From NCBI GenBank assembly GCA_022823725.1, contig JAJEHL010000022.1, positions 15,881-79,880 of the forward strand: 64,000 nt of DNA. The letters are read 5' to 3'. Under the pieces are notes generated by a model that saw nothing but the letters and a program-made list of their open reading frames with translations, had not been told where the DNA came from and ran no database searches. This document shows, piece after piece, positions 1 through 64,000 of this stretch (position 1 is its first letter; every line of letters begins with the position of its first letter). The stretch is from Candidatus Latescibacterota bacterium (lineage in GTDB: Bacteria; Latescibacterota; UBA2968). Both the position numbers and the translations under genes were made by a program.

Positions 1-432
1 AAACGCTGGGCAATAGCCACCCGCGGCGACGCCGACGACGTGGTCAAAGCCTGGGTAAAAAAAGAATCTGGGCAACTCTTAGATGTGCAAATCAATCAGG
101 CCTCTGCCTATACAATGCCCCTCTGGCATATTTGCGGAAAATACGGCACGGCCATCCGGGAGGACAACGTATTCAAAGTACGATATTACGACCCCGCAGA
201 AGCGCCTCCATTAGACATCGTCGAAGGCGCGGCACCCGAACGCAGCTATGACAATCGGGACCGACTGCCCTGGCGGGAAGAGGATATCCCCATTACCCGG
301 GACAAACAGCGCGACTTCTACGCCAACATCTACGACGTAATCATCAACAACGCCATCCCCTATATTCGCATCGAAGAATCGCGCGAACTCATGCGCGTCA
401 TGGACTTATGCCGCCAGAGTGCCAAATTTTAA
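1..432 (+). CDS. Probable Gfo/Idh/MocA oxidoreductase, C-terminal part (5' truncated by window edge)
   Basis: Frame open from base 1. The C-terminal pattern (DFYANIYDVI...EESRELMRVMDL) resembles Gfo/Idh/MocA C-termini. Upstream of a sugar isomerase. Confidence 0.5.
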   Translation, partial: KRWAIATRGDADDVVKAWVKKESGQLLDVQINQASAYTMPLWHICGKYGTAIREDNVFKVRYYDPAEAPPLDIVEGAAPERSYDNRDRLPWREEDIPITRDKQRDFYANIYDVIINNAIPYIRIEESRELMRVMDLCRQSAKF

Positions 433-444
433 TCAGGAGAAACA

Positions 445-1293
445 ATGAAACTTTCACTCACTTCTGTCATGCTTCCCAGATGGGATTTGGAAACCACATT
501 CAAAAAATTGGAAAAACACGGTTACGAAGGCCTTGAGCTCCGCTGCCGATACAACGACCCCAATGCTGAATTGTCCAATTGGGGCCGCCACCTCACGGAT
601 GTAAGCCCGGAAAATATCGTGGATAAAGCAGCGCAGATACGCGACCTCTCAAACCAAACCGGGATACGCGTTTGTACCCTTGCGTCCAATTTCACGTATG
701 ATCGAACCGATATTATCGAAAAAATATTCAAAGGCGCACGCGCAATCGACTCCGATAACCCACCCCTCATTCGCGTTGGAGCCCAGAGCCACGACCGCCA
801 CGCACCCTATATACCCCAATTCCTCAAAGCGCGTGCGGGATTTGCCGATCTCGTCGAAATGGCGCGCGATTACGGCGTCAAAATCATCTATGAAATCCAC
901 GTCGGCACCATCGCTGTAACCGCATCGCGCACCATTGCCCTCTTAGAAAACCTCGATCCCAATCACATCGGTGCCATCTGGGATGTGCCCAATATGATCC
1001 GCGTGGGCCTCGAAGACAGCAAAATGGGCCTCGAACTCCTCGGCCCGTATCTCGCGCATGTACATATCGGCAATGCCACGCCCGTGCAAACCGGGCGCGA
1101 CGAAACCGGAAGCATGCAATGGGAATGGGATTTCAGCGACCTGCGAGAGGGCATGGCAGACATTCCGCAAATTATCCAGGACCTCAAAGACGTCGGATAT
1201 CGGGGTTATATCTCACTCGAAGAATTTGGTCCCGGCGATGACGAAGAAAAAATCAGTTCCCAGGGCAAATATTTGAAATCCCTCATCAATTAA
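445..1293 (+). CDS. Sugar phosphate isomerase/epimerase (xylose isomerase-like TIM barrel)
   Basis: GYEGLEL, YEIH, WDVPN, HVHIGN and ISLEE metal-ligand motifs; RBS AGGAG. Confidence 0.85.
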   Translation: MKLSLTSVMLPRWDLETTFKKLEKHGYEGLELRCRYNDPNAELSNWGRHLTDVSPENIVDKAAQIRDLSNQTGIRVCTLASNFTYDRTDIIEKIFKGARAIDSDNPPLIRVGAQSHDRHAPYIPQFLKARAGFADLVEMARDYGVKIIYEIHVGTIAVTASRTIALLENLDPNHIGAIWDVPNMIRVGLEDSKMGLELLGPYLAHVHIGNATPVQTGRDETGSMQWEWDFSDLREGMADIPQIIQDLKDVGYRGYISLEEFGPGDDEEKISSQGKYLKSLIN

Positions 1294-1306
1294 TAAGGAG
1301 CACAAT

Positions 1307-2191
1307 ATGATCCCCCTCATCAGCAGCCTTGCCTATGGCCCGCTCGGCGCGTGTCAATTGCCCCGAACATGGTGGAAAGTCCTCACGCGCAACGCCGGTA
1401 TTTTAGACGACGAATATCCCGACGTCAGCGATGGCCTGGACCGCAGAGTTCTCGAAGTACTCGGCCTGGACCGCGAGACCACATTGGCTTACCTGCGCGA
1501 AAACATGCCCTCGTACCTCGAATTTGAAGCCTGGGTACTCGAACAAAAGGGCGACGACTTCTGGGGCTTTGAGCAACAAGACGCTATCGTCCGATGGAAC
1601 GCATTTATCCACGCACGGCGGCACAGAAGCCCTGAAAAAATCGAAGAAACGTACACAGACACGGGCCTGCCGCGAGATGCGGGCATCGACTCTGCAACCG
1701 TGCTCAACAGCCTTCAGGATTGGCAATTATTTTACAAACGCGACCTATCCGAACTCAGCGGAAACATCGTACCCCTCGTCGCCACAATCGACTACGGCCC
1801 CCTCGGCGTGCGCCAGCTGCCCCGCACCTGGCACAAAATCCTCCTCCGCGCAAAAGGCCTGCTACACCCCGACTACCCCGACATGACGGAGAGCGGCCTT
1901 GACCCCCGCGTACTGCGCGCATTAAATCTGGACATCGACGCCACATTAAACCACATCCGCGAAAACCTGCCGTCCTATCTCGAATTTGAAGGCTGGGTAC
2001 TCGAACAATGCGGCGGTCAAATTCCCGCGCAAGCCGTTGACGAATGGAATGACTACTTGTGCAATCGCATCCACAACGACGCCAAACGCGCAGAAATCCG
2101 CGCAACCGTGGGTTGTGGCGACATATCCTCAGCTGTCGTACTCAACCACATTGAAGACTGGCATTTCGCACACCAGTGGCTCTTAATATGA
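1307..2191 (+). CDS. Protein of two tandem DUF5069-like domains
   Basis: Internal duplication: PL...YGPLG.xQLPRTW.K...YPD...GLD.RVL...RENxPSYLEFExWVLEQ...VLNxxxDW occurs twice. The family assignment is by resemblance. Confidence 0.6.
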   Translation: MIPLISSLAYGPLGACQLPRTWWKVLTRNAGILDDEYPDVSDGLDRRVLEVLGLDRETTLAYLRENMPSYLEFEAWVLEQKGDDFWGFEQQDAIVRWNAFIHARRHRSPEKIEETYTDTGLPRDAGIDSATVLNSLQDWQLFYKRDLSELSGNIVPLVATIDYGPLGVRQLPRTWHKILLRAKGLLHPDYPDMTESGLDPRVLRALNLDIDATLNHIRENLPSYLEFEGWVLEQCGGQIPAQAVDEWNDYLCNRIHNDAKRAEIRATVGCGDISSAVVLNHIEDWHFAHQWLLI

Positions 2192-2206
2192 AAAGGAAAA
2201 AAGAAA

Positions 2207-3316
2207 ATGTCTATCGAACTCGGCGAATTATCCAATGGCGTGTCACTCACACAGGTGACCACAGACACACGCGACAAATCCAACATCTACTGCGAACTGC
2301 CCTACTGCTCTGCTGACTCGCGCGTCTTTGTCTATGAGCAAAAAAATTCAGACACCGCGCCCAACACCACCGAATACGTCGCCTGCGAATTTGGCACCTG
2401 GGAAACCGAAGTCATCGGCCGCGGTCTGGGCGGACCTGGCATGACCCACAGCGGTATCTTCTTTTATCGGCGCATTGTCCCCAACAAATGCCAGGAACTC
2501 GTGCGCGTTGACCTGCGCACGGGCAAACAGCGCGTCATCCAGGAATTTCCCGAAGACCTTCAAACACGCGGACTGGGCACCTTATCGCCCAATGAACGCT
2601 ATTACGCTTATGGCGTCACCATCAGCTATCACCCCAAAATGTTTGGCATAGAACTCGTCGATCTCCAAAAGGGAACGCGAGAAATCATCAACACCGACCC
2701 CGACATCTGCAACCCACACACGCAATTTGAACCCACAGAAGGCAAACAAATCATGGTTCAGCACAACCGGGGTTGCGAATTTAAACCCGACGGCACCCGC
2801 GTCAAACTCGTCGGCGACGAAGGCGCCACCGAATACCTCGTCGATATACCCGACGGCAAAGTCACGCGCCTTCAGGTCGGGCTACCCCATACACCGAGCA
2901 TCACGGGCCATGAAGCCTGGATCGCGGGCGCGAATGAAATCCTCCTATCCGTCCGCGCCGAAGGCGAGTACGCATCCGACAAGGGCAACCTCGTCAAAAT
3001 ATCGGCAAACAATCCCCCAGAGCGCGTCGGCACACCGGGCTATCGCTTCAACCACGTCGGCACCTCCCCGTGTGGTCAATACTTCTTCTGCGACGACTGG
3101 CAAGGCGCCAGCAAACTCATCGTCGGCAATATCCGGACCGGCAAAACCGCAGTCGTATGCGAAGCGCACACATCCATGAGCACCGCGCAAAACACCCACG
3201 GGCATCCCTATCTCTCGCCCGATCTCAAATGGCTCGTCTTCAACTCCGACCGCTCGGGCCATCCCCAAATCCACGTCGCATCCGTGCCTTCTGATCTCAT
3301 CGCGCAGTTGAATTAG
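2207..3316 (+). CDS. Oligogalacturonate lyase-like / TolB-type beta-propeller protein
   Basis: [21 protein letters not shown] and VFNSDRSG motifs typical of Ogl-like propellers. Confidence 0.65.
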
Positions 3317-3342
3317 ACAACCCACAACCAACAGGAGCACAC

Positions 3343-4746
3343 ATGAGTGAAAGACCCAATATCCTATTTATCATGACCGATGATCATGCATCGCATGCTA
3401 TGAGTTGTTATAACAGTCGGATTAACGAAACGCCCAACCTGGACCGCATTGCCGAAGGCGGAATGCGCTTTAACAACTGCTTTTGCACCAACTCGATCTG
3501 CGCGCCGAGCCGGGCGGTAATCCTCACCGGAACTTACAACCACATCAACGGCGTAACCACACTGCGCACAAATTTAGACGGACGACAGGTCACATTTCCC
3601 AAACTGTTACAAGCAGCGGGATATCAAACCGCAATGGTAGGCAAATGGCATCTCGGGCACGGCGGACACAATGACCCCACCGGATTTGACTACTGGAACG
3701 TACTCCCCGGCCAGGGCGCGTATCACAACCCCATGATGTACGACATGGGCAAAGAAGTCCATTACGAGGGATACACCACAGACATCATAACCGACCTCGC
3801 ACTGGATTGGTTAAAAGACCGCGACAAAAACAGGCCATTCATGCTCATGTATCACCACAAAGCACCCCACCGTCCCTGGGAGCCAGACGACAAACACGCG
3901 GACATGTACGAAGACATCGACATCCCGGAACCCGAAACACTATGGGACGACTACAGCAACCGCGCCACAGCCGCATCTCAGGCTGAAATGCGCGTCAACC
4001 GCGACCTGAATCCCCGCGACCTGAAACAGCCCGTACCCGAAGGCTTGAGTCCCGAAGAAGACATGAAATGGAAATACCAGCGCTACATAAAAGACTACTT
4101 GCGCTGCGTGGCATCTGTCGATGACAACGTCGGCCGCGTACTGGATTACCTGGACGAAGAGAACCTGACCGACAACACCATCGTCGTCTATACATCGGAC
4201 CAGGGCTTTTACCTGGGCGACCACGGCTGGTACGACAAACGCTTCATGTACGAAGAATCTCTCCGCATGCCGTTCCTCATCCGGTACCCCAAAGAAATCA
4301 AAGCCGGCAGTGTCTGCGACGACATGATCCTCAACGTAGATTTCGCATCCACATTTTTGGACTACGCTGGTATAAACATCCCCAGCCATTTTCAGGGACA
4401 CAGCATGCGCCCCCTGTTAAACGGCGACCGACCCGCGTACTGGCGCGCCTCGATGTATTACCGCTACTGGATGCACCTGAACGGACACAATATCTACGCG
4501 CACTACGGAGTCAGAACGCATCGGCACAAACTCATCTACTACTACGCCGACGGATGTGGACAAGAAGGCGCCTCGGACGACGCCCGAGAACCAGAGTGGG
4601 AATTATTTGACCTGGACAAAGACCCGTATGAATTGAACAGCGTCTATCACAACCCGGAATACGCAGAAATAGTCGCCGAACTAAAAGACGAACTCCACCG
4701 TTTGCAGGATGAAGTGGGAGATGAGCGGTATGAAAAAGACATTTAA
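3343..4746 (+). CDS. Sulfatase (Cys-type)
   Basis: [16 protein letters not shown] signature, [23 protein letters not shown]. Confidence 0.95.
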
Positions 4747-4782
4747 ATAGTTGTCTATGAGTTTTATGGTAAAAAAAACCTT

Positions 4783-4841
4783 CTGGATCGCGGCTAAGCA
4801 TGTCCCCGCATGATTTAAGCGGGGAACCATGCCGCGATGAC
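4783..4841. repeat. REP-like hairpin family, copy A (with inner stem-loop insert)
   Basis: CTGGATCGCGGC...GCCGCGATGAC enclosing TCCCCGC/GCGGGGA. Confidence 0.85.
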
Positions 4842-4916
4842 AGAGGGTGTAGCATCAGGTCGCTTTTTGATGCCGATCTCATTCGCTTAGAAATGACTAC
4901 TTAAGAGGATTGTTTA

Positions 4917-6263
4917 ATGCCCAATGTCGTATTCATCATGACCGACAACCAGGGCGCCTGGACCCTGGGCTGCTATGGCAATCCAGACATACAAACCCCC
5001 AACATCGACAGACTCGCAGATGAAGGGGTCCGGTTTTCCAACGCCTACTGCGTAAACTCGGTCTGCTCGCCCAGCCGCGCCACATTCATGACCGGACTGA
5101 TCCCCTCCCAACACGGCGTACACTGTTACCTCGGCGGAGAAAGACCAGATGCACAAATGGGACCAGACGCGTACTGCACCATTCGCGAATTTGCAAACCT
5201 CCCCCGCGTAATGGCAGATGCGGGCCATGTATGCGGACTGAGCGGAAAATGGCATCTGGGAGACAGCATGCGGCCCCAGGAGGGATTCTCATACTGGTTT
5301 ACCCGCCCAAAGGGACACACCACCACATTTTACGACGATGAATGGATCTGGCGAGAACAGGTTTACACCGAACCGCGATACACAACCGAAGCCATAACAG
5401 AACACGCCCTGAAATTTCTGCGGCAAAACCACCACCAGCCGTTCTTTCTCTACGTAGCGTACAACGGACCCTACGGCCTGGGCCAGAGCATGCTGGAAAC
5501 ACATGTCAACCGGCACACCGAATACTACGCGGACAAAGAACTGCCGAGTTTTCCCAGAGAACCGGTACATCCGTGGCTACGCAGCAATCGGGACATGATC
5601 AACAACCCGGTGAGCATTCGAGGATATGCCGCAGCGGTGAGTGGGGTAGATGATGGGGTAGGCGAAATAACAAACGCCATAAAAGAATACGGCCTGGAAG
5701 AAGACACCCTGATAATATTCACAGCAGATCAGGGCTGGTGCGGTGGACATCACGGAATGTGGGGCATGGGAGACCACTCCCGGCCCCTTCATACTTATGA
5801 AGAAACCATCCACATTCCCCTGATATTCCGCCAGCCCGGGCGGATACCGGCAGACAGGGTCTTTGAAGGTAGAACATGCAACTACGACTTCTTCCCATCC
5901 GTACTGAACTACCTGGGATTACAGGATCGGATCGCCGACAACCCCAATCTCCCGGGCACGAGTTATGCCCCAGCACTTATGGGAAAAGAAATGGCGTGGC
6001 ATAATGAAATATACCACGAATTTGAAAACGCGCGCATGGTGCGAAATGACCGCTGGAAATACACCTGGCGTCACCCTGATGGCCCGGATGAACTATACGA
6101 TATGCAGGCAGACCCGGAAGAACGCAACAACCTGGCGAACCGCTCCCACACAAACGTCATCAACGAATGTCGCAACCGCATCCAGAACTTCTTTAACCAG
6201 TACGCAGACCCTCAGTACGACCTGTGGCGCGGGGGACGCTCCAAAGCGGGACGAATCGGATAA
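4917..6263 (+). CDS. Sulfatase (Cys-type)
   Basis: PNVVFIMTDNQ, CSPSR, GKWHLG, FTADQG. Confidence 0.95.
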   Translation: MPNVVFIMTDNQGAWTLGCYGNPDIQTPNIDRLADEGVRFSNAYCVNSVCSPSRATFMTGLIPSQHGVHCYLGGERPDAQMGPDAYCTIREFANLPRVMADAGHVCGLSGKWHLGDSMRPQEGFSYWFTRPKGHTTTFYDDEWIWREQVYTEPRYTTEAITEHALKFLRQNHHQPFFLYVAYNGPYGLGQSMLETHVNRHTEYYADKELPSFPREPVHPWLRSNRDMINNPVSIRGYAAAVSGVDDGVGEITNAIKEYGLEEDTLIIFTADQGWCGGHHGMWGMGDHSRPLHTYEETIHIPLIFRQPGRIPADRVFEGRTCNYDFFPSVLNYLGLQDRIADNPNLPGTSYAPALMGKEMAWHNEIYHEFENARMVRNDRWKYTWRHPDGPDELYDMQADPEERNNLANRSHTNVINECRNRIQNFFNQYADPQYDLWRGGRSKAGRIG

Positions 6264-6273
6264 CAGTACCTCC

Positions 6274-7443
6274 CTACTCCTCCCAAATCAGTGCCAGCGC
6301 GCCCGTATAACTATGTACAAAATTGCGCCCGCCCACAGGTGCCAACTCCGAGTTGCCAAAAAAGCCAGCCATTGGAAAAGCGCCCAGGTGTTTTCGAATC
6401 ACCAGAACATCGTGATCGGGCTGGCCATAAAGCCCAAATCCGCGTCCCATACAGTTAAAATACAAACCACATGTATTGGACGGGCGCCCGACAGATTCCC
6501 GCAACTCCTGCATCACCTTCACCATATCTTCATGTCCCGCATGGGGTGTGCGCCTATTAAATTGAATGGTCTGTCCCACAGACACCTGTTCATTAACTGC
6601 AATCGCGCCCGACTGCTCGTCGATATGTGTCAAACTGCGAATTAAAAAATCGCCTCGCCCCCGTTCAATTGCGTATTCATCCATCGCCAGACCCACAAAA
6701 ATATTGTAGCGCAAATCGGCCTTTTCCTCTGCCGAAAGCGTATTGAGCGCCTCCTTCAGCGCATCCACAGCCGGAACAAATGCGATCTGCTGAATCACAT
6801 TGTCCTCGGCTCTGGTAATCGCATAAGCCTGTCCAAACGGTTGGCAACCTTGTGCCACCCCCGTAGCCACCTTTACTCCGGACAACAACGCCCCCACCAC
6901 GCCGTGTTCACCAATCCACTGTCCACACCATTGCAATGTCTGCGGCGACGCTGATCCCCACGGATTGCCCGACGCAACGCCCCCCACAACGGGCACATCG
7001 CCAGCCATCTCGGCAATCTGTTCCAGACAAATCGCCGGATTGGAATAAATCCCACACATAAGCACCAGCAACGCATCCTCTGTGCCCTGGGCTGCCACGC
7101 GCTCGCCAATCACAACCCCGGCATCGGCACCCTCTGCCACAAGAGGTGTCACCTCGAGATGATCTCCGCCCAAAACCAGCACCGCCACCCCAGGCTCGCG
7201 ATCATTTTCTCGGGCATCTGTCAAAACCCCCATGCCACTACATCCAAACACAGCCTCTGTCTGCACCCGATCGATAACAACATCCACCATAGCAGCCGCA
7301 TCGCCCATGTGGTGATAGGTCAAAAAAAGAAACGCAGCATCAACCGCAACATCGCCCAGCCCCTTCATGGCTTCTGACAAAGCGGCCTCAACAGCGTACA
7401 TGCCTTCGGCTTCATTTGAATGTCCAGCCCCGGATCGCAGCAT
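6274..7443 (-). CDS. FIST (FIST_N + FIST_C) signal-transduction domain protein
   Basis: GGVASG, QGCQPFG, YFNCMGRG and GFFGNSE motifs. Start moved to ATG 7443 (MLRSGAGHS) behind GGGGAAG. Confidence 0.85.
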   Translation of the reverse strand: MLRSGAGHSNEAEGMYAVEAALSEAMKGLGDVAVDAAFLFLTYHHMGDAAAMVDVVIDRVQTEAVFGCSGMGVLTDARENDREPGVAVLVLGGDHLEVTPLVAEGADAGVVIGERVAAQGTEDALLVLMCGIYSNPAICLEQIAEMAGDVPVVGGVASGNPWGSASPQTLQWCGQWIGEHGVVGALLSGVKVATGVAQGCQPFGQAYAITRAEDNVIQQIAFVPAVDALKEALNTLSAEEKADLRYNIFVGLAMDEYAIERGRGDFLIRSLTHIDEQSGAIAVNEQVSVGQTIQFNRRTPHAGHEDMVKVMQELRESVGRPSNTCGLYFNCMGRGFGLYGQPDHDVLVIRKHLGAFPMAGFFGNSELAPVGGRNFVHSYTGALALIWEE

Positions 7444-7674
7444 ATCTTCCCCACGGCAAAAACGACTTCTAAAAATATTGTTATGCAATATAGAGGCAAA
7501 AAATCGCAGATCAAACAATTTCCGAACTGACCTTTTTGAACAGATGTATTGGATTTGCCTCTCATGCTATATTATTAGAACAATACTTGCGACACACATG
7601 TAAATACCTTATATTAAATTGCTCTAAAATTATACCTCCAAATCCCTCTAAAATCACCCCAAAGAGCCTTCCCA

Positions 7675-8142
7675 ATGGATCTGAATTACAGTCTCCACAA
7701 CGACACAGTAAAACACGTTGATCTCTCCTTTTACGTCGAAGTACAAAAAGACAATCCCGTTGATCAGGTCATCGCCAAAATGCAGAATAGTCAGCGCAAA
7801 TGCGCGCTGGTCATGGACCAGGGCAAACTAATCGGCATCTTTACAGCACACGATATTGCCCGCCGCGTAATCGACCAATCCGAAGTAATCAACGAGCCTA
7901 TAGAAGCGATCATGACCCCCGATCCGCTCACCCTGAAATCGGATATCACACTCATCGAAGCCATCCGATTTATGAGCGACAAACCCCACCGATACATGCC
8001 CGTTGTAGATGCAGAAGGGCGCGTATTGGGCACACTGACACACTATGCCATCATCAAATACATGAGCGATCATTTCCCAGAAGAAATCTACAACTTACCG
8101 CCAACCCCCGACCACTTTGCCAGCGCTCGGGATGGTGCCTAA
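7675..8142 (+). CDS. Stand-alone CBS-pair (Bateman) protein
   Basis: Two CBS repeats (LIGIFTAHDI; IMTPDP...MPVVD...GTLT). Confidence 0.85.
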   Translation: MDLNYSLHNDTVKHVDLSFYVEVQKDNPVDQVIAKMQNSQRKCALVMDQGKLIGIFTAHDIARRVIDQSEVINEPIEAIMTPDPLTLKSDITLIEAIRFMSDKPHRYMPVVDAEGRVLGTLTHYAIIKYMSDHFPEEIYNLPPTPDHFASARDGA

Positions 8143-8160
8143 AATACTTCAGGAGGATTT

Positions 8161-10050
8161 ATGGCCGAAATAGACATCGAAGAAACGGCCGAATCGACAC
8201 TTTTCGAACTGTCCGAAATCGAATCCATTGCCATTCGCTTTGCGGGTGATTCCGGTGATGGCAGTCAGCTCATAGGCAAAGAATTTGCCAACACCTCGGC
8301 AATAGTCGGCAATGACATCAGCACCCTTCCGGACTTTCCCGCTGAAATCCGCGCGCCCGCTGGCACATTGCCCGGTGTTAGCGGGTTTCAAATCCACATA
8401 TCCAGCGAAGACATATACACGCCCGGGGATGAGCCTCAAGTCCTCGTAGCGATGAACCCGGCAGCACTCAAAGCCAATGTCAACGACCTTCCAGACGGCG
8501 GCATCATCATTGCCAATACAGACAACTTCACGCGCAATAATCTGCGCAAAGCCGGATACGACAGCGATCCCCTCGAAGGCAATGGCCTCTCCAATTATCG
8601 CGTGGTCAAAGTACCCCTCACCACGCTGCACAAAGAAGCGGTCGCACACGTTGAGGGCCTGACCAATCGCCAGATTGACATGATGAAAAACTTCTTCGCA
8701 CTGGGCCTGTCCTACTGGATCTTCGACCGCCCGATAGAGCCGACCATTCGCATGCTCGAAAAGAAATTTCAGGGCAAAGACGAAATCATCGACGGCAATG
8801 TGAGCACCCTGAAAGCCGGCTACAACTTTGGTGAAACAGTCGAAGAATTTCAGATTCAGTACCAGGTCAAGAAAGCCGTCGTCGCACCGGGCACTTATCG
8901 CGCTGTCACGGGCACACAAGCCACGGCAATAGGCATGGTCACCGCAGCTCACAAAGCGGGCAAAACCCTCTTTTACGGCAGCTATCCCATCACGCCAGCC
9001 AGCGCAGTACTCGAAGAATTGGCCGCATTGAAAAATTTTGACGTGCGAACCTTTCAAGCAGAAGATGAAATTTCCGCACTGGGGGCGGTCATCGGCGCTG
9101 CTTTTGGGGGTGCGTTTGCCGCCACAGGCACCAGTGGTCCCGGCATCGCACTAAAAAGCGAAGCCATGAACCTCGCCCTGATGATGGAATTGCCCCTCGT
9201 TATCTGCAACTTTCAGCGCGGCGGTCCCAGCACCGGCATGCCCACCAAAACAGAACAATCTGATCTGCTCCAATGCATGTTTGGTCGCAATGGTGACAGC
9301 CCCATCCCCATTGTCTCACCGGCCACGCCATCAGACTGCTTTGACATGGTCATCGAAGCGTTCCGCATCGCCGTAGAAACCATGAGTCCGGTCATTTTCC
9401 TCTCCGATGGATACCTCAACACCAGCGCTGAACCGTGGAAAATTCCCGATCCGGATGATATTCCGACCATTTCAGTCGAACACAGAACCGATCCCGAGGG
9501 CTTCTTGCCCTATCTGCGAGACCCAAAAACGCTATCTCGCCCCTGGGTATTGCCGGGCACGCCGGGCCTTGAACACAGACTGGGTGGACTGGGCAAAGAA
9601 GACGGCACGGGCAATGTATCCTACGACCCGGATGACAACCAGCACATGGCGAACATACGCGCCGAACGTTTGGCGCGCATCGCCGACCGTATTCCACTCC
9701 AGCACGTCATGGGGCCCAAATCGGGCGATCTGCTCGTCCTGGGCTGGGGATGTACTTATGGTGCGATCCGCTCGGCAGTGCGCCGAATGCGACAGCAAGG
9801 CTATTCGGTTGCCGCAGCACATCTGCGCTATCTCAACCCATTCCCCAAAAATCTGGGCGCGATACTATCGAGTTACAAAACCATACTCGTGCCCGAACTC
9901 AACATGGGACAATTGTCTTTGCTGCTCCAGGCCAAATATCCCACACAGGTCATCGCCCCCTTCAATAAAGTTCAGGGATTGCCCTTCAAAATTTCAGAAC
10001 TCGCCGACAAAATCGCCGAAATACTGGGTGCTCCAAAGAACGCATCATGA
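8161..10050 (+). CDS. korA: 2-oxoacid:ferredoxin oxidoreductase alpha subunit (gamma-alpha fused; likely 2-oxoglutarate type)
   Basis: FAGDSGDGSQ, SYPITPAS, QAEDEI, TSGPG, QRGGPSTG motifs. Confidence 0.93.
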   Translation: MAEIDIEETAESTLFELSEIESIAIRFAGDSGDGSQLIGKEFANTSAIVGNDISTLPDFPAEIRAPAGTLPGVSGFQIHISSEDIYTPGDEPQVLVAMNPAALKANVNDLPDGGIIIANTDNFTRNNLRKAGYDSDPLEGNGLSNYRVVKVPLTTLHKEAVAHVEGLTNRQIDMMKNFFALGLSYWIFDRPIEPTIRMLEKKFQGKDEIIDGNVSTLKAGYNFGETVEEFQIQYQVKKAVVAPGTYRAVTGTQATAIGMVTAAHKAGKTLFYGSYPITPASAVLEELAALKNFDVRTFQAEDEISALGAVIGAAFGGAFAATGTSGPGIALKSEAMNLALMMELPLVICNFQRGGPSTGMPTKTEQSDLLQCMFGRNGDSPIPIVSPATPSDCFDMVIEAFRIAVETMSPVIFLSDGYLNTSAEPWKIPDPDDIPTISVEHRTDPEGFLPYLRDPKTLSRPWVLPGTPGLEHRLGGLGKEDGTGNVSYDPDDNQHMANIRAERLARIADRIPLQHVMGPKSGDLLVLGWGCTYGAIRSAVRRMRQQGYSVAAAHLRYLNPFPKNLGAILSSYKTILVPELNMGQLSLLLQAKYPTQVIAPFNKVQGLPFKISELADKIAEILGAPKNAS

Positions 10051-10065
10051 TAGAGGAATCCAAAC

Positions 10066-11607
10066 ATGGCAGACGCTATTGAAACACTGACGCGAAAAGA
10101 CTTCGTATCCGACCAGGAAGTGCGCTGGTGCCCCGGTTGTGGCGATTACGCCATCCTCGCACAGATGCAACGCGTATTGCCCGAAATGGGCATTGCGAGA
10201 GAAGAAATGGTCTTTATATCGGGCATTGGTTGTTCCAGCCGTTTCCCCTATTACATGAACACGTACGGTCTGCACACCATTCACGGTCGTGCGGCAACCG
10301 TGGCGACTGGCCTCAAAGTAGCCAATCCCGACCTGCACGTGTGGGTAATCACCGGCGATGGCGACAGCCTATCCATAGGCGGCAATCACCTGTTGCATGT
10401 GCTGCGTCGCAACGTCAATCTCAACATCATACTCTTCAACAATGCGATCTACGGTCTCACCAAAGGACAATATTCACCCACATCGCCGCCGGGTACGCGC
10501 ACCTATTCGTCGCCCATGGGCTCCGTGGAACAGGACTTCAATGCCATAAGCGTTGCCCTGGCAGCCGAAGCCACCTTTGTCGCCCGCAGTGTTGACCGCA
10601 ATACCAAGCACATGGCCGAGATCCTCAAACGCGCCACCGAACATCGCGGCACGTCCTTTGTCGAAATCTACCAGAACTGCAATATCTACAACGACGGTGC
10701 CTGGTCTTTTGCTACCGAGGCGAATGTCAAAGACGATCAGACCGTGATCCTCGAACACGGCCAACCCATCATCTTTGGCAAAGATCGCGACAAAGGCATC
10801 CGTATCAACGGGCTTGCGCCCGAAGTCGTAACCCTGGGCAATGGCGTATCGGAAAGCGACCTGCTCGCACACGACGAAACCCTGGACAATCCAGCCCATG
10901 CGTATTTGCTCAGCCGCCTCACACATCCGGACTATCCGGTGCCACTCGGCGTATTTCGCTGTGTAGAACGCCCAATTTACGAAGAGCAAATCATCGCACA
11001 GGGCCGCCAGGCAGTTGAAGACCGCGGCGCAGGCGATCTCAATGCACTGTATCACGCGACAGACACCTGGATTGTTCCGGAAGGTCCCGATGCCGAAACC
11101 GTGCAAGAGGTCCACGAAGAATTGCCCACATCGAATATCATTCCCGATATCGAACAAGAAGACCCCATGGCACCGCGCACCGCGCTTCAGCAACTGCTCT
11201 ACGATCCGATCTCATCGCTCGACCTGCCAGTACCTGAATGCGTATCCGCCGATACTTCGGTAGCCGATGCCGTTGAGACCATGCGCAGCAAAAATCTGGG
11301 CTGCTTACTGGTCGTTAACAAACGGGGCTTATTGCGCGGCATATTCGCGCAGGGCGATCTCTTTGAAAAAGTTGCCGGGCGCGATATAGACCTGACAAAA
11401 ATAACGATCGATAGCCTGATGACCAAAGACCCCACCGCATTGAAAACATCTGATCCCATCGGTCATCTCCTGCACCTGATGTCTCTGCACGGCTTCCGCC
11501 ACATACCCATTGTAGATCCCGATGAGCGTCCCGTGGGCCTGGCATCCTTCAAAGTCATGCTCAAGTTCACCGGCGGACTCTTCTCAGACGACATATCACC
11601 GAACTAA
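10066..11607 (+). CDS. korB: 2-oxoacid:ferredoxin oxidoreductase beta subunit fused to a C-terminal CBS pair
   Basis: WCPGCGD, SGIGCSS, GDGD...NN TPP motif, YGLTKGQ; then an acidic linker and two CBS repeats (GIFAQGDL; LMTKDP...HIPIVD). Confidence 0.92.
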   Translation: MADAIETLTRKDFVSDQEVRWCPGCGDYAILAQMQRVLPEMGIAREEMVFISGIGCSSRFPYYMNTYGLHTIHGRAATVATGLKVANPDLHVWVITGDGDSLSIGGNHLLHVLRRNVNLNIILFNNAIYGLTKGQYSPTSPPGTRTYSSPMGSVEQDFNAISVALAAEATFVARSVDRNTKHMAEILKRATEHRGTSFVEIYQNCNIYNDGAWSFATEANVKDDQTVILEHGQPIIFGKDRDKGIRINGLAPEVVTLGNGVSESDLLAHDETLDNPAHAYLLSRLTHPDYPVPLGVFRCVERPIYEEQIIAQGRQAVEDRGAGDLNALYHATDTWIVPEGPDAETVQEVHEELPTSNIIPDIEQEDPMAPRTALQQLLYDPISSLDLPVPECVSADTSVADAVETMRSKNLGCLLVVNKRGLLRGIFAQGDLFEKVAGRDIDLTKITIDSLMTKDPTALKTSDPIGHLLHLMSLHGFRHIPIVDPDERPVGLASFKVMLKFTGGLFSDDISPN

Positions 11608-11629
11608 CGCGCGTCAACATCACAGCGCG

Positions 11630-11667
11630 AAAAGAGTCCGCAAGCAACCTCGCGGACTCTTTTTTTG
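11630..11667 (+). terminator. Intrinsic terminator after the korAB operon
   Basis: AAAAGAGTCCGC / GCGGACTCTTTT stem plus T-run. Confidence 0.85.
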
Positions 11668-11678
11668 ATGGAGGAAAA

Positions 11679-12653
11679 ATGAACGACATTCGCTTATGCA
11701 TCATCGGCTCAGGCGGTATGGCGAGCCGCCACGCCCAGAATTTCTCTCAAACAGACGGCTTTAAACTCGTTGCCATTGCAGCGCGAAACCCAGAAACCGG
11801 GCCAGCACTCGCCAACAAGCACGCCGTAGATTACCTGCCGACCCATCGGGATATACTCAAACGCGACGACATCGACGCCATCGCAATATGCACCTATAAC
11901 GACACCCACAGTGAAATCGCCCTTGCCGCGCTCGATGCAAACAAACACGTTTTTACCGAATATCCCGCAACGCGCAATATCGATGAAGCGCGGCAATTGC
12001 TTTCCAGAATCGACCACTCATCTCGCGTCCTCCGCGTGGGCCACAACGAAGTACTCTCGCCATCTCACCGGGCACTCAAACGACAAACAGCCCAAACGGG
12101 ACATCTCATAACCGCACTTTTCACCCGCCTCACCCCGGGCCGAGGTCAACGTCCTGAGATCCTCTTTAATATTTCCATATCGGGTCCACCAGCCCTCTTT
12201 TTTGTCTATAATATTTATCCACTCGTCGATTGCTTTGGTCCCGCCACCTGGGTTGAAGCCGCTGCCCACTACGAAAATATACGCGATGACAGCACCTATG
12301 ATAGCTTTGCAAATTCCGTCACAGTCGGTTTTGAAAACGGCGGTATTGGGCAATGGAACTGGGCCGGTGGCATTGAAATTTCCGATGCCGAAGAATATCG
12401 TCGTATTGTCATGACAGGCGGGACACTCATCAACAGAGGCGATGGCTGGTGCCTATCGACAAAATCGGGCGAACACAACCTGCCCGCAGCCGAACCATCG
12501 GACGCCACAATCCAAACCCAATTCCTCAACGATATCCACAATGGCAACTGGCAAACCGACGCCCGCACCGCCATCAACGCCGCGCTGATCGGTCTCGCAG
12601 CCGAACGTTCAATGCAAGAAAACCGCCGTGTGACCCTCTCCGAACTTCTGTGA
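11679..12653 (+). CDS. Gfo/Idh/MocA family oxidoreductase
   Basis: IIGSGGMA Rossmann motif, KHVFTEYP. Confidence 0.88.
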   Translation: MNDIRLCIIGSGGMASRHAQNFSQTDGFKLVAIAARNPETGPALANKHAVDYLPTHRDILKRDDIDAIAICTYNDTHSEIALAALDANKHVFTEYPATRNIDEARQLLSRIDHSSRVLRVGHNEVLSPSHRALKRQTAQTGHLITALFTRLTPGRGQRPEILFNISISGPPALFFVYNIYPLVDCFGPATWVEAAAHYENIRDDSTYDSFANSVTVGFENGGIGQWNWAGGIEISDAEEYRRIVMTGGTLINRGDGWCLSTKSGEHNLPAAEPSDATIQTQFLNDIHNGNWQTDARTAINAALIGLAAERSMQENRRVTLSELL

Positions 12654-12740
12654 ATAAGCACAGAATATGCGTGACAGTTTGACTTACTTCGTGTATCATA
12701 AAGGTCAAAGTGTCCTCTCTCATAACTTTGAGCAAAAATC

Positions 12741-13607
12741 ATGACCCAAACCATCTCTCTAAACGACCTGGACTTCCAGTCCAAAAACATCGACATTCAG
12801 CGTGCAGCCGAAGCATTCAAAACGCATGGCGCGATAGTCGTGCGGGGATTGCTCCGCGAATACATCGACGCACTTCACCGCGACATTGAAGCCACAGCCA
12901 GGCAATCTCTCGCCCTCCTGGACCAGGCCACAGCAATCCCCGAAGGATGGCGCACACCCAACAGTACGCTCTTTATACCCGCGCCAGAAAATTACGAACG
13001 CGACCGACAAATCATGGTCCTGGGCATCAACTACAACACCAGTGCCACCTTCTTTCGCTCGGCATTTCACGCGCCCACCCTCGACATCGTCGAAGCCATA
13101 CTCGGCCCCAACATCGAACTCTACGGCAACGGCCAATGCCTGTACAAAGAACCCGTTGGAGGCCATCCCAAACACCTGCACCAGGACTCGGCCTATTTTG
13201 AACACCGATACGAAGGACCCGTTGGCATCCTCACCTACGTCGTCCCCACCGACCTCAAAAACGGCGCCCTCCACGTCGTACCCGGCTCTCACAAACTGGG
13301 ACAACTCGACCACATCGACACCTTCTCGCATCTGGGCCTCGCAGACCACGAATGGCCCTGGGAGCGCGCCCTCCCAATACCCGGTCAACCCGGTGACGCC
13401 ATCTTCTTCCACGTCAAAACTGTCCACGGCTCCAAACAGAACCACTCGGACAAACCCCGCCCCGTCTTCATACACCGCTATCGCAGAGCCGATGATTACG
13501 TCGTCATACGCGGCACCACCACAAAAAACCGCGCAGAATCGTCAAAGCGTCCGATAGAGGCAAAAAAAGAAAATGGATTTATGGTACGCGGTTTTCGTCC
13601 ATATTAA
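12741..13607 (+). CDS. Phytanoyl-CoA dioxygenase (PhyH) family 2OG/Fe(II) oxygenase
   Basis: HQD...VVPGSH...HGS facial triad. Confidence 0.9.
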   Translation: MTQTISLNDLDFQSKNIDIQRAAEAFKTHGAIVVRGLLREYIDALHRDIEATARQSLALLDQATAIPEGWRTPNSTLFIPAPENYERDRQIMVLGINYNTSATFFRSAFHAPTLDIVEAILGPNIELYGNGQCLYKEPVGGHPKHLHQDSAYFEHRYEGPVGILTYVVPTDLKNGALHVVPGSHKLGQLDHIDTFSHLGLADHEWPWERALPIPGQPGDAIFFHVKTVHGSKQNHSDKPRPVFIHRYRRADDYVVIRGTTTKNRAESSKRPIEAKKENGFMVRGFRPY

Positions 13608-13640
13608 AAAAAGCGCAGGATGCAATCCCACGCTTTTTTT
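13606..13640. terminator. Bidirectional intrinsic terminator between convergent genes
   Basis: A6-GCG...GGAT / ATCC...CGC-T7. Confidence 0.65.
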
Positions 13641-13676
13641 GCAAACAAAAACCCGTTTACGCCACGCCTCTTGCCT

Positions 13677-13716
13677 TTCATCTGCGTTCATCTGCGTTCA
13701 TCTGCGTTCATCTGCG
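13677..13716. repeat. Tandem repeat (TTCATCTGCG)x4
   Basis: Four exact 10-nt units overlapping the 3' end of the M14 peptidase gene. Confidence 0.95.
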
Positions 13717-14449
13717 GATAAACATTAACCTCCACCATCACCTCAATAGCCGCCAGATGCGCTGCAACGCGCACATCCATCGGCTGCGCCGTCGGGCTTT
13801 CTGACGTCACCAGATGCCCCGTATGTCCTCTCTGGTACAAAGCGATCGGTATGCCCTCCCCGTACTTCCGCCTCGCCACCTCCATATTGGGATGAATCAC
13901 CCCATCGACCGCAACCTCGCCCTCAATCTCAGCCTCTTTGTTAATCGGACACACCCGCGCCACCCGCGTCACCATCTCCCGCCCAAGAGGTCCCCGGTCT
14001 CCAAACATCTCGTATAAATAAAAACCCGGACTCTCCCAATCCTCGTGCAAATCGATCACCCCCGCAAAAACCCGCCCTTCCACAAACCCCTTCAAAATCT
14101 CAATCTCGGGCACATCATCGCGCAAAAACGCCCAATTCACATCCACCTCCTGTGCATTGAGCCGGGCATTGTGAACATAGCTCCACGGGCACAAACACGG
14201 AATAACCTCAAAACGCACCCCATCCACCCAGCGCTCCCATCCACCCTCCAAAAAAGCCAGCGCGGCCTCCACGCCAGCCGGTTCATCGCCGTGTGTCCCC
14301 CCATTGATATAAACAACAGGCGCGTCGCCCTTACCAGCAGACACACGCAAAACCGGCAACCCTTCAACCTCCCCCAGCTCATACACATCAACACCAGACA
14401 CCGCTTCCACGCGCTCGACAACAGCATCGTAATCCCGTTGACCCATCAC
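13688..14449 (-). CDS. M14 family metallopeptidase / succinylglutamate desuccinylase-like
   Basis: GGTHGDEPAG (HxxE), DVN, DLHED, ESP motifs. Confidence 0.85.
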   Translation of the reverse strand: MMGQRDYDAVVERVEAVSGVDVYELGEVEGLPVLRVSAGKGDAPVVYINGGTHGDEPAGVEAALAFLEGGWERWVDGVRFEVIPCLCPWSYVHNARLNAQEVDVNWAFLRDDVPEIEILKGFVEGRVFAGVIDLHEDWESPGFYLYEMFGDRGPLGREMVTRVARVCPINKEAEIEGEVAVDGVIHPNMEVARRKYGEGIPIALYQRGHTGHLVTSESPTAQPMDVRVAAHLAAIEVMVEVNVYPQMNADERR

Positions 14450-15405
14450 ACACCCCGAAGTGCGTCAATCACCTGCGCGTGAATCTCGCGGGCACTCACC
14501 ACCACCCCGCGATTATCTTCCATCTGAGCAGCAGACACAAAATCGAGCGGCCTACCAAACATATCGCTCACCTGTCCACCAGCTTCCTCAACAATAAGAG
14601 CACCCGCAGCGTGATCCCAGATATTCTCGCGATAATCCGGATATTCTGGCGACGGCAACCTCAAATACAACGCCGCATCGCCGCGAGCCACCGCGCCGTA
14701 TTTCACCTGACTATCCATCCTGAGCGATGGCGACTCAATACCCACCGCACGAGCCACTGCTTTGTGTGCATCTTGATCGCCGTGTGACGACTCCACACTC
14801 TCGGCAAACCGCCACGCAGGGTCATCAATCCGAACATCAGCAACATCGCCACCCGCAAGAGGCATCATCTGTGTACCCTCTCCCCGCACCGCCACAAATA
14901 ACACTCCACAATCACCGTCCGCCTCATCCATATCCACCGGCAGAGCCGGACACGCCAGCGCAGCAACCTTCACCTCTCCGCAATCGACGAGCGCCAGCGC
15001 CACCGCGTATTGATCCCCCCGCAAAAAACCCTTTGTCCCATCAATGGGATCCAGCGTCCAAAAACGCGCTGCAACATCTCCATTACCCGCATCAATCCAA
15101 TCGCAAATAGTATTTTCATCCGCCTGTGCATACGCCCGAACAAATTCGCATACAGTCTTCCGCATCGCAGATTGCTCTCCCCCCCGAAGCACCGACGCAT
15201 CTTCCTCCCCTACAATCGGATCCTCTGGAAAAACCGCCTTTAACCGCCTGCACACAAGCGCCTGCGAGCCAAAATCCGCAACCGTCACCGGACTGCGGTC
15301 CTCCTTCTCCATCGCCCCAACAAGTGATTTTCGCACATCGACACAAAGCCGAGCCGCCTCGCGCACAGCCTCGACAGCGACCTCGCACTCTTGATCATAT
15401 CCCAT
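14446..15405 (-). CDS. 3'(2'),5'-bisphosphate nucleotidase, HAL2-like (inositol monophosphatase family)
   Basis: SPVTVADF, GEE, DPIDGTKGFLRGDQYAVALAL, IWDHAAG. Start moved to ATG 15405. Confidence 0.9.
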   Translation of the reverse strand: MGYDQECEVAVEAVREAARLCVDVRKSLVGAMEKEDRSPVTVADFGSQALVCRRLKAVFPEDPIVGEEDASVLRGGEQSAMRKTVCEFVRAYAQADENTICDWIDAGNGDVAARFWTLDPIDGTKGFLRGDQYAVALALVDCGEVKVAALACPALPVDMDEADGDCGVLFVAVRGEGTQMMPLAGGDVADVRIDDPAWRFAESVESSHGDQDAHKAVARAVGIESPSLRMDSQVKYGAVARGDAALYLRLPSPEYPDYRENIWDHAAGALIVEEAGGQVSDMFGRPLDFVSAAQMEDNRGVVVSAREIHAQVIDALRGV

Positions 15406-15412
15406 AAACACC

Positions 15413-16312
15413 CTATTTCTCTTTCGCACCAAAATGATCCATCTCGCCGCGATCAATCCAACCCGGCAATCTAATCTTCTCCGACATCTTCCACGCCGTC
15501 AAATAAAGCGAAACCGTAAAACGCGCGGCCTCTCTTGCATGCTTCTCCGCAAAAGCGCGCACCGCAGGCTCATTCTTCCAATCTACATCTTTTGGAACGA
15601 GATACTGCTCCATAGACAGCGCGGACTCAACCTCTCCGAAACTCCTGCGCATCTGTGCCACAACACCCGCCATCAAACTATCCACGGGCGCAGCCGTCAA
15701 GCCCTCGGCAATATCTTCGGGTCTCAAATCCAAATTTTGAAGCAACCCATCAATCTTCTCGTGAATGCGCGTCCTGGACGACTTGCCATCTACAACGCGG
15801 CCATTCCAGTGAATCGTCAGATTCAGAGGCTGACAAACTTCCTGAGCAAAATGCGCCACATACCCGGCGTATATCAAACACTTATTTTGAACAAACGGAC
15901 TATCGGGCCACTTGCGAAACTCCGCAAATGCCAGAGCGAGTTGCTCCGTATATTCCGCTGTCGCGTACGGCAACAACCCCACCTGCTCCGGCCTCTTCCC
16001 CAACTCTGCACACAGCCTGCCAAACTCGTACCGCGACGCGGGCAAATCCCCCGCCTCGAACAGCTCCATATTAAAATAATGAACCGGATGACCAGCCTTC
16101 TCCAGATGAAGCGTACCGCGATTCTTTGCAACATCCGGATCAACAGCCGCGTGAGCCACCATACCCCCGCCAGCCCTGAGAAAAGCAGGCGCATCTGCCG
16201 GAAGAGCTTGAACAGCCGCCCGCGTCAAAATGCCATGCCCTCGCGGCCACCAGCCCCATGCCGAAGATCCAAAAATACATAAAAGAAATAACACAACACT
16301 CAATCGACGCAT
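15413..16312 (-). CDS. Secreted S1/P1 nuclease / Zn-phospholipase C fold protein, paralogue A (altered Zn ligands)
   Basis: Signal peptide, mature WWPRGH (W1/H6), DPD, HYFN, HFAQEVCQPLN, HEKID. Start at 16312 behind AAGGAG. Confidence 0.8.
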   Translation of the reverse strand: MRRLSVVLFLLCIFGSSAWGWWPRGHGILTRAAVQALPADAPAFLRAGGGMVAHAAVDPDVAKNRGTLHLEKAGHPVHYFNMELFEAGDLPASRYEFGRLCAELGKRPEQVGLLPYATAEYTEQLALAFAEFRKWPDSPFVQNKCLIYAGYVAHFAQEVCQPLNLTIHWNGRVVDGKSSRTRIHEKIDGLLQNLDLRPEDIAEGLTAAPVDSLMAGVVAQMRRSFGEVESALSMEQYLVPKDVDWKNEPAVRAFAEKHAREAARFTVSLYLTAWKMSEKIRLPGWIDRGEMDHFGAKEK

Positions 16313-16329
16313 AGATAATCTCCTTGAAT

Positions 16330-16425
16330 GAATAGACGAACCCCGCCCTACCACCCAAAACCTCTGGATTGCGGCTTACACCCTGCCGCAATGACGGCTT
16401 TCATGTACATTACCTGCTTCATTGA
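16330..16425. repeat. REP-like family, long copy B
   Basis: GAATAGACGAACCCCGCC...CAAAACCTCTGGATTGCGGC...GCCGCAATGACGGCTTTCA.GTACATTACCTGCTTCATTGA, near-identical to copies D, G and H. Confidence 0.9.
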
Positions 16426-16427
16426 TA

Positions 16428-16487
16428 AACTGGCCCCACATTACCCACTTGTGGGGCAGGCTCTGAGAGACGGCCAGTTGTACACCG
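16428..16487. repeat. Second hairpin module AACTGG...CCAGTTGTACACCG with nested CCCCACA/TGTGGGG stem
   Basis: Same module without the insert at 59009-59040. Confidence 0.7.
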
Positions 16488-16499
16488 CTCCGCGCCTTT

Positions 16500-17393
16500 C
16501 TACTCCCCGTCCCAAACCTCTCGCTTCACATAATCTGCAATCTCCAAACGCTCGGACAATCGCCAGGCAGTCAAATAAAGCTGTGCAGTAAATCGCGTCG
16601 CAGCCCGGGCGCGATCTTTTGCAAAAGCGATCACCTCGGCATTCGGTTCCCAATTCTCCTCGTCATATCTGGGAATATTCGGTCCCAATTCATAAACCCG
16701 ATCAACCAGTGCAAACCCCTCCTCAAACTCCCGCATAATCTCAGACATCACATTTTCAAAAGGCGTCACATCCTGATCCCGCGACAAAACCCCTGGCTCC
16801 ATCTTCAAAAACTGCACCAGACCATCCACCTTCTGATGAATACCCCTCTGCAACTTCTCGCCCCCCTCTTGCACGCGACCATCATAGTGAATCGTCAAAT
16901 GCAAAGGCTGGCACATATCCTCGGCATAGTGCGCGAGAAAACCCGCATAAATCAGACACTTACTCTGAATATGCGGATTATCGGGCCACTTGCGAAACTC
17001 TGCAAAAGCCACCGCCAAACGCTCTGTCCACTCATTCACCGCATAAGGCACAAAACCCATCTTCTCGGGCGAAACCCCATGCTCATAACACAACTTGACA
17101 AACGCGTATCGACTATCGGGCAACGTCTCCACAGCGAGCATCTCGCGATCCAAAAAATGCTCGGGATACTCTGCCCCTCGCACCTGCGGCGTCCCCCGAT
17201 TCTTGCCCATATCGGGATCAATACTCAAATGCGCCACCGTCTTTGCCCCCTGCCTGAAAAACGCAGGAACCTCATCGGGCAAAGCCGCCACAGCGGACAT
17301 AGTCAAAATATGATGCCCTTCCAGCAACCAGCCTCGAGCGGGGGAACACAACTCTGCGAGGAGTAAAACGGAAATAGCAAATCGTTTGATCAT
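16500..17393 (-). CDS. Secreted S1/P1 nuclease / Zn-phospholipase C fold protein, paralogue B (full ligand set)
   Basis: Signal peptide, WLLEGH, DPD, HFLD, HYAEDMCQPLH, HQKVD. Start at 17393 behind CAGGAGG. Confidence 0.85.
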   Translation of the reverse strand: MIKRFAISVLLLAELCSPARGWLLEGHHILTMSAVAALPDEVPAFFRQGAKTVAHLSIDPDMGKNRGTPQVRGAEYPEHFLDREMLAVETLPDSRYAFVKLCYEHGVSPEKMGFVPYAVNEWTERLAVAFAEFRKWPDNPHIQSKCLIYAGFLAHYAEDMCQPLHLTIHYDGRVQEGGEKLQRGIHQKVDGLVQFLKMEPGVLSRDQDVTPFENVMSEIMREFEEGFALVDRVYELGPNIPRYDEENWEPNAEVIAFAKDRARAATRFTAQLYLTAWRLSERLEIADYVKREVWDGE

Positions 17394-17451
17394 TAACACC
17401 TCCTGTAAATGCATAAGCAACCACAGATGGACACGGAGGAACACAGAGGAA

Positions 17452-17565
17452 AGCCTGCCCCCCGTATAAAAACACTACGGGGCAGGCTCTGCATGGTTTT
17501 GAGCAGGGGGCAAAACCTTCTGGATCGCGGCTAACAGCATGCCGCGATGACGGCTTTTATGTACT
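17452..17565. repeat. REP-like family, composite copy C
   Basis: AGCCTGCCCC...GGGGCAGGCT hairpin followed by CTGGATCGCGGC...GCCGCGATGAC (17520-17551). Confidence 0.85.
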
Positions 17566-17600
17566 GCATAGACCGCTGACTGCTTATTCACACATAAAGA

Positions 17601-17631
17601 CAGCGGAGAAACTCAAAAAGTTTCTCCGCTA
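17601..17631 (-). terminator. Terminator hairpin downstream of tRNA-Sec
   Basis: AGCGGAGAAACT / AGTTTCTCCGCT 12-bp stem. Confidence 0.75.
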
Positions 17632-17638
17632 TCAAAAA

Positions 17639-17736
17639 TGGCGGGAATGTGTGGGAATCGAACCCACCAGGCGTGGGGTTAGCACGCGACAACGGGTTTG
17701 AAGCCCGCGGGGGACACCAGTTCCCCATCCACTCCC
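17639..17736 (-). tRNA. selC: tRNA-Sec (anticodon UCA)
   Basis: Minus strand GGGAGTGGATGGGGAACTGGTGTCCCCCGCGGGC-TTCAAA-CCCGT...GGTTCGATTCCC...ATTCCCGCCA: 98 nt, long variable arm, encoded CCA, directly after selD. Confidence 0.97.
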
Positions 17737-17738
17737 AA

Positions 17739-18782
17739 TCACGCTCGTACCTCAATCTCACCGGGATGTTCTGCAACCACCTCGCCAATATCTCGAGCCA
17801 TCACACCGCGATCGTCTAACGCCTCAAGAAAAGCATTAGCCGCATCGGACGCAAGAGCAATTAACAGACCACCAGAAGTCTGCGGATCAAAAAACAAACG
17901 CCTCAAAGCCTCGTCAACATCATCGGCAAACCTCACCGCATGCCCTCGCGCCTCCCGATTGCGCCGCAAACCACCGCCCTCGCGCCCCTCTGCAATCTGC
18001 AAAGCCAGATCAAAACACGGCACATTAGAAGCGCGAATCCGAAACCCAACGCCACTCGCCTGCGCCATCTCCAACCCATGCCCGATCAACCCAAACCCCG
18101 TAATATCCGTACACCCGTCCGCATTGAATGCAACCATCTCCTCGGCTGCAATGCGATTCAACTGCACCATAGAATCCACGGCAATCTGCAAAGCATCTTC
18201 ATCGATCTCGCCATTTTGATAGGCATCCGACAACAAACCCGTACCCAGCGGCTTGGTCAAAATGAGACGATTACCCACCCGAGCACCTGCATTGGTCTTC
18301 ACATCATCTGGATGCACAACCCCCGTAACAGACAAACCGTACTTGGGTTCCACATCCTCCACAGAATGCCCACCGACCAGAACCGCACCGGACTCCGTCA
18401 CCTTCTCCTGTGCCCCTTTTAAAACCTCGGCAATCACCTCTGGCTCGACATCATCACTCGGAAACCCGCAAATATTCAGCGCAGTAATCGGACGCCCCCC
18501 CATCGCATACACATCGCTCAGCGAATTTGCTGCCGCAATCTGCCCATACGCATGCGGATCATCGACAATAGGCGTAAAAAAATCCACCGTCTGAATAAGA
18601 GCCACATCCTCAGAAATCCGAAACACGCCAGCATCATCAGCCGTATTCATCCCCACCATCAAATCGGGATGCGCCACACGCGGCAAATTTTTCAAAATCA
18701 CATCCAGCACCGCTGGATCGAGTTTCGATGCTCAACCACCGCAACTGACGAGCTGAGTCAATCTTTTAGCGCGATACTTCAT
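17739..18782 (-). CDS. selD: Selenide, water dikinase (selenophosphate synthetase), Sec-containing
   Basis: True start ATG 18782: MKYRAKRLTQLVSCGG-U(TGA 18734-18732)-ASKLDP, then DDAGV, TVDFFTP, GGHS, DITGFGL, DPQTSGGLL. Confidence 0.95.
18702..18718 (-). promoter_or_regulatory. Bacterial SECIS hairpin of selD
   Basis: ATCCAGC-GGT-GCTGGAT starting 13 nt after the UGA. Confidence 0.8.
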
Positions 18783-19609
18783 TTTTTTATTTCCTCATCT
18801 TCTCTCGCCATCTGTTCCTTTTGCCAGCGATAATCGACCTTGCCATCGTAAAACATCCCGGGGTTCTCTATCGCCCACAACTGCTTTCGAATCAACCAAT
18901 TCTTGGGATCCAGAACATAAGCGCGCTTTAATTCTGCAATCGCGTCTTCGCGCTTGCCCTGTTTTAGCAACGCGATAGCGCGCTGAAATATTGCATCGGC
19001 CTCCCGCTCATCCGCAGTCAGCGCGCGGGGTTTCGCACCCTCATCCGCATCGCGCCAGACACTGGGAACAACTCCCGATGTTATCCACTCAACCAGTTCT
19101 CCGCGCAGGGTCTCATTATCAATACTCACGCTACCAACACTGCGGACAAGTCGTCCTTCTTCATCCACAAAAATCCCAACCGGCACAAATTTCACATTAT
19201 ACGCCTTACCAATCGCATTGTGCTGATCCAGCAATGCGCGATATGTACCACCGGCTTTTTCAACCCAGGGTCTGGCAACCTCGGCACCCTGGGCATCCTG
19301 AGCAATGACCACCACCTCAACCTGCTCACCGTACTCCTGATAAAACGCTTGCCATCCAGGCAACTGAGCGCGGCACCCTCACCAGGACGCCCACATAAAA
19401 AACGCCGTCTTCTTCCCGCGAAAATCACTCGAAGAAATCATCTCCCCAGAATACAAATCCGGCAGTGTAAACGCAGGCGGCACCTGCCCAATGCTCAAAC
19501 CAATGTCATTCAGTTCAGACTCCAAAGTCTTCACAAATTCCTCCCCGGACAGGATATGAATAGGGATGAGTACACTCACCAGGATCAATACAAATGATAT
19601 TTTTTTCAT
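18779..19609 (-). CDS. Exported TlpA/AhpC-type redoxin selenoprotein (W-U-G-C) with C-terminal TPR, 276 aa
   Basis: Track ORFs 19379..19609 and 18779..19363 are in frame, separated only by TGA 19381-19379 plus 5 codons. Reads signal peptide, GQVPPAFTLPD, FFMWASW-U-GCRAQLP, YNVKFVP, TPR. Its stop overlaps the selD ATG (ATGA). Confidence 0.88.
19349..19363 (-). promoter_or_regulatory. Bacterial SECIS hairpin of the redoxin gene
   Basis: TTGCC-TGGAT-GGCAA starting 15 nt after the UGA. Confidence 0.7.
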
Positions 19610-19740
19610 CTCGTATCCAATCTAACAGAATTTGAACAAGACACAAGCCCGGTTGCATCTTTTATCCGAACCTGTGAACACCAAGCCGCTCGGCAATCAT
19701 CTCACCGAGCGGCTTGGCATGCAACGGACATCGCGTTTCA

Positions 19741-20700
19741 CTAACCGTACAGATGCGCCACATAATCGCCATACCCATTGTACATTTGGGTAGGCACGCG
19801 CTCCATCGTCCCGATCAACCGCTCCGTTGCTTGAGACCAGCGCGGGTGTGGCACATTGGGATTTACATTTGCCCAAAAATCGTACTCAGCAGGTGCCAGC
19901 TTGTTCCAGAAGGTAGGCGGTCTCTGTTTGGTAAACTCGATCTTCACAATGGACTTAATACTCTTAAATCCGTATTTCCACGGCGTAATCAACCGAATGG
20001 GCGCCCCGTGCTGCTTGGGCATCGCATGACCGTAAATACCCGTCGCGAGCATCGTCAGTTCATTCGTCGCCTCTTCCATTGTCAAGCCTTCAAAATAAGG
20101 CCACGGATACCAGGACTGCGTCTTGATACCCGGCGCCTGATCCGGACGATTGAACGTCACCATACGCACGTATTTTGCCGACGACTGGGGCTGCACATAA
20201 TCGATCAACGCCTTCATCGGAAACCCCGTCCACGGCACCGTCATCGCCCATGCTTCCACACACCGAAACCGATACACGCGCTCTTCCAGCGCGAACCGCT
20301 TGAGCAAATCATCCAGATCATACGTTCCGGGTTTCTCCACAAAGCCAGAAATCTCCACCTCCCAGGGACGCACCTCAAACTTATCCGTCAACTCGTGAAC
20401 TTTGCCCTTATTCGTGGTAAACTCGTAAAAATTATTGTATCGCGCGGCAATCTTCTCCCGGGTCAATTCCCGCTCCACCGTATAAATTTCATTGCGCTTT
20501 GCCGGATACAAACCCGGCAGTGATGGGGGGACTTCCACCTCAAACTCATCTTCTGCTGTCGCGCAACCCGCACCAATCACCGCGCTCGCGCCTGCGACAC
20601 CTATCGCTTGCATAAAGCACCGACGATTCACATAAATGTCTTCGGGCGTAACCTCGCCTTCGGGCAACTGCCAGCCTTTGGGAATATGGATAAAAGCCAT
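19741..20700 (-). CDS. msrP: Protein-methionine-sulfoxide reductase catalytic subunit MsrP (YedY), Tat-exported molybdoenzyme
   Basis: NRRCFM Tat motif, YNNFYEF, RCVEAW Mo-Cys, PWKYGFKSIKSI, HPRWSQA. Confidence 0.95.
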   Translation of the reverse strand: MAFIHIPKGWQLPEGEVTPEDIYVNRRCFMQAIGVAGASAVIGAGCATAEDEFEVEVPPSLPGLYPAKRNEIYTVERELTREKIAARYNNFYEFTTNKGKVHELTDKFEVRPWEVEISGFVEKPGTYDLDDLLKRFALEERVYRFRCVEAWAMTVPWTGFPMKALIDYVQPQSSAKYVRMVTFNRPDQAPGIKTQSWYPWPYFEGLTMEEATNELTMLATGIYGHAMPKQHGAPIRLITPWKYGFKSIKSIVKIEFTKQRPPTFWNKLAPAEYDFWANVNPNVPHPRWSQATERLIGTMERVPTQMYNGYGDYVAHLYG

Positions 20701-20732
20701 CGCCTGCCTCCAATTCTTGTTACAACGAGAAA

Positions 20733-22040
20733 TTACCGCTGATCCATCCCCACGTAATCGCGTATATCTACTCCGGTATAAATCTGGCGCGGGCGGGCGA
20801 TCTTCTGTTCGCTATCTCCCAGCATTTCTTTCCACTGCGCCAGCCAGCCACACGACCGTCCCACTGCAAATAACACCGTCATCATCCGCGTGGGCAACCC
20901 AATCGCCTGATAAATAATACCCGAATAAAAATCCACATTGGGATACAATTGCCGAGAGATAAAATACTCCTCCTGAAGCGCAATCCGCTCCAACTCCAGT
21001 GCAATATCAATCAACGGATTTTTACCCGTCACCTCAAACACACTATACGCGGTCTCTTTGACAATCGCCGCCCTGGGATCGTAATTCTTGTAAACCCGAT
21101 GCCCAAACCCTTGCAACACCACCTCTTTGTTCTCCACCCGCTCAATATAAGCTGGCACCTTATCCACCGAGCCGATCTCATTGAGCATATTGAGCACCGC
21201 CTCATTCGCGCCCCCGTGTGCCGGACCGTAAAGCGCCGCTGCTGCACCGGCCATAGATGAATACGGATCTGCCCCCCCACTGGCAATACCCCGCATAACG
21301 CTGGTAGATAAATTCTGACCGTGATCGGCGTGCAAAATAAGCAATACTTCCAGCGCGCGCTCGAGCACCGGATCAGCCCGATATGCCTCGCCCTCCGTGC
21401 CAAACAGCATATTCAAAAAATTGCCGTAAAGCCCCAAGCCGGGATCTGACGACACATAAGGCAGACCCGCACTGCGGCGATGCACCGCAGCACCTATGGC
21501 CACAACATTGCCAACCAGACGACAAATATGACGAAGTTGTGCCTCTTCGGTTCCAAAATCTCCCTCATCGTCGTAAAAAACCGACAGTGCCCCCAGCGCA
21601 CCCACCAGCATCCCCATCGTGTGAGACCCTCTGGGAAAACCATCGATAAAAGACAAAATATCGTCTGAAACCACCGTTTGAGAATTGACTTGTTCGGCAA
21701 ATGCATCGAGCTGACCGCAGCTGGGCAACTCGCCATAAACCAGCAAATAAGCCACTTCGAGATAAGACGACTCGGCCACCAACTGCTCAATGGGATATCC
21801 GCGATAGCGCAAAATCCCCTTTGCCCCATCGATATACGTAACCGAACTGCTGCAAGACGCCGTATTGACATACGACGGATCGTATCCCAAAAGTCCAAAA
21901 TCATTTTCCGAACTCTGGATTTGATTCAAATCTCCTGTGCGCACATGAGCACCGTCCTCAGAATACGTGCCATAAGTAATAGGTAAATCATACTTTTCAT
22001 CTGTCCGATTATCAATAACTGTAAGTGAATTCTTGCTCAT
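20733..22040 (-). CDS. gltA: Citrate synthase
   Basis: GILRYRGYP, HADHGQN, GPAHGGANE, GFGHRVYKNYDPRA, YPNVDFYSG. Confidence 0.95.
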   Translation of the reverse strand: MSKNSLTVIDNRTDEKYDLPITYGTYSEDGAHVRTGDLNQIQSSENDFGLLGYDPSYVNTASCSSSVTYIDGAKGILRYRGYPIEQLVAESSYLEVAYLLVYGELPSCGQLDAFAEQVNSQTVVSDDILSFIDGFPRGSHTMGMLVGALGALSVFYDDEGDFGTEEAQLRHICRLVGNVVAIGAAVHRRSAGLPYVSSDPGLGLYGNFLNMLFGTEGEAYRADPVLERALEVLLILHADHGQNLSTSVMRGIASGGADPYSSMAGAAAALYGPAHGGANEAVLNMLNEIGSVDKVPAYIERVENKEVVLQGFGHRVYKNYDPRAAIVKETAYSVFEVTGKNPLIDIALELERIALQEEYFISRQLYPNVDFYSGIIYQAIGLPTRMMTVLFAVGRSCGWLAQWKEMLGDSEQKIARPRQIYTGVDIRDYVGMDQR

Positions 22041-22088
22041 CACAAGCCCCTTTCTCATAATCCGCCCATTTGGAGGAGAATTGTTTTA

Positions 22089-22754
22089 CTATTGCGCTAT
22101 AACCTGATAAATTCTACGCGAACTGCTCTGATCTGCAGGATCGGACTGCACAGAAACCGCATCAAAAACGCGCTGCAATGCCCGTTCATAAGATCCCCCA
22201 CCCGCACAAATCGCAAGTGCTCCACCCGCCCGAAGTCGCATTTGCAACACGCGCAACATCGACAAACTATAAGCCTGGCGATTCTCTGCTCGTGCCACCT
22301 GATCTGGCCCAACATCAATATGCATCGCAATACCGTGATAATTGCGCGGTGTACCCTGCACATAAGAACAAAAATCGCCCACAATAAGCTCGACCCGTGC
22401 GTCATTTAGCAAATCGGCATTGGTCAAATAGGTGCGATTCCATTCTACAATTTGCGGCTCAATTTCCACCACACAAACGGACTGCACAGCCCTGTGCTTC
22501 AGCACCTGCCTCAGCGTCACACCCAGTCCAAGCCCACCGACCAACACATCGGCATATCTCTGACCTGGAGAAATGCCAGATAGTGCGAGGTCGGCAAGAG
22601 CGACCTCCAAATCGGAACTGCTACTCGCAATCGCACACCCATTTATAGAAAGCACATGACACCACTGCCCCTCAACCATTGTCTCATCAAGCCGAAAATT
22701 TCCATTTTGCGTCTCGACCGATGCCACATGGCTTAGCGTACTATCACTCTGCAT
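22089..22754 (-). CDS. Spermidine synthase-like SAM-dependent methyltransferase fold protein
   Basis: VLVGGLGLG motif I, VVEIE, DVGP. Confidence 0.7.
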   Translation of the reverse strand: MQSDSTLSHVASVETQNGNFRLDETMVEGQWCHVLSINGCAIASSSSDLEVALADLALSGISPGQRYADVLVGGLGLGVTLRQVLKHRAVQSVCVVEIEPQIVEWNRTYLTNADLLNDARVELIVGDFCSYVQGTPRNYHGIAMHIDVGPDQVARAENRQAYSLSMLRVLQMRLRAGGALAICAGGGSYERALQRVFDAVSVQSDPADQSSSRRIYQVIAQ

Positions 22755-22916
22755 TCATCGCGCCTTTTTTATTAAAAATTCAGTTTGGGCCAGTATTACA
22801 ATATAACGGAGATTCCAAAATTTTCAAATACATTTGGTCGGAAACAGGATCATTACTCCCTTGATTTTTAAAGCGCGAATCCCTTTATTGACGCACTGTT
22901 CAACAGGAATACACTT

Positions 22917-23738
22917 ATGAGTCAACACATCGGCAACATTGAAATCATAGCAACACATATCCCCCGCGGGCACTATCGCTCAGTGCTCTTTGATTTTGAC
23001 GGCACATTGTCGCTCATTCGCCAGGGCTGGCGCGAAATCATGATCCCTATGATGGTTGAGGTACTCTCAGAACTCAACACTGGCGAAACCGAAGCGGAAC
23101 ATCGCGCTCTGGTAGCCGAATTCATCGACCGCCTCACCGGCAAACAAACCATCTACCAGATGATTCAGTTGTGTGACGAAATCCAGAAACGCGGTGGCAC
23201 ACCAGACGATCCCCTCACCTACAAACAGCACTTTCACGACCAGCTCAACGCCCACATAGCCCATCGCATTCGCGGCCTCGAATCAGGTGATATCGCCCCC
23301 AACGACCTCATGCTGCCCCATACCCGCGCCCTGCTCGACAACCTGACCAAACGCGGCCTGGTACTTTATTTAGCCAGCGGCACCGACCTCGTCTTTGTCC
23401 GCCGCGAAGTCGAATTACTCGGCCTTACGGCCTACTTTGAAGACCGCGTCTTTGGCGCATTGGATCAGCACGAAAACTTTTCCAAAGCCATGGTCATTCA
23501 GAACATGCTCGAAACCCACGCCATAGACGGTTCTGAACTCCTCGGATTTGGCGATGGATACGTCGAAATCGAAAACGTAAAAGCCGTGGGCGGCACCGCT
23601 GTCGGCGTCGCATCAGACGAAGTCAAACGCGAAGGCATCAATGCCTGGAAGCGAAACCGCCTCATCGAAGTCGGTGCAGATATCATCATCCCGGAATACC
23701 GCGAGCAAGAAACCCTCATCGCGTATCTGTGTGATTAA
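22917..23738 (+). CDS. HAD family hydrolase
   Basis: FDFDGTLS, LASGT, GFGDG..E. Confidence 0.88.
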   Translation: MSQHIGNIEIIATHIPRGHYRSVLFDFDGTLSLIRQGWREIMIPMMVEVLSELNTGETEAEHRALVAEFIDRLTGKQTIYQMIQLCDEIQKRGGTPDDPLTYKQHFHDQLNAHIAHRIRGLESGDIAPNDLMLPHTRALLDNLTKRGLVLYLASGTDLVFVRREVELLGLTAYFEDRVFGALDQHENFSKAMVIQNMLETHAIDGSELLGFGDGYVEIENVKAVGGTAVGVASDEVKREGINAWKRNRLIEVGADIIIPEYREQETLIAYLCD

Positions 23739-23757
23739 CCACCCTAAAGGAGTTGAC

Positions 23758-24882
23758 ATGAAAATCACCAAACTCGAAACCTTCCTCGTCAAACCGCGCT
23801 GGCTCTTTCTCAAAATGCACACAGACGAGGGCCTCGTTGGCCTTGGCGAACCCATCCTCGAAGGACGCGCCCTTACATGTGCCCAGGCCGTAGCAGAACT
23901 CGAGCCCTATCTCATCGGCAAAGATCCCCGTCGCGTGGTCCATCACTGGCAGGCCATGTATCGCCATGCATTTTATCGCGGCGGACCCATTCTCACCAGC
24001 GCCCTATCCGGTGTCGAACAAGCACTTTGGGACCTCGCCGGAAAAGCCGCAGACATGCCCGTCTATGAAATGCTCGGCGGACCCTTGCGCGACCGCATCA
24101 AAATGTACAAAGGCACGGGAGGGGGCGGCACGCCCGAACAAGCCGCTGCCGCAGTAAAAGAGCGCAAAAAACAGGGATTTATCGCCATAAAGACCGGTCC
24201 AGCCAAAATTCGCCCGGCACGCATCGTCGAAAACCCGGCATTTATCGATCACGCCATCGAAACATTTGCCGCCATGCGCGAAGCGGGCGGACCGGACTTT
24301 GACATCGCCATCGACTTTCACGGCGCCATATCACCGCAAACCGCCGCCATCCTCATCAAAGCACTCGAACCCTACCAACCGATGTTTGTCGAAGAACCCA
24401 TCCAGTGTCAAGACATAGAAGGCATGGCAGAACTCGCGCGCAAAACCCACTTGCCCATCGCAACAGGCGAACGCATCTTCACCAAATGGGGCTTCCGAGA
24501 ACTCCTCGAAAAACGCGCCTGTTCCATCATACAACCCGACCTGTCACACGCTGGCGGCATCTTCGAGACCCGTCTGATTGCGGGCATGGCAGAATCCTAT
24601 TACGCCGCCGTTGCCCCGCACTGTCCACTGGGTCCCATTTCATTAGCTGCCTGTATCCAGCTCGACGCCAGCATACCCAACTTTCTCGCGCAAGAACACA
24701 CCATGTTTGGCGAAGACTACCTCAAAGAACCGTTCCAATTCAAAGACGGCTACGTCGAATTGCCCAAAGGTCCCGGCCTTGGCATTGAACTGGACGACGA
24801 CAAAATGGAAGACAAAATTGGCCACGACTGGAATAATCAAAGATCCCTTCACCCAGATGACGGATCGGTCGTCGATTGGTAA
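23758..24882 (+). CDS. dgoD: Galactonate dehydratase (enolase superfamily)
   Basis: MKITKLETF, GLGEP, DFHG, EEP, ATGER, APHCPLGP. Start moved to 23758 (RBS AAGGAG). Confidence 0.85.
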   Translation: MKITKLETFLVKPRWLFLKMHTDEGLVGLGEPILEGRALTCAQAVAELEPYLIGKDPRRVVHHWQAMYRHAFYRGGPILTSALSGVEQALWDLAGKAADMPVYEMLGGPLRDRIKMYKGTGGGGTPEQAAAAVKERKKQGFIAIKTGPAKIRPARIVENPAFIDHAIETFAAMREAGGPDFDIAIDFHGAISPQTAAILIKALEPYQPMFVEEPIQCQDIEGMAELARKTHLPIATGERIFTKWGFRELLEKRACSIIQPDLSHAGGIFETRLIAGMAESYYAAVAPHCPLGPISLAACIQLDASIPNFLAQEHTMFGEDYLKEPFQFKDGYVELPKGPGLGIELDDDKMEDKIGHDWNNQRSLHPDDGSVVDW

Positions 24883-24894
24883 CTGCAAAAGCGC

Positions 24895-24990
24895 GAATAG
24901 ACGAACCCCGCCCAACCACCCAAAACCTCTGGATTGCGGCTTAAAGCCTGCCGCAATGACGGCTTTCAGGTACATTACCTGCTTCATTGA
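24895..24990. repeat. REP-like family, long copy D
   Basis: Matches B, G and H; followed by GTTGATTC units. Confidence 0.9.
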
Positions 24991-25023
24991 TTCGTTGATT
25001 CACTGATTCCTTAAGGAGACCTC

Positions 25024-25761
25024 ATGTCACAACTCACTGGAAAAATCGCACTCGTCACAGGCAGTGGACGGGGTATTGGTCGCGCCATTGCCATCGCCTT
25101 TGCCAAAGAAGGAGCCGACCTCATACTCGCCGCACGCACGACCGAACAACTCGATGCCGTTGCCGAAGAAATTCGCGCCCTCGGTCGCAAAGTCTTGTCC
25201 GTCCCCACCGACGTCACCAACCGCGAGAGCGTAGATGCACTGGCAGAAAAAGTCCGCGGAGAATTTGACCGCCTGGACATCCTCGTCAACAACGCGGGCG
25301 GCGGCATAGAGCGCAACAGCATCCTCGACAGCGATCCCGATCTCTGGATCAAAGATGTCACGGTAAACTGCATCAGCGCCTACCTCGTCTCACACGCCCT
25401 GCTCCCCCTCATGATTGACTCCGGCGGTGGCAGAGTCATCAACGTGGGATCGGGCATGGGCCATCGCCCCAGAGCGGGCGGTTCTGCGTATCAAGTCGGC
25501 AAAGCCGGCATGTGGATGTTCACCCAATCCCTCTCAGAAGAAGTCTGGGAAAACAACATCACGGTCAACGAACTCATCCCCGGCCCGGTAGCCACACGTC
25601 TTACCGGCGACCGCATGAGAGTGGGCGGTCCACCACCCTTCGCACCCAGCGAAGTCGTCAAAGCACCCGAAGATGTCGCCCCCCTCGCGCTCTTCTTAGC
25701 CACCCAACCCGACGGGGGACCGACCGCTCAAACCTTCAGCCTGACCCGTCGCCCGATCTAA
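25024..25761 (+). CDS. SDR family oxidoreductase
   Basis: TGSGRGIG, NNAG, YQVGK. Confidence 0.92.
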   Translation: MSQLTGKIALVTGSGRGIGRAIAIAFAKEGADLILAARTTEQLDAVAEEIRALGRKVLSVPTDVTNRESVDALAEKVRGEFDRLDILVNNAGGGIERNSILDSDPDLWIKDVTVNCISAYLVSHALLPLMIDSGGGRVINVGSGMGHRPRAGGSAYQVGKAGMWMFTQSLSEEVWENNITVNELIPGPVATRLTGDRMRVGGPPPFAPSEVVKAPEDVAPLALFLATQPDGGPTAQTFSLTRRPI

Positions 25762-25783
25762 CCCCATCCCAAAAGGAACAGCT

Positions 25784-27736
25784 ATGTCAAAAAAAATCAT
25801 CGCCTATGGCATGGACGGATTCATCACCCCGATGATGAAATACTTTGCCGACGAAGGCGTTATCCCAACTTTCAAACGCCTGCTCGACGAAGGCGCAGTC
25901 AACGAAACCTTCCCCTCTTTACCCGTCTGGACGCCCACCAACTGGGCAACCCTCTCCACTGGCGCGCACACCGGCACACACAGCGTCACGCGCTGGCGCG
26001 TCGAAGTAGGTCCCGGCGAACGCATCAACTCTTTTCACGGCCGCGCCAACAATGCCGAGCGCCTGTGGAACGCCCTCGAGCGCGAAGACCTCAAAGGCGT
26101 TGCTCTGCACTATCCGGCAGCACATCCCTCAGGCGTGGAAAAAGGATATGTCATCGACGGCTTTGGTCACCCCGGACACGCCAGCACCGACTATGAAATC
26201 GCCGCCGCACAGGCTTATACCACCGCCAAACACGTCGAAGAAATCGTACAAATGGACCACGACGGCACAGCCGTCCGCAGAAGACAGCGAAGCATAGAAC
26301 CCATCCCCGCACTATCGCCTGCAGATGGCTGGACCAATCTTCCGCAGAGCGCAGCCCCGCCCCTCGTTTCCACCATTGAAATCCACGCACGCCTCGGCGG
26401 CGACATCAACCGCTTTTACCTGCTCGTCTTTGCCAGTGCCAACAACGGATACGACACCCTCCGCGTTTGCCGATCCCAAAATGGCAACGACCACATCGCC
26501 GAAGCCAGCACGGGGTCGTGGAGCAACTGGGCCATCGAACCTTTCAGCATTGAAAGCCGCGAACAACGCGCCTCTGTGCGCTTCAAACTCCTCGAACTCG
26601 AACTCGACGGCTCCCATCTCAAGCTCTACCGCTCTCAGATCACATATAGCGATGGCTTCACATATCCAGATGACCTCGCCGACGAACTCATCCAGCGATT
26701 TGGTCCCTATCAAGAACACGCCTCCATGACCCCCTACACCTCTGGCATGACCGACTTTGACACCGCCCTTGAAGAATGCGAATATCAGGGCCTCTGGTTT
26801 GCCGACGTCGCCAATTATATGCTCCATGAAAAAGGTGCCAATTTCTTTATCTGTCACTGGCATCTCTACGACTACATCAACCACATCCACCTCGACGGCG
26901 TCGATCCGGTTTGCCCGGCTTACGATCCCGACAAAGCCGACGATATTATGCACCTCTTCCGCAAAGCCTATATCGTTGGCGACAAAATTTTAAAACGCAT
27001 GTGGGATGCCGCCGATGATACCACATACGTCGGCGTGCTTTCCGATCACGGCGCATCGCCAGATGTGCGCATCGCCAATATCCGAAAATTCCTGCACGAC
27101 AGCGGATTCACCGTCCTGAAAGAAGACGCCGGCGACGGCGTTGAGCGCGATGAAGTCCTGGAAAGAGAAATCGACTTTGAAAAAACCCGCGCCTACCTCA
27201 AAGACGACAAGGGATTCGACATCTGGATCAACGCCGAACCCGGTCCCGTATTCGACGAAATCGAACGCGACCTCCTCCTCGCCCTTCGCACCTGGGTCGA
27301 TGAAGAAATCGGTCGCAATGTCGTAGCCATCGCCCTGCCCAGACGCGACGCGTACATACTCGGGCAATGGGGCGACCAGTGCGGCGATGTCATTTTCGCA
27401 TGGGATCACGGATTCGTCAGCGGCTACTACGGCCAGTGGAAAGGCATTGTAGGCGGTGGCTGCGTCGGCGCGCCCGAAGTCTTCGGCGCACACCACGGCG
27501 GCTTTATCCCCACGCGCAGCGACATCTCATCGAGCTTTGGTTCTTTTTTCCTTTCAGGTCCCGGCATCAAAAAAGGCTACGAACGCCCCACAGAAAAACT
27601 CGGCTACATCCACGCCGCAGACGTCGTCCCCACGCTTTGCCACATCTTCGGCATTGCGCCTCCCGACCAGAGCCAGGGCGCGGTTGCCTACGACATTCTC
27701 GAAGGGCATGAAATGGTGCGGGAACGACCTGAGTAA
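25784..27736 (+). CDS. Alkaline phosphatase superfamily protein (nucleotide pyrophosphatase/phosphodiesterase type) with large insert
   Basis: GMDG, PVWTPTNWATLSTG (Thr nucleophile region), SDHG, AHHGG, DVVPTL. Confidence 0.8.
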   Translation: MSKKIIAYGMDGFITPMMKYFADEGVIPTFKRLLDEGAVNETFPSLPVWTPTNWATLSTGAHTGTHSVTRWRVEVGPGERINSFHGRANNAERLWNALEREDLKGVALHYPAAHPSGVEKGYVIDGFGHPGHASTDYEIAAAQAYTTAKHVEEIVQMDHDGTAVRRRQRSIEPIPALSPADGWTNLPQSAAPPLVSTIEIHARLGGDINRFYLLVFASANNGYDTLRVCRSQNGNDHIAEASTGSWSNWAIEPFSIESREQRASVRFKLLELELDGSHLKLYRSQITYSDGFTYPDDLADELIQRFGPYQEHASMTPYTSGMTDFDTALEECEYQGLWFADVANYMLHEKGANFFICHWHLYDYINHIHLDGVDPVCPAYDPDKADDIMHLFRKAYIVGDKILKRMWDAADDTTYVGVLSDHGASPDVRIANIRKFLHDSGFTVLKEDAGDGVERDEVLEREIDFEKTRAYLKDDKGFDIWINAEPGPVFDEIERDLLLALRTWVDEEIGRNVVAIALPRRDAYILGQWGDQCGDVIFAWDHGFVSGYYGQWKGIVGGGCVGAPEVFGAHHGGFIPTRSDISSSFGSFFLSGPGIKKGYERPTEKLGYIHAADVVPTLCHIFGIAPPDQSQGAVAYDILEGHEMVRERPE

Positions 27737-27742
27737 AAAAAT

Positions 27743-27958
27743 ATGACACGACAATTTGCTCTCTGCATCAATAACGAGGGATACGAGGCATCTCTTGAAG
27801 TGGGTAAGGTTTATCGCATGATTCCCGATGAAGAAGCCTCTGCGCCTGGCTATATTCGCATCATTGATGAAAGTGGTGAAGATTATGCCTTTAGCGACCA
27901 CCACTTTTATCGTATTGACCTGCCCAATGCCGTTGGGGAGATATTGGCATCTGCGTAG
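27743..27958 (+). CDS. Small hypothetical protein
   Basis: 71-aa ORF right after the preceding gene and ahead of a terminator; composition differs from its neighbours. Confidence 0.6.
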   Translation: MTRQFALCINNEGYEASLEVGKVYRMIPDEEASAPGYIRIIDESGEDYAFSDHHFYRIDLPNAVGEILASA

Positions 27959-27983
27959 CAGGGATAGCTCATAAACACATGGC

Positions 27984-28024
27984 ACAGAAAAGGGCGTGCG
28001 AAATCGAATCGCACGCCCTTCTGT
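27984..28024. terminator. Bidirectional terminator
   Basis: AAGGGCGTGCGA / TCGCACGCCCTT stem between convergent genes. Confidence 0.8.
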
Positions 28025-28048
28025 ATTAAAATGAGACTGTTTTTCAGA

Positions 28049-28255
28049 TCATGACGCCCACTTGAGCTTTTTCTTGGTATGGACGCAGTCCCGGAGATAC
28101 AGATTGATCAAACTCTGATATGGAATACCCGTTTCTTCCGCCAAATCCTTAAAATACGCAATTACATCTGTTCCCAAACGAAGCGTAACCTGCTTCTTAA
28201 AATGCTTTGCATAGGGATTCCTGACGGATTTCGAGAAGTCGTATTCTTTTCTCAT
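28049..28255 (-). CDS. brnA: BrnA/CopG-type antitoxin
   Basis: EYDFSK, VTLRL..DVIAYFK, GIPYQSLIN; ATGA overlap with the toxin. Confidence 0.85.
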   Translation of the reverse strand: MRKEYDFSKSVRNPYAKHFKKQVTLRLGTDVIAYFKDLAEETGIPYQSLINLYLRDCVHTKKKLKWAS

Positions 28256-28545
28256 AACATATACCTTTCGTATTGTCGTTGTTCGTTCTTATTGGCCTTT
28301 CGAGCTGAAATAATTCTGATCATCGTATCTTCTTCTCGATAACAGTGAATGACAACCAGGATCCGAAAAGATGAACTGAACCCGAGCATAATAAACCGAT
28401 CTTCTTCTTCAGAGTGGTCTGGATCAAAAATCATTCTTGCATTGGGATCGTAAAATACTGTTTGAGCTTCTTCAAAAGAAACTCTGTGTTTTCTTAAATT
28501 CGCTTCAGCTTTATTATGATCCCATATAAATTTGACCGGCTCCAT
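28252..28545 (-). CDS. brnT: BrnT family ribonuclease toxin
   Basis: FIWD..KA..N..KH.VSFEEA, EEDRF, RIISARKA. Confidence 0.9.
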   Translation of the reverse strand: MEPVKFIWDHNKAEANLRKHRVSFEEAQTVFYDPNARMIFDPDHSEEEDRFIMLGFSSSFRILVVIHCYREEDTMIRIISARKANKNEQRQYERYML

Positions 28546-28611
28546 AATTAAAATATAATTATATTAGCAACATATTGTCAATATAAATTTTTACCTCTTC
28601 CATGTCTCACA

Positions 28612-29373
28612 TCACCGACAACAGCGAAACCCGATCGCCTTGCCCTGCCATATAGGACTCAGTCGTCCGCGCTCTTGCACTCGCACGGCTGGTGCGCCAT
28701 TTACCCAACCGCCACCGCGCATCACGCGCAAGCTCCCACTCTCTGGACCCGGGGGATTCTCTCGAGGACTATTGCGATAATAATCCACGCGATACCAATC
28801 CGCCACCCACTCCCACACATTACCCGACAAATCCGACACCTCAAAAGGACTCATACCCTCGGGAAAACTACCCACAGTCGCAGGCTTGCCCACATGCCCA
28901 TTAAAATTCAATCGCATCGGATCGGGCTCCTCATTGCCCCAAGGATAAATACGCCCATCGCCTCCTGCGGCCTTTTCCCACTCCGCCTCGGAACACAACC
29001 GCTTGCCTGCCCACGCGCAAAAATCCTGTGCATCAAACCAGGTCACACCAACGACGGGTTGCCGCGCAGCATTAAACCCCACGGAATCGGCACAAGCCGA
29101 AGGATCGCGTCCTGTAGTCGCAACAAACAACCTGTAATCCGCGTTCACCACCTCAAAGCGATCAATCCAGAAAGCATCTAAAAAGACCACATGCTCGGGA
29201 CCTTCATCCCGTCCATATTCATTGGTACCCATCGCAAATTCGCCCGCGGGAATTTGAATCATCTCTTCAATCAAATCGCCCTCTGATTCTGGCTGAACGG
29301 GATAATCATCTCCGCAACCAGCGATCAACCCCATCCCAATGAGCACGCATAAAAATTTTAAAATACCGCCCAT
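28612..29373 (-). CDS. FGE/SUMF1-fold lipoprotein (lacks the catalytic Cys pair)
   Basis: Lipobox LIAGC, FAMG, EVVNADY, EAEWEKAA, GNVWEW, RGGGW, GFRC. Confidence 0.85.
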   Translation of the reverse strand: MGGILKFLCVLIGMGLIAGCGDDYPVQPESEGDLIEEMIQIPAGEFAMGTNEYGRDEGPEHVVFLDAFWIDRFEVVNADYRLFVATTGRDPSACADSVGFNAARQPVVGVTWFDAQDFCAWAGKRLCSEAEWEKAAGGDGRIYPWGNEEPDPMRLNFNGHVGKPATVGSFPEGMSPFEVSDLSGNVWEWVADWYRVDYYRNSPRENPPGPESGSLRVMRGGGWVNGAPAVRVQERGRLSPIWQGKAIGFRCCR

Positions 29374-29479
29374 TGCAGCCTCCTGAATGACATCGCTAAA
29401 ACAGCGGCATCCGAAAGAGGTTGTTTGTTCTCAATATCGCGTGTATTTTTGCAATCTACAACATGGATAGCAAAACAAA

Positions 29480-29539
29480 CTGGATCGCGGCTCAAGCATG
29501 TCCCTGCATGGTTTAAGCAGGGAATCATGCCGCGATGAC
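29480..29539. repeat. REP-like family, copy E (with inner stem-loop insert)
   Basis: CTGGATCGCGGC...TCCCTGC/GCAGGGA...GCCGCGATGAC. Confidence 0.85.
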
Positions 29540-29581
29540 ATGGGTGGATTGCAGTCCTGCAGATTACTACGCGGAGAAATC

Positions 29582-30085
29582 ATGAACAAAGTCACCACAT
29601 ACTACCTCGAAATGAAATCGCCATCTTCTCTCAAAGAAAAAACGGAATCGAACGGATTGCAAGTACACGAATGTGAAATCCAACAATATCAATTTAACAA
29701 ATTCCTATATCAATTCATAGGCGGACCCTATGAATGGACAAACAAACTCTCATGGTCAGATGAACAATGGAAAGCACATGTAGAAAACGGCAACCTGAGA
29801 ACATGGCTTGCCCAGTACAAAGGCGCGCCTGCTGGATACTACGAACTCCAGAAGCAAGACAATGGCAATGTCGAAATCCTCTATTTTGGTCTGGCTACCA
29901 AATTCATCGGCCAGGGCTTTGGGGGGTATCTCTTATCCCATGCAATAAAATCCGCCTGGAAGTGGGGAAAAACAAAAAGAGTATGGGTGCATACCTGTAC
30001 CCTTGATCATCCACATGCACTGCAAAATTACAAATCACGGGGCATGGAAGTCTATCGCGTGGAGACTGATGAACATGAGCCTTAA
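29582..30085 (+). CDS. GNAT family N-acetyltransferase
   Basis: YFGL...FIGQGFGG, VWVHTCTLDHPHAL.NY..RG. Start moved to 29582. Confidence 0.88.
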   Translation: MNKVTTYYLEMKSPSSLKEKTESNGLQVHECEIQQYQFNKFLYQFIGGPYEWTNKLSWSDEQWKAHVENGNLRTWLAQYKGAPAGYYELQKQDNGNVEILYFGLATKFIGQGFGGYLLSHAIKSAWKWGKTKRVWVHTCTLDHPHALQNYKSRGMEVYRVETDEHEP

Positions 30086-30130
30086 GTAGTGATCGCTCAA
30101 TGTCATACCGTGATGACAACCAAAAACCTT

Positions 30131-30188
30131 CTGGATTGCGGCTCAAGCATGCCTGCCCCTGTATGATTTAAGCAGGGGCCGCAATGAC
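30131..30188. repeat. REP-like family, copy F (with inner insert)
   Basis: CTGGATTGCGGC...GCCCCTG/CAGGGGC...CGCAATGAC. Confidence 0.8.
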
Positions 30189-30211
30189 AATCAAAACCTT
30201 AAGGAGAACCC

Positions 30212-30946
30212 ATGAGACTGGAAAACAAAAACATCGTCGTAACGGGCGGTGCATCGGGCATAGGACAGGCGGCAGCGCGGTGCTGTGCCCGGGAAGGCGC
30301 GCGCGTAGCCGTCGTCGATCTGGACGGAGCAGGCGTGGAAAGCACAGTTCGAGAAATCGAAAACTCAGGTGGGAATGCAGCGGGATTTCAGACAGACATA
30401 AAAGAAGAAACGCAGGTACGCGCACTCTTTGAAAACATCGGCAACACCTTCGGACACATCGATGGCTTAATCAACGCCGCTGGCATCCTTGAAGGCGCCT
30501 TTGTACCCATTGATGAATTTGATGAATTCACCTGGGACAGGGTCATAGACATCAATCTAAAAGGAAGTTTTCTCGTCTCAAAATACACCGTACCACTAAT
30601 GGAAAAAGCTGGCAAAGGCGTCATCGTACTCATCGCCTCTGGCGCAGGCGTCAAAGGTGGCAGCTCATCCGTCGCCTATGGCTCCAGCAAAGGCGGTGCC
30701 CACGGCCTCTCCCTCGTCTTGGCAGCCCAGCTGGGCAACCGCAACATCCGCGTCCACGGCGTATGCCCGGGCGGCATTGAAACACCGCTCAAAATGCGCG
30801 TTGTACAAAAACAAGCCGACGCCTCAGGGCGCGATGTCTCACGCATGGCAGCCGGACTCGGCGACCCCGAAGGCGTGGGTAAAATACTATCCTTCCTCGT
30901 ATCTGACGAAGCCGATTATCTTCGCGGCAGCATCTTCACGCGATAG
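30212..30946 (+). CDS. SDR family oxidoreductase
   Basis: TGGASGIG, NAAG, YGSSK. Confidence 0.92.
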   Translation: MRLENKNIVVTGGASGIGQAAARCCAREGARVAVVDLDGAGVESTVREIENSGGNAAGFQTDIKEETQVRALFENIGNTFGHIDGLINAAGILEGAFVPIDEFDEFTWDRVIDINLKGSFLVSKYTVPLMEKAGKGVIVLIASGAGVKGGSSSVAYGSSKGGAHGLSLVLAAQLGNRNIRVHGVCPGGIETPLKMRVVQKQADASGRDVSRMAAGLGDPEGVGKILSFLVSDEADYLRGSIFTR

Positions 30947-30957
30947 GAGACCAGACC

Positions 30958-31821
30958 ATGCGCTTAGGTGTTGTAGGCCTTTTGCCCAGAGATTTTCGCA
31001 CCCTTGAATCGCCACATCTTCAAACCATCCAGGACCTCGGATTCACCGGCGGAGCCTTTCACTTTCCCGCAGAACTATGCGAAGAAATCACAACCGCCGA
31101 CACAGACCGCTGTCGCACACTCTTTGCCGATCACAACCTCGACCTCGCACAATTCTCCATCACATACCCCGAATGCCTCTTTGATCCCGATCCAGAAATC
31201 CGAAACGCAATCATCCGAAAAATCAAAAAAGGAACAGAAATCGCCGCGGGCCTATCTGCACAAACCTATCTCCTGCGACCGGGCAGCCGAAACCCCGCCG
31301 GAAGCTGGACACCCCACCGCCACAACCACACGCCGGAAGCGTGGGATCACCTCATTGAAACCCTGCGAAAAATCGCCCCCATCCTCGAACAAAACGGCGT
31401 CACAGTCGTCATGGAAACCCACCTCGTCTCCATCCTCAAAAACCCGGAAACCTGCCGCAAAATGGTCGAAAGCGTCGGATCGCCCAACCTGCGCCTGGTC
31501 ATGGACTACGTCAACCACTTTGAAACCCTGAGCCAAGTCTATGATAGCACCGACCGCCTGGACCACATCTTTTTCCAAATGGGTGCCTATTCCCCGGTCA
31601 TGCACATCAAAGATATATCCATCGGCAAAGGACTCGTCATCCACCTCGACGAAACCGTACCCGGCAAAGGCGAACTCGACCTCGCCCACTGTTTCCAACA
31701 TTTCCAGAACCACCACCCCAACAACTACGGCCTCATCGAACACCTCAAACCCGACCTCATACCCGAAGCTGCATCCAACACCCGCGCCATCGCCACCCGC
31801 GCTGGTGTTCCGATAACATAA
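30958..31821 (+). CDS. Sugar phosphate isomerase/epimerase (TIM barrel)
   Basis: METH, MDYVN, HIKD, PGKGELD, LIEH. Confidence 0.85.
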   Translation: MRLGVVGLLPRDFRTLESPHLQTIQDLGFTGGAFHFPAELCEEITTADTDRCRTLFADHNLDLAQFSITYPECLFDPDPEIRNAIIRKIKKGTEIAAGLSAQTYLLRPGSRNPAGSWTPHRHNHTPEAWDHLIETLRKIAPILEQNGVTVVMETHLVSILKNPETCRKMVESVGSPNLRLVMDYVNHFETLSQVYDSTDRLDHIFFQMGAYSPVMHIKDISIGKGLVIHLDETVPGKGELDLAHCFQHFQNHHPNNYGLIEHLKPDLIPEAASNTRAIATRAGVPIT

Positions 31822-31860
31822 AAAAACGGCGTCCGAGCAATGGGTCGGACGCCGCAAAAA
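31821..31860. terminator. Terminator hairpin between convergent genes
   Basis: CGGCGTCCGA / TCGGACGCCG flanked by A-runs. Confidence 0.7.
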
Positions 31861-31996
31861 ACAAGTCAATTCGGAAAAATCCAGCGTTTTTTCCACTCCC
31901 GCATCATGTGAAAATGCTGCTGCACCTTATTATAACGGCGCAAAATCTCGAGCACCTTTAACCGTAAAATATATTTCTGTTCCATAACGCCTCCTC

Positions 31997-33391
31997 TCAA
32001 GTACTCCTATCGCCTTCCCGATACCGATCCAAAATCCCCAGCAATTCTTCCACCACCTCTGACTTTTCACAGAACAAATTATTCTGCTCCTCCGGATCAG
32101 AAGCCATATCGTAAAGCTGCATTGGCGGTGCATCTTCTGGCACATCTGCCTCTCTCAAACTCCAGCCCCCTGAACCGCGACACGCCACCAGCTTCCACTC
32201 ATCTTTGCGAATCGCAAACTCCCCGCTAATCGAATGATGCACCGTCGCCTCCCGAATCGTCGTCTCCTGATCCCCCTGCATATACGGCAAAATATCATAA
32301 CTATCCTCCCCCGCATCCCTCGGCAAATCCACATCGCAAATCCCCGCTACAGTCGCCAGCAAATCCGTCAAACACACCGTCTTATCACAACGCGACCCCG
32401 GTTCAATCGCCCCGGGCCACGAAGCGATAAACGGAATGCGATGCCCACCATCCCACGCATCGGACTTCTGCCCCCGATAAATATAATTCCCCAGATGATC
32501 GTACTTCTCCTTCAACCCTATCGGCTCTTCGTGACAGCCATTATCGCTCGTCACAACAATCAGCGTATCATCCGCCAACCCATTGCGTTTAACCGCCGCC
32601 AAAATGCGCCCAACACTCCAATCGTGTTCCGTCACATAATCCCCGTATTCCCCTGCCTGGCTCCGCCCTGCAAAACGCCCCCGTGCAAAATGCGGCGTAT
32701 GCGGCGAAGGCGCGGGAAAATACAAAAAGAACGGCTTATCCCCATTCTCCTTCGCGTGCTGATTGATAAACCCCTCGGCGCGAATCGTCAGCTCCAGCAA
32801 ACACGTATCATGCATAAACCCGGGCGCACACGCACCCCCGCGCCAAAATTCTGGCCTCGGCGAATCCGCAGTCTCCTCAAGCGGTTGCTCCACCACCACC
32901 CCATCTTCAATATAACAATATGGCGCCATATCCAGCGACGCCGGAATAATAAACGAATAATCAAACCCCACCGTATGGGGACCATCTGACAACGGCGCAG
33001 AAAAATCCACCGACTCCCCATTCGCCCTCTCCGCCCCATCCCCAACCTGCCAGCCCAAGCCCAAATGCCACTTGCCCACACACGCCGTCGTATAACCCTC
33101 ATCGCGCAACAGCGACGGCACAGTCATCCGCCCCTCTTCAATCAACGGCTCAGAATACCCATTCAAAACCCCGCGCTTCAACCGCGACCGCCAGCAATAG
33201 CGCCCCGTCATCACCCCGTACCGCGTGGGCGTACACACCGCAGAATTACTATGTGCATCCGTAAAAATCATCCCCTCAGACGCGAGTTGATCCGTATGCG
33301 GCGTAGGAATCTTCGAATCGGGATTCAAACAACTCACATCTCCGTATCCCCAGTCATCGGCCAACAGGTAAATAATATTTGGCTTGCGCAT
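31997..33391 (-). CDS. Arylsulfatase (Cys-type)
   Basis: PNIIYLLADDWGYGD, CTPTR, GKWHLG, SDNG, GGHRIP. Start moved to 33391. Confidence 0.95.
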   Translation of the reverse strand: MRKPNIIYLLADDWGYGDVSCLNPDSKIPTPHTDQLASEGMIFTDAHSNSAVCTPTRYGVMTGRYCWRSRLKRGVLNGYSEPLIEEGRMTVPSLLRDEGYTTACVGKWHLGLGWQVGDGAERANGESVDFSAPLSDGPHTVGFDYSFIIPASLDMAPYCYIEDGVVVEQPLEETADSPRPEFWRGGACAPGFMHDTCLLELTIRAEGFINQHAKENGDKPFFLYFPAPSPHTPHFARGRFAGRSQAGEYGDYVTEHDWSVGRILAAVKRNGLADDTLIVVTSDNGCHEEPIGLKEKYDHLGNYIYRGQKSDAWDGGHRIPFIASWPGAIEPGSRCDKTVCLTDLLATVAGICDVDLPRDAGEDSYDILPYMQGDQETTIREATVHHSISGEFAIRKDEWKLVACRGSGGWSLREADVPEDAPPMQLYDMASDPEEQNNLFCEKSEVVEELLGILDRYREGDRST

Positions 33392-33473
33392 AAGACAAAC
33401 TCCCTTCATTATGTCTATTCAAAAGCTACAAAAATCATGATCATCGACCACTATAATACACCCATCCAATACT

Positions 33474-34511
33474 ATGACACAACCTCATTTTCTCCAAACA
33501 CTCCAGCGCTCTAATTCCAACCCCCTCTTAACCATCGACGACATCACCTGGGATTTTAAAAAAAGGCGATCCATCATGTTTCCCAGCGTCATCGACATGA
33601 GTGACAAACTGGACAACCCCATTGATCGCTACTACATGTATCTCGCCTCACACGGCGGCAGAGAAATCGGCTTTGCAACCGCGCCAACGCTCGAAGGCCC
33701 CTGGACAATGCAAAAAGAAGCCGTCCTCCACCTCGACAATTGCCCCGCCATCAAGGGCCACCTCAGCTCGCCCGAAATCATTTATTGCAACAACCGCTTC
33801 ATCCTCTACTACCACGGCAACTGTCCGGCAGAAGTGCTCGAAGAACAAAACCGCCGAATGCCCACCCACTATTATCGCCGCATTCAAAACTCAGGCGCAG
33901 CCACTTCAACCGATGGCATCCACTTTGATGTACATCCCAACAACCTCCTCTTGCCCATCACCACACCCGATCATTGGCGCGCAGCCACCAACATGTATCT
34001 GCGCGTCGTACCCACAGAAAACGGATGCCACGGCTTCTTTATGACCATGAGCCGCGAAGAAGCTGATTACAATGGTGAAACCAAAAAACTTCCCAAAGAA
34101 CAACAGGCAGGTCGCCCCCATCCCACAAGCATTGGACACGCCTATTCACCCGACGGATTAGATTGGACGATTGATGAAACCGGTGCCATCCTCACCGCCG
34201 AAGAAATATATGGAGAACACCAGCGCATTCGCCATATTGGATGCACGCGCATCGACGACACACACATCCTGGCGACCTATTCTTGCTTTGCCAACACCGA
34301 TGCAACCTTTGAAAGCATCTTCGCTGCCACATTGCAAATCAACGGCCAGGCGGTACGCCTTGTTCACAAACACGGTACAATTCTAACACCTCAGGGAGAA
34401 TGGGAAAAGCAAAATGTGCGCGACCCCTTTCCCATATTTCACGATAAAAAACTCTATCTCTATTACGCTGGTGGCGGAGAAAAAGGCATTGGACTGGCTA
34501 TCAGCGCGTAA
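33474..34511 (+). CDS. Five-bladed beta-propeller glycoside hydrolase-like protein (GH43/32/130 clan-like)
   Basis: YYMYLASH, SSPEII, YSPDGLDW, VRDPFP, LYLYYAG repeats. Confidence 0.55.
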   Translation: MTQPHFLQTLQRSNSNPLLTIDDITWDFKKRRSIMFPSVIDMSDKLDNPIDRYYMYLASHGGREIGFATAPTLEGPWTMQKEAVLHLDNCPAIKGHLSSPEIIYCNNRFILYYHGNCPAEVLEEQNRRMPTHYYRRIQNSGAATSTDGIHFDVHPNNLLLPITTPDHWRAATNMYLRVVPTENGCHGFFMTMSREEADYNGETKKLPKEQQAGRPHPTSIGHAYSPDGLDWTIDETGAILTAEEIYGEHQRIRHIGCTRIDDTHILATYSCFANTDATFESIFAATLQINGQAVRLVHKHGTILTPQGEWEKQNVRDPFPIFHDKKLYLYYAGGGEKGIGLAISA

Positions 34512-34547
34512 TTGTTTGTGGTATTCATTATATAACACGAGGTCTCC

Positions 34548-35993
34548 ATGTCCGACAAACCAAACATCCTCTGGATCTGCACCGACCAGCAACGCTTTGA
34601 CACCCTCGGCTGTTATGGCAACCCCTTTGTCCACACCCCCAACCTGGATCGCCTCGCCGAACAAAGCGTCCTCTTTGAATACGCCTTCTCTCAAAGCCCC
34701 GTCTGCACGCCCAGCCGGTCCAGCTTCCTCACAGGACGCTACCCGCGCACCACGCGCTGCCGACAAAACGGCCAATCCATACCCGGCGACGAAATCCCCG
34801 TCACCAAACTGCTTCACGACGCCGGATACGTATGTGGCCTATCCGGCAAACTCCACATCTCGGTCTGCAACCCCAGCGCGTGTCACGGCACAGAACGCCG
34901 CATAGACGACGGCTATGACCAATTCTTCTGGTCGCACGACCCGGCCCCCAGATGGCCCACCAATGACTATCACCAGTGGTTGCGCGACAAGGGCCTGACG
35001 CGCGATGTCCAGCCCTTCTCCGACTCCCGATACGTACAGACACTCCCCTCAGAAGAACACAGCCAGACCACCTATTGCATCCAGCGCGCCATCACCTTCA
35101 TCCGCCGATGCGCTGAAGAAAACATGCCCTGGACCTTCTCCCTCAATCCCTTTGACCCGCATCACGCCTTTGATCCCCCGCGCGAAGACCTCGAACGCTA
35201 CCGCGATATAATCGACGACATACCTTTGCCCAACTACGTTGAAGGCGAACTCCATGACAAACCCCTCTGGCAACGCATCGATCACGGCGGCTCCTACGGC
35301 GGCAAAGGCATGTATGCGTACGACCAAATGACCGATACCGATCACCGCTGGGTCACCGCGGCGTACTGGGCCATGGTCGATGTCATCGACCGCCAGATCG
35401 GCCACCTGCTCGACTGCCTTGAAGAAACCGGACAGCGCGACAACACCTATATCATCTTCACCTCTGACCACGGCGAAATGCTCGGCGACCACGGCATCTA
35501 CCTCAAAGGCCCCTTCTTCTACGAACCCGCTGTGCGCGTCCCCCTCCTCATCTCAGGACCCAACCTTCGCAACGACGGCTCGCGGTCATCTGCACTCGTC
35601 GAACTCGTTGACCTCGCGCCCACCATCCTCGAATGGGTCGGCCTCGACCGCCAGCCTGCCATGCAGGGCCGCACCCTCCAACCCCTCCTGAAAGGCGACA
35701 CGCCCCTCGATCAGCACCGCGACGACATCTACTGCGAATACTACAACGCCATGCCAGGTCATAAAAATCCGCCAGCTCATGCCACCATGGTACGCACCGA
35801 CCGCTACAAACTCGTCGCTGCACACGGCACGGGCAGCGGCGAACTCTACGACCTCGAAACCGACCCCAATGAAACGCACAACCAGTGGAACAACCCCAAC
35901 TATACCGCCGTAAGACTCGACCTCATGACCCGCCTTGCCGACCGCATGGCCTGGACCGTTGATCCCCTGCCCCCGAGAGAAGCAGGGTTTTAA
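34548..35993 (+). CDS. Sulfatase (Cys-type)
   Basis: PNILWICTDQQR, CTPSR, GKLH, SDHGEMLGDHG. Confidence 0.95.
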   Translation: MSDKPNILWICTDQQRFDTLGCYGNPFVHTPNLDRLAEQSVLFEYAFSQSPVCTPSRSSFLTGRYPRTTRCRQNGQSIPGDEIPVTKLLHDAGYVCGLSGKLHISVCNPSACHGTERRIDDGYDQFFWSHDPAPRWPTNDYHQWLRDKGLTRDVQPFSDSRYVQTLPSEEHSQTTYCIQRAITFIRRCAEENMPWTFSLNPFDPHHAFDPPREDLERYRDIIDDIPLPNYVEGELHDKPLWQRIDHGGSYGGKGMYAYDQMTDTDHRWVTAAYWAMVDVIDRQIGHLLDCLEETGQRDNTYIIFTSDHGEMLGDHGIYLKGPFFYEPAVRVPLLISGPNLRNDGSRSSALVELVDLAPTILEWVGLDRQPAMQGRTLQPLLKGDTPLDQHRDDIYCEYYNAMPGHKNPPAHATMVRTDRYKLVAAHGTGSGELYDLETDPNETHNQWNNPNYTAVRLDLMTRLADRMAWTVDPLPPREAGF

Positions 35994-36006
35994 GAAGGAG
36001 AATTTC

Positions 36007-37791
36007 ATGCCCGAAACACAACCGCGACCCGAACACCCCCGTCCGCAATTTCAGCGCACCACATGGCTAAACCTCAACGGCACCTATAACTTCGCCATTG
36101 ACACTGGACAATCCGGTGAAGCCAAAGACTGGCCCCAAAATCCCGCTGAATTAAACCGCGCCATCACCGTGCCTTTCTGCCCGGAATCCAGCCTCTCGGG
36201 CATACAACACACGGACTTCATGCCCTCGGTCTGGTATCACCGCACCCTCGACATCCCCGACGAATGGACGGACAAACGCGTACTCCTGCACTTCGGCGCG
36301 GTCGATTACCACTGCAAAGCCTGGGTCAATGGTCAGCTCATAGGGCAGCATTACGGCGGCAGTTCATCCTTCACTTATGACATCACAGACGCGCTCACGT
36401 CTAACGCAAACCACCTCGTCGTCTGCGCCAATGACGACACGCGCTCAGGCGACCAGCCATCGGGCAAACAATGCCCTGACCTCTACTCCCGCGGCTGCCA
36501 CTACACCCGCGTCACGGGAATATGGCAAACCGTCTGGCTCGAAGCCGTACCCGAGTCGCGCATCGAAACTGTGCGCATCGTACCCGACCTCGACAGCAGC
36601 CGCTTTGTACTCACTCCCACATTCAAAAACGCACACCGCGGACACATCTTTCGCGCCGTCCTCCTCAACGGCAAAGAAGAAGTCGCAGTCTCCACCATGC
36701 CCGCCACGAGCGGTACAGCCATGTCCCTGCGCATCAAAAACCCGCAACCCTGGTCGCCAGATAATCCCCACCTCTACGACCTCCGCTTTGAGCTCCGAGA
36801 CGGCGACACCACCATCGACGCCGTCAACAGCTATGCCGGACTGCGAAAATTTCACATCGAAGGCCACAAATTCTACCTCAACAACACCCCCATCTTCCTG
36901 CGCCTTGTACTGGACCAGGGATTCTATCCCAACGGAATATGGACTGCCCCATCCGACGACATGCTCAAAGCCGACATCGAAAAATCGCTCGCCGTCGGCT
37001 TCAACGGCGCGCGCCTCCACCAGAAAGTATTCGAAGAACGCTTTCACTACTGGGCGGACAAACTCGGCTATCTCACCTGGGGCGAATACTGCGATTGGGG
37101 CATGAACTTCGGCTCACCCCAATCCATACACAACCAGCAGCGCGAATGGCGCGAAATCGTCCAACGCGACCTCAACCACCCCTCTATCCTCGCGTGGACC
37201 CCATACAACGAAACCCGGGGCGGCGCGACCAACCACTTTGAAGCGCACCGTCGGGCCGTGCAGGAAACATACGACCTCACCAGAGCACTCGATCCCTCTC
37301 GCCCCTGCCACGACACCAGCGGCTACGTACATGTCTGCACGGACATCTACACCGTACACGACTACGAACAGGACCCCGTCAAATTCAAAGCAACTTACGC
37401 ACCCGTATCCCCCGACGACTGGGAAAACACACCCATCCGCTTCCCCGAACTGAGCGCGCCCTATCAGGGCCAACCCTACGTCGTCGATGAGTACGGCGGC
37501 ACATGGTGGGATCCCAATGCCGTCGAAACAGAACAAGCCGCAGACCGCAAAAGTAGCTGGGGCTATGGCAAACGCCCCACCGACATCGAAGAAGTGTATC
37601 ACCGCATCGAAAAACTCACAGCAATACTCCTCAACCACCCCAACATCGCGGGGTATTGCTACACCCAACTCACCGACATCGAACAAGAACAAAACGGCAT
37701 CTACACATACGACCGCCGGGAAAAATTCGACGCAAAACGCCTGAAAAAATACTTCGGCGCTCCGGCGGCTATTGAACGAATAGACGAATAG
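36007..37791 (+). CDS. Glycoside hydrolase family 2
   Basis: LHFGAVD, TGIWQTVWLE, LVLDQG, WTPYNE (acid/base), DEYGG (nucleophile). Start moved to 36007. Confidence 0.9.
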   Translation: MPETQPRPEHPRPQFQRTTWLNLNGTYNFAIDTGQSGEAKDWPQNPAELNRAITVPFCPESSLSGIQHTDFMPSVWYHRTLDIPDEWTDKRVLLHFGAVDYHCKAWVNGQLIGQHYGGSSSFTYDITDALTSNANHLVVCANDDTRSGDQPSGKQCPDLYSRGCHYTRVTGIWQTVWLEAVPESRIETVRIVPDLDSSRFVLTPTFKNAHRGHIFRAVLLNGKEEVAVSTMPATSGTAMSLRIKNPQPWSPDNPHLYDLRFELRDGDTTIDAVNSYAGLRKFHIEGHKFYLNNTPIFLRLVLDQGFYPNGIWTAPSDDMLKADIEKSLAVGFNGARLHQKVFEERFHYWADKLGYLTWGEYCDWGMNFGSPQSIHNQQREWREIVQRDLNHPSILAWTPYNETRGGATNHFEAHRRAVQETYDLTRALDPSRPCHDTSGYVHVCTDIYTVHDYEQDPVKFKATYAPVSPDDWENTPIRFPELSAPYQGQPYVVDEYGGTWWDPNAVETEQAADRKSSWGYGKRPTDIEEVYHRIEKLTAILLNHPNIAGYCYTQLTDIEQEQNGIYTYDRREKFDAKRLKKYFGAPAAIERIDE

Positions 37792-37913
37792 ACGAACCCC
37801 GCCCCACCACCCAAAACCTCTGGATTGCGGCTTAAAGCATGCCGCAATGACGATGGATAGGATTGATCGCTGATTTTTGACCACTGACCGTTGATTCGTT
37901 GATTCGTTGATTC
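37778..37913. repeat. REP-like family, long copy G, with (GAATAGAC)n and (GTTGATTC)x3 tandem units
   Basis: Matches B, D and H; (GTTGATTC)x3 at 37890-37913. Confidence 0.9.
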
Positions 37914-37933
37914 GCGCTTTTACAGGAGACCCC

Positions 37934-39862
37934 ATGGACCCCCGATGGCAAAACCTCCCGCACACCAACACCGAATTCGCGCCCGCAACATATCCCGACC
38001 GCGAAACCTGGGAAAGAGAAAAGGCGAGACTCAAAAAGCAGATCCTCTTTGCCTCTGGACTCTGGCCAATGCCCAAAAAGCCCCCGCTCGACATCCACAT
38101 CTACGACCGCATTGAACGAGACGGGTACACCATCGAAAAAGCCTATTTCCAGAGCTTGCCCAACTTCTACGTGGGCGGCAGCCTCTTTCGCCCCCTCAAC
38201 TCACAACCCAAAAGCCACCCCGGCATCTTAAGCCCACACGGGCATGCACAACAGGGCCGCATACAACACGGGGACACATCCTATCCGGGCCGGGGCATCA
38301 CCTTTGCCCGAATGGGCTGCACAGCCTTCATGTGGGACATGGTCGATTACAACGACAGTGCCCGACATCTCTCCGGCGCATACCAGGAAGAAACCTACGG
38401 TATCGTACACCGCGCACCCTGGCCCCACGAACAAGACAACCGCATGCTCTGGAACATCGGCATCCTCGGTTTTCAACTCTGGAACAGCATCCGCGCACTC
38501 GACTTCCTCTGCGAACTCCCCGAAGTCGATACCAACCGCCTGGGTTGCACCGGTGAATCGGGCGGAGGCACCCAAACCTATAACCTCTACGCCGTTGACG
38601 ACCGCCTGCACGTCGCCGCACCCGTCTGCATGGTCTCCGCCTACATGCAAGGCGGCTGTGTCTGTGAAAATGCCCCCCTCCTGCGCATTGACACCAACAA
38701 CGTCGATATCGGCGCCACCTTCGCGCCCAAACCCCTCATCCTCGTCAGTTCCTCACAGGACTGGACACAACACACCCCCGACGTCGAATACCCCGCCATC
38801 AAACGCATATACGACCTCTACGACGCCAGTGACCACATCTCTCAAATCCAGATTGACGCGCCCCACGGCTACAACCTCGAAATGCGCGAAGCCGTGTACC
38901 GCTGGTTCGCCCGCTGGCTCGACCTGCCCTATGGCGACGACTTCCGCGAACCGCCCTTTGAAATCGAAGAACACAAAGACATGCTCGCCTTTTTCGATGG
39001 CCTGCCCGACGGCGCGATCACCCAACACGAAGACCTCATCCGCCAGTGCATCGACGCATCCAGAACAACACTGGAAACCCATCGCCCAAACACACCCGAC
39101 GCACTCGCCAAAAATCGACGCACCCTGGGCGAAGCACTGCGCATAACCGTCGGCTACGACGACAGCACCATCACTTATGAACACAACGCCAAAGAAAACG
39201 GAACCCTGATCGGCGACCGCCGCAATGTACGCGTCCCCATCCGCACCTTCACACCCGAATCTCCATCCGGCACATCCACCCTCTTAATTCACCCACAAGG
39301 CATGGACGCCCTGTACTCACCTCTCATCCAGGCCCTCCTCGACAAAGGTCAAACCGTCTATGCCATAGACCCCTTTGGCACGGGCCAAAACATCGGCGAA
39401 GAAAACCCCGAAGAACCGCGCGGAGGCGGGAACTTCTTCAACACCTTTAACCGCACCGACGATGCCGAGCGCATATACGACATCGCACTCGCATTGCGCC
39501 ACATCCCCGGTGGTCGGGTAAACATCGTCGGCTTTGGCAATGCCGGACTCTGGACCATAATCGCAGGTGCAATCACAGAACGCACCGATCTGCAAATCGC
39601 ATCCGACATCGGCGCATTCAACACCACAACAGAGAACGACTACCTCAAACGCCTGCCCATCCCCGGCATACTCAAAGCGGGAGGCTTGCCCAACGCCGCC
39701 GCGCTCATCGCCCCAAATAACTTGCTCTTACACAACACGGGCGATACCTTCGACACATCCTGGGCAGAAGCGGCCTATGCACTTTATCCCGAAGCGACCC
39801 TGACAGTAAAAAATGACCTTGCAAAAAACGAGGATTTAATCAATTTTTTGTGCGAAAAATAA
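37934..39862 (+). CDS. Two-domain alpha/beta hydrolase (acetylxylan/glucuronoyl esterase-like)
   Basis: SPHGH, TGESGGGTQT nucleophile elbow, PHGY; degenerate second hydrolase domain. Start moved to 37934 (RBS AGGAG). Confidence 0.75.
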   Translation: MDPRWQNLPHTNTEFAPATYPDRETWEREKARLKKQILFASGLWPMPKKPPLDIHIYDRIERDGYTIEKAYFQSLPNFYVGGSLFRPLNSQPKSHPGILSPHGHAQQGRIQHGDTSYPGRGITFARMGCTAFMWDMVDYNDSARHLSGAYQEETYGIVHRAPWPHEQDNRMLWNIGILGFQLWNSIRALDFLCELPEVDTNRLGCTGESGGGTQTYNLYAVDDRLHVAAPVCMVSAYMQGGCVCENAPLLRIDTNNVDIGATFAPKPLILVSSSQDWTQHTPDVEYPAIKRIYDLYDASDHISQIQIDAPHGYNLEMREAVYRWFARWLDLPYGDDFREPPFEIEEHKDMLAFFDGLPDGAITQHEDLIRQCIDASRTTLETHRPNTPDALAKNRRTLGEALRITVGYDDSTITYEHNAKENGTLIGDRRNVRVPIRTFTPESPSGTSTLLIHPQGMDALYSPLIQALLDKGQTVYAIDPFGTGQNIGEENPEEPRGGGNFFNTFNRTDDAERIYDIALALRHIPGGRVNIVGFGNAGLWTIIAGAITERTDLQIASDIGAFNTTTENDYLKRLPIPGILKAGGLPNAAALIAPNNLLLHNTGDTFDTSWAEAAYALYPEATLTVKNDLAKNEDLINFLCEK

Positions 39863-39878
39863 AAACAGGAAAACAACC

Positions 39879-41114
39879 ATGAACGACCAAATGCAACACG
39901 CCCGCGATGTCGCACTCGGCATCCTCAAACCGTCACAGCGCGACCTGGAACACGGCCTGGAACTCCACGAACACGCCCTCGTCATCGAATCCTACGGCCT
40001 AGGCCTGCGCTCACCCATTGATCCCGACCCCGTCAACGCAGCCATCGAAGCAGGCGCGTCTGACCGCGAACTGCAAGACCTCACCGAAGACATGGGCATG
40101 ACCCGCTGGGCACTCACACCCGAACTCCGTCGAGAATACCGGGAAATCTGGCATGCCTCTGGCGTCACCTGCACCTTTCAAAACGCAGGCGAAGAATGCA
40201 ACGACCCCCTGCGCATCATCAAACGCCTTGCCCGACACACGTACAACACCGACGCCATGCCCGACTTCCTCCAGCGCGTCACCACGCCCGACGACATCGT
40301 CGCAGCCCACAAAGCGGGCAAACGCTGCACCTATCTCACCTGCAACGGCATTCCACTCGCCGGCGACCAGACCAACCCCGAAGAGGAACTGCGCTACATC
40401 CGCGTCTTTGCACAACTGGGCGCGCGCATGATGCACCTCACGTACAACCGCCGCAACCCCATCGGAGATGGCTGCGGCGAACCCAACGACGCGGGCTTGA
40501 GCGACTTTGGACATGCCACAGTCGCCGAAATGAACCGCCTCGGCATCATCATTGACCTCTCCCACACCGGCTGGCAAACCTGCCTCGACGCAGCAAAAGC
40601 ATCCGCACAACCCGTCGTCGTCAGCCACTCCGTCGCCTGCACACTCAACGAACACATCCGAAGCAAACCCGACAACATCATCCGCGCAGTACTCGACACC
40701 GGGGGCACCATGGGCATCACCAATGTACCCGCATTCCTCGGCGGCAACGGCGACATCGGTGCCTTCCTCGACCACATTGACTACGTCGCCAAAACCTTTG
40801 GCACCGACGCCGTCACCATCGGCACAGACCGAGGCTACCCTTCTCAATACATCGCCGAAGCCAACCGCAAACTCAACCCCCGTCCCAAACAGCGCAACCG
40901 CTGGGAAGCACTCTGGCCGCCCAGAGACCCTCTCCATTCCTCCGAATGGCGACAACCCCACCAGGAACAAAGCCTCACCTGGACCAACTGGCCCCTCTTC
41001 ACCGTCGGCCTTGTGCAACGGGGCTACAGCGACGACGACATCGCAAAAATCATCGGCGGCAACATCCTCCGCGTAGCACGAGACGTCTGGAAAGACTCAG
41101 TTTACGCGGTCTAA
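39879..41114 (+). CDS. Membrane dipeptidase family (M19) amidohydrolase
   Basis: HLTYNRRN..GDGC, DLSH, VSHS, IGTD, IIGGNILRV. Confidence 0.85.
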   Translation: MNDQMQHARDVALGILKPSQRDLEHGLELHEHALVIESYGLGLRSPIDPDPVNAAIEAGASDRELQDLTEDMGMTRWALTPELRREYREIWHASGVTCTFQNAGEECNDPLRIIKRLARHTYNTDAMPDFLQRVTTPDDIVAAHKAGKRCTYLTCNGIPLAGDQTNPEEELRYIRVFAQLGARMMHLTYNRRNPIGDGCGEPNDAGLSDFGHATVAEMNRLGIIIDLSHTGWQTCLDAAKASAQPVVVSHSVACTLNEHIRSKPDNIIRAVLDTGGTMGITNVPAFLGGNGDIGAFLDHIDYVAKTFGTDAVTIGTDRGYPSQYIAEANRKLNPRPKQRNRWEALWPPRDPLHSSEWRQPHQEQSLTWTNWPLFTVGLVQRGYSDDDIAKIIGGNILRVARDVWKDSVYAV

Positions 41115-41136
41115 AAAATAAAAAGGGAGGAAAATC

Positions 41137-42264
41137 ATGAGCAAAGCGCGTCAAATCTACGAAGACCTGGGCGTTGTCCCTGTAATCAACGCATCGGGAT
41201 ATCAGACCGTCATTGGCGGGTCGCGAGTAGGCACAGAAGTGCAAGCCGCAATGGACATAGCGAATCGCTACTTTGCGGACATGGAAGCACTACTCAAAAA
41301 AACCGGCGCAATCATCGCCGACACCCTCAGCGCAGAAGCGGCAATGGTCACACCTGGATGCGCGGCAGCATTAGCCCTCAGCTCAGCCGCCTGCATGTCG
41401 GGCAGCGACCCCGAGAAAATGGAACAATTGCCCGACACAACGGGCATGAAACATCACATTTTAATACAAAAAAAACAGCGCTATCACTACGACCCGGTAC
41501 TCACTGTCTTCGGCGCCAAACTCATCGAAGTAGGCGATGAAAACGGAACAACCGAAGCCCAACTCGAAGCCGCCATATCAGACCAGACCGCAGCCATCCA
41601 CTATTTCGCACCCGGAGGCCAGGCAGGCGTCCTATCCCCCGAAGACGTCGTCCGCATCGCCCACGCCAACGGGATACCCGTCATCGTCGATGCAGCGAGC
41701 CAGGTCTATCCCCTCGAAACCATGCTAAAATATCCCGACATGGGCGCAGATCTAATCGGCTACGGCGCAAAATACATTGGCTCGTGTCACTCCACAGGCA
41801 TCTTGTGTGGACGCAAAGACCTCATCGACGCCGCCTTTCTCCACTCCTTCATCGGTTATGAAACCTGCCCTTACGACACCATAGGCCGCCCGCTAAAAGT
41901 AGATCGGCAAGAAGTCATCGCCGTCGTCGTTGCCCTGCGCGAATGGTTCAGCATGGACCACGAAACGCGCCTATCCGAATACAAACGCAAAGCCGAAGCA
42001 CTACTATCAGACCTGAAAGACATCCCCCACATCGCAGCCAAATTCTCGGCCGACTCACGAGGCCTGAGCGATGGCGTACACATCACAGTCGATGAAACCG
42101 CACTGGGCAAAACCGCAGCGCAAATAATCGAAGAACTTCGACAGGGCAATCCATCCGTATGGACACGCGGCAGCGCAAACACCTTCCGCGTCGCCGTAAC
42201 CAACTTCATCGAAGACGACCAGGAAATCGTCACCGCACGCCTGCGCGAAATACTGACCGGATAA
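41137..42264 (+). CDS. SelA-like / DgaE family PLP-dependent enzyme (probably not true SelA)
   Basis: VINASG..T.IGGS, VDAAS, YGAKYIG (PLP Lys), GRPLKV.RQE; 375 aa, with no N-terminal tRNA-binding extension. Confidence 0.8.
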   Translation: MSKARQIYEDLGVVPVINASGYQTVIGGSRVGTEVQAAMDIANRYFADMEALLKKTGAIIADTLSAEAAMVTPGCAAALALSSAACMSGSDPEKMEQLPDTTGMKHHILIQKKQRYHYDPVLTVFGAKLIEVGDENGTTEAQLEAAISDQTAAIHYFAPGGQAGVLSPEDVVRIAHANGIPVIVDAASQVYPLETMLKYPDMGADLIGYGAKYIGSCHSTGILCGRKDLIDAAFLHSFIGYETCPYDTIGRPLKVDRQEVIAVVVALREWFSMDHETRLSEYKRKAEALLSDLKDIPHIAAKFSADSRGLSDGVHITVDETALGKTAAQIIEELRQGNPSVWTRGSANTFRVAVTNFIEDDQEIVTARLREILTG

Positions 42265-42290
42265 CTTGCCACACAAAATCCCAACATAAA

Positions 42291-42322
42291 AAACGCCATC
42301 AGCTATTTTGCCGATGGCGTTT
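42291..42322. terminator. Bidirectional terminator
   Basis: AAACGCCATC / GATGGCGTTT between convergent genes. Confidence 0.8.
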
Positions 42323-42338
42323 GTGCTTATAACCTCTC

Positions 42339-43124
42339 TCAACCCCGTGCGAGATCGCGATACGCCCTGAACAGATCGGAATAATAAGCCACAAACATCC
42401 ACAGATCGCCCACCCCCTTATCGGGACGCCGCTCTGTCTCTGCCGACATGTAGCCCTCATAGCCCTTCTCGTGCAGCAGCCGGAACAACTCGCGATACGG
42501 ATAGCCCTGTCCCGCCAGATCGTGCATATGCACGTGATCCAGCCAGGGCCACACCATATCCAATGCCTGTTTCACAGATCCATCCACCACATCTTGCGGC
42601 ACCGAATTCCACACCAACCCAAAATTCTCGTGATCCACCTGCTCGGCCACTGCCCGGCATGCTTGCCAATCGAACTCACCGTGCAACTCCAGGCAGGGCT
42701 TTACCCCCTTCTCAGCACCGTAATCACACAGCGGCTTCAGGGCCTTTGCCACCTGAGCAATCGTCTGTTCCCTGGGCACTTCTGCTGGAAAATTATTCCC
42801 AAACACGCGCACGCGAGGCGCGCCCAGATCAGACGCCAGATCCATCCGAACCATCGTCTGCTCAATATGATCTCGAAGCTCGTCCGGATCCGTATCGTGA
42901 TACCGATTGCCAGTCGCAATACTCATAATATCGATCCCCATCGCCTCACAATCTGCCACCACCTGCTCTCGTTCTGCCTCGTCAATTGACGCCTCCACCC
43001 CGTGACCATGCCCCGCATCCGTGCGAAACTCCACCCCCTCAAACCCATGATCCTTCAACATCTGCAACAAATCCCGTCGGGAAAGATCCTTCAAAACACC
43101 ATAAGTCATCCACGAAGGTTTCAT
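42339..43124 (-). CDS. Sugar phosphate isomerase/epimerase (TIM barrel)
   Basis: GFEGVEFR, LELHG, HVHMHD, SAETE. Confidence 0.85.
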   Translation of the reverse strand: MKPSWMTYGVLKDLSRRDLLQMLKDHGFEGVEFRTDAGHGHGVEASIDEAEREQVVADCEAMGIDIMSIATGNRYHDTDPDELRDHIEQTMVRMDLASDLGAPRVRVFGNNFPAEVPREQTIAQVAKALKPLCDYGAEKGVKPCLELHGEFDWQACRAVAEQVDHENFGLVWNSVPQDVVDGSVKQALDMVWPWLDHVHMHDLAGQGYPYRELFRLLHEKGYEGYMSAETERRPDKGVGDLWMFVAYYSDLFRAYRDLARG

Positions 43125-43219
43125 GCTTATTCTCCTATTGAGTTAAAATTGCCTATCTCGATCAACTGGGCACCTGCAACAAAATCAACATCTTTTACGT
43201 CCTTATCCCGCCAGATATA

Positions 43220-43247
43220 TTGACAAACGGGCAGGTTGATCTATAAT
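43220..43247 (+). promoter_or_regulatory. Consensus sigma70 promoter for the R-M gene
   Basis: TTGACA-16 nt-TATAAT. Confidence 0.7.
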
Positions 43248-43310
43248 ATACTGAAAGGGTAGAAAACCTGGTGGATTTTCCATATCCAAAACCATCTAAA
43301 ATCTCACCGC

Positions 43311-45854
43311 GTGACTACTCCCAACGCTGAAGCTGTTGGGCTTTACGGGCTATTAGGTAAAATGATAGATATCAATGGACAACGCAATATACTGGACCAG
43401 GTTGATCTTCTTAGATATAACCTCGTTGTAAATGGCAAAAAGAAAAACCACCTCGGCCAGTTCTTTACTCCTGCTCCGATAGCTGAGTTCATGGCACAGA
43501 TGTTTCGCATATCAGAAGCCTCTGTTCATTTACTCGATGCTGGTGCTGGAATAGGGTCTCTTTCTGCTGCTTTTGCCGATTATGTCTGCACACAGAAGCA
43601 TCTCCCGAAGGAATTTACAATCACAGCCTATGAAATTGATGCTTCATTGACGCCACTTTTAGAAAATACATTGAACGCTTGCCGCTCAAAATGTGAGCAA
43701 CTGGGCATCCATTTTAGCTACAAAATAATCAATGAAGATTTTGTCAAAGCTGCTACATCTGCACTCAGACAAGATCTGTTCTCTCCCCATGTCAAAAAGT
43801 TCAATTATGCTATTCTCAATCCCCCTTACAAAAAAATCCAGAGTTCTTCTGAACACAGAAAATTATTGCGTCGCCTTGGGATTGAAACGAGCAATCTTTA
43901 TACAGCCTTTCTTGCAATAATAAAAAAATTATTAACTGACAAAGGACAACTCGTTGCAATTACACCGAGAAGCTTCTGCAATGGACCTTATTTCAAAGCA
44001 TTTAGAAATGACTTTCTTAAAGAAATGGCATTAAAGAGAATTCACATCTTTGAATCCAGAAAAAGGGCCTTCAGCGATGATGGTGTGCTGCAAGAAAACA
44101 TCATTTTTCAGGCGATCAAATCTAAGGCAAAACCATCAGAGATAGCGATTTCATCTCATTCATCTCCAGGAGACCCTCTATTCTGGAGAGATGTTGAACA
44201 TGACCAGGTGATACATCCAGAGGATCCCGATAAGTTCATTCACATCATTACAGATGAGATGGACCATCAAATAGCCGAAAAGATGAAGCATTTTCAATCA
44301 ACTCTGGAGGAGCTTGGCATTTCGGTGTCAACGGGCAGAGTGGTTGATTTTCGAGCGGACAAATTCTTGAAACAGGTGCCAAATAAAAAAACCGTGCCCT
44401 TAATTTATCCCATGCATTTCCAGCAAGGTTTTATTGAATGGCCCCCCAAAAACAGCAAGAAACCCCATGCCATTATTTTTTCAGAAGAATCCAAAAATTT
44501 ATTGGTCCCGTCTGGCACGTATGTTTTAGTAAGGCGTTTCTCTACAAAGGAAGAAAAGCGCAGGATCGTAGCTGCTATCTATGATCCAGAGCGAATAAAA
44601 TCAGAAACAGTAGGCTTTGAGAACCATCTGAATTATTTCCATTGCAATGGAAAAGGACTGCCTACAAGCCTTGCAAAAGGACTGGCAGTTTTTCTCAATT
44701 CAATGATGGTTGACGCTTACTTCAGATTGTTCAACGGCCATACTCAGGTAAATGCTACGGACTTGAGAAGTCTAAAATACCCTTCAAGAGTAAAACTCGA
44801 ATCTCTGGGGGAAAAAATTAAGGACAGATTACCGGATGACGATGCGTTAGATAATTTAATTGAGCAAGAGGTCTTTGATATGGCAAATGAAAGCGGGAAA
44901 CCAGATCCAATCAAAAGCAAACAAAAGATAGAAGCGGCACTCGCAATACTGAAATCTATTGGTATGCCAGGTGCTCAGCAGAATGAGCGTTCAGCATTAA
45001 CCCTGCTGGCATTGATCGATGTAAAGTCTGAAACGCAGTGGGAGGATGCGAATAATCCTTTGATCGGCATTACACCCATCATGAATTTTGCGGCTGACCA
45101 TTATGGGAAACAATACGCACCAAATACGAGAGAGACCGTTAGAAGACAGACAGTACATCAGTTTTTGGATGCTGGCATTATCCGCATCAACCCCGATGTT
45201 CCCAATAGACCGACCAACAGCCCTAATACGGTATATCAAATTGAAGACTCTACTCTTGACCTGATCCGCTCTTATGGCAGTGCAAACTGGAATGAAGAAT
45301 TAGAGAAATTCCTGCTATCAAGAGAGACTTTGCAAGCGAAGTATGCACAGGAACGTCAGGAACGAAAAATCCCCGTTGATATATCAAACACAATCCAGGT
45401 AAATCTCTCCCCTGGGGGACAAAACGAGCTTGTTAAGAAAATCATTGAGGATATGTTTCCCAATTTCGCACCTGAAGGCACGATAATCTATCTTGGGGAT
45501 ACTGCCAGCAAATTTGCCTATTTTGACCGGAAAGCACTTGAAATGTTAGGTGTAGATATTGAAGACCACGGTAAGATGCCAGATGTGGTCATTCATCATA
45601 AGAAAAAAAATTGGTTGCTGCTTATCGAAGCTGTAACCAGTCATGGTCCTGTTGATCCAAAACGTCGAGGAGAGTTGCAAAAACTCTTTGAAACCTCAAA
45701 AGCAGGACTTGTTTTTATTACAACATTTTTGACTCGAAGAGATATGATGAGATATCTCCCTGAAATCTCCTGGGAAACAGAAGTCTGGATCGCTGAATCT
45801 CCGACGCATATGATACATTTTGACGGGGAGAGGTTTTTAGGGCCTTATGAATGA
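43311..45854 (+). CDS. Fused N6-adenine methyltransferase + BsuBI/PstI-family restriction endonuclease
   Basis: LGQFFTP, DAGAGIG, NPPY, GHTQVNATDL in the N-terminal ~520 aa. From Met524: ERSALTLLAL, RETVRR, MPDVV...IEAVTSHGP, SWETEVW. Alternative start ATG 43362. Confidence 0.9.
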   Translation: MTTPNAEAVGLYGLLGKMIDINGQRNILDQVDLLRYNLVVNGKKKNHLGQFFTPAPIAEFMAQMFRISEASVHLLDAGAGIGSLSAAFADYVCTQKHLPKEFTITAYEIDASLTPLLENTLNACRSKCEQLGIHFSYKIINEDFVKAATSALRQDLFSPHVKKFNYAILNPPYKKIQSSSEHRKLLRRLGIETSNLYTAFLAIIKKLLTDKGQLVAITPRSFCNGPYFKAFRNDFLKEMALKRIHIFESRKRAFSDDGVLQENIIFQAIKSKAKPSEIAISSHSSPGDPLFWRDVEHDQVIHPEDPDKFIHIITDEMDHQIAEKMKHFQSTLEELGISVSTGRVVDFRADKFLKQVPNKKTVPLIYPMHFQQGFIEWPPKNSKKPHAIIFSEESKNLLVPSGTYVLVRRFSTKEEKRRIVAAIYDPERIKSETVGFENHLNYFHCNGKGLPTSLAKGLAVFLNSMMVDAYFRLFNGHTQVNATDLRSLKYPSRVKLESLGEKIKDRLPDDDALDNLIEQEVFDMANESGKPDPIKSKQKIEAALAILKSIGMPGAQQNERSALTLLALIDVKSETQWEDANNPLIGITPIMNFAADHYGKQYAPNTRETVRRQTVHQFLDAGIIRINPDVPNRPTNSPNTVYQIEDSTLDLIRSYGSANWNEELEKFLLSRETLQAKYAQERQERKIPVDISNTIQVNLSPGGQNELVKKIIEDMFPNFAPEGTIIYLGDTASKFAYFDRKALEMLGVDIEDHGKMPDVVIHHKKKNWLLLIEAVTSHGPVDPKRRGELQKLFETSKAGLVFITTFLTRRDMMRYLPEISWETEVWIAESPTHMIHFDGERFLGPYE

Positions 45855-45929
45855 TATTTTATTTTTTTAAAAATGGCGGATCAGTGCGTCAATATAAAAG
45901 GTAGGGAATTGAAGATAGGATGATGCGAC

Positions 45930-46739
45930 TTATTCCAGATCGGGGAGTTCCTCACGGGACAGGAGCAGCTTGATTGAGCGCGCTTGGCGGGGAACTCTCG
46001 ATATAAGACCGCGTTTTTCCAGGGTTTTGAGCATGCTGTTAACGGAAGGGCCTGTGATGCCAAAATACCTCTGTATATCTGCCTGGGCCGGGGGATAACC
46101 GTTCAACTTCGTATAATAATAGATAAATGTCAGATATTGTCCCTGTCTATGGGTATATACTGGTGCCTTCTCTCGCTTGAAGACCTTGTAGCAGTCGAGA
46201 AAAGATAGCATCCGATTGCTTTCCTCAAGATCAAAATTTTCGGGATCGAATAGCTCTCCTATCCACTCTGAATACATTTCATGCTCTGGATGATTTTTGT
46301 TCTGAAGTGCGCTTAAACATTCCTCGTACCCCCAAACGCCACCCACATCCTCTGGTGGGCATGCGCGTTTTCCCGTCAGACAGATAGGATAAAACACCCC
46401 GGCTTCTGGCTCCTTGATCTGTTCAACCCGAATCATGTGTTCCCAGCTATCACCGAAATCATATTCATATATGATTTGCGCCCCAACCTCAACGGCGACC
46501 TGCTGAAGAGAGGTTTCGTTTGCATTTCGATTATCCATTCCCCAGTCTAACATGCCTGGATAAGGGGTGCTATAATAGGTATCGTCAACGATGAATTGGT
46601 GAAGATGAGAATCTGTCCATCCCATCACAATCTGAATCACCTGGTGCAATTCTCCAAGTGAGATGTTGCCATCAACCTCAACTCGCCGCCATATCGGCGG
46701 TCTGGAACCCGTTAGAGTAATTTTGAGTCGATAGATCAT
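45930..46739 (-). CDS. Plasmid pRiA4b ORF-3 family protein with C-terminal LexA-like winged HTH
   Basis: PPIWRR, HLHQF, YEYDFGDSWEH, GKRACPPEDVGG; then T.RQGQYL.FI...PP...I...F.IT..SV..ML..LE.RG.I.R. Confidence 0.85.
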   Translation of the reverse strand: MIYRLKITLTGSRPPIWRRVEVDGNISLGELHQVIQIVMGWTDSHLHQFIVDDTYYSTPYPGMLDWGMDNRNANETSLQQVAVEVGAQIIYEYDFGDSWEHMIRVEQIKEPEAGVFYPICLTGKRACPPEDVGGVWGYEECLSALQNKNHPEHEMYSEWIGELFDPENFDLEESNRMLSFLDCYKVFKREKAPVYTHRQGQYLTFIYYYTKLNGYPPAQADIQRYFGITGPSVNSMLKTLEKRGLISRVPRQARSIKLLLSREELPDLE

Positions 46740-47877
46740 GATGTATTCCTTTTAAAACTCCCAATGCACTTGAGACAGATTTTGCGATTGCATAACCCAC
46801 CGGTGGACAAACAGAATTGCCAATTTGCCCAAGCATCTGGTAAGCTGCGCCTTGAAAAATCCAATCTTCTGGGAATCCCTGAAGAAGCGCACAATCCTGA
46901 ACAGAAAGCCTGAAATGACCATTCTCCGGGGGAAACATCATGGCTTCTTCTCTGGACTTTTGCACGCCATTGGGCCAAATCTGGAGTTTTTCCCACACCT
47001 TTTGACTCGCCTTACTATTCAAAATGCTGGTCGATTTTCTGGGACCAGTGAAGCCAGAGCGAAGCGTAGGCGCAAAGCAATCAAAACCAATATCTTCCAG
47101 ACCCAAAGCAGCCCTCGTTCCCATCGTATGTCTGCCAGAGTAGAACAAGCTATCTTTGGAGAAATGGGTCGGTTCAGGAATTTTGTAGCGATTGACTACT
47201 TGGAGAGACCGAAAGCCAACAAAAATAACTCGCTTCCTGATTTGTGGCACGCCGAAGTCGGATGCGACAGCTTCGAACTTTACGATGTGATAATGCGGTG
47301 TCAGTGGCGCGAGAATCACCTCGTTTACATACTTATCGAACTTTGGATTGAGCAAGCCTGGAACATTCTCAGCAATGAAAGCCTCGGGCATGAGCGTTAG
47401 CAAAGCATCAATAAATGCGGGCCACATATCTCTGTCGTCTTTGCTCCCACTCTGCTTTCCGGCAATTGAAAAAGGCTGGCAGGGAGGACCTCCGTGAATG
47501 AGATCTACTTTACCCTTATATGTTGACCAATCTGTTTTTGTAACATCACCCTTTGAGCCATACAGAACGCTCCATTGCGGACGGTTTTGTTGGAGTGTTG
47601 CGCCACAAATATCCAGGATATCAAAACTGGCAACATGCTCAAACCCTGCATATTCAAAACTAAGATCCAAACCGCCACCACCCGAAAAGAGAGAGAGGGA
47701 TCTCAAGCCGTTTTGTCGTTGTTTTGGCATCAACTTCTCTGGTTTCAGAACAGGCTTATTGATTCTGCCCAGTTCCTGTTGCAACTCACCATTGATTGCG
47801 GCCTTCTTCCTGAGTCTGGATCGAGTAGAAATCTCTCGATACCACTCCCGTTTGGCCTCCGATATATCGTATGGCAT
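46678..47877 (-). CDS. DNA (cytosine-5) methyltransferase, no adjacent cognate endonuclease
   Basis: LFSGGGGLDL, GGPPCQPFS, ENVPG, PQIRKRV, QGFP, IGNSVCP. Confidence 0.93.
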   Translation of the reverse strand: MPYDISEAKREWYREISTRSRLRKKAAINGELQQELGRINKPVLKPEKLMPKQRQNGLRSLSLFSGGGGLDLSFEYAGFEHVASFDILDICGATLQQNRPQWSVLYGSKGDVTKTDWSTYKGKVDLIHGGPPCQPFSIAGKQSGSKDDRDMWPAFIDALLTLMPEAFIAENVPGLLNPKFDKYVNEVILAPLTPHYHIVKFEAVASDFGVPQIRKRVIFVGFRSLQVVNRYKIPEPTHFSKDSLFYSGRHTMGTRAALGLEDIGFDCFAPTLRSGFTGPRKSTSILNSKASQKVWEKLQIWPNGVQKSREEAMMFPPENGHFRLSVQDCALLQGFPEDWIFQGAAYQMLGQIGNSVCPPVGYAIAKSVSSALGVLKGIHHDLSTQNYSNGFQTADMAAS

Positions 47878-47986
47878 TATTTTTTCTCTAATCTGTTGGA
47901 ATAAACGACAACTCTGTACAAAGTATAGCTATGCTTATCCGTTTTGCCCACCCTAAAATACGCAACATCATCAGACTTCATAGATC

Positions 47987-49096
47987 CTATAACCTGTCCA
48001 CCTGCGTCTCTCCGCGCTTCAGCTCTTCCATAAGCTCATCGTATTGATCCCGATCAACCGGAAATGCAACCTCCTCTTTTCGTATAGCCGAAAGCACAAT
48101 CGCGTTAATCAACTCCAGTGTTCGCCGCGCCGTCACCCCATCTGTAATCGCCTCGCCACCATCCAGAATCGCGGAAACAAAACTCTCCACCAGTGTTTGC
48201 CCGCCCTCATCGGACGGCACATCCTCCCAGCTAATACCTGGCTGATGCCCCTTTGCCCCCTTTATAAACGCCCGCATAGGCGCCTCGTACCGCCCCAGCC
48301 GAAACACATCTGGCACCTTTGAATTGGCATTCTTCTCATCCCGAAACTCAATCGTACCCAGATCCCCTGAAATCTGCCTGTAATTCAACCGTCGATCACA
48401 CGTACTCAACTGCACATTCGCATGGGCACCACAGGCAAAACGGATATTGGCAACAACCGTATCCTCAATCTCCACCCGATGACCCCAATTGCACATCATC
48501 GCAGAAACCGCAACCGGATCGCCCACCATCCAGCACAGCAAATCCAGATCGTGGCTGGTCTGATTCATCAGCACCCCGCCCCCTGCGTGCTCCCAGGTAC
48601 ACCGCCAGATATCCCGGTCGTAATACACCTCTGGCCGCGTCTCAATCCACATCCACAGCACCCGGTAAATCTCTCCCAGTGCCCCCTCATCAATCAGCCG
48701 CTTCAACGCGCGATTGCCGGGAAACGTGCGATAATTGTGTCCCACCGCCAGCTTCAGATCCCGCGCCTGCGCCGCCTCAATCATCCTATCCGCTTCGGAA
48801 ACCGTATTCGCAATCGGTTTCTCCACAAAAGTATGCAACCCCGCCTCCAGACAATCCAACCCCATCGGCGCGTGGAGATGGTGCGGCGTTGCAATCACCA
48901 CCGCATCCAGATCCTCGGACGCGATCATCTCCCGGTAATCGCCCCAGGCGCGCGCACCCCGCTCTTCCCCAACCTGCCGCGCATAATCCAGATCCAGATC
49001 CGCCACCGCCACCAACTCCGCCCGATCCAGTCCTGAAATCTCCCGTACATGCTGCCCGCCCATACCCTTCAAACCGACCACACCGAACCTGACCAT
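47987..49096 (-). CDS. Gfo/Idh/MocA family oxidoreductase
   Basis: VVGLKGMG, EKP, GGGVLMNQTSHDLD. Start moved to 49096. Confidence 0.9.
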   Translation of the reverse strand: MVRFGVVGLKGMGGQHVREISGLDRAELVAVADLDLDYARQVGEERGARAWGDYREMIASEDLDAVVIATPHHLHAPMGLDCLEAGLHTFVEKPIANTVSEADRMIEAAQARDLKLAVGHNYRTFPGNRALKRLIDEGALGEIYRVLWMWIETRPEVYYDRDIWRCTWEHAGGGVLMNQTSHDLDLLCWMVGDPVAVSAMMCNWGHRVEIEDTVVANIRFACGAHANVQLSTCDRRLNYRQISGDLGTIEFRDEKNANSKVPDVFRLGRYEAPMRAFIKGAKGHQPGISWEDVPSDEGGQTLVESFVSAILDGGEAITDGVTARRTLELINAIVLSAIRKEEVAFPVDRDQYDELMEELKRGETQVDRL

Positions 49097-49114
49097 AACG
49101 CTCTCCTTGATATG

Positions 49115-49140
49115 AGGGGCGAGGCATGCCTCGCCCCTAC
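49115..49140 (-). repeat. GTAG-type REP palindrome (single copy in the window)
   Basis: Minus strand GTAG-GGGCGAGGCATGCCTCGCCC-CT, a perfect palindrome. Confidence 0.6.
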
Positions 49141-49251
49141 GGTTGCTTTTCGCGCCTGATAGCTTATTTGCAGCACAGTACACCCATCAGACATATTGAC
49201 AAACAACGTGTCAATCCATAATATTCAAAAAACAAACTCGGAGGACTCCCC

Positions 49252-49815
49252 ATGCCCAACACCTTCCAAAATCGCGCCGAAGCCTTTGCCTGGCTCAGCC
49301 AAAATGACCCCCGTGCGCCCAAAGCAGGAGATCCCGCGCCAGACTTTGAACTATCGGACATCAACGGCGAAAACCCCGTGCGCCTCTCGCAACTATGCAA
49401 AGACAAACCCGTTGCACTCATCTTTGGCAGCTTCACGTGACCGCCCTTTGTCCGCGAGGCGGTCAGCCTCCGCGACCTCTATGCAACATATCACAAACAG
49501 GTACACTTTCTCGTAATCTATATCCGCGAAGCCCATCCAGAAGACGGCTGGAAACTCAAAGACACGGGCATCTACGACCCAAAAACCCTTGCGGAACGCC
49601 GAAAAGTTGCAAAAACATGCGAAAATGCTATGCAATACGGCATACGCACCTATGTTGACGACATGGACGACGCTGTCATGAACGACTATGTCGCCTGGCC
49701 CGAACGCCTCTACCTCATCGGCACGGACAACCGCATCGCCTACGCGGGCAAACACGGTCCCTATGGATTCAGCCCCGAAGAACTCAAAGCGGCAATAGAT
49801 CACATCACCCGTTGA
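49252..49815 (+). CDS. Iodothyronine deiodinase-like selenoprotein (Sec at TGA 49438-49440), 187 aa
   Basis: Track ORFs 49252..49440 and 49630..49815 share a frame. Readthrough gives GDPAPDF...FGSFT-U-PPF...YIREAHPEDGW...YVAWPERLYLI...GPYG, the deiodinase signature. Confidence 0.92.
49450..49476 (+). promoter_or_regulatory. Bacterial SECIS hairpin of the deiodinase-like gene
   Basis: GAGGC-GGTCA-GCCTC upper stem 15 nt after the UGA, with extendable lower pairing. Confidence 0.75.
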
Positions 49816-51272
49816 AATTTCTCAAACGCCTCGTCCCAGGCATCCGTATCCGTCGGGCTATACGTCTTAATCGCCGTAGAAGCGCGCACAATATCGCGCA
49901 ATTCATCCAAAGAGCCAATCTGCCCTTTGCCCATCGCCTGCATCAAAAGATTGCCCATTGCAGTCGCTTCAGCCGGACCTGACAGCACCGCACGCCCCGT
50001 TGCAGAAGCGATAAACTGGCACAAAAGCGTATTGTGAATGCCCCCACCCACAATGTGAATATCGCCGAGCGTCTTACCCAATACATCTTCGAGCTGACCC
50101 AGAACATAGCGACACTTGAGCGCCAGACTCTCCAGTGCCGTGCGAATAATATCCCCTTCGCTACCGGGTATCGATTGACCCGTGCGCCTGCAAAAATCCC
50201 GAATGCGAGACGGCATATCCCCGGGCGTACCAAAATCAGCGTGATCCGGATCGATAAACGACGCGAGCCGATCCGATTCCATTGCCAGCCCCATCAACTC
50301 CTCCCACGAATAATCCTTCCCCGCCAAAGCCCACACGCGGCGGCACTCCTGCACAATCCACAGCCCCGAAATATTTTTCAGAAATCGAATCGTATGATCA
50401 ACACCGCCCTCATTGGTAAAATTGTGCGCGAGCGCGCGCTTATTAATCGCGGGTTCAGGCAACTCCGCCCCCATCAACGCCCATGTGCCACAACTGATAT
50501 AAACCGCATCGGGTGAAGAAAGGGGCACAGCCGCAACCGCCGACCCCGTATCGTGACAAGCCGGTGCAATCACATCAACAGGCGCAATACCCATCTCATC
50601 CGCAATGCTCTTGCGAACAGGACCAAGCACCGTACCTGGCGACACCACATCCGGAAGCATATCCGTGGGAATATCGAGCGCATTGAGCATTGATTTTGCC
50701 CAGGCATTCTCGCGCGGATTGTAAAACTGCGTAGTCGTTGCATTGGAATACTCACACACCTTCATACCCGTGAACCAGAAATTGAACAAATCGGGCATCG
50801 TGAGAAACGTACGCGCAATATCGAGCTGAGGCGACTGCGCGAGACGCTGCGCGAGCAACTGATAAAGCGTGTTAAGCTCCATAAACTGAATACCCGTCTG
50901 CTCAAAAATCTCCTCGCGAGAAACGCGCTCAAACGCGACATCCATCATCCCCTGTGTGCGCTCATCGCGGTAACAAAAGGGATTGCCGAGCAAATTGTCC
51001 TGCGCGTCGAGCAAGCCATAATCGACCCCCCACGTATCACAGCCCATGCCATTGAGCGGTTCTCCGGACCGAACAGCGAGACGCAACCCCGTACACATCT
51101 CGTCAAACAGCCGCAGCGCATCCCAATAATAATGATTGCCAACAGGTATTCCCTGATTCGGAAAACGATGAATCTCTTCAATATCCAGACGCGCGCCATC
51201 AAAACGACCCAAAACAGCCCGACCGCTGGACGCGCCCAAATCATAAGCGAGATAATTGGTCGTCGATGCCAT
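49800..51272 (-). CDS. rhaB: Rhamnulokinase (FGGY family)
   Basis: AYDLGASSGR, DTWGVDYGL, HDTGSAV, SCGTW, GGGIHN, GPAEATA. Confidence 0.88.
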   Translation of the reverse strand: MASTTNYLAYDLGASSGRAVLGRFDGARLDIEEIHRFPNQGIPVGNHYYWDALRLFDEMCTGLRLAVRSGEPLNGMGCDTWGVDYGLLDAQDNLLGNPFCYRDERTQGMMDVAFERVSREEIFEQTGIQFMELNTLYQLLAQRLAQSPQLDIARTFLTMPDLFNFWFTGMKVCEYSNATTTQFYNPRENAWAKSMLNALDIPTDMLPDVVSPGTVLGPVRKSIADEMGIAPVDVIAPACHDTGSAVAAVPLSSPDAVYISCGTWALMGAELPEPAINKRALAHNFTNEGGVDHTIRFLKNISGLWIVQECRRVWALAGKDYSWEELMGLAMESDRLASFIDPDHADFGTPGDMPSRIRDFCRRTGQSIPGSEGDIIRTALESLALKCRYVLGQLEDVLGKTLGDIHIVGGGIHNTLLCQFIASATGRAVLSGPAEATAMGNLLMQAMGKGQIGSLDELRDIVRASTAIKTYSPTDTDAWDEAFEKFQRVM

Positions 51273-51370
51273 AAAAAACTCCATTTTTCACATTGTGTTT
51301 ATACAATTCAGTGGCTATTATAGGACGCAGTTGGAAAGTGTCAAGTATTTCGTTATCAGGAGTGTGTATT

Positions 51371-52987
51371 ATGAGCAAAGATTTGAAAGCAATTTTTGAT
51401 TTTTGGAAGCGTTTTGCGTGTCAAAGCGGTCTGCATCGCCGCGATTTAATCAAAGGCGTCGCCGCCGCAAGTCTCGGTCTGGCAGCCGGAACCTTTGGTG
51501 CGCCACAACTCTACGGAAATTCAAACGCATCGAAATCAAAACGACGCAATCGCATCCAACTCGAAAACGCCGAGCGTGGAACGCGGGACTGGATGCTCAC
51601 CAAGACACGCCAGCTTCCGGGGAAGATCAATCCCATCTTGACCAACGGGCGCTGCCCGTGGATTGAAGGGTATTGCTCGGCGAACAGCATTCGAGCTGGC
51701 GAGAAGTTGCAGATTATGGTGAGCACGGCTCCAGCATCCGCGTTCAAGTTGGAGATCTTTCGGACCGGTTACTACAACGGGGATGGGGGGCGGCTTGTTC
51801 GTACTTATGATGCGCTCGAAGGCACCCAGCAGCCGGACCCGCCCATCGATGAAAACTACCTGCGCGAATGCAGTTGGAAGCCCTCTGTGGAATTCGAGAT
51901 TCCCGAAGATTGGCTGAGCGGCGTCTACCTGGGGAAACTGACGGAAGAGACCAGCGGAATTCAGAGCTACGTCATCTTCATCGTCCGCGATGATCGCCCC
52001 TGCGATCTGCTGTTTCAATGCAGTGACCTGACCTGGTCTGCCTACAACCGCTGGCCTGCCGATTTCTCTATTTACACAAAACATGAAGGGTATTCCAGCA
52101 CCGGTGTGCCCAGCGGGACAGTGAGCTTCGATCGGCCCTACGGCTTGTTTACCCACCCCGTCAACAAGCACAAGACCTCCGGTGGCTCCGGCGAATTCCT
52201 GCCCTGGGAATTCCCATTGTCCTTTTGGCTGGAGCAACACGGGTACGATGTTTCCTATATCTCCAATATCGACACGCACGCCGACCTCGCGGGTTTGCTG
52301 CGCACCAAAGGGTTCATTTCGGTGGGGCACGACGAGTACTGGACTTTGGACATGTACGACAATGTGCTCAAAGCCCGTGACGAAGGCGTGAACCTGGCGT
52401 TTCTAAGCGCCAATTCAGTTCTCTGTGTAGTACCGCTGCTGCCTTCCGCAAACGGTACGCCCAACCGCGCCACGCGCAGAGAAGGCTGGTTCTTTCCATC
52501 CGAATACCACAGCAGGGTCGAACAAAGAACGCACAATCAGAAAGGTTTTCAACCCAACATGGGTCCCGATGGCGCACAATTAATGGGGGCACGGTGGACT
52601 CCCCCCGGTAGAGGAAGCGGCGATTGGACATGCGCCATGCCAGAACACTGGCTTTTTGAAGGGACCGGGATGGAAAAGGGAGATTCGGTCAAAGGTCTCG
52701 TTGGCTGGGAGTGGCACGGTGCTCCCGCGATGGACCTGCCCGGAATGCAAGTCGTTGCTGAAGGCGAAACACTGATCAACGGCAAAAATCCGGGCCATTA
52801 TACCGCAACCGTTTACGACGGGCCAAAAGGCAACATCGTGTTCAACTGCGCCACCATCTGGTGGGCCAATGGTTTGTCCAGCCCACCGGGGCACGTCAAC
52901 CCATCAAGGCATGGGGTAACGCAACAAGGCCCAGACGAGCGCGTCCAGCAAATTACTCACAATCTGTTTCAACGCTTTATTGGGTAA
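51371..52987 (+). CDS. Tat-exported N,N-dimethylformamidase beta-subunit-like domain protein
   Basis: RRDLIK Tat motif, IEGYCS, TWSAYN, VSFDRPY, GHDEYW, VFNCATIWW. Start moved to 51371. Confidence 0.75.
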   Translation: MSKDLKAIFDFWKRFACQSGLHRRDLIKGVAAASLGLAAGTFGAPQLYGNSNASKSKRRNRIQLENAERGTRDWMLTKTRQLPGKINPILTNGRCPWIEGYCSANSIRAGEKLQIMVSTAPASAFKLEIFRTGYYNGDGGRLVRTYDALEGTQQPDPPIDENYLRECSWKPSVEFEIPEDWLSGVYLGKLTEETSGIQSYVIFIVRDDRPCDLLFQCSDLTWSAYNRWPADFSIYTKHEGYSSTGVPSGTVSFDRPYGLFTHPVNKHKTSGGSGEFLPWEFPLSFWLEQHGYDVSYISNIDTHADLAGLLRTKGFISVGHDEYWTLDMYDNVLKARDEGVNLAFLSANSVLCVVPLLPSANGTPNRATRREGWFFPSEYHSRVEQRTHNQKGFQPNMGPDGAQLMGARWTPPGRGSGDWTCAMPEHWLFEGTGMEKGDSVKGLVGWEWHGAPAMDLPGMQVVAEGETLINGKNPGHYTATVYDGPKGNIVFNCATIWWANGLSSPPGHVNPSRHGVTQQGPDERVQQITHNLFQRFIG

Positions 52988-53007
52988 AAATAAAGGGGAA
53001 ATCTAGA

Positions 53008-53200
53008 GTCAACTACCACCGCCAGAGGCGGTGGCTTGTAGCTGTCACACCCCGAGGGGCGATTCGCTACATTAGGCTTGTTGACACAAAGCCCTTGCTC
53101 GGATGTTCCGAGCAGCGTTGCGGTCAGCATGGTCTTTATGACCACACACTTTGCACTGGAAGGATGCTTGGGTAGGTCTATTGTCTTTCTCACAATGCCC
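53008..53200 (-). ncRNA. Putative TnpB omegaRNA/reRNA scaffold (guide taken from the flank beyond 53008)
   Basis: Structured right end (CGCCCCTCGGGGTG; CCACCGCC/GGCGGTGG) overlapping the tnpB 3' end, as established for TnpB elements. The 5' limit is a guess. Confidence 0.6.
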
Positions 53201-54163
53201 GCATTCGGCACATGTCTGGCTGGTATATTTGGGGTCAACAGGTTCTATGTGGATACCAACACGTTTGGCCTTGTATTCGATAAAGGTGCGAAGTTGGAAG
53301 AAAGACCACCCAGACATCTTTGCACGCTGAGGCTTGCGAAACCGTTTCTGGCTCTTGCGTATGCCTTCGAGGTCTTCAAGAGCAATCGCTTTGCCAGTGT
53401 CTTTGGCCTTCTCAACGATGCGTTTAGAGAAGATATGGTTGGTGTTTCTACGAAACCTGCTCTCCCGGCCAGAGATGGCAGAGAGTTTTCTGCGAACATT
53501 CTTGGGTCTCTTGCCTTGCTTGACAAGGGCAGACGCTTTCTGTTGGAGCAACTTTTTCAGATCGTGCATCTTCTGGCGGACGTTTTCAACTGTGTCGCCG
53601 GAAAAAGTCTCGCCATCATCGGTGACAGCGATGTTCGTCACGCCGAGATCAACGCCGATAAAATCAGTAGCAGGTATTGGCGTACCATCAGGAACATCTA
53701 CAGAGACAAGCAAGAACCACTTGCCGTCTTTGCGGAGCACAAGGTCTGCTTGTCCTTTGGCATAGCCGAACTGCTCACGCTGGTAATTGCCCATAAGCAT
53801 CGGCACAAGCACGCGCCCTTCCAACGTGAGCAGAGATACCTGGTCTATGCCCTTGAAGCTATACAGGCGTTGATCGTAAGGCATACCAGCATGGCGACGA
53901 AACGACGGTTGCACCGCTTTGTCGCGCTTATACGCCTCTACAACCTGGGCAATACAGCGACACGCCATCTGGGACGAAAGGCTAAATCGCTCGCGCAACT
54001 CGTAGTAATATAGCTTGTGTAACGCAATGCCGTTTGCCAGCTTGCGCTCATAAGCCTTCGGTGCAAGCCAATTGGCAGCTTCGTTGAACCGCTCAACAGT
54101 CGCTTTTAACCTCTGTGCTGTGTCCGTATCCGGTAGCAGTTGTGTTTGTAAAGTAAGTATCAT
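53072..54163 (-). CDS. tnpB: RNA-guided endonuclease TnpB, 363 aa
   Basis: RuvC-I IGVDLG, RuvC-II ALEDL, Zn finger TSQTC..CG...C..CG, RuvC-III HADRNAARNI. Start moved to ATG 54163. Confidence 0.95.
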   Translation of the reverse strand: MILTLQTQLLPDTDTAQRLKATVERFNEAANWLAPKAYERKLANGIALHKLYYYELRERFSLSSQMACRCIAQVVEAYKRDKAVQPSFRRHAGMPYDQRLYSFKGIDQVSLLTLEGRVLVPMLMGNYQREQFGYAKGQADLVLRKDGKWFLLVSVDVPDGTPIPATDFIGVDLGVTNIAVTDDGETFSGDTVENVRQKMHDLKKLLQQKASALVKQGKRPKNVRRKLSAISGRESRFRRNTNHIFSKRIVEKAKDTGKAIALEDLEGIRKSQKRFRKPQRAKMSGWSFFQLRTFIEYKAKRVGIHIEPVDPKYTSQTCAECGHCEKDNRPTQASFQCKVCGHKDHADRNAARNIRARALCQQA

Positions 54164-54170
54164 ATTGATA

Positions 54171-54198
54171 ACTATAATCAGTATGAAATGTTTGTCAA
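54171..54198 (-). promoter_or_regulatory. sigma70 promoter of tnpB inside the left end
   Basis: TTGACA-16 nt-TATAGT. Confidence 0.65.
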
Positions 54199-54265
54199 CA
54201 TCCACTTTTACGGCAAAGCCCAGTTTCTCTGACCACGCCCAAAGGACGTGGGTTCCGCAGGTAAA

Positions 54266-54928
54266 ATGAAAAAAAAGGGAGATGTCCGGCTCCATGTGGA
54301 TCATATCGTGCGCGCTGGCCACGCTTTCCGAAGAACGCCCCAAGGAGGTATCGTCTTACAGGAGAAACTGTGGGAGGCCCTCTCGCAATTTGTGGGTCCA
54401 AATGTGCCAAAGGGCCCGTTGGTTGACCCCGGCAAAGAATACTTCAAGGTCAACAGAAAGACGCGACGCTTTGAGAAACTTGAGCTGAAAGACGGCATGC
54501 ATCCATTCAGCATGGATATGCCAGTCGGCATCATGAGAGGCGATACCATCACACTGGTTTGCACGGGAGAACCAGGAACCACCTATCGCGTAGAACTCAG
54601 CCCGGTAGAAGGCCTTGATGCACCCGGTTTCGAAACAAAGGGAGAGATTGCGGCAGACACAAGTATGAGAGGCGTGAGTCTTATAGAAGTGCCACTGGAT
54701 CAGCCCCTTGGCAGATACCGATATCGCCTGTGGATCAAGAAACCAGGCCAGGAAGAAGTGGAATTGGACAAGAGCCATACCGTATCAGGCGGAGGAGCCT
54801 TTATGGAAATATGGGATGAGAAATCGGCAGACAACATCGTGAGCGGCGACCACGTCTGGCGTAAACTCTATCTACCGCTCTTGCCAAAAAAGCTCGGGCC
54901 TGTAGGCTGGGGATTCTCTGAATATTAG
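54266..54928 (+). CDS. Hypothetical protein, possibly a 5'-truncated gene remnant
   Basis: Coding-like ORF that begins immediately outside the IS left end. N-terminal VRLHVDHIVRAGHAF recalls the C-terminal His loop of alpha/beta hydrolases. Confidence 0.5.
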   Translation: MKKKGDVRLHVDHIVRAGHAFRRTPQGGIVLQEKLWEALSQFVGPNVPKGPLVDPGKEYFKVNRKTRRFEKLELKDGMHPFSMDMPVGIMRGDTITLVCTGEPGTTYRVELSPVEGLDAPGFETKGEIAADTSMRGVSLIEVPLDQPLGRYRYRLWIKKPGQEEVELDKSHTVSGGGAFMEIWDEKSADNIVSGDHVWRKLYLPLLPKKLGPVGWGFSEY

Positions 54929-54957
54929 CCTGGATCTTCAGTTAATAAGGAGGAACC

Positions 54958-56196
54958 ATGAACAAACAACGCCCAATCCTACTCTTAGTGATCCTCGCCC
55001 TGGTGGCGGCCGCACCCTTCTCGAATGCGCAAGCGCAACAGTTCTCCGAAGAAGAACTGTCTCGATTCCTCAGGCAACATCCCGGCGCGGATGCGGATGG
55101 CGATGGCAAGCTGACCGCAGAGGAGATCAAGGCCGCCCGCGCACGCAAGGAGCAAGCTGAGGCCGCAGCAGCGCAATGGAAGGGGAGATTTCACCCCGGC
55201 TGGGAGAAGGATGAATTCCCGCCGCACGCGGTAAGCTTTAAGACGCCTGATGAGATTATGGCAATTTATAAGCGCGGCCCTGCGGGTCGAAGTTATGTGG
55301 ATGCGAGCGACGCCCTTTCCTTTCCCAAGCCTGCCGACGGCATCATGCGCATCGTGGGCACGGGCCACAGCTTCACTGCGCCCGGCTACAGAACCTTACC
55401 CGCCATCACCCGTGCCGCCGGGTTCGAGCAGCCCTTTTGCCTGCATAACGGCGGCGGGGAAACGGGCAGCGTTCGCTACAAATGGGAGCAGGAAAATGGC
55501 ATCTTCCAATTCGACGGCAAGCCCCTGCCCAAACTGCTGTCTGCTATTTCCAACGCGGAATGGGAGGCGATGATCTGGGGACCCTACGTCGGTGATCGTC
55601 CGGAATTTTACACGTGCTGGATCGATTTCTGCGAACAATACAATCCCGGCATGAAGTTTTTTCTCATCGACGGCTGGCCCACGCTATCTCAGGTCCAGAG
55701 CGTCTTCAATCGGAAAGGAAACCCGGAGTCTGAAGCGTTCTTCACCGATGCGGTCTTCGATCAGCTCAACGCCCCTGTGAACACTGGCTTTGCGGCCTTC
55801 GTGAAAACGCTGCGCGAATCAACCGATGAAGTCTATATCTTGCCGACGCGCGCCGCCATGACGGAGGCGGCCAAACGCTTCATCCGAGGAGAGCTTCCCG
55901 GCGTAGAAGGCCTGTATAAGGTCATTGGCGGAAAAGAAAGTTCTATCTGGGCAGACCAACGCGGCCACTTGGGGCCCGGCTTCGACCGCCTGGAGGGCTA
56001 TGTCTTCTACGCCACGCTCTACGGCAAATCCCCCGAACTCATTTCAGCGCCTATCAAGTTCAATAGAAATCCGAGTTTCCTAAGCGCCGACCTTGACGAA
56101 ATTTTCCGCGAAATCGCCTGGAAAGCGGTGGTGGAGCATCCCCTCTCCGGCGTTACAGATAAAAATAAGAACGGCATTGGCGATCATCTTGAGTAG
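54958..56196 (+). CDS. Secreted protein with EF-hand and SGNH-like domain
   Basis: Signal peptide, DADGDGKLTAEE EF-hand loop, GTGHSF block I, DQRGHLG block V-like. Confidence 0.65.
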   Translation: MNKQRPILLLVILALVAAAPFSNAQAQQFSEEELSRFLRQHPGADADGDGKLTAEEIKAARARKEQAEAAAAQWKGRFHPGWEKDEFPPHAVSFKTPDEIMAIYKRGPAGRSYVDASDALSFPKPADGIMRIVGTGHSFTAPGYRTLPAITRAAGFEQPFCLHNGGGETGSVRYKWEQENGIFQFDGKPLPKLLSAISNAEWEAMIWGPYVGDRPEFYTCWIDFCEQYNPGMKFFLIDGWPTLSQVQSVFNRKGNPESEAFFTDAVFDQLNAPVNTGFAAFVKTLRESTDEVYILPTRAAMTEAAKRFIRGELPGVEGLYKVIGGKESSIWADQRGHLGPGFDRLEGYVFYATLYGKSPELISAPIKFNRNPSFLSADLDEIFREIAWKAVVEHPLSGVTDKNKNGIGDHLE

Positions 56197-56329
56197 CGGT
56201 CGAGCAGCGTATAACGGCGAATCTATTCGATCGGTTTATTCAGACGAATCTACAGTCGCATGGCGTGACACAAAATCAGATAGAGTGCAAACCCGGTCAG
56301 CCCCATCTACAGATTATATAAGGAATCGC

Positions 56330-57463
56330 ATGAAACCTGTCGTCGCGCACAGTGCCAACCCCTATTTACCAGCAACAGCCACCTGGATATACGACCAGAT
56401 TCGCGCATTAAAACGGTACCGCCCCATCGTCCTCACACAAATGCGCCAGAACCTGGATCGTTTTCCCACAGAAACCGTCTTATCAGCTGAAGATATATCG
56501 CCCATCCGCAGAACAACCCTGCGCCTCATTCGCAAAATGCGCGGCACGTACGCCGGCTATAAAAACTGGCTTTGCGAACACAACGCCGCCCTCATCCACG
56601 CGCATTTTGGGCAGGAGGGATACCGGTGCCTCTCCGCAAAACAACGAGCGGGCATCCCCTTGATCACCACCTTCTACGGCCTGGACGTATCGGCACTACC
56701 CCGGCAAAAAAAATGGCAAAAACGGTATAAACGCCTCTTTGCCGAAGGCGACTACTTCCTCGTCGAAGGCCCCTTCATGGGCGAACAACTCATCGCACTT
56801 GGATGCCCTGCCAACCGGGTAATCGTACAACACCTAAGCGTAGATCTCGAAAAAATCCCCTGCAGAACAGACCACACACCCGAACAACCCATCGTATTGA
56901 CATATAGCGTATTCCGAGAAAAAAAAGGCTTGAAATACGCAATCCGGGCTTATGCAAAAATAGCGGAAAAATATCCGGACGCCCAACTGCGCATGATAGG
57001 CGACGGACCTTTGCGCCCACAACTACAAGCTGAAATACGAAATCTACACCTCGAAAACCGCGTAAAAATGCTCGGCCTGCTCCCCCATCCTCTCGCACTG
57101 GAAGAACTAAAACGCGCAACAATCCTCCTCTATCCCAGCGTCACAGCATCAGATGGCGACACCGAAGGCGGTGCCCCCGTAGCCCTCATCGAAGCCATGG
57201 CAATGGGCGTCCCCATTGTATCGTCCCGACACGCCGACATCCCCGAAGTCGTAATCGACAAAACCTGCGGCCTATTATATCCCGAACGAGACATCGCGGG
57301 CCTCGCCGAAGGATTGGACACCCTCCTCAACTCCCCCGAACAATTTGGTCGCGCTGGCCGCGCTCACGTCGAAAAGCAGCACAACCTGGAAAAACAGGGT
57401 AAAAAATTAGAGGTGATTTACGATCGGGTTGTGATGAACAAGCCCCCAATGCATAATCCTTGA
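56330..57463 (+). CDS. Glycosyltransferase family 4 (WcaL-like)
   Basis: HAHFG, TTFYGLD, EKKGL, DGDTEGGAPVALIEAMA. Start moved to 56330. Confidence 0.9.
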   Translation: MKPVVAHSANPYLPATATWIYDQIRALKRYRPIVLTQMRQNLDRFPTETVLSAEDISPIRRTTLRLIRKMRGTYAGYKNWLCEHNAALIHAHFGQEGYRCLSAKQRAGIPLITTFYGLDVSALPRQKKWQKRYKRLFAEGDYFLVEGPFMGEQLIALGCPANRVIVQHLSVDLEKIPCRTDHTPEQPIVLTYSVFREKKGLKYAIRAYAKIAEKYPDAQLRMIGDGPLRPQLQAEIRNLHLENRVKMLGLLPHPLALEELKRATILLYPSVTASDGDTEGGAPVALIEAMAMGVPIVSSRHADIPEVVIDKTCGLLYPERDIAGLAEGLDTLLNSPEQFGRAGRAHVEKQHNLEKQGKKLEVIYDRVVMNKPPMHNP

Positions 57464-57528
57464 CATCCGCGACTATTAACACAATTTATTCAGTGCTCAT
57501 TCCTCGCGTACTTAAAATGGAGACAGAA

Positions 57529-58908
57529 ATGCCTGAACACCCCAACCTCGTATTTGTATTCCCCGACGAATATCGCAAACAAGCCATGGGATTCATGAAC
57601 GAAGACCCCGTAATAACCCCTAACATCGACCGATTTGCATCTGAAAGCCTGGTATTAACCGACGCCGTAAGCACCAGACCTGTATGCAGCCCCTATCGGG
57701 CAATGCTCTTCACCGGACAATATCCCCACGCCAATGGCGTACTCAGCAACGTCAACTCCACCACAGTACAATACGAAAACTACCTCCGGGAAAACGCACG
57801 GTGCTTCTCTGACGTCTTACACGACGCTGGCTACAACCAGGCGTATCTGGGCAAACTACACCTCGATCCCCCTAATGAACAATATCAATACACCGAAGGA
57901 CCGAGAGGAAATGGCGTCATCTGGGACTCATATACCCCGCCGGGACCGCGCAGACACGGCTATGACTTCTGGTATTCCTACGGCTGTTGCGACTGGCACT
58001 TCGACCCCCATTACTGGACTGGCAATGACCCCATAGACAAACGCATCGACCCGAAGGAATGGTCTCCCAAACACGAAACCGACATCGCAATAAACTACAT
58101 CCGCAACGAAGGTGGAAAATACAGAGATCCCAAAAAACCATTCTCACTCGTCATATCCCACAACCCGCCGCACATGCCATTCAAACAAGTACCGGAAAAA
58201 TACGTCGCCCAATACGGCGATGCCACCCATGAAGACCTCTTGACGCGCCCCAACGTACCCACAGACACAAGCGGCGACAGCGCCCGCGAAAATGTAAAAC
58301 ACTACTTCGCCATGGTAACCGGCGTCAATGAAAACTTCGGACGCATACTGGACTGTCTGAAAACAGAGGGCATGGAAGAAAACACCATCGTCGTCTTCAC
58401 CTCTGACCACGGCGAAATGATGGGCAGCCATGGCCGCATCGGCAAAACCGTACACTACGAAGAATCCTTCACCGTGCCATTCATCATCCGCTGGCCCGGA
58501 AAAATCACACCCGGCACAGATGACCTGTTAATCGGCACACCCGACTTGATGCCCACACTGCTCAACCTCATGGGCGTGGGACAGGTCCCCGACAGCGTCC
58601 AGGGAATGGATTACTCCGATATCCTCCTGGGTAAAAAAGGCACGCGCCCAGCATCTGCACTCTACCTCAACGTAATGCCCGACAACCCCGCTGGCGGATC
58701 GCGTGGCGTGCGCACACACCGACACACGTATGTGGTCACGCAAACAGGCGAAGACGAAGAAACAATCCTCCACGACAACATCGCGGACCCCTACCAGCTA
58801 CAAAACATCGCTGGCGATCATCCCGGCCTTGAAGCAGAACTTGAGGAAGAAATGAACAACTGGTTGAAAAAAACCGGCGACCCATGGTTGACGCGAATAG
58901 ACGAATAG
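57529..58908 (+). CDS. Sulfatase (Cys-type)
   Basis: PNLVFVFPDEYR, CSPYR, GKLHLD, SDHGEMMGSHG. Confidence 0.95.
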   Translation: MPEHPNLVFVFPDEYRKQAMGFMNEDPVITPNIDRFASESLVLTDAVSTRPVCSPYRAMLFTGQYPHANGVLSNVNSTTVQYENYLRENARCFSDVLHDAGYNQAYLGKLHLDPPNEQYQYTEGPRGNGVIWDSYTPPGPRRHGYDFWYSYGCCDWHFDPHYWTGNDPIDKRIDPKEWSPKHETDIAINYIRNEGGKYRDPKKPFSLVISHNPPHMPFKQVPEKYVAQYGDATHEDLLTRPNVPTDTSGDSARENVKHYFAMVTGVNENFGRILDCLKTEGMEENTIVVFTSDHGEMMGSHGRIGKTVHYEESFTVPFIIRWPGKITPGTDDLLIGTPDLMPTLLNLMGVGQVPDSVQGMDYSDILLGKKGTRPASALYLNVMPDNPAGGSRGVRTHRHTYVVTQTGEDEETILHDNIADPYQLQNIAGDHPGLEAELEEEMNNWLKKTGDPWLTRIDE

Positions 58909-58998
58909 ACGACCCCCGCCCCACCACCCAAAACCTCTGGATTGCGGCTAAAACCCTGCCGCAATGACGGCTTTCAGGTACATTACCTGTTTCATTGA
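58895..58998. repeat. REP-like family, long copy H
   Basis: Matches B, D and G; followed by the AACTGG...CCAGTTGTACACCG module (59009-59040). Confidence 0.9.
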
Positions 58999-59061
58999 TT
59001 CGTAGATGAACTGGTCTGAGAAGCGACCAGTTGTACACCGTTCCGCTGAAAGGAGCAATAA

Positions 59062-60372
59062 ATGGCAGACACCCCAAATCTCCTCGTCATCCACACCGAC
59101 GAACAAAGCTGCTGGACATTGAGCGCGTATGGCGGAACACTCGTCGAAACGCCCCACATCGACTCCCTCGCAAACGAAGGCGCGATCTTGACCAACTTCA
59201 TGGTCAACGTCGCCGTATGCACCCCATCCCGAGGCGTCTTCCTCACCGGGCGCTACGAACATGTACACGGTGCCTATCGCAACAACATCCCCCTCAACCG
59301 CGATGAAATCACATTTGCCCAGGCATTAAAAGACCGCGGATACGACACCGGATACGCGGGCAAATGGCATCTGGACGGACCCCCGCGCCCCGGCTGGGTA
59401 CACCCCGAACGCACAATGGGCTTTGACGACGCCCAATACATGTTCAACCGCGGACACTGGAAAAAAATTGAAGACGTCGAAATGGGCGATGTGCAACCCA
59501 CGGTGTTTAATTACAGGACCATGGGCGACGAAAAAACCTATCCAACAGACTGGCTAACCGAAAAAACCAATGAATTTTTGACGCGAGATCGAGAAAACCC
59601 ATTTTGTTTTATGCTCAGCATCCCCGATCCCCATCCGCCATTTACCGTGCGCCCACCCTACGACACCATGTACAACCCCGCAGACATGCCATTGCCCGAC
59701 ACGCGCAACGAAGAAAATAAGCCAAGCTGGGTAGCCAACAGACAGGCTCCGAAAGACGAAATCCTGCGCAAACACATGGCCCAATACTGCGGCATGGTCA
59801 AAGTCATAGACGACTGCGTGGGCAAAATGCTCAATGCACTCCGCGAAAAAGGGATCTTAGACAACACAATCGTGGTCTTCACATCCGACCACGGCGAATA
59901 CCTCGGCGAACACGGATTAATGGGCAAAAATCAACTCTATGAAACGGCGTATCGCGTCCCCATGTTAATCCGCTGGCCCGAAAAAATTCCGGCTGCCACG
60001 CGAATAGATCGCCTGGTCGGCTCCGTCGATTTCATGCCCACCATCTTGACCCTCATGGGATTTGAACCCTGTGGTCGCGAGCACGGACGAGATGCATCCG
60101 CACTCTTGCGCGGCGAAGAAACCGAATGGGACGACATCTGTTATATCCACCACGACCCCGACAGAGCCGGCGTATTCACCCCCAATTACGAACTCGCTTA
60201 TGTAAAGGACCACGACGCCATTCTCTTTGATCGTCAAAACGATCCCGACCAGGTGAACAACCTGTTTGACGCCCCCGAACACCGGGAAATGATCGCAACC
60301 ATGACCGCTGATCTCGCCGCACATCACGCATCGGTAGATTCCCCAGCGACGGAGTGGTTGCGGGAGTTGTAA
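59062..60372 (+). CDS. Sulfatase (Cys-type)
   Basis: PNLLVIHTDEQ, CTPSR, GKWHLDG, SDHGEYLGEHG. Confidence 0.95.
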   Translation: MADTPNLLVIHTDEQSCWTLSAYGGTLVETPHIDSLANEGAILTNFMVNVAVCTPSRGVFLTGRYEHVHGAYRNNIPLNRDEITFAQALKDRGYDTGYAGKWHLDGPPRPGWVHPERTMGFDDAQYMFNRGHWKKIEDVEMGDVQPTVFNYRTMGDEKTYPTDWLTEKTNEFLTRDRENPFCFMLSIPDPHPPFTVRPPYDTMYNPADMPLPDTRNEENKPSWVANRQAPKDEILRKHMAQYCGMVKVIDDCVGKMLNALREKGILDNTIVVFTSDHGEYLGEHGLMGKNQLYETAYRVPMLIRWPEKIPAATRIDRLVGSVDFMPTILTLMGFEPCGREHGRDASALLRGEETEWDDICYIHHDPDRAGVFTPNYELAYVKDHDAILFDRQNDPDQVNNLFDAPEHREMIATMTADLAAHHASVDSPATEWLREL

Positions 60373-60381
60373 GGAGGATCT

Positions 60382-60861
60382 ATGGCATTTGATTCACGGC
60401 TGCAACGAGACATAATGGGGCGGTTTGCAACAGGTGTCACCGTCGTCACCACGCGATATAAAAACGGCGACATAACCGGCATGACAGCCAACGCCGTCAT
60501 GTCTTTGTCGCTGGATCCACCGCTCGTCGTGGTATCGGTCGATAAATCGGCCACCATGCACAGCGCCTTATCGGACGGACAGTGTTATGCAATCAACATC
60601 CTCACCCGAGAGCAAGAGCATCTGTCCAACCGATTTGCCATGCCGGGGCCAAAGGACTTTTCCGACCTGACATTGCGCGAAAGCGAAACAGGTGCGCCGA
60701 TCCTGGAGGAAACACTGGGATATCTCGACTGCAAGATAGTGAACATCTTGCCAGCAGGCGACCACGACATGTTTGTAGGAGAAATACTGGCGGGAGAATT
60801 GGGAGAGGGAAATCCGTTGCTCTATTATGGAGGGAAGTATCGAAGTATGGCAGAAGAATAA
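60382..60861 (+). CDS. Flavin reductase-like protein
   Basis: FATGVTVVT, GMTAN, SLDPP, GDH.MFVG, PLLYYGG. Confidence 0.92.
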   Translation: MAFDSRLQRDIMGRFATGVTVVTTRYKNGDITGMTANAVMSLSLDPPLVVVSVDKSATMHSALSDGQCYAINILTREQEHLSNRFAMPGPKDFSDLTLRESETGAPILEETLGYLDCKIVNILPAGDHDMFVGEILAGELGEGNPLLYYGGKYRSMAEE

Positions 60862-60863
60862 GC

Positions 60864-62579
60864 TCAGGTATGGACATACATATCCAAAAATTGCTTTTCC
60901 CCTTCCGAACTGCCAATAAGGAGGATCTCCGCCGCTCCTGGCAAAGGTTCATTGGGATCGGGGTTGAGCTGCATTTCGTGGTTATCATTAACAGCGATAA
61001 CCGTACACCCCGTATTTTTGCGAATAGCCGAATTTGCAATCGTCTTTCCAACAAGAGAAGAGGGCATCTTCATCCTGAACACGCTGATATCCTCACTAAA
61101 CACACTCAGGCTCTCTGCCACCGTCAGGGTATCACTGCGTTTTAAGAAATTGAAAATCGCATCTGCGCCCATCGACGCATAAGACATGACAAAATCCGCG
61201 CCTGCGCGGTGCAGTGTTGCGATATTTCTCTCTTGCGTAACACGGCTTATAATCTGAATTTCCGGATTTAATCGCCGGCAATAAACCGTGAGATAAACAT
61301 TGATATCATCGTCGTGCGTCGTAATAATAACCGTCAACGCATTCATAATCTCGGCTCTTTTTAAAACCTCAAAATCTGCGGCATTGCCCACAATACAATT
61401 ATCGAGCCTCTGAGCTTGCTCGGGATCTTTTTCCACAATCCGATAGTCAATACCCTGTTCCACAAGTGTGCGTGCAACCTCCATGCCAACGCCACCACCA
61501 CCGATGATGACAACGGGAGCATTTGAAACTTTGTAGATACAGAACAACTCGTTAAATCTATCCAATTGACTCTGTGTCCCCGTCATAACCAGCACAGTGT
61601 GGGGGCCAATACGGGTATCGGGCAATGCCGACTGAAAAATACCGCGTTCCCAAACGCCGACAGCCGTCAGACCCAGTTCTCTACGCAGGCCAATCTCCTC
61701 GAGCGTTTTGCCCACAAGGGGCGTATGCGCCGCTGTGGTCTCCGCAATAAACAGATCTTCGTACTGACCGATCACATGCGCTGCGGTATCCCCGCTCTGG
61801 GTGCGTCGCGCAAGAGATGAGCCGAGCATCTTGTCGAGCTGAAGAACATGGTCGCATCCCGCTAATTCGAGAATATCCACGGAATCGGGATCGTCTGCTC
61901 TGGCAATAATCGGCACAGTGGGATTGAGGTCGCGCACAGTAAATGCAACGTGAGTATTGATCGGATCGGTATCTGTTGCCGCGACAAGAGCCGCTTGTTC
62001 AATCTGCATTTTTTTGTACGTTTCAGGATTGTCCAAATCCCCAACCACAACATTGATACCCTGATCGTACAGTTGCTGTGCATGCGCCAAATCTGGCGTG
62101 ATGAGATAATAGGAATAGTGGTAGCGATCCAGCTTGTTGATAAGCGCTTGTGTAATGGGGTCATAATGGGTCAAAAGAACATGGTCTCGCGCACTGCGGG
62201 GCAACTGACGCGGCGCGCGGGTTTCGGATTGGGCTTGAATCCACGGCGCGTAAAAAAACTGAATAAAAGTAAACGGCAAAACAATAAGCAAAAAAACCAT
62301 ACCAGTCAGCAAAACGATCATAGAAAAAAAACGCCCCAAATCCCCATGGAAGGTAATATCGCCAAAACCCAATGTTGACATAACCGTAAGCGTCCAATAA
62401 AAACCCGTAAACCAGCTAAACTCCTGGCCCTCTCTCAGCATAATCAGATGAAAAAAAACACTGAAAATTGTAACAATCACCGAAAAGGCCAGCAACAATT
62501 TGAACAGCACACCCAGATTTCGCCGAGCTGTGCGCTTTCCCAATAAAAAGGCGAGTTGCGGGGCAAGGCCTTTGAGCAT
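60864..62579 (-). CDS. Two-TM potassium channel with tandem RCK (TrkA-N/TrkA-C) domains
   Basis: TVMSTLGFGDI filter, two RCK N+C repeats, GGGGVG. Confidence 0.88.
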   Translation of the reverse strand: MLKGLAPQLAFLLGKRTARRNLGVLFKLLLAFSVIVTIFSVFFHLIMLREGQEFSWFTGFYWTLTVMSTLGFGDITFHGDLGRFFSMIVLLTGMVFLLIVLPFTFIQFFYAPWIQAQSETRAPRQLPRSARDHVLLTHYDPITQALINKLDRYHYSYYLITPDLAHAQQLYDQGINVVVGDLDNPETYKKMQIEQAALVAATDTDPINTHVAFTVRDLNPTVPIIARADDPDSVDILELAGCDHVLQLDKMLGSSLARRTQSGDTAAHVIGQYEDLFIAETTAAHTPLVGKTLEEIGLRRELGLTAVGVWERGIFQSALPDTRIGPHTVLVMTGTQSQLDRFNELFCIYKVSNAPVVIIGGGGVGMEVARTLVEQGIDYRIVEKDPEQAQRLDNCIVGNAADFEVLKRAEIMNALTVIITTHDDDINVYLTVYCRRLNPEIQIISRVTQERNIATLHRAGADFVMSYASMGADAIFNFLKRSDTLTVAESLSVFSEDISVFRMKMPSSLVGKTIANSAIRKNTGCTVIAVNDNHEMQLNPDPNEPLPGAAEILLIGSSEGEKQFLDMYVHT

Positions 62580-62708
62580 ATCATTTATTCCTTAAAAAAA
62601 GGGGCTGGGGACTGGTTGAGTTGATCGCTGGAAATCAGCCATCAGCTAACCGCTTGTTTTCAAAGATAGAATATCACAATAGCCGTGTCAAATAGGAAGG
62701 AGTTCAAA

Positions 62709-64000
62709 ATGTCATCCAGGTACAACATCCTGCTCATAATCTCAGAAGACAATGGGCAACATATCAGTTGTTATGGTGACCCTTATGCACGAACGCCGCA
62801 CATAGACAAACTCGCCTCTGAAGGCGTGCGATTTGAAAACATGTATGCGACACAGGCCGTATGCAGTCCCGGGCGGGCGAGTATTCTAACCGGATTATAT
62901 CCGCACCAGAATGGTCAGTTCGGATTGGCAACTCACAAGTACGCATTGTACGATGATTTTCCCAACATGCCTCGCCTGTTAAAAAACGAAGGATACAGAA
63001 CCGGACTAATCGGCAAATTGCACATCAACCCCGAAAACGCCTTTCCCTACGACCTGCGGTGGAATCCCAAAGAATTTATCAGCTTTGCCAACCGCGACGT
63101 ACGCAAAATGGCCGAAGTAGCGGGCGAATTTATGAAACCATCCGACGCGCCGTTCTTTTTACAAATCAGCTTTCCCGACGCGCACCTGCCATTCCACCGC
63201 CAACAATTCGGCGTACCAGAGTACCCACAGGAAGGCAAAGACGTCGAGACACTCCCATTCGTCGGTATCGACACCCCCCGCCTCAGAGAGGAAACCGCGG
63301 ACTATTACAACTGCATGTCCAGATTGGACACCGGCATAGGACTGGTATTAGAACAACTCAGAGCACTTGGAAAAGCCGAAAATACACTCGTGATCTTTAC
63401 AACCGATCACGGCGCCCAGTTCTCTCGGGGAAAAACATCGATCTACGAAGGCGGATTGCGCATACCGCTAATCGTGCGATGCCCCGGCATTGGTCTTGAA
63501 GGTCACACACGCGACGAATTGGTATCGCAAATCGACATTTTGCCAACCGTGACAGACATTTTGGGAATAGCGTGTCCCACAGGTGTGGCAGGCGCATCCT
63601 TTGCCCCCCTGTTAAAAGGACAAAAAATTGAATGGCGCACCCATCTATACGCCGAATGGGGAAGCGGTGGCGTCGTCACGTATTTCCCACAGCGCTCCGT
63701 GCGAAACGACCGATACAAACTCATCGCCAATCTCCTCCAGGACCGCCCAAGCCCGAGCGCACAGGGATATTCGGACAGAAACCAAAAGTGGACATCCGGC
63801 GCGACACAAGAAGAAATTGCCGGTTCCGATAAGCGCACCCGGGCAGCATACCAACTCTACGAACAACCGCCCGAATACGAACTCTACGACCTGCAAAACG
63901 ACCCCTATGAATTTGAAAACCTATCCGACAACCCGGCATACCGCGACATATTGCAGGCATTAAAAAATCGCCTTGAAATCTGGCAAAAAGAAACCAGCGA
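62709..64000 (+). CDS. Sulfatase (N-sulfoglucosamine sulfohydrolase-like), 3' truncated by window edge; absent from the ORF track
   Basis: MSSRYNILLIISEDNG...CSPGRASILTG...GKLHI...TTDHG...ELYDLQNDPYE; no stop before 64000. Confidence 0.93.
   Translation, partial: MSSRYNILLIISEDNGQHISCYGDPYARTPHIDKLASEGVRFENMYATQAVCSPGRASILTGLYPHQNGQFGLATHKYALYDDFPNMPRLLKNEGYRTGLIGKLHINPENAFPYDLRWNPKEFISFANRDVRKMAEVAGEFMKPSDAPFFLQISFPDAHLPFHRQQFGVPEYPQEGKDVETLPFVGIDTPRLREETADYYNCMSRLDTGIGLVLEQLRALGKAENTLVIFTTDHGAQFSRGKTSIYEGGLRIPLIVRCPGIGLEGHTRDELVSQIDILPTVTDILGIACPTGVAGASFAPLLKGQKIEWRTHLYAEWGSGGVVTYFPQRSVRNDRYKLIANLLQDRPSPSAQGYSDRNQKWTSGATQEEIAGSDKRTRAAYQLYEQPPEYELYDLQNDPYEFENLSDNPAYRDILQALKNRLEIWQKETS

Follow-up and report, generated by a model that had tools for sequence, protein, structure and literature searches.

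Eight copies of one hairpin in the window

The window analyzed here, a stretch of 64,000 nucleotides from a Candidatus Latescibacterota bacterium, contains a short hairpin that recurs in a single orientation, which raises the question of what this repeat is and why its copies point the same way. Exact matches to CTGGATYGCGGC were found on the plus strand at positions 4783, 16364, 17520, 24929, 29480, 30131, 37820 and 58937. All eight are intergenic and all carry GCCGCRATGAC on the 3' side, confirming the eight-copy core in one orientation that had been claimed in a preliminary description. With up to one mismatch allowed, CTGGATYGCGGC matched nine times in the window, as compared to 1.16 expected matches, and none of 100 shuffled windows reached nine. 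A sequence-only HMM identified no further copies in the window. The ninth match, at position 2917, has one mismatch and is located within a gene.

The 8-bp stem, ATYGCGGC/GCCGCRAT, contains a C-G pair in the copies at 4783, 17520 and 29480 and a T-A pair in the remaining five. The preliminary description took this covariation as a sign of selected pairing. The Y/R pairing is indeed kept in all eight copies, but the wording was too strong, since one of the eight stem pairs varies in the window and seven are the same in every copy. Loops measure 9 nt in five copies and 35–37 nt in three (4783, 29480 and 30131), and each long loop contains an inner hairpin. The copies at 16364, 24929, 37820 and 58937 share a 112-nt cassette with 71–93% identity (family D1), and two of them are followed on the 3' side by a second module, AACTGG..CCAGTTGTACACCG. 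Thus, the nested hairpins, the cassette and the second module are all as first described.

Copy A (4775–4841, plus strand, as are all features listed here) has AAAACCTT as its 5' flank, the C-G allele and an inner hairpin, TCCCCGC-ATGATTTAA-GCGGGGA (4803–4825), within a 36-nt loop. Its predicted DNA fold has an energy of -23.7 kcal/mol (z -6.9), and a plus-strand sulfatase gene is located on each side. The cassette of copy B (16329–16440; hairpin 16364–16395, T-A allele) consists of a run of the GAATAGAC octamer, an A/C-rich spacer, the hairpin, a second small hairpin and a TTGATTCG-type run, and is flanked by minus-strand ORFs. Its second module (16428–16487) holds a nested CCCCAC..GTGGGG hairpin and is missing at the orthologous site in OX638317.1 (L017). 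Copy C (17512–17551) consists of AAAACCTT and a hairpin with the C-G allele and a 9-nt loop; two other hairpin modules lie just before it (17460–17510), and the minus-strand tRNA-Sec gene adjoins it. Copies B and C sit in a block of minus-strand genes, comprising an ORF with a substitution pattern at wobble positions, inositol monophosphatase, tRNA-Sec and selD.

Copy D is a whole cassette (24883–25010; hairpin 24929–24960, T-A allele). A related strain's contig has 7 nt in place of these 128 nt (joint 24882->25011), and JAJEAX010000222.1 (L108) carries an identical cassette. Copy E (29472–29539; C-G allele, inner hairpin 29501–29523) lies in a divergent spacer between an FGE-sulfatase gene on the minus strand and a GNAT gene on the plus strand, where relatives have a 10-nt tandem array instead. 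Copy F (30123–30188) has AAAACCTT, the T-A allele and an inner hairpin; a remnant 3' half (..ACCGTGATGAC) lies before it, and an SDR gene follows 24 nt downstream. At the orthologous site, L045 and L030 lack the entire spacer of about 130 nt that holds copy G (cassette 37785–37921; hairpin 37820–37851, T-A allele). Copy H (58902–59040), located between two sulfatase genes, combines a cassette (hairpin 58937–58968, T-A allele) with the second module (59009–59040).

A CGTC-tagged repeat family in Latescibacterota

A scan of public genomes yielded at least 133 copies from 99 Latescibacterota sources (98 loci and the window) among the matches listed. Read on the G-rich strand, the unit is YGTC-AT-YGCGGC-loop-GCCGCR-AT-CCAG, that is, an unpaired head YGTC, an 8-bp stem opening with A-T, a tail CCAG and, usually, the 3' extension AAGGTTTT; most copies have AAAACCTT on their 5' side. 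Of the 133 copies listed, 71 read CGTCAT at the head on the G-rich strand, 61 read TGTCAT and one reads GGTCAT. The CCAG tail was part of the search pattern, yet it is also kept in the sequence-only HMM matches. Of the 142 pattern matches listed, 99 have a loop of 9 nt, 20 one of 10 nt and approximately 19 one of 21–38 nt.

The Y/R stem pair is Watson-Crick in 130 of the 133 copies listed (Fisher p = 2e-32). Two clonal subfamilies as the sole source of this covariation were ruled out, because copies with identical loops can differ in their stem allele, and most of the sampled genomes contain the two alleles side by side. Neighboring copies less than 300 nt apart are arranged head-to-tail only, with nine pairs in the same and none in the opposite orientation among the matches listed. 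One locus (L033) contains five copies at a 71-nt period; a CRISPR array was ruled out here, the spacers being of two alternating, near-identical types.

The closest published relatives are the CGTC-tagged REPs (families CGTC-1 to -4, for example Neisseria dRS3 and Rickettsia RPE-4/-6), in which the head may also be TGTC or CCTC and the tail consensus is CCA (Di Nocera, De Gregorio & Rocco 2013, BMC Genomics 14:522, PMC3733652). The Latescibacterota hairpin shares with them the unpaired CGTC/TGTC head, the 8-bp stem with A-T as its first two pairs and the CCA tail, as well as a high copy number, intergenic locations in mosaic clusters with other repeats, the co-occurrence of GTAG REPs and the lack of an attached transposase gene. 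It differs in its loop (9–10 nt, or 28–38 nt with a nested hairpin, as compared to 4–5 nt), in occurring as singletons and head-to-tail arrays rather than mostly as head-to-head dimers, in the conserved extension AAGGTTTT and in its strict polarity relative to replication. Such polarity goes unmentioned in the CGTC paper, in which the terms leading and lagging do not occur, and the Latescibacterota fall outside its five phyla (PMC3733652). We conclude that the eight hairpins are a REP-type small intergenic repeat of sponge-associated Latescibacterota with a CGTC-tagged build.

Orientation follows the replication strand

Local skew was regarded as clear at an absolute value of at least 0.1. By this threshold, 85 of 90 free copies among the matches listed lie, as written, on the C-rich strand; with one copy counted per locus the figure is 70 of 80 among the matches listed (p = 3e-12). 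The orientation flips with the sign of the skew in OX638317.1, OX638329.1, OZ253501.1, OZ244847.1 and CBDDPH010000002.1, so the predicted reversal is seen at the switch points of complete chromosomes, with ori and ter placed by the skew sign of 8-kb samples rather than by dnaA or dif. No dnaA signature motifs were found across the sampled loci. GC3 skew is -0.47 in plus-strand and -0.38 in minus-strand genes, so the skew goes with the strand and not with the genes. The G-rich strand holds the rpsF-rpsR-rplI operon and five of six tRNA genes, and its identification as the leading strand is based on canonical skew together with these two gene sets. As leading-strand sequence, it is physically the lagging-strand template.

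The direction of flanking genes showed no link to orientation: among 103 scored copies, 37 lie between co-directional (+,+) and 33 between anti-directional (-,-) genes, and divergent spacers (17) are not depleted relative to convergent ones (16). Thus, the copies are oriented by chromosome arm and not by genes, with the head-first form on the G-rich strand, and the bias toward replication rather than transcription proposed from the window alone is supported in its relatives. All nine scored young polymorphic copies fit the strand rule, and a co-resident GTAG REP has the same polarity (46:2). The approximately ten copies within IS982-type MITEs are unbiased (6:4), as passengers would be.

Presence and absence at orthologous sites

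Copies, cassettes and nested modules vary in presence at orthologous sites. The hairpin alone accounts for a 47-nt indel between L080 and L025; whole cassettes are gained or lost at copies G and D and in L030 and L079, and L057 shows a tandem gain. The empty site in L025 already has AAAAAACC, and the other junctions lack clean edges. Most cases are replacements of whole spacers without clean junctions or target duplications, so recombination or deletion could account for many of them. Small hairpin repeats of several kinds, this one among them, form a mosaic and nest in each other's loops; these modules and short tandem runs fill intergenic spacers and are gained, lost and swapped among close relatives. 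In this they resemble the BIMEs of E. coli and the NIMEs of Neisseria, in which small modules are likewise assembled, nested and rearranged between genes; the module set is a different one, and here all modules are polar relative to replication.

Candidate enzymes

GTAG REPs and REPINs were reportedly connected with RAYT (TnpA_REP) by Nunvar in 2010 and Ton-Hoang in 2012. Together with RAYT they form REPtrons (Bertels & Rainey 2011, PMC3116915; Quentin et al. 2018, PMC6006769). A phmmer search with a Cyclobacteriaceae RAYT query identified a RAYT gene (PF01797, HUH/Y1) in related Latescibacterota, at 4260–4841 of L008 (PF01797 E = 1.5e-10), with the motif H-V-H-G-I in the HUH region. The gene is syntenic in L115–L117, conserved and single-copy in the lineage. 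It is bracketed by GTAG-GGGACGG REPs, which are also carried in frame inside the gene. The hairpin is absent within 4 kb of RAYT in L115–L118; L008 alone has a copy near the gene, at a distance of about 1 kb. The preliminary description had proposed mobilization by an HUH (RAYT-like) transposase and a search for such a gene flanked by the hairpin; in the sampled DNA, the RAYT of the relatives is flanked by the GTAG REP instead, and the head of the hairpin is YGTC, not GTAG.

Neither the window nor the other loci sampled near copies yielded a RAYT gene, and an HMM of 120 homologues detected no further Y1 genes in approximately 900 kb of loci and the window. IS110-type recombinases, which target REPs elsewhere, were absent from the sampled loci. 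In the likely source sample, the conserved neighbor gene of RAYT is present at organism depth, and the DNA upstream of it has no identity of 80% or more to the L008 RAYT. Three distant RAYT homologues (P0023, P0029 and P0069) were rejected as belonging to other organisms (no skew, GC 58–61%); they carry GTAG REPs only, without the Latescibacterota hairpin.

Proposed mechanism and alternatives

We favor, with a probability of roughly 0.6, the reading that this arm-oriented REP family depends for its spread or its persistence on single-stranded DNA at the replication fork, probably with a Y1/HUH enzyme acting in trans. The family would spread or persist through the strand exposed at the fork in the manner of IS200/IS605 elements, and the agent would most probably be the single RAYT of the lineage or another Y1/HUH enzyme. 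The C-G/T-A polymorphism stays paired, probably because recognition or survival depends on the hairpin as such.

IS200/IS605 elements are preferentially oriented relative to the lagging-strand template (PMC6006769, PMC3971601). The hairpin family shares this bias with IS608, ISDra2 and non-autonomous derivatives, along with a short motif on one side only (AAAACCTT here, TTAC or TTGAT in IS200/IS605); hairpin-defined ends and ssDNA chemistry are a further likeness, in which the ssDNA route of the hairpin family is inferred. It differs in consisting of a single symmetric hairpin, where IS200/IS605 elements have a left and a right end that are distinct, and in its transposase-free interior. With GTAG REPs it has in common a short GC-rich hairpin, an unpaired tag, intergenic location and amplification, and the relatives' genomes also hold a single-copy RAYT along with GTAG REPs of the same polarity; the hairpin departs from them in its YGTC tag, in the lack of inverted doublets and in a RAYT gene that it does not flank. 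In P. fluorescens SBW25, REP tandem arrays are mirror-oriented on either side of the origin (Bertels & Rainey, PMC3116915).

Several observations count against our reading: an HUH gene flanked by the hairpin was not found, the RAYT being bracketed by GTAG REPs; the YGTC head differs from the GTAG of RAYT-linked REPs; most cases of presence and absence lack clean junctions; and CGTC REPs are published as having no dedicated transposase (PMC3733652). More tentatively, and with some doubt, we suggest that CGTC REPs in general may be inserted strand-specifically in the lagging-strand template at the replication fork, by RAYT in trans or another ssDNA enzyme, beside AAAACC-type motifs and within the loops of other hairpins, with copies mainly origin-proximal.

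Alternatively, the polarity could result from selection, if the hairpins were polar or positional chromosome signals used by the host, such as sites for a protein that works on a single replication strand, or markers of an origin-proximal domain, and misoriented copies were purged. In line with this, 47 of 52 sampled loci on five chromosomes lie within 20% of the length from the negative-to-positive skew switch (40% expected), the stem is nearly invariant although genome flanks differ by 5–30%, and the polarity is common to two unrelated REP classes. We nevertheless consider this explanation unlikely: copies are dispensable at orthologous sites, loops vary freely, and the elements behave like selfish repeats in nesting mutually and in building local tandem arrays. 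Moreover, the polarity of a symmetric hairpin could reside in its short flanks only, and the origin-proximal clustering rests on the matches listed. We know of no protein that binds the hairpin.

It is rather improbable that the hairpins are immobile and merely carried by 112–145-nt cassettes, IS982-derived MITEs and tandem arrays through recombination, gene conversion and slippage, the polarity reflecting local copying within a replichore. Most indels do comprise whole cassettes or spacers, one cassette is common to four window copies, about ten copies reside in MITEs, and the L033 array and the 9:0 ratio of neighboring pairs point in the same direction. However, one clean indel involves the hairpin alone, many unrelated contexts flank it, it is precisely the MITE-borne copies that lack polarity, and mirror-image arms in approximately ten genomes are beyond the reach of local copying.

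Very improbable is selection at the RNA level for a role as terminators, mRNA 3'-end stabilizers or 5'-UTR regulators: six of the eight window copies lie upstream of plus-strand genes, near the ribosome-binding site, and REPs are reported to stabilize mRNA in other bacteria (PMC3733652), but gene direction is without effect on orientation and divergent spacers are used among the 103 scored copies, no T-run was found 3' of the stem, a single pair covaries, and at the Rfam gathering threshold tRNA-Sec was the sole match, with nothing for the hairpin.

Implications for REP biology and for assemblies

REPs of most bacteria occur as inverted pairs, which masks any strand preference. For the CGTC-tagged class we know of no enzyme, and to our knowledge the spread of REP-type repeats is still debated. 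Here, two REP classes occur as singletons, with about 94% of the clearly placed copies listed pointing the same way relative to replication. This polarity directly supports, at the genome level, a coupling of their spread or survival to one of the two replication strands, and it provides concrete material for tests, with both strands of the 44-nt unit as substrates and the syntenic RAYT as candidate enzyme. If insertion into the lagging-strand template is true, the Latescibacterota, with their singletons and extreme asymmetry, would be a natural system in which to read that step.

Entire intergenic spacers are replaced by the repeats, also directly 5' of start codons, and short-read assemblies of these symbionts break at them. 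Contigs from RNA runs also break at the repeat, and are thus uninformative on 3' ends. In sponge metagenomes, the core of cassette D reaches approximately 100–130 times the depth of its flanks.

Hairpin copies in the window

The 12-mer CTGGATYGCGGC matched exactly at 4783, 16364, 17520, 24929, 29480, 30131, 37820 and 58937 (copies A to H), always on the + strand, and a sequence-only HMM found no further copies in the 64-kb window. With up to one mismatch allowed, the window held 9 matches where 1.16 would be expected, a count that 0 of 100 shuffles attained. Every copy was followed downstream by GCCGCRATGAC, at a distance of 9 or 35-37 nt (8/8). The resulting stem is 8 bp long (ATYGCGGC/GCCGCRAT), with either strand folding as predicted, and its variable Y/R pair is T-A in five window copies and C-G in three. 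Three of the eight copies carry an inner hairpin inside a long loop, four (B, D, G and H) share a 112-nt cassette, and two (B and H) are followed on the 3' side by a second hairpin module, AACTGG..CCAGTTGTACACCG (module 2). The preliminary description of eight + strand copies with nested loop hairpins, a cassette of about 100 nt and a second module was thus borne out.

No copy overlaps a gene: all eight are intergenic. For five of them the genes on both sides are on the + strand (sulfatases, an enolase-superfamily gene, short-chain dehydrogenases, a GH2 glycosidase), and a sixth occupies a divergent spacer. The remaining two are + copies within a minus-strand block that contains tRNA-Sec, selD and an ORF whose substitutions show a wobble-position pattern; as stated in the preliminary description, the single orientation persists even here. 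In this block, the tRNA-Sec gene (Rfam, 68.5 bits) adjoins the selD-like gene, which encodes an AIRS domain (both on the - strand, 17639-18710). The window also contains at least five sulfatase genes and one gene of the formylglycine-generating enzyme family (FGE-sulfatase), a gene set typical of sponge symbionts.

Occurrence and classification of the hairpin family

Scanning public genomes for the complete hairpin pattern yielded at least 114 loci of 8 kb each (L-numbers below; further loci were sampled around transposase homologues). Latescibacterota MAGs, including several complete chromosomes, account for 98 of those listed. Most of the others matched by chance and have loops that are unrelated. 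The 98 loci and the window together hold at least 133 copies. Among the 142 pattern matches listed, the loop was mostly 9 nt long, in some cases 10 nt, and in about 19 cases 21-38 nt with a nested hairpin. Window segments showed 91-97% identity to some of the listed Latescibacterota loci, and the window sequence was found in sponge metagenomes, pointing to a sponge-associated Latescibacterota bacterium as the source organism. Two matches with typical 9-nt loops (L005, L055) come from a MAG labelled delta proteobacterium. In another phylum, a Dehalococcoidia MAG (OY821663.2, GC 64%; L062, L066, L092) has hairpins whose frame and stem are identical (CTGGATTGCGGC...GCCGCAATGAC), with a conserved loop of 28-29 nt (TGAAGTYTACCCTGAGCGCAGCCGAATGG).

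On the G-rich strand the unit takes the form YGTC-AT-YGCGGC-loop-GCCGCR-AT-CCAG-AAGGTTTT, with the head CGTC in 71 and TGTC in 61 of the at least 133 copies listed. The same frame, CGTCAT...ATCCAG, is seen in dRS3 of Neisseria. CGTC-tagged REPs are defined by a terminal CGTC (often TGTC), a stem of 8-9 bp almost invariably begun by two A-T pairs, and a CCA tail (Di Nocera et al. 2013, PMC3733652). The Latescibacterota hairpin agrees with this definition in head, stem and tail. However, its loop is mostly 9 nt rather than 4-5 nt, its close pairs are head-to-tail (9/9 among the matches listed) rather than head-to-head dimers, and Latescibacterota is absent from the phyla listed for CGTC-tagged REPs (PMC3733652). 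On these sequence features we class the hairpin as a REP-type family of CGTC architecture, apparently a variant that is new in loop length, dimer habit and phylum.

Orientation relative to replication and transcription

The orientation of the hairpin is set by the replication strand, independently of genes. The GC skew of the window is very strong and uniform, -0.09 to -0.29 in each 8-kb interval. At third codon positions the + strand skew is negative for + genes (-0.47) and - genes (-0.38) alike, and thus the asymmetry is a property of the strand and not of transcription. Among the matches listed from relatives, 108 of 123 free copies have the form seen on the window + strand on their C-rich strand, as do 85 of the 90 where the absolute local skew is at least 0.1, and 70 of 80 when one copy is counted per locus (p = 3e-12). 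In complete chromosomes the orientation switches with the sign of the skew, for example at ~4.75 Mb in OX638317.1, ~0.1-0.3 Mb in OZ253501.1 and ~0.3-0.5 Mb in OX638329.1. The replication-strand bias proposed in the preliminary description is therefore supported in relatives, including the reversal of orientation along the chromosome.

The rpsF-rpsR-rplI operon and five of six tRNA genes are on the G-rich strand. Since leading strands are universally G-rich, we conclude that the G-rich strand has the leading-strand sequence and hence is the lagging-strand template. No leading-strand gene bias was found in crude ORFs (326 on the C-rich and 295 on the G-rich strand, from 99 sources among the matches listed). 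In the window, roughly two thirds of the coding sequence is on the C-rich, presumed lagging, strand. Among the matches listed, 47 of 52 sampled loci on five chromosomes (OX638317.1, OZ253501.1, OX638329.1, OZ244847.1 and OZ242320.1) lie within 20% of the chromosome length from the negative-to-positive, origin-like skew switch, as compared to 40% expected, suggesting that copies are enriched near the origin.

We infer from these results that the family spreads or persists by way of single-stranded DNA of the lagging-strand template, the agent probably being a Y1/HUH enzyme acting in trans. IS200/IS605 elements use single-stranded DNA of the same template (PMC6006769, PMC3971601), and the mirror-image REP arrays around the origin of P. 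fluorescens (Bertels and Rainey, PMC3116915) also fit this proposal. Alternatively, the polarity could stem from selection for a polar host function. Selection as transcript signals was already doubted in the preliminary description and is disfavored here: scored against the direction of the element, the neighbouring genes gave 37 (+,+), 33 (-,-), 17 divergent and 16 convergent cases among the matches listed, showing that orientation is independent of transcription and that promoter regions are not avoided. Another possibility is that hairpins spread passively inside larger units. About 10 copies among the matches listed reside in an IS982-type MITE with an unbiased 6:4 orientation, which is compatible with passive carriage. 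Several further exceptions to the orientation rule are in places of almost no skew or come from a single distinct cassette.

Turnover at orthologous sites and stem polymorphism

The family turns over at orthologous sites. Cassette G (37820) is missing in two relatives, where the spacers are 16-27 nt, and conversely a hairpin is present in two relatives (one with a short, one with a nested loop) where the window site is empty. Module 2 of the window is missing at the orthologous site of OX638317.1. The comparison of L080 with L025 revealed a clean 47-nt addition consisting of the hairpin only, the empty site in L025 already being AAAAAACC. L057 has two tandem copies versus one in L084, and the copy with the L084-type 5' flank bears the other stem allele. 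A contig from one sponge run skips the 128-nt cassette D (24929), and other sequence occupies the copy E site (29480) in three samples. The summed contig depth of the cassette D core is ~100-130x that of its flanks, which suggests that each community genome equivalent contains, as a rough figure, on the order of a hundred related copies. In most indels the whole spacer is replaced and the junctions are not clean, and insertion rules are therefore not readable.

The variable stem pair is C-G or T-A in 130 of 133 Latescibacterota copies (Fisher p = 2e-32, among the matches listed). Most sampled genomes hold both alleles. The commonest loops are found with either allele, which rules out two clonal subfamilies as the sole cause of the pattern. 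The covariation noted in the preliminary description thus holds, although for one pair only; the other seven pairs are invariant among the at least 133 copies listed. Such invariance is what a DNA repeat shows after recent copying or homogenisation, and not what an old structured RNA shows. Of the alternatives, an RNA role of the hairpins is the weakest.

A RAYT gene in relatives

A gene for a Y1/HUH protein with the motifs YFVT, MPNHVH and YIRDNP (PF01797, E = 1.5e-10) was found in L008 at 4260-4841 (OZ253501.1, ~340 kb), just past the origin-like skew switch; together with its REPs it spans 3750-5510 of L008 (~339.7-341.5 kb). Its closest homologues are called RayT by one source, and the protein length ranges from 173 to 219 aa among close homologues. 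The gene adjoins rpsF-rpsR-rplI, and the order H+-PPase, rpsF, rpsR, rplI, FGE, RAYT, BFN/UVR is the same in three other assemblies (L115-L117, 3100-5400), which marks it as a conserved, vertically inherited gene. The preliminary description anticipated a transposase gene flanked by the hairpins; the RAYT gene is instead flanked by REPs of a second class, GTAG. Six to ten tandem GTAG REPs lie upstream, and in-frame copies within the gene are translated as GPCAVPK repeats. The CGTC-type hairpin was not found at the RAYT flanks in L008 and homologous loci, and the sampled 0.9 Mb contained no other Y1 genes and no IS110-type genes. CGTC-tagged REPs seem to have no transposase of their own and in some genomes occur alongside GTAG REPs, in mosaic clusters (Di Nocera et al. 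2013, PMC3733652). A link between this RAYT and the CGTC-type hairpin is plausible.

Mosaic modules and tandem arrays

The flanks of the CGTC-type hairpin contain GTAG REPs (GTAG-GGGACGG-loop-CCGTCCC), module 2, and the hairpin modules CCCTGC-ATGNTTTAA-GCAGGG, CCCCGTA..TACGGGG and GTCAC-stem-GTCCAG. Inner hairpins adjoin CATG within the loop, and CATG is present at both sides. The GTAG REPs are as polar as the CGTC-type hairpin, with 46 on the G-rich strand versus 2 in the listed loci. The window has a single clear GTAG-type REP (GTAGGGGCGAGGCATGCCTCGCCCC, 49116-49140, - strand), compared with eight CGTC-type hairpins, and in agreement with the polarity rule it is on the G-rich strand. In some loci the hairpin is split by a GTAG REP inserted inside (L115-L117 at ~6844-6865 and ~1397-1564, L009 at 6582-6601, L064 at 186-206 and L073 at 3885-3906). 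The 5' half (AAAACCTTCTGGATCGC) leads straight into the REP, whose CCCCTAC end is succeeded by the 3' half (..CATGCCGCGATGAC), the inserted REP and the interrupted hairpin having the same polarity.

At L033 3506-3822 (OX638329.1), five head-to-tail hairpin copies recur with a 71-nt period. A CRISPR array was rejected, since the two alternating spacer types indicate tandem amplification. Tandem runs of 7-10-nt units occur on both sides of the hairpin, often inverted between sides. At 13677-13716 of the window, the 10-nt unit TTCATCTGCG is repeated four times, and L108 has a long array of the related unit GCAGATAAAG (7480-7640) in the spacer that in the window houses copy E.

What the first reader, a model, noticed from the sequence alone, without database searches (positions are those of the whole stretch)
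17639..20700. Selenium redox cluster: msrP > exported Sec-redoxin-TPR > selD(Sec) > tRNA-Sec
Two track ORFs join through an in-frame UGA into a 276-aa protein: signal peptide, thioredoxin/TlpA fold with an unusual W-U-G-C (UxC rather than UxxC) centre, and C-terminal TPR. Its stop overlaps the selD start (ATGA), and selC follows 2 nt after the selD stop. An apparently exported selenoprotein is therefore translationally coupled to its own Se-donor and tRNA genes, and sits directly behind a periplasmic methionine-sulfoxide reductase. I know of no description of this arrangement. It could be a selenium-based envelope protein-repair system.
Basis: partly seen in the sequence, partly recalled or inferred. 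Interest (0 to 1): 0.88.

Follow-up and report, generated by a model that had tools for sequence, protein, structure and literature searches.

The report
Exported UGC selenoprotein beside selD-selC
This is a real selenocysteine-containing, apparently exported thioredoxin-like protein whose gene is fused to the genes that make selenocysteine. The protein family is already catalogued, and its neighbour msrP looks like a recent, incidental neighbour rather than a partner.

Summary

The UGA is genuine. It is TGA in 36/36 related genome loci and 72/73 assessable metagenome loci. Protein conservation runs across it, a conserved bSECIS-like hairpin follows it, and distant homologues carry Cys there (CGC, CSC, CHC).

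The claim of novelty fails. "Prx-like (UGC-containing)" selenoproteins were listed in 2008, and NCBIfam NF041054 ("WAxxUGC") models a sister subfamily.

The msrP link is shallow. It occurs only in relatives at least 88% identical, is usually separated by a strong conserved hairpin, is sometimes interrupted by inserted genes, and is absent from 80 metagenome loci.

The deeper conserved context is the Sec-machinery cluster: selA-selB-[redoxin]-(selD)-selC.

My best reading is an envelope selenol/thiol oxidoreductase carried as a client gene inside the Sec-trait cluster, as FdhA is elsewhere. Its substrate is unknown. This is a new member of a known kind, of moderate interest.

The parts
18779..19609 (-). 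CDS of a 276-aa selenoprotein with three parts: an N-terminal signal/anchor, a TlpA/ResA-like thioredoxin-fold domain with a W-A-S-W-U-G-C centre, and a C-terminal TPR-like helical domain
   Evidence: Translation is. Pfam AhpC-TSA, Redoxin and TPR_2 are. NF041054 'WAxxUGC_long' scores 147.6 bits, below the 300 cutoff. The best PDB sequence matches are 2l5o, 2yp6 (Etrx1) and ResA, and the alignment shows WASWCG-C against WASWCGPC.
19379..19381 (-). In-frame UGA read as selenocysteine (residue 77)
   Evidence: It is TGA in 36/36 genome loci and 72/73 assessable metagenome loci. It aligns with Cys in P0144, P0262, P0218, P0182 and P0208.
19348..19364 (-). bSECIS-like hairpin: a 5-bp stem in the window (6 bp in most relatives), a 5-nt loop UGGAU with an invariant GG, and 20 nt between the UGA and the loop
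   Evidence: RNAalifold finds it unaided. 98.1% of cells are paired, two pairs carry compensatory changes, and 0/500 shuffles reach the observed score. It meets the criteria quoted in PMC13188914.
17739..18782 (-). selD, selenide water dikinase (347 aa), itself a selenoprotein; its ATG overlaps the redoxin stop (ATGA)
   Evidence: TIGR00476 373.6 bits and NF002098 346.6 bits. The overlap is read and is conserved in L001-L013.
18732..18734 (-). In-frame UGA of selD (the Cys17 position, CGG-U-ASK)
   Evidence: Seen. A stop at this position occurs in all 25 related loci that carry selD.
18702..18718 (-). selD bSECIS-like hairpin (7-bp stem, GGU loop)
17639..17736 (-). selC, tRNA-Sec (anticodon UCA), 2 nt after the selD stop
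   Evidence: ARAGORN and Rfam RF01852 at 68.5 bits. The same position is found in L001-L013.
17599..17633 (-). Terminator-like 16-bp hairpin directly after tRNA-Sec; the likely end of the redoxin-selD-selC transcript
19678..19720 (-). Very stable 17-19 bp hairpin in the 131-nt msrP-redoxin spacer. It lacks a U-tract and may act as a terminator or processing site
   Evidence: The 140-nt spacer region has an MFE of -57.7 kcal/mol and z = -5.6. It is conserved with G-C/A-U changes in L001-3, 5, 7, 8, 10 and 13, and absent in L011 and L012.
19741..20700 (-). msrP (periplasmic molybdopterin methionine-sulfoxide reductase with a Tat-type RRCF signal); a neighbour, probably not part of the unit
   Evidence: NF003767 430.9 bits. 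Adjacency occurs only in L001-L013 and in 0/80 metagenome loci.
16500..17393 (-). Exported protein of unknown function ('hyp314'), first of two paralogues (the second is at 15413..16315). It is the conserved gene after tRNA-Sec in the related clade
   Evidence: No Pfam family passes; there are only weak S1-P1 nuclease (E 0.037) and Zn-PLC (E 0.12) matches. It is found downstream of selC in 23 of 36 genome loci.

Best explanation
The gene encodes a genuine selenoprotein. It is a TlpA/ResA-type thioredoxin-fold oxidoreductase, sent to or anchored on the outer face of the cytoplasmic membrane by an N-terminal hydrophobic signal.

Its redox centre is a selenocysteine-Gly-cysteine triad (U-x-C) instead of C-x-x-C. 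Sec occupies the position of the nucleophilic first cysteine. The Cys two residues on would resolve the intermediate as a strained selenenylsulfide, and an unidentified membrane reductant would then recycle the protein.

Such a centre would be expected to be a fast nucleophile with a relatively oxidising, isomerase-like or mixed-disulfide-reducing character. The C-terminal TPR-like helical domain probably holds the substrate or a partner protein.

The gene sits inside the selenocysteine-machinery cluster because it is, together with SelD, a client of that machinery in this Latescibacterota lineage. The ancestral order is selA-selB-redoxin-(selD)-selC. In the window's clade, redoxin, selD and tRNA-Sec form one tight unit, with an ATGA overlap, a 2-nt gap and a terminator only after the tRNA. 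This co-produces the selenium donor enzyme and the tRNA with the protein that consumes them. msrP is a recent neighbour with no demonstrated functional link.

Shown:
- The selenoprotein status.
- The fold family.
- The U-x-C centre.
- The synteny pattern.

Inferred:
- Export.
- The catalytic cycle.
- Co-transcription.
- The client-cassette rationale.
For: - UGA conservation: the UGA is conserved with coding conservation on both sides in 36/36 and 72/73 loci.
- Gene calls: all 120 listed close homologues in the protein database are C-terminal fragments that start just after the UGA. Most 50%-cluster representatives do the same.
- Cys homologues: CGC, CSC, CHC and CIC forms align with U-G-C.
- SECIS: the hairpin meets the published bSECIS constraints and carries compensatory synonymous changes.
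- Fold: AhpC-TSA and Redoxin match, and the best solved relatives are extracytoplasmic ResA, Etrx1 and TlpA. There is a one-residue deletion in the CGPC motif.
- Export signal: the N-terminal hydrophobic segment (KD 2.2-3.3) with preceding K/R is present in every Latescibacterota form examined.
- Sec-machinery genes: selA (588 bits) and selB (371 bits) lie directly upstream in 10 distant genome loci. tRNA-Sec lies downstream in 24/36 genome loci. selD lies between in 17. Sec-machinery genes share the contig in 16 metagenome loci.
- Transcript end: the terminator-like hairpin comes only after selC.
- Precedent: Sec-decoding genes and FdhA are often in one operon, especially in organisms with a single selenoprotein (PMC1794560).
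- CxC chemistry: reported potentials are -130 to -200 mV, against more reducing CxxC proteins (PMC3173608).
Against: - No experiment has been done, and the substrate and reductant are unknown.
- No ccdA/dsbD-type reductant gene is adjacent.
- Export rests on hydropathy only, because no SignalP was available. Several distant family members lack any signal, including P0262, a true NF041054 member.
- Some distant relatives have lost both redox residues (SGS, DVS, SDS, SES), so the scaffold may have a non-redox role.
- The client-cassette idea assumes a small selenoproteome, which I could not check on whole genomes.
- The covariation in the SECIS stem is limited to two pairs and a few events, and the stem lies in codons for an invariant peptide.
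- Both structure predictions were poor, so the geometry of the centre is inferred from sequence alignment.
Confidence: 0.6

Rival explanations
1. The redoxin is an accessory factor of selenium metabolism itself. For example, it could reduce or capture selenite, selenotrisulfide or selenopersulfide species at the envelope and feed selenium towards SelD. On this reading it sits between selB and selD/selC for a functional reason.
For: It is embedded in the Sec-machinery cluster across relatives 55-95% identical. It is translationally overlapped with selD in the window clade. One more distant locus (L086, 51% identity) also has selD 1.5 kb upstream.
Against: Apart from L086, none of the more distant loci (about 52% identity or less) carries a sel gene or tRNA-Sec, whether from genomes or metagenomes; about twenty of them have 4 kb or more of flank. 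Their neighbours are variable. Cys and redox-dead relatives exist without any sel context. A selenium-trafficking factor that itself needs Sec would be circular. The known pattern of a client selenoprotein next to sel genes explains the synteny more simply.
Confidence: 0.12
2. One reading: msrP, the Sec-redoxin, selD and selC form one selenium-based envelope protein-repair system, with the redoxin working with or for MsrP on oxidised methionine.
For: msrP is on the same strand 131 nt upstream in the window and in most of L001-L013. In L011 and L012 the spacer is only about 25-70 nt and lacks the hairpin. No msrQ is adjacent. There is a precedent for extracytoplasmic Trx-fold proteins feeding a surface methionine-sulfoxide reductase: S. 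pneumoniae Etrx1/2 with MsrAB2 (PMC3914529). Etrx1 (2yp6) is among the best solved relatives.
Against: The adjacency is restricted to relatives at least 88% identical. It is 0/23 in more distant genome loci and 0/80 in metagenome loci. Unrelated genes are inserted between the two in L004, L006 and L009. A very stable conserved hairpin separates them in the window. MsrP is a molybdopterin enzyme reduced by the haem protein MsrQ, not by thiols or selenols (established knowledge). No MsrA/MsrB-type thiol-dependent reductase is present in the cluster.
Confidence: 0.07
3. It is an extracytoplasmic selenoperoxidase of the Prx type. Sec acts as the peroxidatic residue and the neighbouring Cys as the resolving residue, detoxifying peroxides at the envelope rather than reducing protein disulfides.
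For: The best Pfam match is AhpC/TSA (56.8 bits). The family was first labelled 'Prx-like (UGC-containing)' (PMC2398784). Sec sits at the position of the peroxidatic Cys. Selenols react quickly with peroxides (established knowledge).
Against: The local motif WASW-[C/U] and the best NCBIfam and PDB matches are TlpA/ResA/StoA/Etrx types rather than peroxiredoxins. The Prx signature PxxxT/SxxC is not present, because Ser is at -2 (read). The TPR-like domain suggests a protein partner.
Confidence: 0.15
4. It is not a selenoprotein. The locus holds two separate short ORFs or a pseudogene interrupted by a nonsense mutation.
For: Automatic gene callers annotate only the C-terminal fragment. A few relatives look damaged: L034/L084 read MWASR*GC with a deletion, and L086 reads MWAS**GC.
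Against: The same TGA occurs in more than 100 independent loci spanning 36-95% identity, always in frame. The N-terminal part is conserved, a conserved SECIS-like hairpin follows, Cys occupies the same column in distant homologues, and the full Sec machinery is present next door.
Confidence: 0.02

Closest known systems
[quoted passage not shown]
   Same: Both have a thioredoxin/AhpC-TSA fold (pfam00578 / cd02966), a U-G-C redox motif with Sec first, many Cys homologues, and a function known only by inference.
   Different: The literature entries I could read give only a table line. They do not mention the TPR-like C-terminal domain, the signal peptide, or any position inside the sel gene cluster. 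I could not compare directly with the example accession MDE0950781.1.
NCBIfam NF041054 'ResA-like WAxxUGC motif-containing protein' (WAxxUGC_long)
   Same: The WAxx[U/C]GC centre and the Trx domain are shared, and the profile's positions 84-205 align. The long Latescibacterota relatives also share the N-terminal domain with a CxxxxC pair.
   Different: The window protein scores 147.6 bits and its long relatives 117-169 bits, against a cutoff of 300. A true member (P0262, 514.6 bits) has no signal peptide, an insertion after the Trx domain, and a divergent C-terminal motif (NWxYKRQAWN). This is a sister subfamily, not the same equivalog.
TlpA / ResA / CcmG(DsbE) / StoA / Etrx extracytoplasmic thiol-disulfide oxidoreductases
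   Same: They share the fold, the N-terminal membrane anchor or signal, the WASWC context, and the best solved-structure matches.
   Different: Those proteins use C-x-x-C with two cysteines. This one is one residue shorter and uses Sec. It carries an extra C-terminal helical domain. All the curated models are missed by wide margins (ResA 59.6 against 170, TlpA 32.7 against 230).
Sec-trait gene clusters that carry their client selenoprotein (selA-selB-selC with fdhA; PMC1794560)
   Same: A selenoprotein gene is physically joined to the genes for Sec synthesis and insertion. This favours co-inheritance and co-expression.
   Different: The client here is an exported U-x-C redoxin, not formate dehydrogenase. 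It lies inside the cluster between selB and selD/selC, and in the window clade it overlaps selD translationally.
Natural C-x-C thioredoxin-fold proteins (B. subtilis YphP/BrxA; the engineered thioredoxin CGC variant)
   Same: The redox pair is spaced by one residue in a Trx fold. Measured potentials are more oxidising than thioredoxin (-130 to -200 mV; PMC3173608). The bacilliredoxin role in reducing mixed disulfides is from my own knowledge and was not checked here.
   Different: Those are cytoplasmic, all-cysteine proteins from a different Trx-fold family. No sequence relationship was tested.

Membership tests
UGC-containing Prx/TlpA-like selenoprotein family (GOS 2008 / cd02966) | Thioredoxin-fold (AhpC-TSA/Redoxin) domain | tested here: met
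   PF00578 56.8 bits (cutoff 26) and PF08534 50.7 bits (cutoff 26.6).
UGC-containing Prx/TlpA-like selenoprotein family (GOS 2008 / cd02966) | In-frame UGA giving a U-G-C motif at the redox centre | tested here: met
   WASW-U-GC in the window. TGA in 36/36 and 72/73 related loci.
UGC-containing Prx/TlpA-like selenoprotein family (GOS 2008 / cd02966) | Cys-containing homologues with Cys in the Sec column | tested here: met
   P0144 and P0262 carry CGC, P0218 CSC, P0182 CHC and P0208 CIC, all aligned in A5.
UGC-containing Prx/TlpA-like selenoprotein family (GOS 2008 / cd02966) | Bacterial SECIS downstream of the UGA: loop 3-9 nt, stem at least 4 bp, G in the first two loop positions, 16-37 nt from the UGA, MFE <= -7.5 | tested here: met
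   Loop UGGAU, 5-6 bp stem, 20 nt spacing. The 60 nt after the UGA fold at -15.6 kcal/mol. The core hairpin alone is only -6.4 in the window and -9.0 in relatives.
UGC-containing Prx/TlpA-like selenoprotein family (GOS 2008 / cd02966) | Actual selenium incorporation | not testable with these tools
   This needs 75Se labelling or mass spectrometry.
NCBIfam NF041054 WAxxUGC_long (equivalog) | WAxxUGC motif | tested here: met
   W-A-S-W-U-G-C.
NCBIfam NF041054 WAxxUGC_long (equivalog) | Whole-protein score at or above the curated cutoff (300 bits) | tested here: not met
   147.6 bits covering only profile positions 84-205 of 354. Long relatives score 117-169 bits. The control P0262 scores 514.6 bits.
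NCBIfam NF041054 WAxxUGC_long (equivalog) | N-terminal domain (profile positions about 1-83, with a CxxxxC pair) | tested here: not met
   It is absent from the window protein, where the signal peptide leads directly into the Trx domain. It is present in L015-L036 as long forms, with a weak PF07833 match of 24.0 bits.
TlpA/ResA/DsbE C-x-x-C thiol-disulfide oxidoreductases | C-x-x-C active site | tested here: not met
   The centre is U-G-C, one residue shorter. The alignment to 2yp6 shows WASWCG-C against WASWCGPC.
TlpA/ResA/DsbE C-x-x-C thiol-disulfide oxidoreductases | Curated model cutoffs | tested here: not met
   ResA 59.6 against 170, StoA 49.7 against 210, TlpA 32.7 against 230, DsbE 20.3 against 123.
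TlpA/ResA/DsbE C-x-x-C thiol-disulfide oxidoreductases | Extracytoplasmic location through an N-terminal signal or anchor | tested here: inconclusive
   There is a hydrophobic 12-mer with KD 3.23 after KK, conserved in the clade. No signal-peptide predictor and no experiment were available.
SelD (selenide, water dikinase), Sec form | Model score and Sec/Cys at the Cys17 position | tested here: met
   TIGR00476 373.6 bits (cutoff 125). A UGA in CGG-U-ASK is conserved in 25/25 loci.
tRNA-Sec (selC) | Covariance-model score and UCA anticodon | tested here: met
   RF01852 68.5 bits (gathering score 47). ARAGORN reports anticodon tca.
MsrPQ periplasmic methionine-sulfoxide repair system | MsrP catalytic subunit | tested here: met
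   NF003767 430.9 bits (cutoff 207).
MsrPQ periplasmic methionine-sulfoxide repair system | Adjacent msrQ haem-membrane partner | tested here: not met
   The genes flanking msrP are citrate synthase (PF00285, 410.7 bits) and the redoxin. The rest of the genome was not searched.
Etrx-MsrAB2-type extracytoplasmic thiol-driven Met-SO repair (S. pneumoniae) | A thiol-dependent MsrA/MsrB partner and a CcdA reductant encoded with the redoxin | tested here: not met
   The ORFs I annotated between 13.7 and 23.7 kb include no MsrA/MsrB or CcdA. No such conserved neighbour was seen in 116 related loci.

The most novel reading that the evidence does not exclude
The U-x-C redoxin is not merely a client of the Sec machinery. 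It would be a dedicated envelope component of selenium handling, capturing or reducing selenium species for SelD. That would explain why it is kept between selB and selD/selC and is translationally overlapped with selD in this Latescibacterota clade.
Probability: 0.12. Interest if true: 0.75.

Novelty: new member of a known kind. Interest (0 to 1): 0.35.

Why it matters
The U-x-C TlpA-like selenoproteins are common in metagenomes: 1176 cluster representatives reach E < 1e-3. They have no assigned function, and gene callers routinely truncate them at the UGA. All 120 close database entries are fragments.

This locus gives a clean, well-supported example in a closed genomic context. It shows that in one Latescibacterota lineage the gene travels inside the Sec-machinery cluster. 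That makes it a good candidate for the selenoprotein that maintains the Sec trait there, playing the role FdhA plays elsewhere.

It also offers a compact three-gene unit (redoxin, selD, selC) that could be tested for expression and selenium incorporation. The suggested selenium-based MsrP repair system would have been more striking, but the comparative data do not support it.

Tried and rejected
- **Structure prediction:** the full protein could not be submitted because of the internal UGA and the exact-sequence rule. The post-UGA fragment with a 16-sequence alignment gave mean pLDDT 66. A Cys homologue (P0182) without an alignment gave pLDDT 44.5. Both were too poor for fold search, so none was run.
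- **Literature:** a search for 'WAxxUGC' found nothing. The two Haft papers most likely to discuss this family (PMC12013261, PMC9879109) are not held.
- **hyp314:** phmmer and profile searches against PDB sequences found nothing meaningful. Pfam gave only sub-threshold S1-P1 nuclease and Zn-PLC hints.
- **Neighbours in distant loci:** looking for a conserved neighbour in the 48 related loci that lack sel genes turned up only variable neighbours such as sulfatases, TIM-barrel enzymes and oxidoreductases.
- **selA/selB in the window:** neither is present. There is only a 23%-identical SelA-like PLP enzyme at 41137..42264.
- **Promoters:** the sigma-70 scan gave nothing on the minus strand and no more than chance overall.
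- **tRNA-Pro call:** I rejected the ARAGORN tRNA-Pro at 19017..19108 as a real gene. It lies inside the conserved CDS, is 92 nt long, and has no Rfam match.
- **Loop positions of the SECIS:** I rejected the idea that the U/A to C/G changes in the loop are a base pair, because the geometry is impossible. They are synonymous GC-content shifts.


Full report
**1. The observation**

All features lie on the minus strand and are as described.

- **msrP** spans 19741..20700 (319 aa). It scores 430.9 bits against NCBIfam MsrP (cutoff 207).
- **The redoxin** begins 131 nt downstream. An ORF of 76 aa ends at a TGA (19379..19381) and continues in frame for 199 more codons to a TGA at 18779..18781. Reading through gives 276 aa: MKKISFVLILVSVLIPIHILSGEE..., then FFMWASW-U-GCRAQLPGWQ..., then a C-terminal helical part.
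  - Pfam finds AhpC-TSA and Redoxin across residues 40-156.
  - It also finds one TPR_2 match at residues 204-237, just under threshold.
- **The stop/start overlap** is ATGA, shared between the redoxin stop and the selD start, with a GAGGA 9 nt upstream.
- **selD** (17739..18782) scores 373.6 bits against TIGR00476. It has its own in-frame TGA at the Cys17 position.
- **tRNA-Sec** (17639..17736) starts 2 nt after the selD stop. Both ARAGORN and Rfam support it (68.5 bits, gathering score 47).
- **A 16-bp terminator-like hairpin** follows the tRNA directly.

**2. Is the UGA a real Sec codon?**

Five lines of evidence say yes.

- All 120 listed close homologues in the protein database are 153-195 aa fragments that begin just after the UGA, so gene callers stop there.
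- I fetched 36 genome loci, mostly Latescibacterota MAGs with a few binned as Gemmatimonadetes or Planctomycetota. All 36 have TGA at that codon. The upstream part is in frame and conserved, and the motif [MIV]WAS[WR]-U-GCRxQLPGW[QK] is nearly invariant.
- In 80 metagenome loci reaching down to 36% identity, 72 of 73 assessable sites have TGA. The centre is U-x-C, where x is mostly G but also R, A, E, T or V.
- A library-wide search found full-length relatives with Cys in the same column: CGC in P0144 and P0262, CSC in P0218, CHC in P0182, and CIC in P0208. It also found forms that have lost the redox residues (SGS, DVS, SDS, SES).
- Downstream of the UGA, RNAalifold finds a 6-bp hairpin unaided. 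It has a 5-nt loop with an invariant GG, and 20 nt separate the UGA from the loop.
  - 98% of cells are paired, and two pairs carry compensatory changes.
  - One of these is C-G to U-A, made by synonymous Leu and Gln codon changes.
  - No shuffle in 500 reaches the observed score.
  - This fits the published bSECIS constraints (PMC13188914; energies).

The covariation is modest and the stem lies in codons for an invariant peptide. The hairpin is therefore supporting rather than independent proof.

selD carries its UGA in all 25 related loci that contain it.

**3. What kind of protein is it?**

- The best solved relatives by sequence are extracytoplasmic Trx-fold proteins: 2l5o, S. pneumoniae Etrx1 (2yp6), ResA, StoA and TlpA.
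- The alignment shows WASWCG-C against WASWCGPC. Sec therefore sits at the nucleophilic first-Cys position, and the motif is one residue shorter than C-x-x-C.
- The N-terminus has K/R residues followed by a strongly hydrophobic 12-mer (KD 3.2), as do all the Latescibacterota relatives examined. Several distant relatives, such as P0182, P0187 and P0262, have none. Export or anchoring is thus a reasonable inference for this clade but not a family-wide trait.
- The C-terminal region is one TPR-like hairpin plus a very conserved motif, DPxNWxIRKQxWAxExPxxFYxxxxDxxWQxEQ, which marks the wider family.
- Most relatives below about 75% identity are 'long' forms. They carry an extra N-terminal domain with a CxxxxC pair and a borderline Cu_amine_oxidN1 match. 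The window protein is a short form.

**4. Is it known?**

- NCBIfam holds NF041054, 'ResA-like WAxxUGC motif-containing protein'.
  - The window protein hits it at 147.6 bits and its long relatives at 117-169 bits, all below the 300-bit cutoff.
  - A Cys-form protein, P0262, scores 514.6 bits.
  - The Latescibacterota proteins are therefore a sister subfamily of that model.
- The GOS selenoproteome paper lists 'Prx-like (UGC-containing)', pfam00578, motif UGC, with 46 Sec sequences and 855 Cys homologues (PMC2398784).
- The same review lists other predicted periplasmic-type selenoproteins (DsbG-like, thiol:disulfide interchange). An exported Sec redoxin is therefore not unprecedented as a prediction.
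No function is assigned to it.

**5. The neighbourhood**

*msrP.* The link is shallow.
- It is present upstream only in L001-L013, which are at least 88% identical and share the same citrate synthase upstream.
- In L004, L006 and L009, 1.1-1.7 kb of unrelated small genes lie between msrP and the redoxin.
- In the window and eight relatives, the spacer holds a very stable conserved hairpin. The 140-nt region has z = -5.6.
- msrP is absent from the 23 more distant genome loci and from all 80 metagenome loci.

*The Sec machinery.* This link is deeper.
- tRNA-Sec follows the redoxin, directly or after selD, in 24 of 36 genome loci.
- selD lies between them in 17 loci.
- In 10 distant loci, selA (588 bits) and selB (371 bits) lie immediately upstream. 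The order is selA-selB-redoxin-(selD)-selC, followed by one or two copies of an exported protein of unknown function ('hyp314') and an inositol-monophosphatase-family gene.
- Sixteen metagenome contigs show pieces of the same order.
- The window itself has no selA or selB within its 64 kb. In its clade, citrate synthase and msrP occupy the place of selA-selB.
- Relatives below about 52% identity show no sel linkage, with the single exception of L086, and no common neighbour.

**6. Interpretation**

The simplest account is that this is an envelope selenol/thiol oxidoreductase that, with SelD, is a client of the Sec machinery in this lineage. It is therefore carried inside the Sec-trait cluster.

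The same pattern is documented for FdhA with selA-selB-selC, especially in organisms with a single selenoprotein (PMC1794560). In the window clade the arrangement has tightened into a redoxin-selD-selC unit, with an ATGA overlap, a 2-nt gap, and a terminator only after the tRNA.

Mechanistically, Sec would attack the substrate, whether a disulfide, a mixed disulfide, a sulfenate or a peroxide. The Cys two residues on would resolve the intermediate as a selenenylsulfide. C-x-C centres measured elsewhere are more oxidising than thioredoxin, at -130 to -200 mV (PMC3173608). This suggests an isomerase-like or mixed-disulfide-directed activity rather than a strong general reductase. These steps are inferred.

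MsrP needs haem-derived electrons from MsrQ and has no known use for a thiol or selenol donor (established knowledge). Together with the shallow synteny, this makes the proposed Se-based MsrP repair system unlikely.

A dedicated role in selenium handling is not excluded. The lack of sel linkage in more distant relatives, and the existence of Cys and redox-dead forms, argue against it.

**7. Limits**

- No experiment has been done.
- Export rests on hydropathy alone.
- Both structure predictions failed to reach usable confidence.
- Whole genomes could not be scanned for other selenoproteins.
- The papers most likely to discuss NF041054 were not available.

**Verdict**

The selenoprotein and its coupling to selD and selC are real and neatly organised. 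However, the protein belongs to an already catalogued family, and its clustering with sel genes follows a known pattern. The msrP part of the story is not supported.

Noticed in passing
window 16500..17393 (-) and 15413..16315 (-): Two paralogous exported proteins of about 300 aa match no Pfam, NCBIfam or PDB-sequence family. They have an invariant W-x-x-x-G-H right after the signal peptide, conserved His, Asp and three Cys residues (HYAxDxCQPLH), and only sub-threshold S1/P1-nuclease and Zn-phospholipase-C hints. One or two copies follow tRNA-Sec in 23 of 36 related genome loci, so this is the most conserved non-sel neighbour of the cluster.
   Followed up: partly
window 19678..19720 (-): A very stable 17-19 bp hairpin without a U-tract lies in the msrP-redoxin spacer. 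It is conserved, with G-C/A-U changes, in eight close relatives but missing in L011 and L012. It could be a terminator, a processing site or a repeat element.
   Followed up: partly
window 19017..19108 (-): ARAGORN calls a 92-nt tRNA-Pro (cgg) inside the conserved redoxin coding sequence. Rfam finds nothing there, so it is almost certainly a false positive.
   Followed up: partly
window 19741..20700 (-): msrP has a long N-region and a Tat-type RRCF motif but no adjacent msrQ. Its neighbours are citrate synthase and the redoxin. Whether msrQ exists elsewhere in the genome is unknown.
   Followed up: no
window 41137..42264 (+): A 375-aa PLP enzyme gives weak SelA (PF03841, 24.3 bits) and aminotransferase class-V matches and is 23% identical to true SelA of relatives. 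It is probably a SelA-related lyase or aminotransferase rather than the missing selA.
   Followed up: partly
P0187, P0227, P0268, P0190, P0201 (distant homologues): These family members keep the WASW...R.xLP.W helix and the C-terminal NWxIRKQxW motif but have replaced the U/C-x-C centre with SGS, DVS, SDS, SES or DSC. The scaffold evidently persists without redox chemistry.
   Followed up: no
L015-L036, e.g. L017:5428-6591: Most relatives below about 75% identity are long forms of about 350-390 aa. They carry an extra N-terminal domain (a borderline Cu_amine_oxidN1 match) with a conserved C(R/K)(D/E)DLC pair, possibly a second redox site. The window clade has lost this domain.
   Followed up: partly
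L034 / L083 / L084 and L086: Some relatives look damaged. L034 and L084 read MWASR-U-GC and have an internal deletion in the C-terminal domain. L086 has two consecutive stops (MWAS**GC). These could be pseudogenes or assembly errors.
   Followed up: no
window 3343..6263, 31997..33409, 34548..35993, 57460..60372, 62685..64000: At least seven ORFs begin with sulfatase-like N-termini (for example [10 protein letters not shown] and PNVVFIMTDNQ). I judged this by eye only.
   Followed up: no

Follow-up and report, generated by a model that had tools for sequence, protein, structure and literature searches.

Probable bacterial SECIS hairpins in three genes of a Latescibacterota genome share a loop distance of 20 nt that lies within a narrow spacing window

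In the bacterial SECIS (bSECIS) model of bSECISearch, the hairpin immediately follows the Sec-UGA and is part of the coding region. As summarized in PMC13188914, the model accepts a loop of 3-9 nt, a stem of 4-16 bp, a spacing of 16-37 nt and a minimum free energy (MFE) of at most -7.5 kcal/mol; one or both of the first two loop nucleotides must be G, in most cases with G or U next to it. Regarding individual elements, the SECIS of E. coli fdhF is described in PMC8659212, citing Liu et al. 1998, as a minimal 17-nt stem-loop located 11 nt from the UGA, with G23, U24 and a bulged U17. We checked E. coli fdhF directly and found the loop GGUC at +18. At the protein level, known families such as SelD, the deiodinase-like proteins (PF00837) and the ResA-like WAxxUGC proteins (NF041054) have selenocysteine (Sec) at the position of the catalytic Cys.

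The window, by which we mean the whole stretch of 64,000 nucleotides that was analyzed, contains three genes in which an in-frame UGA is likewise followed by a hairpin within the coding region. The first one, selD (selenide, water dikinase; 17739..18782, minus strand), translates into 347 aa with Sec17 in SCGG-U-ASK, and scores 373.6 bits against TIGR00476, above the curated cut-off of 125. Its Sec-UGA (18732..18734, minus strand) is followed, after a 13-nt spacer, by the apical hairpin AUCCAGC-GGU-GCUGGAU (18702..18718, loop 18709-18711, minus strand). The tRNA-Sec gene (selC, anticodon UCA; 17643..17736, minus strand), called both by Rfam (RF01852, 68.5 bits) and by ARAGORN (tRNA-SeC), begins 2 nt past the selD stop. 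The second gene, whose stop overlaps the selD start (ATGA), encodes an exported ResA/TlpA-like redoxin (18779..19609, minus strand; 276 aa, Sec77 in WASW-U-GC; PF00578 and PF08534). The NCBIfam 'long' model NF041054 (WAxxUGC_long) exceeds this protein in length and gives it 147.5 bits, with a cut-off of 300; the protein contains the corresponding motif and has a C-terminal TPR segment. Its Sec-UGA (19379..19381, minus strand) precedes a 15-nt spacer and the apical hairpin UUGCC-UGGAU-GGCAA (19349..19363, loop 19354-19358, minus strand). An ARAGORN 'tRNA-Pro' at 19017-19108 was treated as a false positive, being inside the redoxin CDS and having no Rfam match. Finally, the deiodinase-like gene (49252..49815, plus strand) encodes 187 aa with Sec63 in FGSFT-U-PPF, scoring 107.5 bits against PF00837 (gathering threshold, 27) and 181.8 against NF038285, below the cut-off of 250 of the latter. 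Its Sec-UGA (49438..49440, plus strand) is followed, after a 15-nt spacer, by the apical hairpin GAGGC-GGUCA-GCCUC (49456-49470, loop 49461-49465), and the structure extends to 49450..49476 through a lower helix in which two C are bulged.

All three apical stems are perfect, with 7, 5 and 5 bp in selD, the redoxin and the deiodinase-like gene, respectively. Their loops (GGU, UGGAU and GGUCA) start exactly 20 nt past the UGA and have GG at positions 1-2, 2-3 and 1-2. Sites, stems, loop distance and early GG are thus as given in a preliminary description of this DNA, which would have been contradicted by MFE folds lacking the stems; the folds of the 60-nt segments contain all three of them, with MFE values of -15.6, -15.6 and -15.5 kcal/mol. 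Taken alone, the apical hairpins give -8.5, -5.6 and -7.8 kcal/mol. Compared to shuffles, the 60-nt segments are unremarkable in total folding energy (z = -1.4 for selD, +0.6 for the redoxin and -1.4 for the deiodinase-like gene), so we do not use thermodynamic stability as an argument.

By comparing these values with the bSECIS model, we find that loops of 3, 5 and 5 nt, these stem lengths and a spacing of 20 nt all lie within its ranges, that the loops begin with GGU, UGG and GGU, and that the 60-nt segments fall below -7.5 kcal/mol. The redoxin passes this last limit only with its flanks, since its apical hairpin alone is not stable enough. Moreover, the in-frame UGA aligns with Cys or Sec of homologues, the family motifs (GG-U-ASK, GSxT-U-PPF and WAxW-U-GC) are present in the proteins, and selA, selB, selC and selD are all found in the genome. 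The claimed fit to the bacterial SECIS model is therefore sustained. With the E. coli fdhF element, the window hairpins share a small G-G-U apical loop whose distance from the UGA is short and fixed. Unlike it, they have the loop 2 nt further (+20), perfect stems and unrelated stem sequences, and none of the three contains a bulged U, so that the fdhF arrangement (bulged U, G23/U24 loop at +18) is absent from them. The FdhA gene of the same genome does resemble it, with a similar loop (GGUCU vs GGUC) at +18 in both. The spacing in this genome (18-21 nt in 10 of 14 Sec-gene candidates) is far tighter than the 16-37 nt of the model; otherwise, nothing qualitative differs. The biology is already known and adds nothing conceptual to the bSECIS model.

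According to our main reading, to which we give a probability of roughly 88%, these are SECIS elements of the bacterial type, and their common 20 nt arose by coincidence inside the narrow range (about 18-21 nt) that is tolerated in this genome, as a mode and not a rule. By analogy with the mechanism established in E. coli and Moorella, SelB would bind these hairpins and the three UGAs would be read through. With the ribosome at the in-frame UGA, the SelB-GTP-Sec-tRNA(Sec) complex would be retained by the apical loop immediately outside the channel through which the mRNA enters, and would deliver selenocysteine to the A site in place of termination by release factor 2. The fixed reach from the UGA would apply to the loop, with its G followed by G or U. 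This would account for the loop position that selD, with its 13-nt spacer and 7-bp stem, shares with the other two genes, in which the spacer has 15 nt and the stem 5 bp.

To estimate the level expected by chance, we used a lowest-energy hairpin rule as an objective caller. A qualifying hairpin at +20 followed 2 of 1206 true TGA stops (0.17%), 11 of 3000 in-frame Cys codons (0.37%) and 11 of 3000 out-of-frame TGAs. Compared with the 0.17-0.37% of these controls, its presence in three out of three window genes is far beyond chance, and the pattern is not, as the preliminary description had allowed might undo its case, as common after true stop codons. When the loop was allowed at +18 to +22, hairpins were found at 1.1% of the true TGA stops, 1.5% of the Cys codons and 2.2% of the out-of-frame TGAs, and at 9 of the 14 Sec codons (64%).

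One could argue that +20 is a hard requirement of SelB and the ribosome in the Latescibacterota lineage, exceeding the E. coli distance by 2 nt, and could serve as a selenoprotein signature, which is what the 'exact geometry' of the preliminary description implied. All three window genes have the loop at +20, and their orthologues retain it. The genome has 11 further Sec-gene candidates, and hence at least 14 in all; among the former, opening one closing pair allows the loop of the ArsC-like and Prx-like genes to be drawn at +20. However, by the lowest-energy rule none of the 11 has its loop at +20: their best hairpins lie at +18, +19, +21 or +32, or are absent. The rhodanese gene, an exception, lacks a hairpin of the bSECIS type between +16 and +25 and has only a poorly conserved one near +36. 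The +18 of FdhA is stable throughout the order and its hairpin shows compensatory changes; +18 must therefore be served by the same SelB. A more distant type of selD within the same class (CAGUCC-GGUC-GGACUG) has the loop at +17. Besides, the deiodinase-like hairpin is also at +20 in orthologues from Anaerolineales, another phylum, so that its spacing appears to be inherited with the gene family and not set by the lineage. As, in addition, the pattern shows no genome-wide enrichment at +20 relative to other offsets (see below), a lineage rule is improbable, and the lineage-specific part of the earlier claim does not stand. The same happens with GG as a general loop feature: most deiodinase orthologues of the same genus carry AGUUA, and we rejected GG as a conserved signature. 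The feature that is conserved across orthologues is xGU or xGG, as in AGUUA or CGGGU.

At the RNA level, orthologues in up to 60 relatives retain both the TGA and the +20 hairpin, and the RNAalifold consensus has its loop at +20 in each of the three alignments. The selD hairpin is conserved in 28 orthologues, where the sole change is from A-U to G.U. In the redoxin, 97% of the alignment cells of the hairpin are paired, and pair 19-33, formed by synonymous Leu and Gln sites, is C-G in 14 sequences, U-A in 8 and unpaired in none. Regarding the deiodinase-like gene, 88.9% of the cells are paired over 10 pairs, with double changes at 2 of them, and GAGGC/GCCUC becomes CAGGC/GCCUG in orthologues. 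Entropy at third codon positions is 0.27 inside vs 1.06 outside the selD hairpin and 0.31 vs 1.11 for the redoxin, a variability 3-4 times lower than in the flanks, while suppression is weak in the deiodinase-like gene (0.85 vs 1.08). Hairpin conservation is largely confounded with amino-acid conservation. Clear compensatory events are few, and each of them probably represents one evolutionary event.

It could also be that the hairpins arise as a side effect of codon conservation, with no function as RNA, and that any Sec insertion depends on something else. The hairpin regions do encode conserved peptides (PPFVREAVSLRD, QLPGWQ and LDPAVLD), and the folding z-scores given above are unremarkable overall. 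Against this, synonymous positions drift in the flanks but are either frozen or covarying in the stems, and such hairpins accompany ordinary-gene Cys codons in only the 1.5% of cases already mentioned. Furthermore, Cys-containing homologues of the deiodinase differ in sequence downstream of the TGC, and three unrelated peptides would have to produce the same RNA geometry by accident. We consider this explanation very unlikely, and keep to the reading of the hairpins as bacterial SECIS elements.

The preliminary description had taken the hairpins as mutual support for the three Sec calls. They do corroborate them, and the calls are independently backed by homology, by the conservation of the TGA and by a complete Sec machinery. 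One TGA is kept in 58 of 61 relatives for selD, in all close orthologues of the redoxin and in all orthologues of the deiodinase-like gene, the distant homologues of which (L033 and L036) have Cys. Together with tRNA-Sec and selD, the genome carries selB (396 bits, above the cut-off) and, adjoining it, selA (576 bits). That at least one UGA really ends translation or is the lesion of a pseudogene, its hairpin acting for instance as a terminator or attenuator, might be suggested by the ORF callers, which break each of the three genes in two at this codon, but can practically be dismissed: in-frame coding potential runs on across each UGA, the TGA is retained in every close orthologue (50-99% identity) and stands at the catalytic Cys of known (seleno)protein families in all three proteins, and inspection of the sequence revealed no T-run after the hairpins. 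As far as sequence data go, this confirms the three split genes as whole selenoprotein genes.

The preliminary description also proposed the pattern as a means of finding hidden selenoproteins. We defined it literally as a Watson-Crick stem of at least 5 bp with a loop of 3-7 nt at +20 and GG within the first three loop bases, and found it after 120 of the 175,789 TGA triplets of the genome (6.8e-4). At offsets of 8-35 nt from these same TGAs, matches averaged around 105, so there is no excess at +20, because the true sites are too few; hence, the pattern alone is no detector. Its raw precision is about 4% (5 of 120 matches), and it finds 2 of the 11 further Sec-gene candidates, only with the terminal closing pair opened. 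The proposal holds for the combination with coding context, in which the +18 to +22 window tells Sec codons, at 64%, apart from stops and Cys codons, at 1-2%, and fails for the pattern by itself. A self-tblastn screen for Sec/Cys paralogues, run on 1032 loosely filtered read-through ORFs, was dropped: many of its TGAs were matched with R, G, W or stop codons, and inspection traced these artefacts to paralogous genes read antisense or out of frame, and not to recoding. It was replaced by a filter for the best coding among six frames, which left 212 candidates. The read-through candidates x17, x18, x28, x41, x116, x191 and x209 were discarded for their resemblance to antisense junk or adjacent genes. 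The practical value of these results is modest, and the selenoproteome of this genome is rich.

What may be of most general use is that the spacing would be conserved per gene family across phyla, and not per lineage. Each family would keep its own loop distance over long evolutionary distances. We tentatively suggest, at somewhat less than even odds, that the loop distance is a heritable trait of the gene family within a range no wider than about 4 nt, and that a bSECIS filter narrowed in this way, combined with coding potential, could lower false positives some 5- to 8-fold. In this genome, such a filter brought up two candidate families, an M20D amidohydrolase and a DUF5069 protein; a keyword search through the main text of a 2026 review covering more than 110 prokaryotic selenoprotein families found neither. 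Both emerged from the same combination of spacing and coding potential. In the M20D amidohydrolase, the candidate Sec lies in an H-x-C-G-H motif, where the aligned Cys is presumably a metal ligand.

The window, C25:15881-79880 of a 51% G+C, 5.34-Mb assembly, contains three genes that are each interrupted by a single TGA at the catalytic position. These are selD (17739-18782, minus strand), the gene of an exported, TPR-tailed redoxin of ResA/TlpA-like type (18779-19609, minus) and a deiodinase-like gene (49252-49815, plus) about 30 kb from the selD unit. Their selenocysteine (Sec) motifs are SCGG-U-ASK in SelD (TIGR00476, 373.6 bits), WASW-U-GC in the redoxin and FGSFT-U-PPF in the deiodinase-like protein (PF00837, 107.5 bits). 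The redoxin has AhpC/TSA and Redoxin domains and scores 147.5 bits against NF041054 'WAxxUGC', under that model's cut-off. Redoxin, selD and tRNA-Sec (17643-17736, minus) follow one another in a gapless minus-strand series, a compact unit at 17643-19609 in which the selD ATG shares ATGA (18779-18782) with the redoxin stop and tRNA-Sec lies 2 nt past the selD stop. Relatives retain the redoxin-selD adjacency, as judged from match coordinates. The selB gene (396 bits) adjoins selA (576 bits) on contig C31 (88120-91379, minus), remote from the selD-selC unit. A molybdopterin oxidoreductase gene (PF00174, MsrP/sulfite-oxidase type; 19741-20700) lies immediately upstream of the unit. ARAGORN also called a 92-nt 'tRNA-Pro(cgg)' within the redoxin coding sequence (19017-19108, minus), where Rfam gave no match; this call is probably a false positive.

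The preliminary description of three hairpins sharing one loop position proved exact: in all three genes 20 nt separate the UGA from the first loop base (+20). In selD the UGA is followed by 13 nt and AUCCAGC-GGU-GCUGGAU, in the redoxin gene by 15 nt and UUGCC-UGGAU-GGCAA, and in the deiodinase-like gene by 15 nt and GAGGC-GGUCA-GCCUC. The constant distance is therefore that from UGA to loop, not to stem base (13 + 7 vs 15 + 5), as expected if SelB reads the loop. In RNAfold MFE structures computed for the 60 nt past the UGA all three stems were present, and they persisted when the initial nucleotides were omitted. Total energies were ordinary relative to dinucleotide shuffles (z = -1.4, +0.6 and -1.4 for selD, redoxin and deiodinase-like), so we built the case for the hairpins on position, loop content and conservation rather than stability.

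The published consensus for bacterial SECIS elements (bSECIS) has a loop of 3-9 nt with G within the first two positions, then G or U, a stem of 4-16 bp, a spacing of 16-37 nt and an MFE of at most -7.5 kcal/mol (PMC13188914). The three window structures agree with it on every count, bearing out the proposed fit to the bacterial model and supporting the use of the hairpins to cross-validate the three Sec calls. They add new examples to a well-described type of element. By analogy with the established E. coli paradigm of SelB-driven Sec insertion (PMC8659212), SelB would hold the apical loop of each hairpin while the ribosome is paused on the UGA and, so bound, would offer it Sec-tRNA(Sec).

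Regarding rarity, we counted the literal pattern over all 175,789 TGA triplets of the genome: 120 carried it at +20, and an offset scan over the same triplets showed no peak at offset 20. We also applied an objective rule: among contiguous hairpins whose loop lies 12-37 nt past the codon and has G among its first two bases, we took the one of lowest energy, provided that this was <= -5.5 kcal/mol. With this rule, 9 of the 14 Sec codons of the genome had a loop at +18 to +22, as did 1.1% of the true TGA stops of long genes (n = 1206), 1.5% of in-frame Cys codons (n = 3000) and 2.2% of out-of-frame TGAs (n = 3000). Loops exactly at +20 followed 0.17%, 0.37% and 0.37% of these control sites, respectively; true stops do not carry the pattern equally often.

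In up to 60 related genomes, orthologues of the three genes retain one TGA and the hairpin, the loop still being at +20, and RNAalifold placed the consensus loop in the same column for each of the three alignments. Redoxin stems vary between UUGCC...GGCAA and CUGCC...GGCAG (C-G in 14, U-A in 8, unpaired in none), with the compensatory changes falling on a first codon position that is synonymous (Leu) and on a third position (Gln), and 97% of the cells of this helix are paired, vs 13-77% with the partner slid. The 10-pair deiodinase-like helix has 88.9% of cells paired and both-sided changes in two pairs, e.g. GAGGC/GCCUC to CAGGC/GCCUG. Third-codon-position entropy inside vs outside the hairpin was 0.27 vs 1.06 for selD, 0.31 vs 1.11 for redoxin and 0.85 vs 1.08 for the deiodinase-like gene. 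In two distant deiodinase homologues bearing Cys, the sequence 3' of the TGC differs. The GG reported at the loop start is present in all three window hairpins but does not hold across orthologues: the deiodinase loop is AGUUA in most same-genus orthologues, and some redoxin loops are CGGGU. Hence, GG is not the conserved loop element.

The shared geometry had also been read as lineage-specific, and this did not stand. Eleven further Sec-gene candidates of the genome were assembled from coding potential and homology rather than from hairpins, except for a DUF5069 gene first detected by the hairpin scan. None of the eleven has a loop exactly at +20 by the objective rule, leaving the three window genes alone among the 14 Sec codons. 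Loops start at +18 in FdhA, at +19 in the UGSC family gene (NF041046, 161 bits), the DUF5069 gene and the secreted Trx-fold gene YNUGTC, and at +21 in MoeB (516 bits), ArsC and a Prx/SelL-like gene; the ArsC and Prx-like loops fall at +20 only with the terminal closing pair opened. The Trx-fold gene GHGUPTC gave +16 or +22, and an M20D amidohydrolase gene +32 or a 4-bp hairpin at +18. PrxQ/BCP and rhodanese gave no qualifying hairpin, BCP having one at +21 but with the loop CAGGAGC. FdhA retains GGUCU at +18 across the genus and the order, its stem changing in a compensatory way, and E. coli fdhF, inspected directly, has GGUC at the same spacing. Within the same class, a more distant selD type carries GGUC at +17. 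Outside the phylum, deiodinase-like orthologues from Anaerolineales carry GGGAC-GGUCA-GUCUC and related sequences, their loop again at +20. According to these results we rejected a lineage-wide +20 rule: spacing is inherited with each gene family, within a narrow window tolerated by SelB. That three genes share one value is unremarkable, a coincidence of about 1 in 25 for spacings spread over five positions.

As a finder of hidden selenoproteins the pattern works only in combination. Alone, 5 of the 120 hits at +20 were real (selD, redoxin, deiodinase, ArsC and Prx-like; about 4%); combined with a coding-like read-through ORF it returned real genes only, and extending the same combination to the neighbouring +19 and +21 brought in the DUF5069 gene together with two ORFs of doubtful status. 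The exact pattern overlooks FdhA, UGSC, MoeB, BCP, rhodanese, M20 and both secreted Trx proteins.

Among the further candidates of this genome (G000), the M20D amidohydrolase (C45:66631-67956, plus; TIGR01891, 200 bits) carries its in-frame TGA within HG-U-GHN, aligned with a Cys that serves as a metal ligand. A single in-frame TGA occurs in 39 of 41 relatives (genus, family and order; 70-98% identity), its place in the motif being verified in the 20 same-genus loci extracted. Two conserved hairpins lie 3' of the UGA, one with the loop GUU at +18 and the other with AGGU at +32. In the small DUF5069 protein (PF16798, 55 bits; gene on C2, minus, with the TGA at reverse-strand 0-based index 2847), Sec lies in YVYP-U-PADRKF; the hairpin downstream is AAGUUCC-UGGA-GGAACUU, and a Cys paralogue is located on C48. 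The main text of a 2026 review of >110 prokaryotic selenoprotein families gave no keyword match for amidohydrolase, M20, peptidase or DUF5069. The rhodanese (C39:23412-24236, minus; VPY-U-QGGYRS) is an exception to the bSECIS model, no hairpin of this type being found 16-25 nt past the UGA; its TGA is kept throughout the order, two relatives having Cys (TGT or TGC). Finally, the two secreted Trx-fold selenoproteins, GHG-U-PTC (C35, index 174442, minus) and YN-U-GTC (C39, index 12321, plus), have their Trx fold joined to repeats of Ig-like or 'choice-of-anchor D' domains and to a dockerin-like tail. For each gene the lowest-energy fold pairs bases 3-12 past the UGA, a stretch that would be covered by a ribosome positioned on this codon, and alternative hairpin loops lie at +16 and at +18 or +19.

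Follow-up and report, generated by a model that had tools for sequence, protein, structure and literature searches.

The 64,000-nucleotide stretch of DNA analysed here (the window), from Candidatus Latescibacterota bacterium, contains an open reading frame that is interrupted by an in-frame TGA, which raises the question of whether this locus is one selenoprotein gene and, if so, what reaction its product carries out. We conclude that the product is almost certainly a selenocysteine (Sec)-recoded member of the iodothyronine deiodinase family, taking family identity and Sec recoding together. It is an ordinary member of an already known family, which was described in 2005. The fuller reading, in which the gene encodes a cytoplasmic selenoenzyme of 187 residues that works as proposed below, has in our estimate a probability of roughly 0.6. 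The gene and its signals are as follows.

49252..49815, + strand: gene for a deiodinase-family selenoprotein; 187 codons, one of them an internal Sec-UGA, then a TGA stop
49196..49224, + strand: candidate sigma-70-like promoter, TTGACA / 17-nt spacer / TAATAT, from a consensus scan (10 of 12 matches)
49240..49245, + strand: Shine-Dalgarno sequence GGAGGA, 6 nt 5' of the ATG at 49252, by direct reading
49438..49440, + strand: Sec codon UGA (codon 63) inside FGSFT-U-PPF, TGA in 79 of 79 relatives
49519..49551, + strand: YIREAHPEDGW (residues 90-100), edge of the DIO-specific loop-D insertion, matching Tyr197, Glu200, His202 and Trp207 of Dio3 by HMMER alignment to 4tr3
49618..49620, + strand: Cys123, candidate resolving cysteine, conserved without exception in 68 distant Sec-type relatives

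Direct reading places the ATG start at 49252 and the terminal TGA at 49813-49815. Re-translation reproduces exactly the coordinates (49252-49815), the frame and the motifs that the earlier note had given, namely FGSFT-U-PPF at residues 58-66, YIREAHPEDGW at residues 90-100 and YVAWPERLY, all of which lie in the same frame. The protein aligns with its relatives end to end at the N-terminus, and no in-frame start is present 5' of 49252. The promoter candidate is a consensus match only. In line with the proposed absence of a membrane anchor, the first 25 residues are polar and lack a hydrophobic segment, and residues 8-21 form an amphipathic helix in the AF2 model. Altogether, 24 residues precede the Prx-like module at the N-terminus.

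The readthrough product, with Sec63 replaced by Cys for the profile search, scores 107.5 bits (E 8.6e-31) with Pfam T4_deiodinase (PF00837), whose gathering score is 27, and the match is far beyond chance. Specifically, this search, which the earlier note had suggested as a check, yields a single match running across the UGA, from residue 24 to residue 183 and from position 74 to position 234 of the 237 in the profile. The C-terminal part alone matches T4_deiodinase with E 1.8e-22, and the N-terminal 62 residues alone give AhpC-TSA/Redoxin matches only, all sub-threshold in Pfam. Additionally, the full product scores above the gathering thresholds of AhpC-TSA (PF00578; 35.6 bits against 26) and Redoxin (32 bits). 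Its top sequence matches in the PDB are mouse Dio3 (4tr3, E 1e-22) and Dio2 (9h48, E 7e-15), and FGSFT-U-PPF pairs position by position with FGSCT-(U>C)-PPF in 4tr3. The AF2 model (pLDDT 85.3, pTM 0.85) leads to the same two proteins, since 4tr3 (TM 0.75) and 9h48 (TM 0.73) take first and second place among 1433 Foldseek matches, and ResA/TlpA and the AhpE/BCP peroxiredoxins rank right behind them. Residues 91-110 form a low-confidence loop in the model, as expected of a flexible omega-loop.

Standard gene callers split this locus and the database entries of the family are fragmentary, both of which would fit a pseudogene, that is, a Cys-type gene hit by a TGC/TGT to TGA nonsense mutation that left two short ORFs. 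However, TGA stands at this codon in all 79 relatives from several phyla, and the conserved residues lie in one frame on both sides of it. These relatives belong to the Latescibacterota, Poribacteria, Chloroflexota, Gammaproteobacteria, Planctomycetota and Desulfobacteraceae; the Latescibacterota orthologues are 91-97% identical. Moreover, a covarying hairpin lies 3' of the UGA, and the same window holds a tRNA-Sec and a Sec-containing SelD, so that the pseudogene reading is effectively refuted. The elements involved in recoding are the following.

49450..49476, + strand: SECIS-like hairpin, core stem 49456-49460/49466-49470, lower stem GUC/GAC, from RNAalifold and covariation
17639..17736, - strand: tRNA-Sec with anticodon UCA, found by ARAGORN and by Rfam RF01852 (68.5 bits, the gathering score being 47)
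17739..18782, - strand: SelD (selenophosphate synthetase), Pfam AIRS + AIRS_C, with its own in-frame Sec-UGA at 18734-18732

The hairpin lies 18 nt 3' of the UGA. Its apical loop, GGUCA (49461-49465), carries an invariant G (G49462) and a U (U49463) that is at least 90% conserved, and these two bases stand 24-25 nt after the U of the UGA. A bacterial SECIS element is described as a stem-loop right 3' of the UGA whose apical loop is small and has a G in it (PMC1088965). Unguided RNAalifold prediction on 74 sequences returns the 5-bp core stem, whose cells are paired in 84.7% of cases versus 34-49% in controls with slid partners. Double changes occur at six stem pairs, and the observed covariation score is reached by none of 500 shuffles. 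At pair 28-36, A-U occurs 40 times, G-C 23 times and a mismatched or wobble pair six times (Fisher p 8.5e-13, uncorrected for phylogeny), and the 3' partner of this pair falls on the third base of a Ser codon (AGU/AGC), where the change is synonymous. The loop G and U also serve as bases one and two of a conserved Val codon.

Folded as a single sequence, 49430-49510 gives a minimum-free-energy structure that is not clearly better than those of shuffles (z -1.2); for the hairpin the advantage over shuffles is only mild (z -1.2 to -2.5), and two rival hairpins of about -14.5 kcal/mol each appear in this region. An alternative hairpin formed by UGACCGCC/GGCGGUCA (49438-49465), which takes in the UGA itself, was rejected as the functional element because GGCAGUUA in the close relatives L001, L003 and others breaks it, while the downstream stem is kept. 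Rfam matched the tRNA-Sec and no SECIS family, either over the whole window at gathering thresholds or at the locus with E up to 10; this null result is uninformative because the conserved core consists of just a 5-bp stem and a 5-nt loop.

By analogy with bacterial Sec decoding, SelB with bound Sec-tRNA(Sec) would bind the hairpin and deliver Sec at UGA63, and the second TGA, at 49813, being without such a hairpin, would terminate translation. SelD reads MKYRAKRLTQLVSCGG*ASKLDP at its Sec site and is the one further selenoprotein that a scan of the window for ORFs with an in-frame UGA brought up, the other candidates being adjacent genes or noise. Among the window ORFs that were scanned, neither SelA nor SelB turned up, and both would lie outside the window.

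Database entries of full length (P0001-P0011) have W at the Sec site, which speaks for an alternative code (table 4 or 25) with UGA read as Trp or Gly. These residues arise because TGA was read under another code in the entries: the DNA of P0001 has TGA at the site, and its table 11 translation differs from the database entry. In the window itself, TGA is the stop of 14 of the 42 long non-overlapping ORFs, the deiodinase-like gene included, and the code is therefore the standard one. Furthermore, Cys-type relatives, comprising P0012 and 134 of 143 long representatives, have Cys as the homologous residue, and vertebrate DIOs have Sec at the position homologous to residue 63. The alternative-code reading is thus effectively refuted as well. 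The expectation that standard annotation would misread this gene is borne out by the entries with W at the site and by most of the database relatives, which are C-terminal fragments of about 120 residues labelled 'hypothetical protein'. In practice, the locus should be called as one selenoprotein gene (transl_except 49438-49440) rather than as two fragments or a pseudogene, and hundreds of relatives in public MAGs call for the same correction, with at least 592 matches among GTDB species representatives. Taken together, the profile match, the fold, the conserved TGA, the hairpin, the tRNA-Sec, the Sec-containing SelD and the literature all support the identity originally proposed, a soluble Sec-containing bacterial member of the deiodinase family.

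Residue invariance was scored over 68 relatives with less than 80% identity. In all 68, S60, T62, U63, P65, Y90, E93, H95, W100, R116, C123, D136, R152, G169 and P170 are invariant, as is the N-terminal G-x-x-A-P-D-F-x-L module. Conservation within the family peaks at the loop-D edge, Y-I-R-E-A-H-P-x-D-G-W, in which A94, P96 and G99 are also invariant. Cys123 has an equivalent in 95 of 134 Cys-type representatives, and the corresponding residue of Dio3 is Leu.

On this basis we propose a redox cycle between Sec63 and Cys123, which we regard as somewhat favoured. The Sec63 selenolate would sit at the N-terminus of helix alpha1 in a thioredoxin/peroxiredoxin-like fold, next to Ser60, Thr62 and the invariant Tyr90-Glu93-His95-Trp100 loop-D edge, and would attack an electrophilic substrate atom to give Se-X or Se-OH. 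Cys123 would then resolve this intermediate into a selenenyl-sulfide, as a candidate stand-in for the absent proximal and distal cysteines of the vertebrate enzymes, and thioredoxin or a low-molecular-weight thiol would reduce the selenenyl-sulfide. As for the substrate, the selenolate may abstract a halonium from a halogenated phenolic compound other than iodothyronine, in a reductive dehalogenation like that of DIO1-3.

Dehalogenation as the physiological reaction, which the earlier note had raised as no more than an idea to be tested, is put forward here as a tentative possibility, with a halogenated phenolic substrate slightly favoured. In its favour, invariance holds for the DIO-specific loop-D edge (Tyr/Glu/His/Trp) and for the Ser/Thr adjoining Sec, and peroxiredoxins lack the DIO-specific proton-relay and loop-D residues. 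On the other hand, the same Sec protein may be no dehalogenase, and it is also conceivable, at a similarly modest level of belief, that it reduces peroxide or performs another thiol/selenol exchange as an atypical 2-Cys peroxiredoxin, with Sec63 as the peroxidatic residue, Cys123 as the resolving residue and Arg152 as the activating arginine. The AhpC-TSA and Redoxin scores above the Pfam gathering thresholds, the position of ResA/TlpA, AhpE and BCP next after Dio3 and Dio2 in Foldseek, and the invariance of the G-x-x-A-P-D-F-x-L module, R152 and C123 all point in this direction. So do the fusion of one Cys-type relative to a CMD/AhpD-like domain and the proposal of a redox function by the original describers of the family, who made it because thyroid hormones are unexpected in bacteria (PMC1088965). 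Indeed, the peroxiredoxin-type features (APDFxL, Arg152 and the distal Cys), together with that fusion, fit a peroxidase or thiol oxidoreductase equally well.

The loss of the DIO3 substrate-binding residues Arg275 and His219 belongs to the same side of the argument; judged by sequence, the lack of conservation of clamp Arg275 and relay His219 also counts against iodothyronine as the substrate. Nevertheless, the peroxiredoxin signature P-x-x-x-T/S-x-x-C is broken in this protein, which has Leu56 at -7 and Thr62 directly adjoining Sec, T4_deiodinase beats AhpC-TSA by about 70 bits, and the segment that the family conserves most strongly, the loop-D edge, is absent from peroxiredoxins.

Genomic context was surveyed by clustering ORFs from the 3-kb flanks of 80 loci. 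Shared neighbours, a Gfo/Idh/MocA oxidoreductase and an FGGY kinase, occur only in about 11 close Latescibacterota relatives; no gene partner is conserved across phyla in these flanks, and the context therefore gives no functional clue. Cys-type relatives carry fused EF-hand, TPR, CMD/AhpD-like and ceramidase-like domains. A functional assignment from these fusions was set aside, as they are too heterogeneous and too far from this clade.

About 20 years after its discovery, the bacterial deiodinase family still lacks a known function, and the residue map obtained here, with its strict Sec, invariant Cys123, kept Tyr/Glu/His/Trp loop-D edge and lost Arg275/His219 clamp, narrows the functional question. 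New in this analysis are the invariant Cys123, the absence of the vertebrate proximal and distal Cys, His219 and Arg275, the lack of an anchor and the lack of a conserved gene neighbour. A more far-reaching reading, which we consider unlikely, is that the U-P-P-F/Cys123 clade constitutes a cofactor-free, selenium-dependent cytoplasmic aryl-halide reductase that needs neither corrinoid nor flavin. If that were true, iodine or bromine would be removed from natural halophenolics (halotyrosine-derived metabolites and bromophenols) in uncultured, mostly marine Latescibacterota, Poribacteria, Anaerolineae and some Gammaproteobacteria. The enzyme would then stand for the ancestral, bacterial type of thyroid-hormone deiodination and add a third enzymatic way of reductive dehalogenation to those of the reductive dehalogenases and iodotyrosine deiodinase. 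A dehalogenase would further imply that the chemistry of thyroid-hormone deiodination predates animals and that marine sediments and sponge-type microbiomes harbour an unrecognised route of organohalogen turnover, whereas a peroxidase would imply a peroxiredoxin-like antioxidant as the source from which the animal enzymes were recruited.

Compared with vertebrate DIO1-3, UGA codon 63 falls exactly where those enzymes carry their catalytic Sec. The bacterial protein shares with Dio3 and Dio2 (4TR3, 9H48) the FGSxT-U-PPF and YIxEAHPxDGW motifs, the thioredoxin fold, the Prx-like N-terminal module and the loop-D insertion, although loop-D is shorter than in the vertebrate DIOs; its identity is 32% to Dio3 and 25% to Dio2. 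Ser167, Thr169, Tyr197, Glu200, His202, Trp207 and Arg260 of Dio3 all have equivalents. In the DIOs, a Ser/Thr/Tyr/Glu/His proton relay, His202 and Trp207 have been assigned roles and the proximal Cys forms a selenenyl-sulfide (PMC11592359; PMC9141512), the complete Dio3 relay set being Ser167, Thr169, Tyr197, Glu200, His202 and His219 (PMC11592359). Five of these six relay residues are found in the bacterial protein (S60, T62, Y90, E93 and H95), whereas the sixth, His219, aligns with Pro110, a position that is Pro in 109 of 134 Cys-type representatives.

Likewise, clamp residue Arg275 of Dio3 (Lys241 in Dio2) aligns with His168, a variable position at which 42 of the 68 relatives have Leu, 10 have Arg and 6 have Pro, and the bacterial family mostly has Thr, Asp or Glu where Glu259 of Dio3 aligns. 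The proximal Cys (Cys168 in Dio3, Cys124 in DIO1) is replaced by Phe61, and the distal Cys, which lies 69-76 residues after Sec in the DIOs (Cys239 in Dio3), by Ile131. The invariant Cys123 of the bacterial clade instead lies 60 residues after Sec, where Dio3 has Leu232. Unlike the vertebrate enzymes, the bacterial protein lacks an N-terminal transmembrane anchor, and its SECIS element is of the bacterial type and lies within the coding region rather than in the 3'-UTR. A further point against the favoured reading is that in Dictyostelium the DIF-1 dechlorinase is a protein other than the DIO homologue (PMC3205185).

With the peroxiredoxins (AhpC/TSA, and atypical 2-Cys and 1-Cys types such as BCP and AhpE) and the ResA/TlpA thiol-disulfide oxidoreductases, the protein has in common the thioredoxin fold, the N-terminal beta-hairpin module, APDFxL, a nucleophile at the start of helix alpha1, a conserved Arg before the beta-strand R-L-Y-L-I and possibly a resolving distal Cys. 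Arg152 is taken as the Prx-type Arg by motif reading. These proteins, at 15-25% identity, do not contain the loop-D insertion E-A-H-P-x-D-G-W, and the nucleophile context is S-x-T-U here as against T/S-x-x-C in peroxiredoxins. Relative to P-x-x-x-T/S-x-x-C(P), Ser60 occupies -3, and Leu56 rather than Pro occupies -7.

Among the closest known systems is the bacterial 'deiodinase-like protein' selenoprotein family, which Zhang, Fomenko and Gladyshev described in 2005 from the Sargasso Sea (PMC1088965) and which the GOS survey (2008) and later reviews (2022, 2026) list again. This agrees with the statement in the earlier note that such selenoproteins are known from metagenome surveys. Its further statement that no substrate is established also holds, as the 2022 and 2026 reviews still list the family without a known function, and no experimental study of any bacterial deiodinase-family member was found in the literature. 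In NCBIfam, the C-terminal catalytic domain of deiodinase_rel (NF038285, 347 positions) aligns with the protein over positions 175-340 with E 2.4e-53. The score of 181.8 bits lies under the cut-off of 250, and the N-terminal extension, the first ~174 positions of the profile, has no counterpart in the 187-residue protein. With the 2005 family, the gene shares PF00837, an in-frame UGA, a bacterial-type SECIS directly downstream with its loop G, Cys-containing homologues and a mostly marine distribution. The exemplar of that family, compared here by description only, has the motif UxxC according to the reviews, whereas this clade has U-P-P-F/Y, with no Cys within four residues of Sec and an invariant Cys 60 residues downstream instead.

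The deiodinase-family gene occupies a single forward-strand frame (49252-49815; 187 codons and a terminal stop), whose sole internal stop is the TGA at 49438-49440, codon 63. Its translation, ...KPVALIFGSFT*PPFVREAVSL...VIYIREAHPEDGWKL...DYVAWPERLYLIG..., contains all three motifs that an earlier note had read from the sequence, each where it was placed, and the protein has no transmembrane segment, in agreement with the missing membrane anchor described there. The ATG at 49252 is the earliest start after the upstream stop, and the gene stands alone on the forward strand between its two flanking genes, overlapping the 3' end of one of them, the FGGY kinase gene, by 16 nt. The features around it are as follows:

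47987-49183, reverse strand: Gfo/Idh/MocA oxidoreductase gene, the divergent neighbour
49196-49224, forward strand: promoter-like site TTGACA-17-TAATAT, a sequence match only
49240-49245, forward strand: GGAGGA, 6 nt before the ATG
49393-49803, reverse strand: antisense ORF of 136 aa from a mechanical ORF listing
49800-51284, reverse strand: FGGY sugar kinase gene, the convergent neighbour

Because the forward frame accounts for all conservation at the locus, the antisense ORF is treated as spurious. Gene neighbours are common only to the close Latescibacterota, and context therefore gives no functional clue.

Sequence comparison identifies UGA63 as a selenocysteine codon. With each GTDB species represented by one genome, a scan yields at least 592 relatives, the best 80 of which come from Candidatus Latescibacterota (orthologues 91-97% identical), Poribacteria, Chloroflexota/Anaerolineae, Gammaproteobacteria, Planctomycetota and others. 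Among these best 80, codon 63 is TGA in all 79 loci with a locatable site, and both flanks are conserved in the same frame. The misannotation that the earlier note foresaw is evident in the protein database, where the 536 matches are mostly fragments of ~120 aa beginning right after the UGA. Full-length entries are few and carry W at the Sec site; for one of them, P0001, the DNA has TGA at the site and translation under table 11 does not reproduce the record, so the W stems from gene calling with a different code and is artefactual. The only genuine Cys form is P0012.

A putative SECIS element follows the UGA. Specifically, RNAalifold, run unguided on 74 sequences aligned without gaps across the UGA region, returns a 5-bp stem (49456-49460 pairing with 49466-49470) that closes a 5-nt loop, GGUCA (49461-49465), of which base 2 is G in all sequences and base 3 is U in at least 90%. 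With the helix extended by GUC/GAC and one further pair, 84.7% of the cells are paired, versus 34-49% in controls with the 3' partners shifted by 1-3 columns; six of the nine pairs vary at both bases, and none of 500 shuffles reaches the observed covariation score. Pair 28-36 shows the covariation most clearly: among distinct sequences it is A-U in 40, G-C in 23 and another combination in 6 (Fisher p 8.5e-13, without phylogeny correction). Its 5' base is position 1 of a Thr/Ala codon and its 3' base the synonymous position 3 of a Ser codon (AGU/AGC), so the correlation is not explicable by protein constraint. The loop G-U lies 24-25 nt past the U of UGA63, almost the same distance as that of the critical G23 and U24 in E. 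coli fdhF. In the literature, bacterial SECIS elements are recognised by a small apical loop with G immediately 3' of the UGA (PMC1088965). Additionally, the window and two close relatives (loci L002 and L005) can form a perfect 8-bp alternative hairpin at 49438-49465 on the forward strand (UGACCGCC/GGCGGUCA), in which the UGA is itself sequestered, in competition with the SECIS stem; other relatives lack it (GGCAGUUA).

Recoding machinery is encoded in the same window, next to a dubious ORF:

17639-17736, reverse strand: tRNA-Sec (ARAGORN; Rfam 68.5 bits)
17739-18782, reverse strand: selD, selenophosphate synthetase (AIRS and AIRS_C domains), 2 nt upstream of tRNA-Sec
18779-19363, reverse strand: ORF of 194 aa
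19017-19108, reverse strand: tRNA-Pro(CGG)

From its sequence, selD is itself a selenoprotein gene, with an in-frame TGA at 18734-18732 (reverse strand) in the context SCGG-U-ASKL (MKYRAKRLTQLVSCGG-U-ASKLDP), which we take to be the position of Cys17 in the active site of E. coli SelD; the standard ORF call begins past this UGA, at 18710. The 194-aa ORF wholly contains tRNA-Pro(CGG) and has no Pfam match, and hence is almost certainly not a gene.

Two other readings of the internal TGA were weighed. A pseudogene is rejected given TGA in 79 of 79 loci, the covarying hairpin and the presence of tRNA-Sec and selD. An alternative genetic code could account for the W entries, yet that of P0001 is artefactual, and of 42 long non-overlapping ORFs in the window 14 end in TGA, the deiodinase-family gene included; the code is therefore standard, the recoding is local, and this reading too is rejected. 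Taken together, the earlier finding is real and was correctly interpreted. By the established bacterial pathway, SelB with Sec-tRNA(Sec) would bind the hairpin while the mRNA is being translated and decode UGA63, whereas the terminal TGA, without such a hairpin, would stop translation.

Directly upstream of the gene lies a low-GC island (~42000-48000; 0.42-0.48 versus about 0.54 elsewhere), which resembles a restriction-modification island gained by horizontal transfer, and two further genes lie downstream:

43311-45854, forward strand: fused N6-methylase and BsuBI/PstI-type endonuclease, in the island
45930-46739, reverse strand: PRiA4_ORF3-like protein with LexA-type HTH, in the island
46678-47877, reverse strand: C5 cytosine methylase, in the island
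51293-52987, forward strand: 564-aa protein with N,N-dimethylformamidase beta-subunit-like C-terminal domain (DMFA2_C, E 5e-82), adjoining the FGGY kinase gene
53072-54343, reverse strand: TnpB/Cas12f-like protein (OrfB_IS605 and Cas12f1-like TNB domain)

Nearly all 2-kb bins across 1-64000 have negative GC skew, and AT skew is positive (cumulative skew -5.6); the pattern holds almost throughout although both strands carry genes, and is consistent with the forward strand being the lagging-strand template all along.

With Cys written in place of UGA63, the Pfam T4_deiodinase model (PF00837), the check named in the earlier note, matches residues 24-183 in a single stretch across the UGA (107.5 bits, gathering score 27; E 8.6e-31). 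Searched by themselves, the C-terminal 124 residues still match (E 1.8e-22), and the N-terminal 62 give just sub-threshold AhpC-TSA/Redoxin matches. Among PDB sequences, the product is closest to the catalytic core of mouse Dio3 (4tr3, E 1e-22) and to Dio2 (9h48, E 7e-15). An AlphaFold2 model (mean pLDDT 85.3, pTM 0.85, low confidence only at ~91-110) retrieves the same two structures as the top Foldseek matches (TM 0.75 with 32% identity, and TM 0.73), with ResA/TlpA-type oxidoreductases and AhpE/BCP peroxiredoxins ranking next. NCBIfam NF038285 ('deiodinase family protein') is matched below its cut-off (181.8 versus 250 bits) and only over positions 175-340 of 347, its C-terminal half, so the protein is a shorter, single-domain form.

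A profile search over 1.84 billion cluster representatives finds 7425 proteins at E <=1e-3 and 311 at E <=1e-30. Cys occupies the Sec position in 134 of 143 long top matches, typically in FG(S/N)xTC(G/P)PFR with Y(I/V)REAHPxDGW after it, and the Sec-type U-P-P-F proteins therefore form a single clade within a large prokaryotic family. Many Cys-type proteins (P0121-P0269) are fusions to EF-hand pairs, long TPR arrays, CMD/AhpD-like, ceramidase-like or other domains; P0121 and P0125 each carry two deiodinase-type stretches. The gene thus belongs to a selenoprotein family described two decades ago: as the earlier note said, bacterial deiodinase-like selenoproteins are known from metagenome surveys, namely the Sargasso Sea in 2005, with bacterial SECIS and Cys homologues (PMC1088965), and again the GOS data (PMC2398784). 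Its remark that no substrate is established fits reviews of 2022 and 2026, which list the family among those with biological functions largely unknown (PMC9312934, PMC13188914); their exemplar motif, UxxC, does not fit the U-P-P-F clade. Our literature search found no experimental work on any bacterial member. Near-identical orthologues are present in public MAGs, and the value here lies in an annotation correction and in a well-characterised basis for asking what bacterial homologues of deiodinases do, given strict Sec usage, an invariant Cys123, a covarying SECIS and a missing iodothyronine clamp.

Taking the Sec codon, hairpin, machinery, fold and conserved residues as established, we propose a two-step peroxiredoxin-like cycle, like that proposed for DIOs. 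The Sec63 selenolate would attack an electrophilic atom to give Se-X or Se-OH, Cys123 would resolve this to Se-S, and a thiol system would reduce the Se-S bond. As the oxidant we tentatively favour a halogenated phenolic compound (probability roughly 0.35), because no part of the family is more strictly conserved than the segment that sets DIOs apart from peroxiredoxins, and because the U-P-P-F clade uses Sec without exception. About as likely is a peroxide or another redox substrate. The 2005 authors suggested a redox role, thyroid hormones being unexpected in bacteria (PMC1088965). Knockout of the Dictyostelium DIO homologue leaves DIF-1 dechlorinase activity normal (PMC3205185), so a dehalogenase role of non-animal homologues is not to be assumed.

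Residues were mapped by HMMER alignment to 4tr3, cross-checked with the family HMM, with roles from PMC11592359 and PMC9141512 and invariance counted over 68 relatives below 80% identity. Dio3 Ser167, Thr169, Sec170, Tyr197, Glu200, His202, Trp207 and Arg260 correspond to Ser60, Thr62, Sec63, Tyr90, Glu93, His95, Trp100 and Arg152, all invariant in 68/68, as is Gly169-Pro170. In contrast, the proximal Cys168, which in DIO1 and DIO3 forms a selenenyl-sulfide (PMC11592359, PMC9141512), is Phe or Tyr in the Sec-type bacterial family, the distal Cys239 is Ile or Val, and Glu259 aligns with a mostly-Thr position. Iodothyronines appear an unlikely substrate, since His219 (proposed proton relay) aligns with Pro110, and Arg275 (proposed iodothyronine carboxylate clamp) with His168, which is Leu, Arg or Pro across the family. 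Conversely, besides lacking a transmembrane segment, the prokaryotic family has traits of its own. Cys123 lies in the helix following loop-D, at a position that is Leu in Dio3:

49618-49620, forward strand: Cys123, present in 68/68 Sec-type relatives and 95/134 Cys-type representatives

The N-terminal A-P-x-x-G-x-x-A-P-D-F-x-L-x-D module is as conserved as it is in peroxiredoxins.
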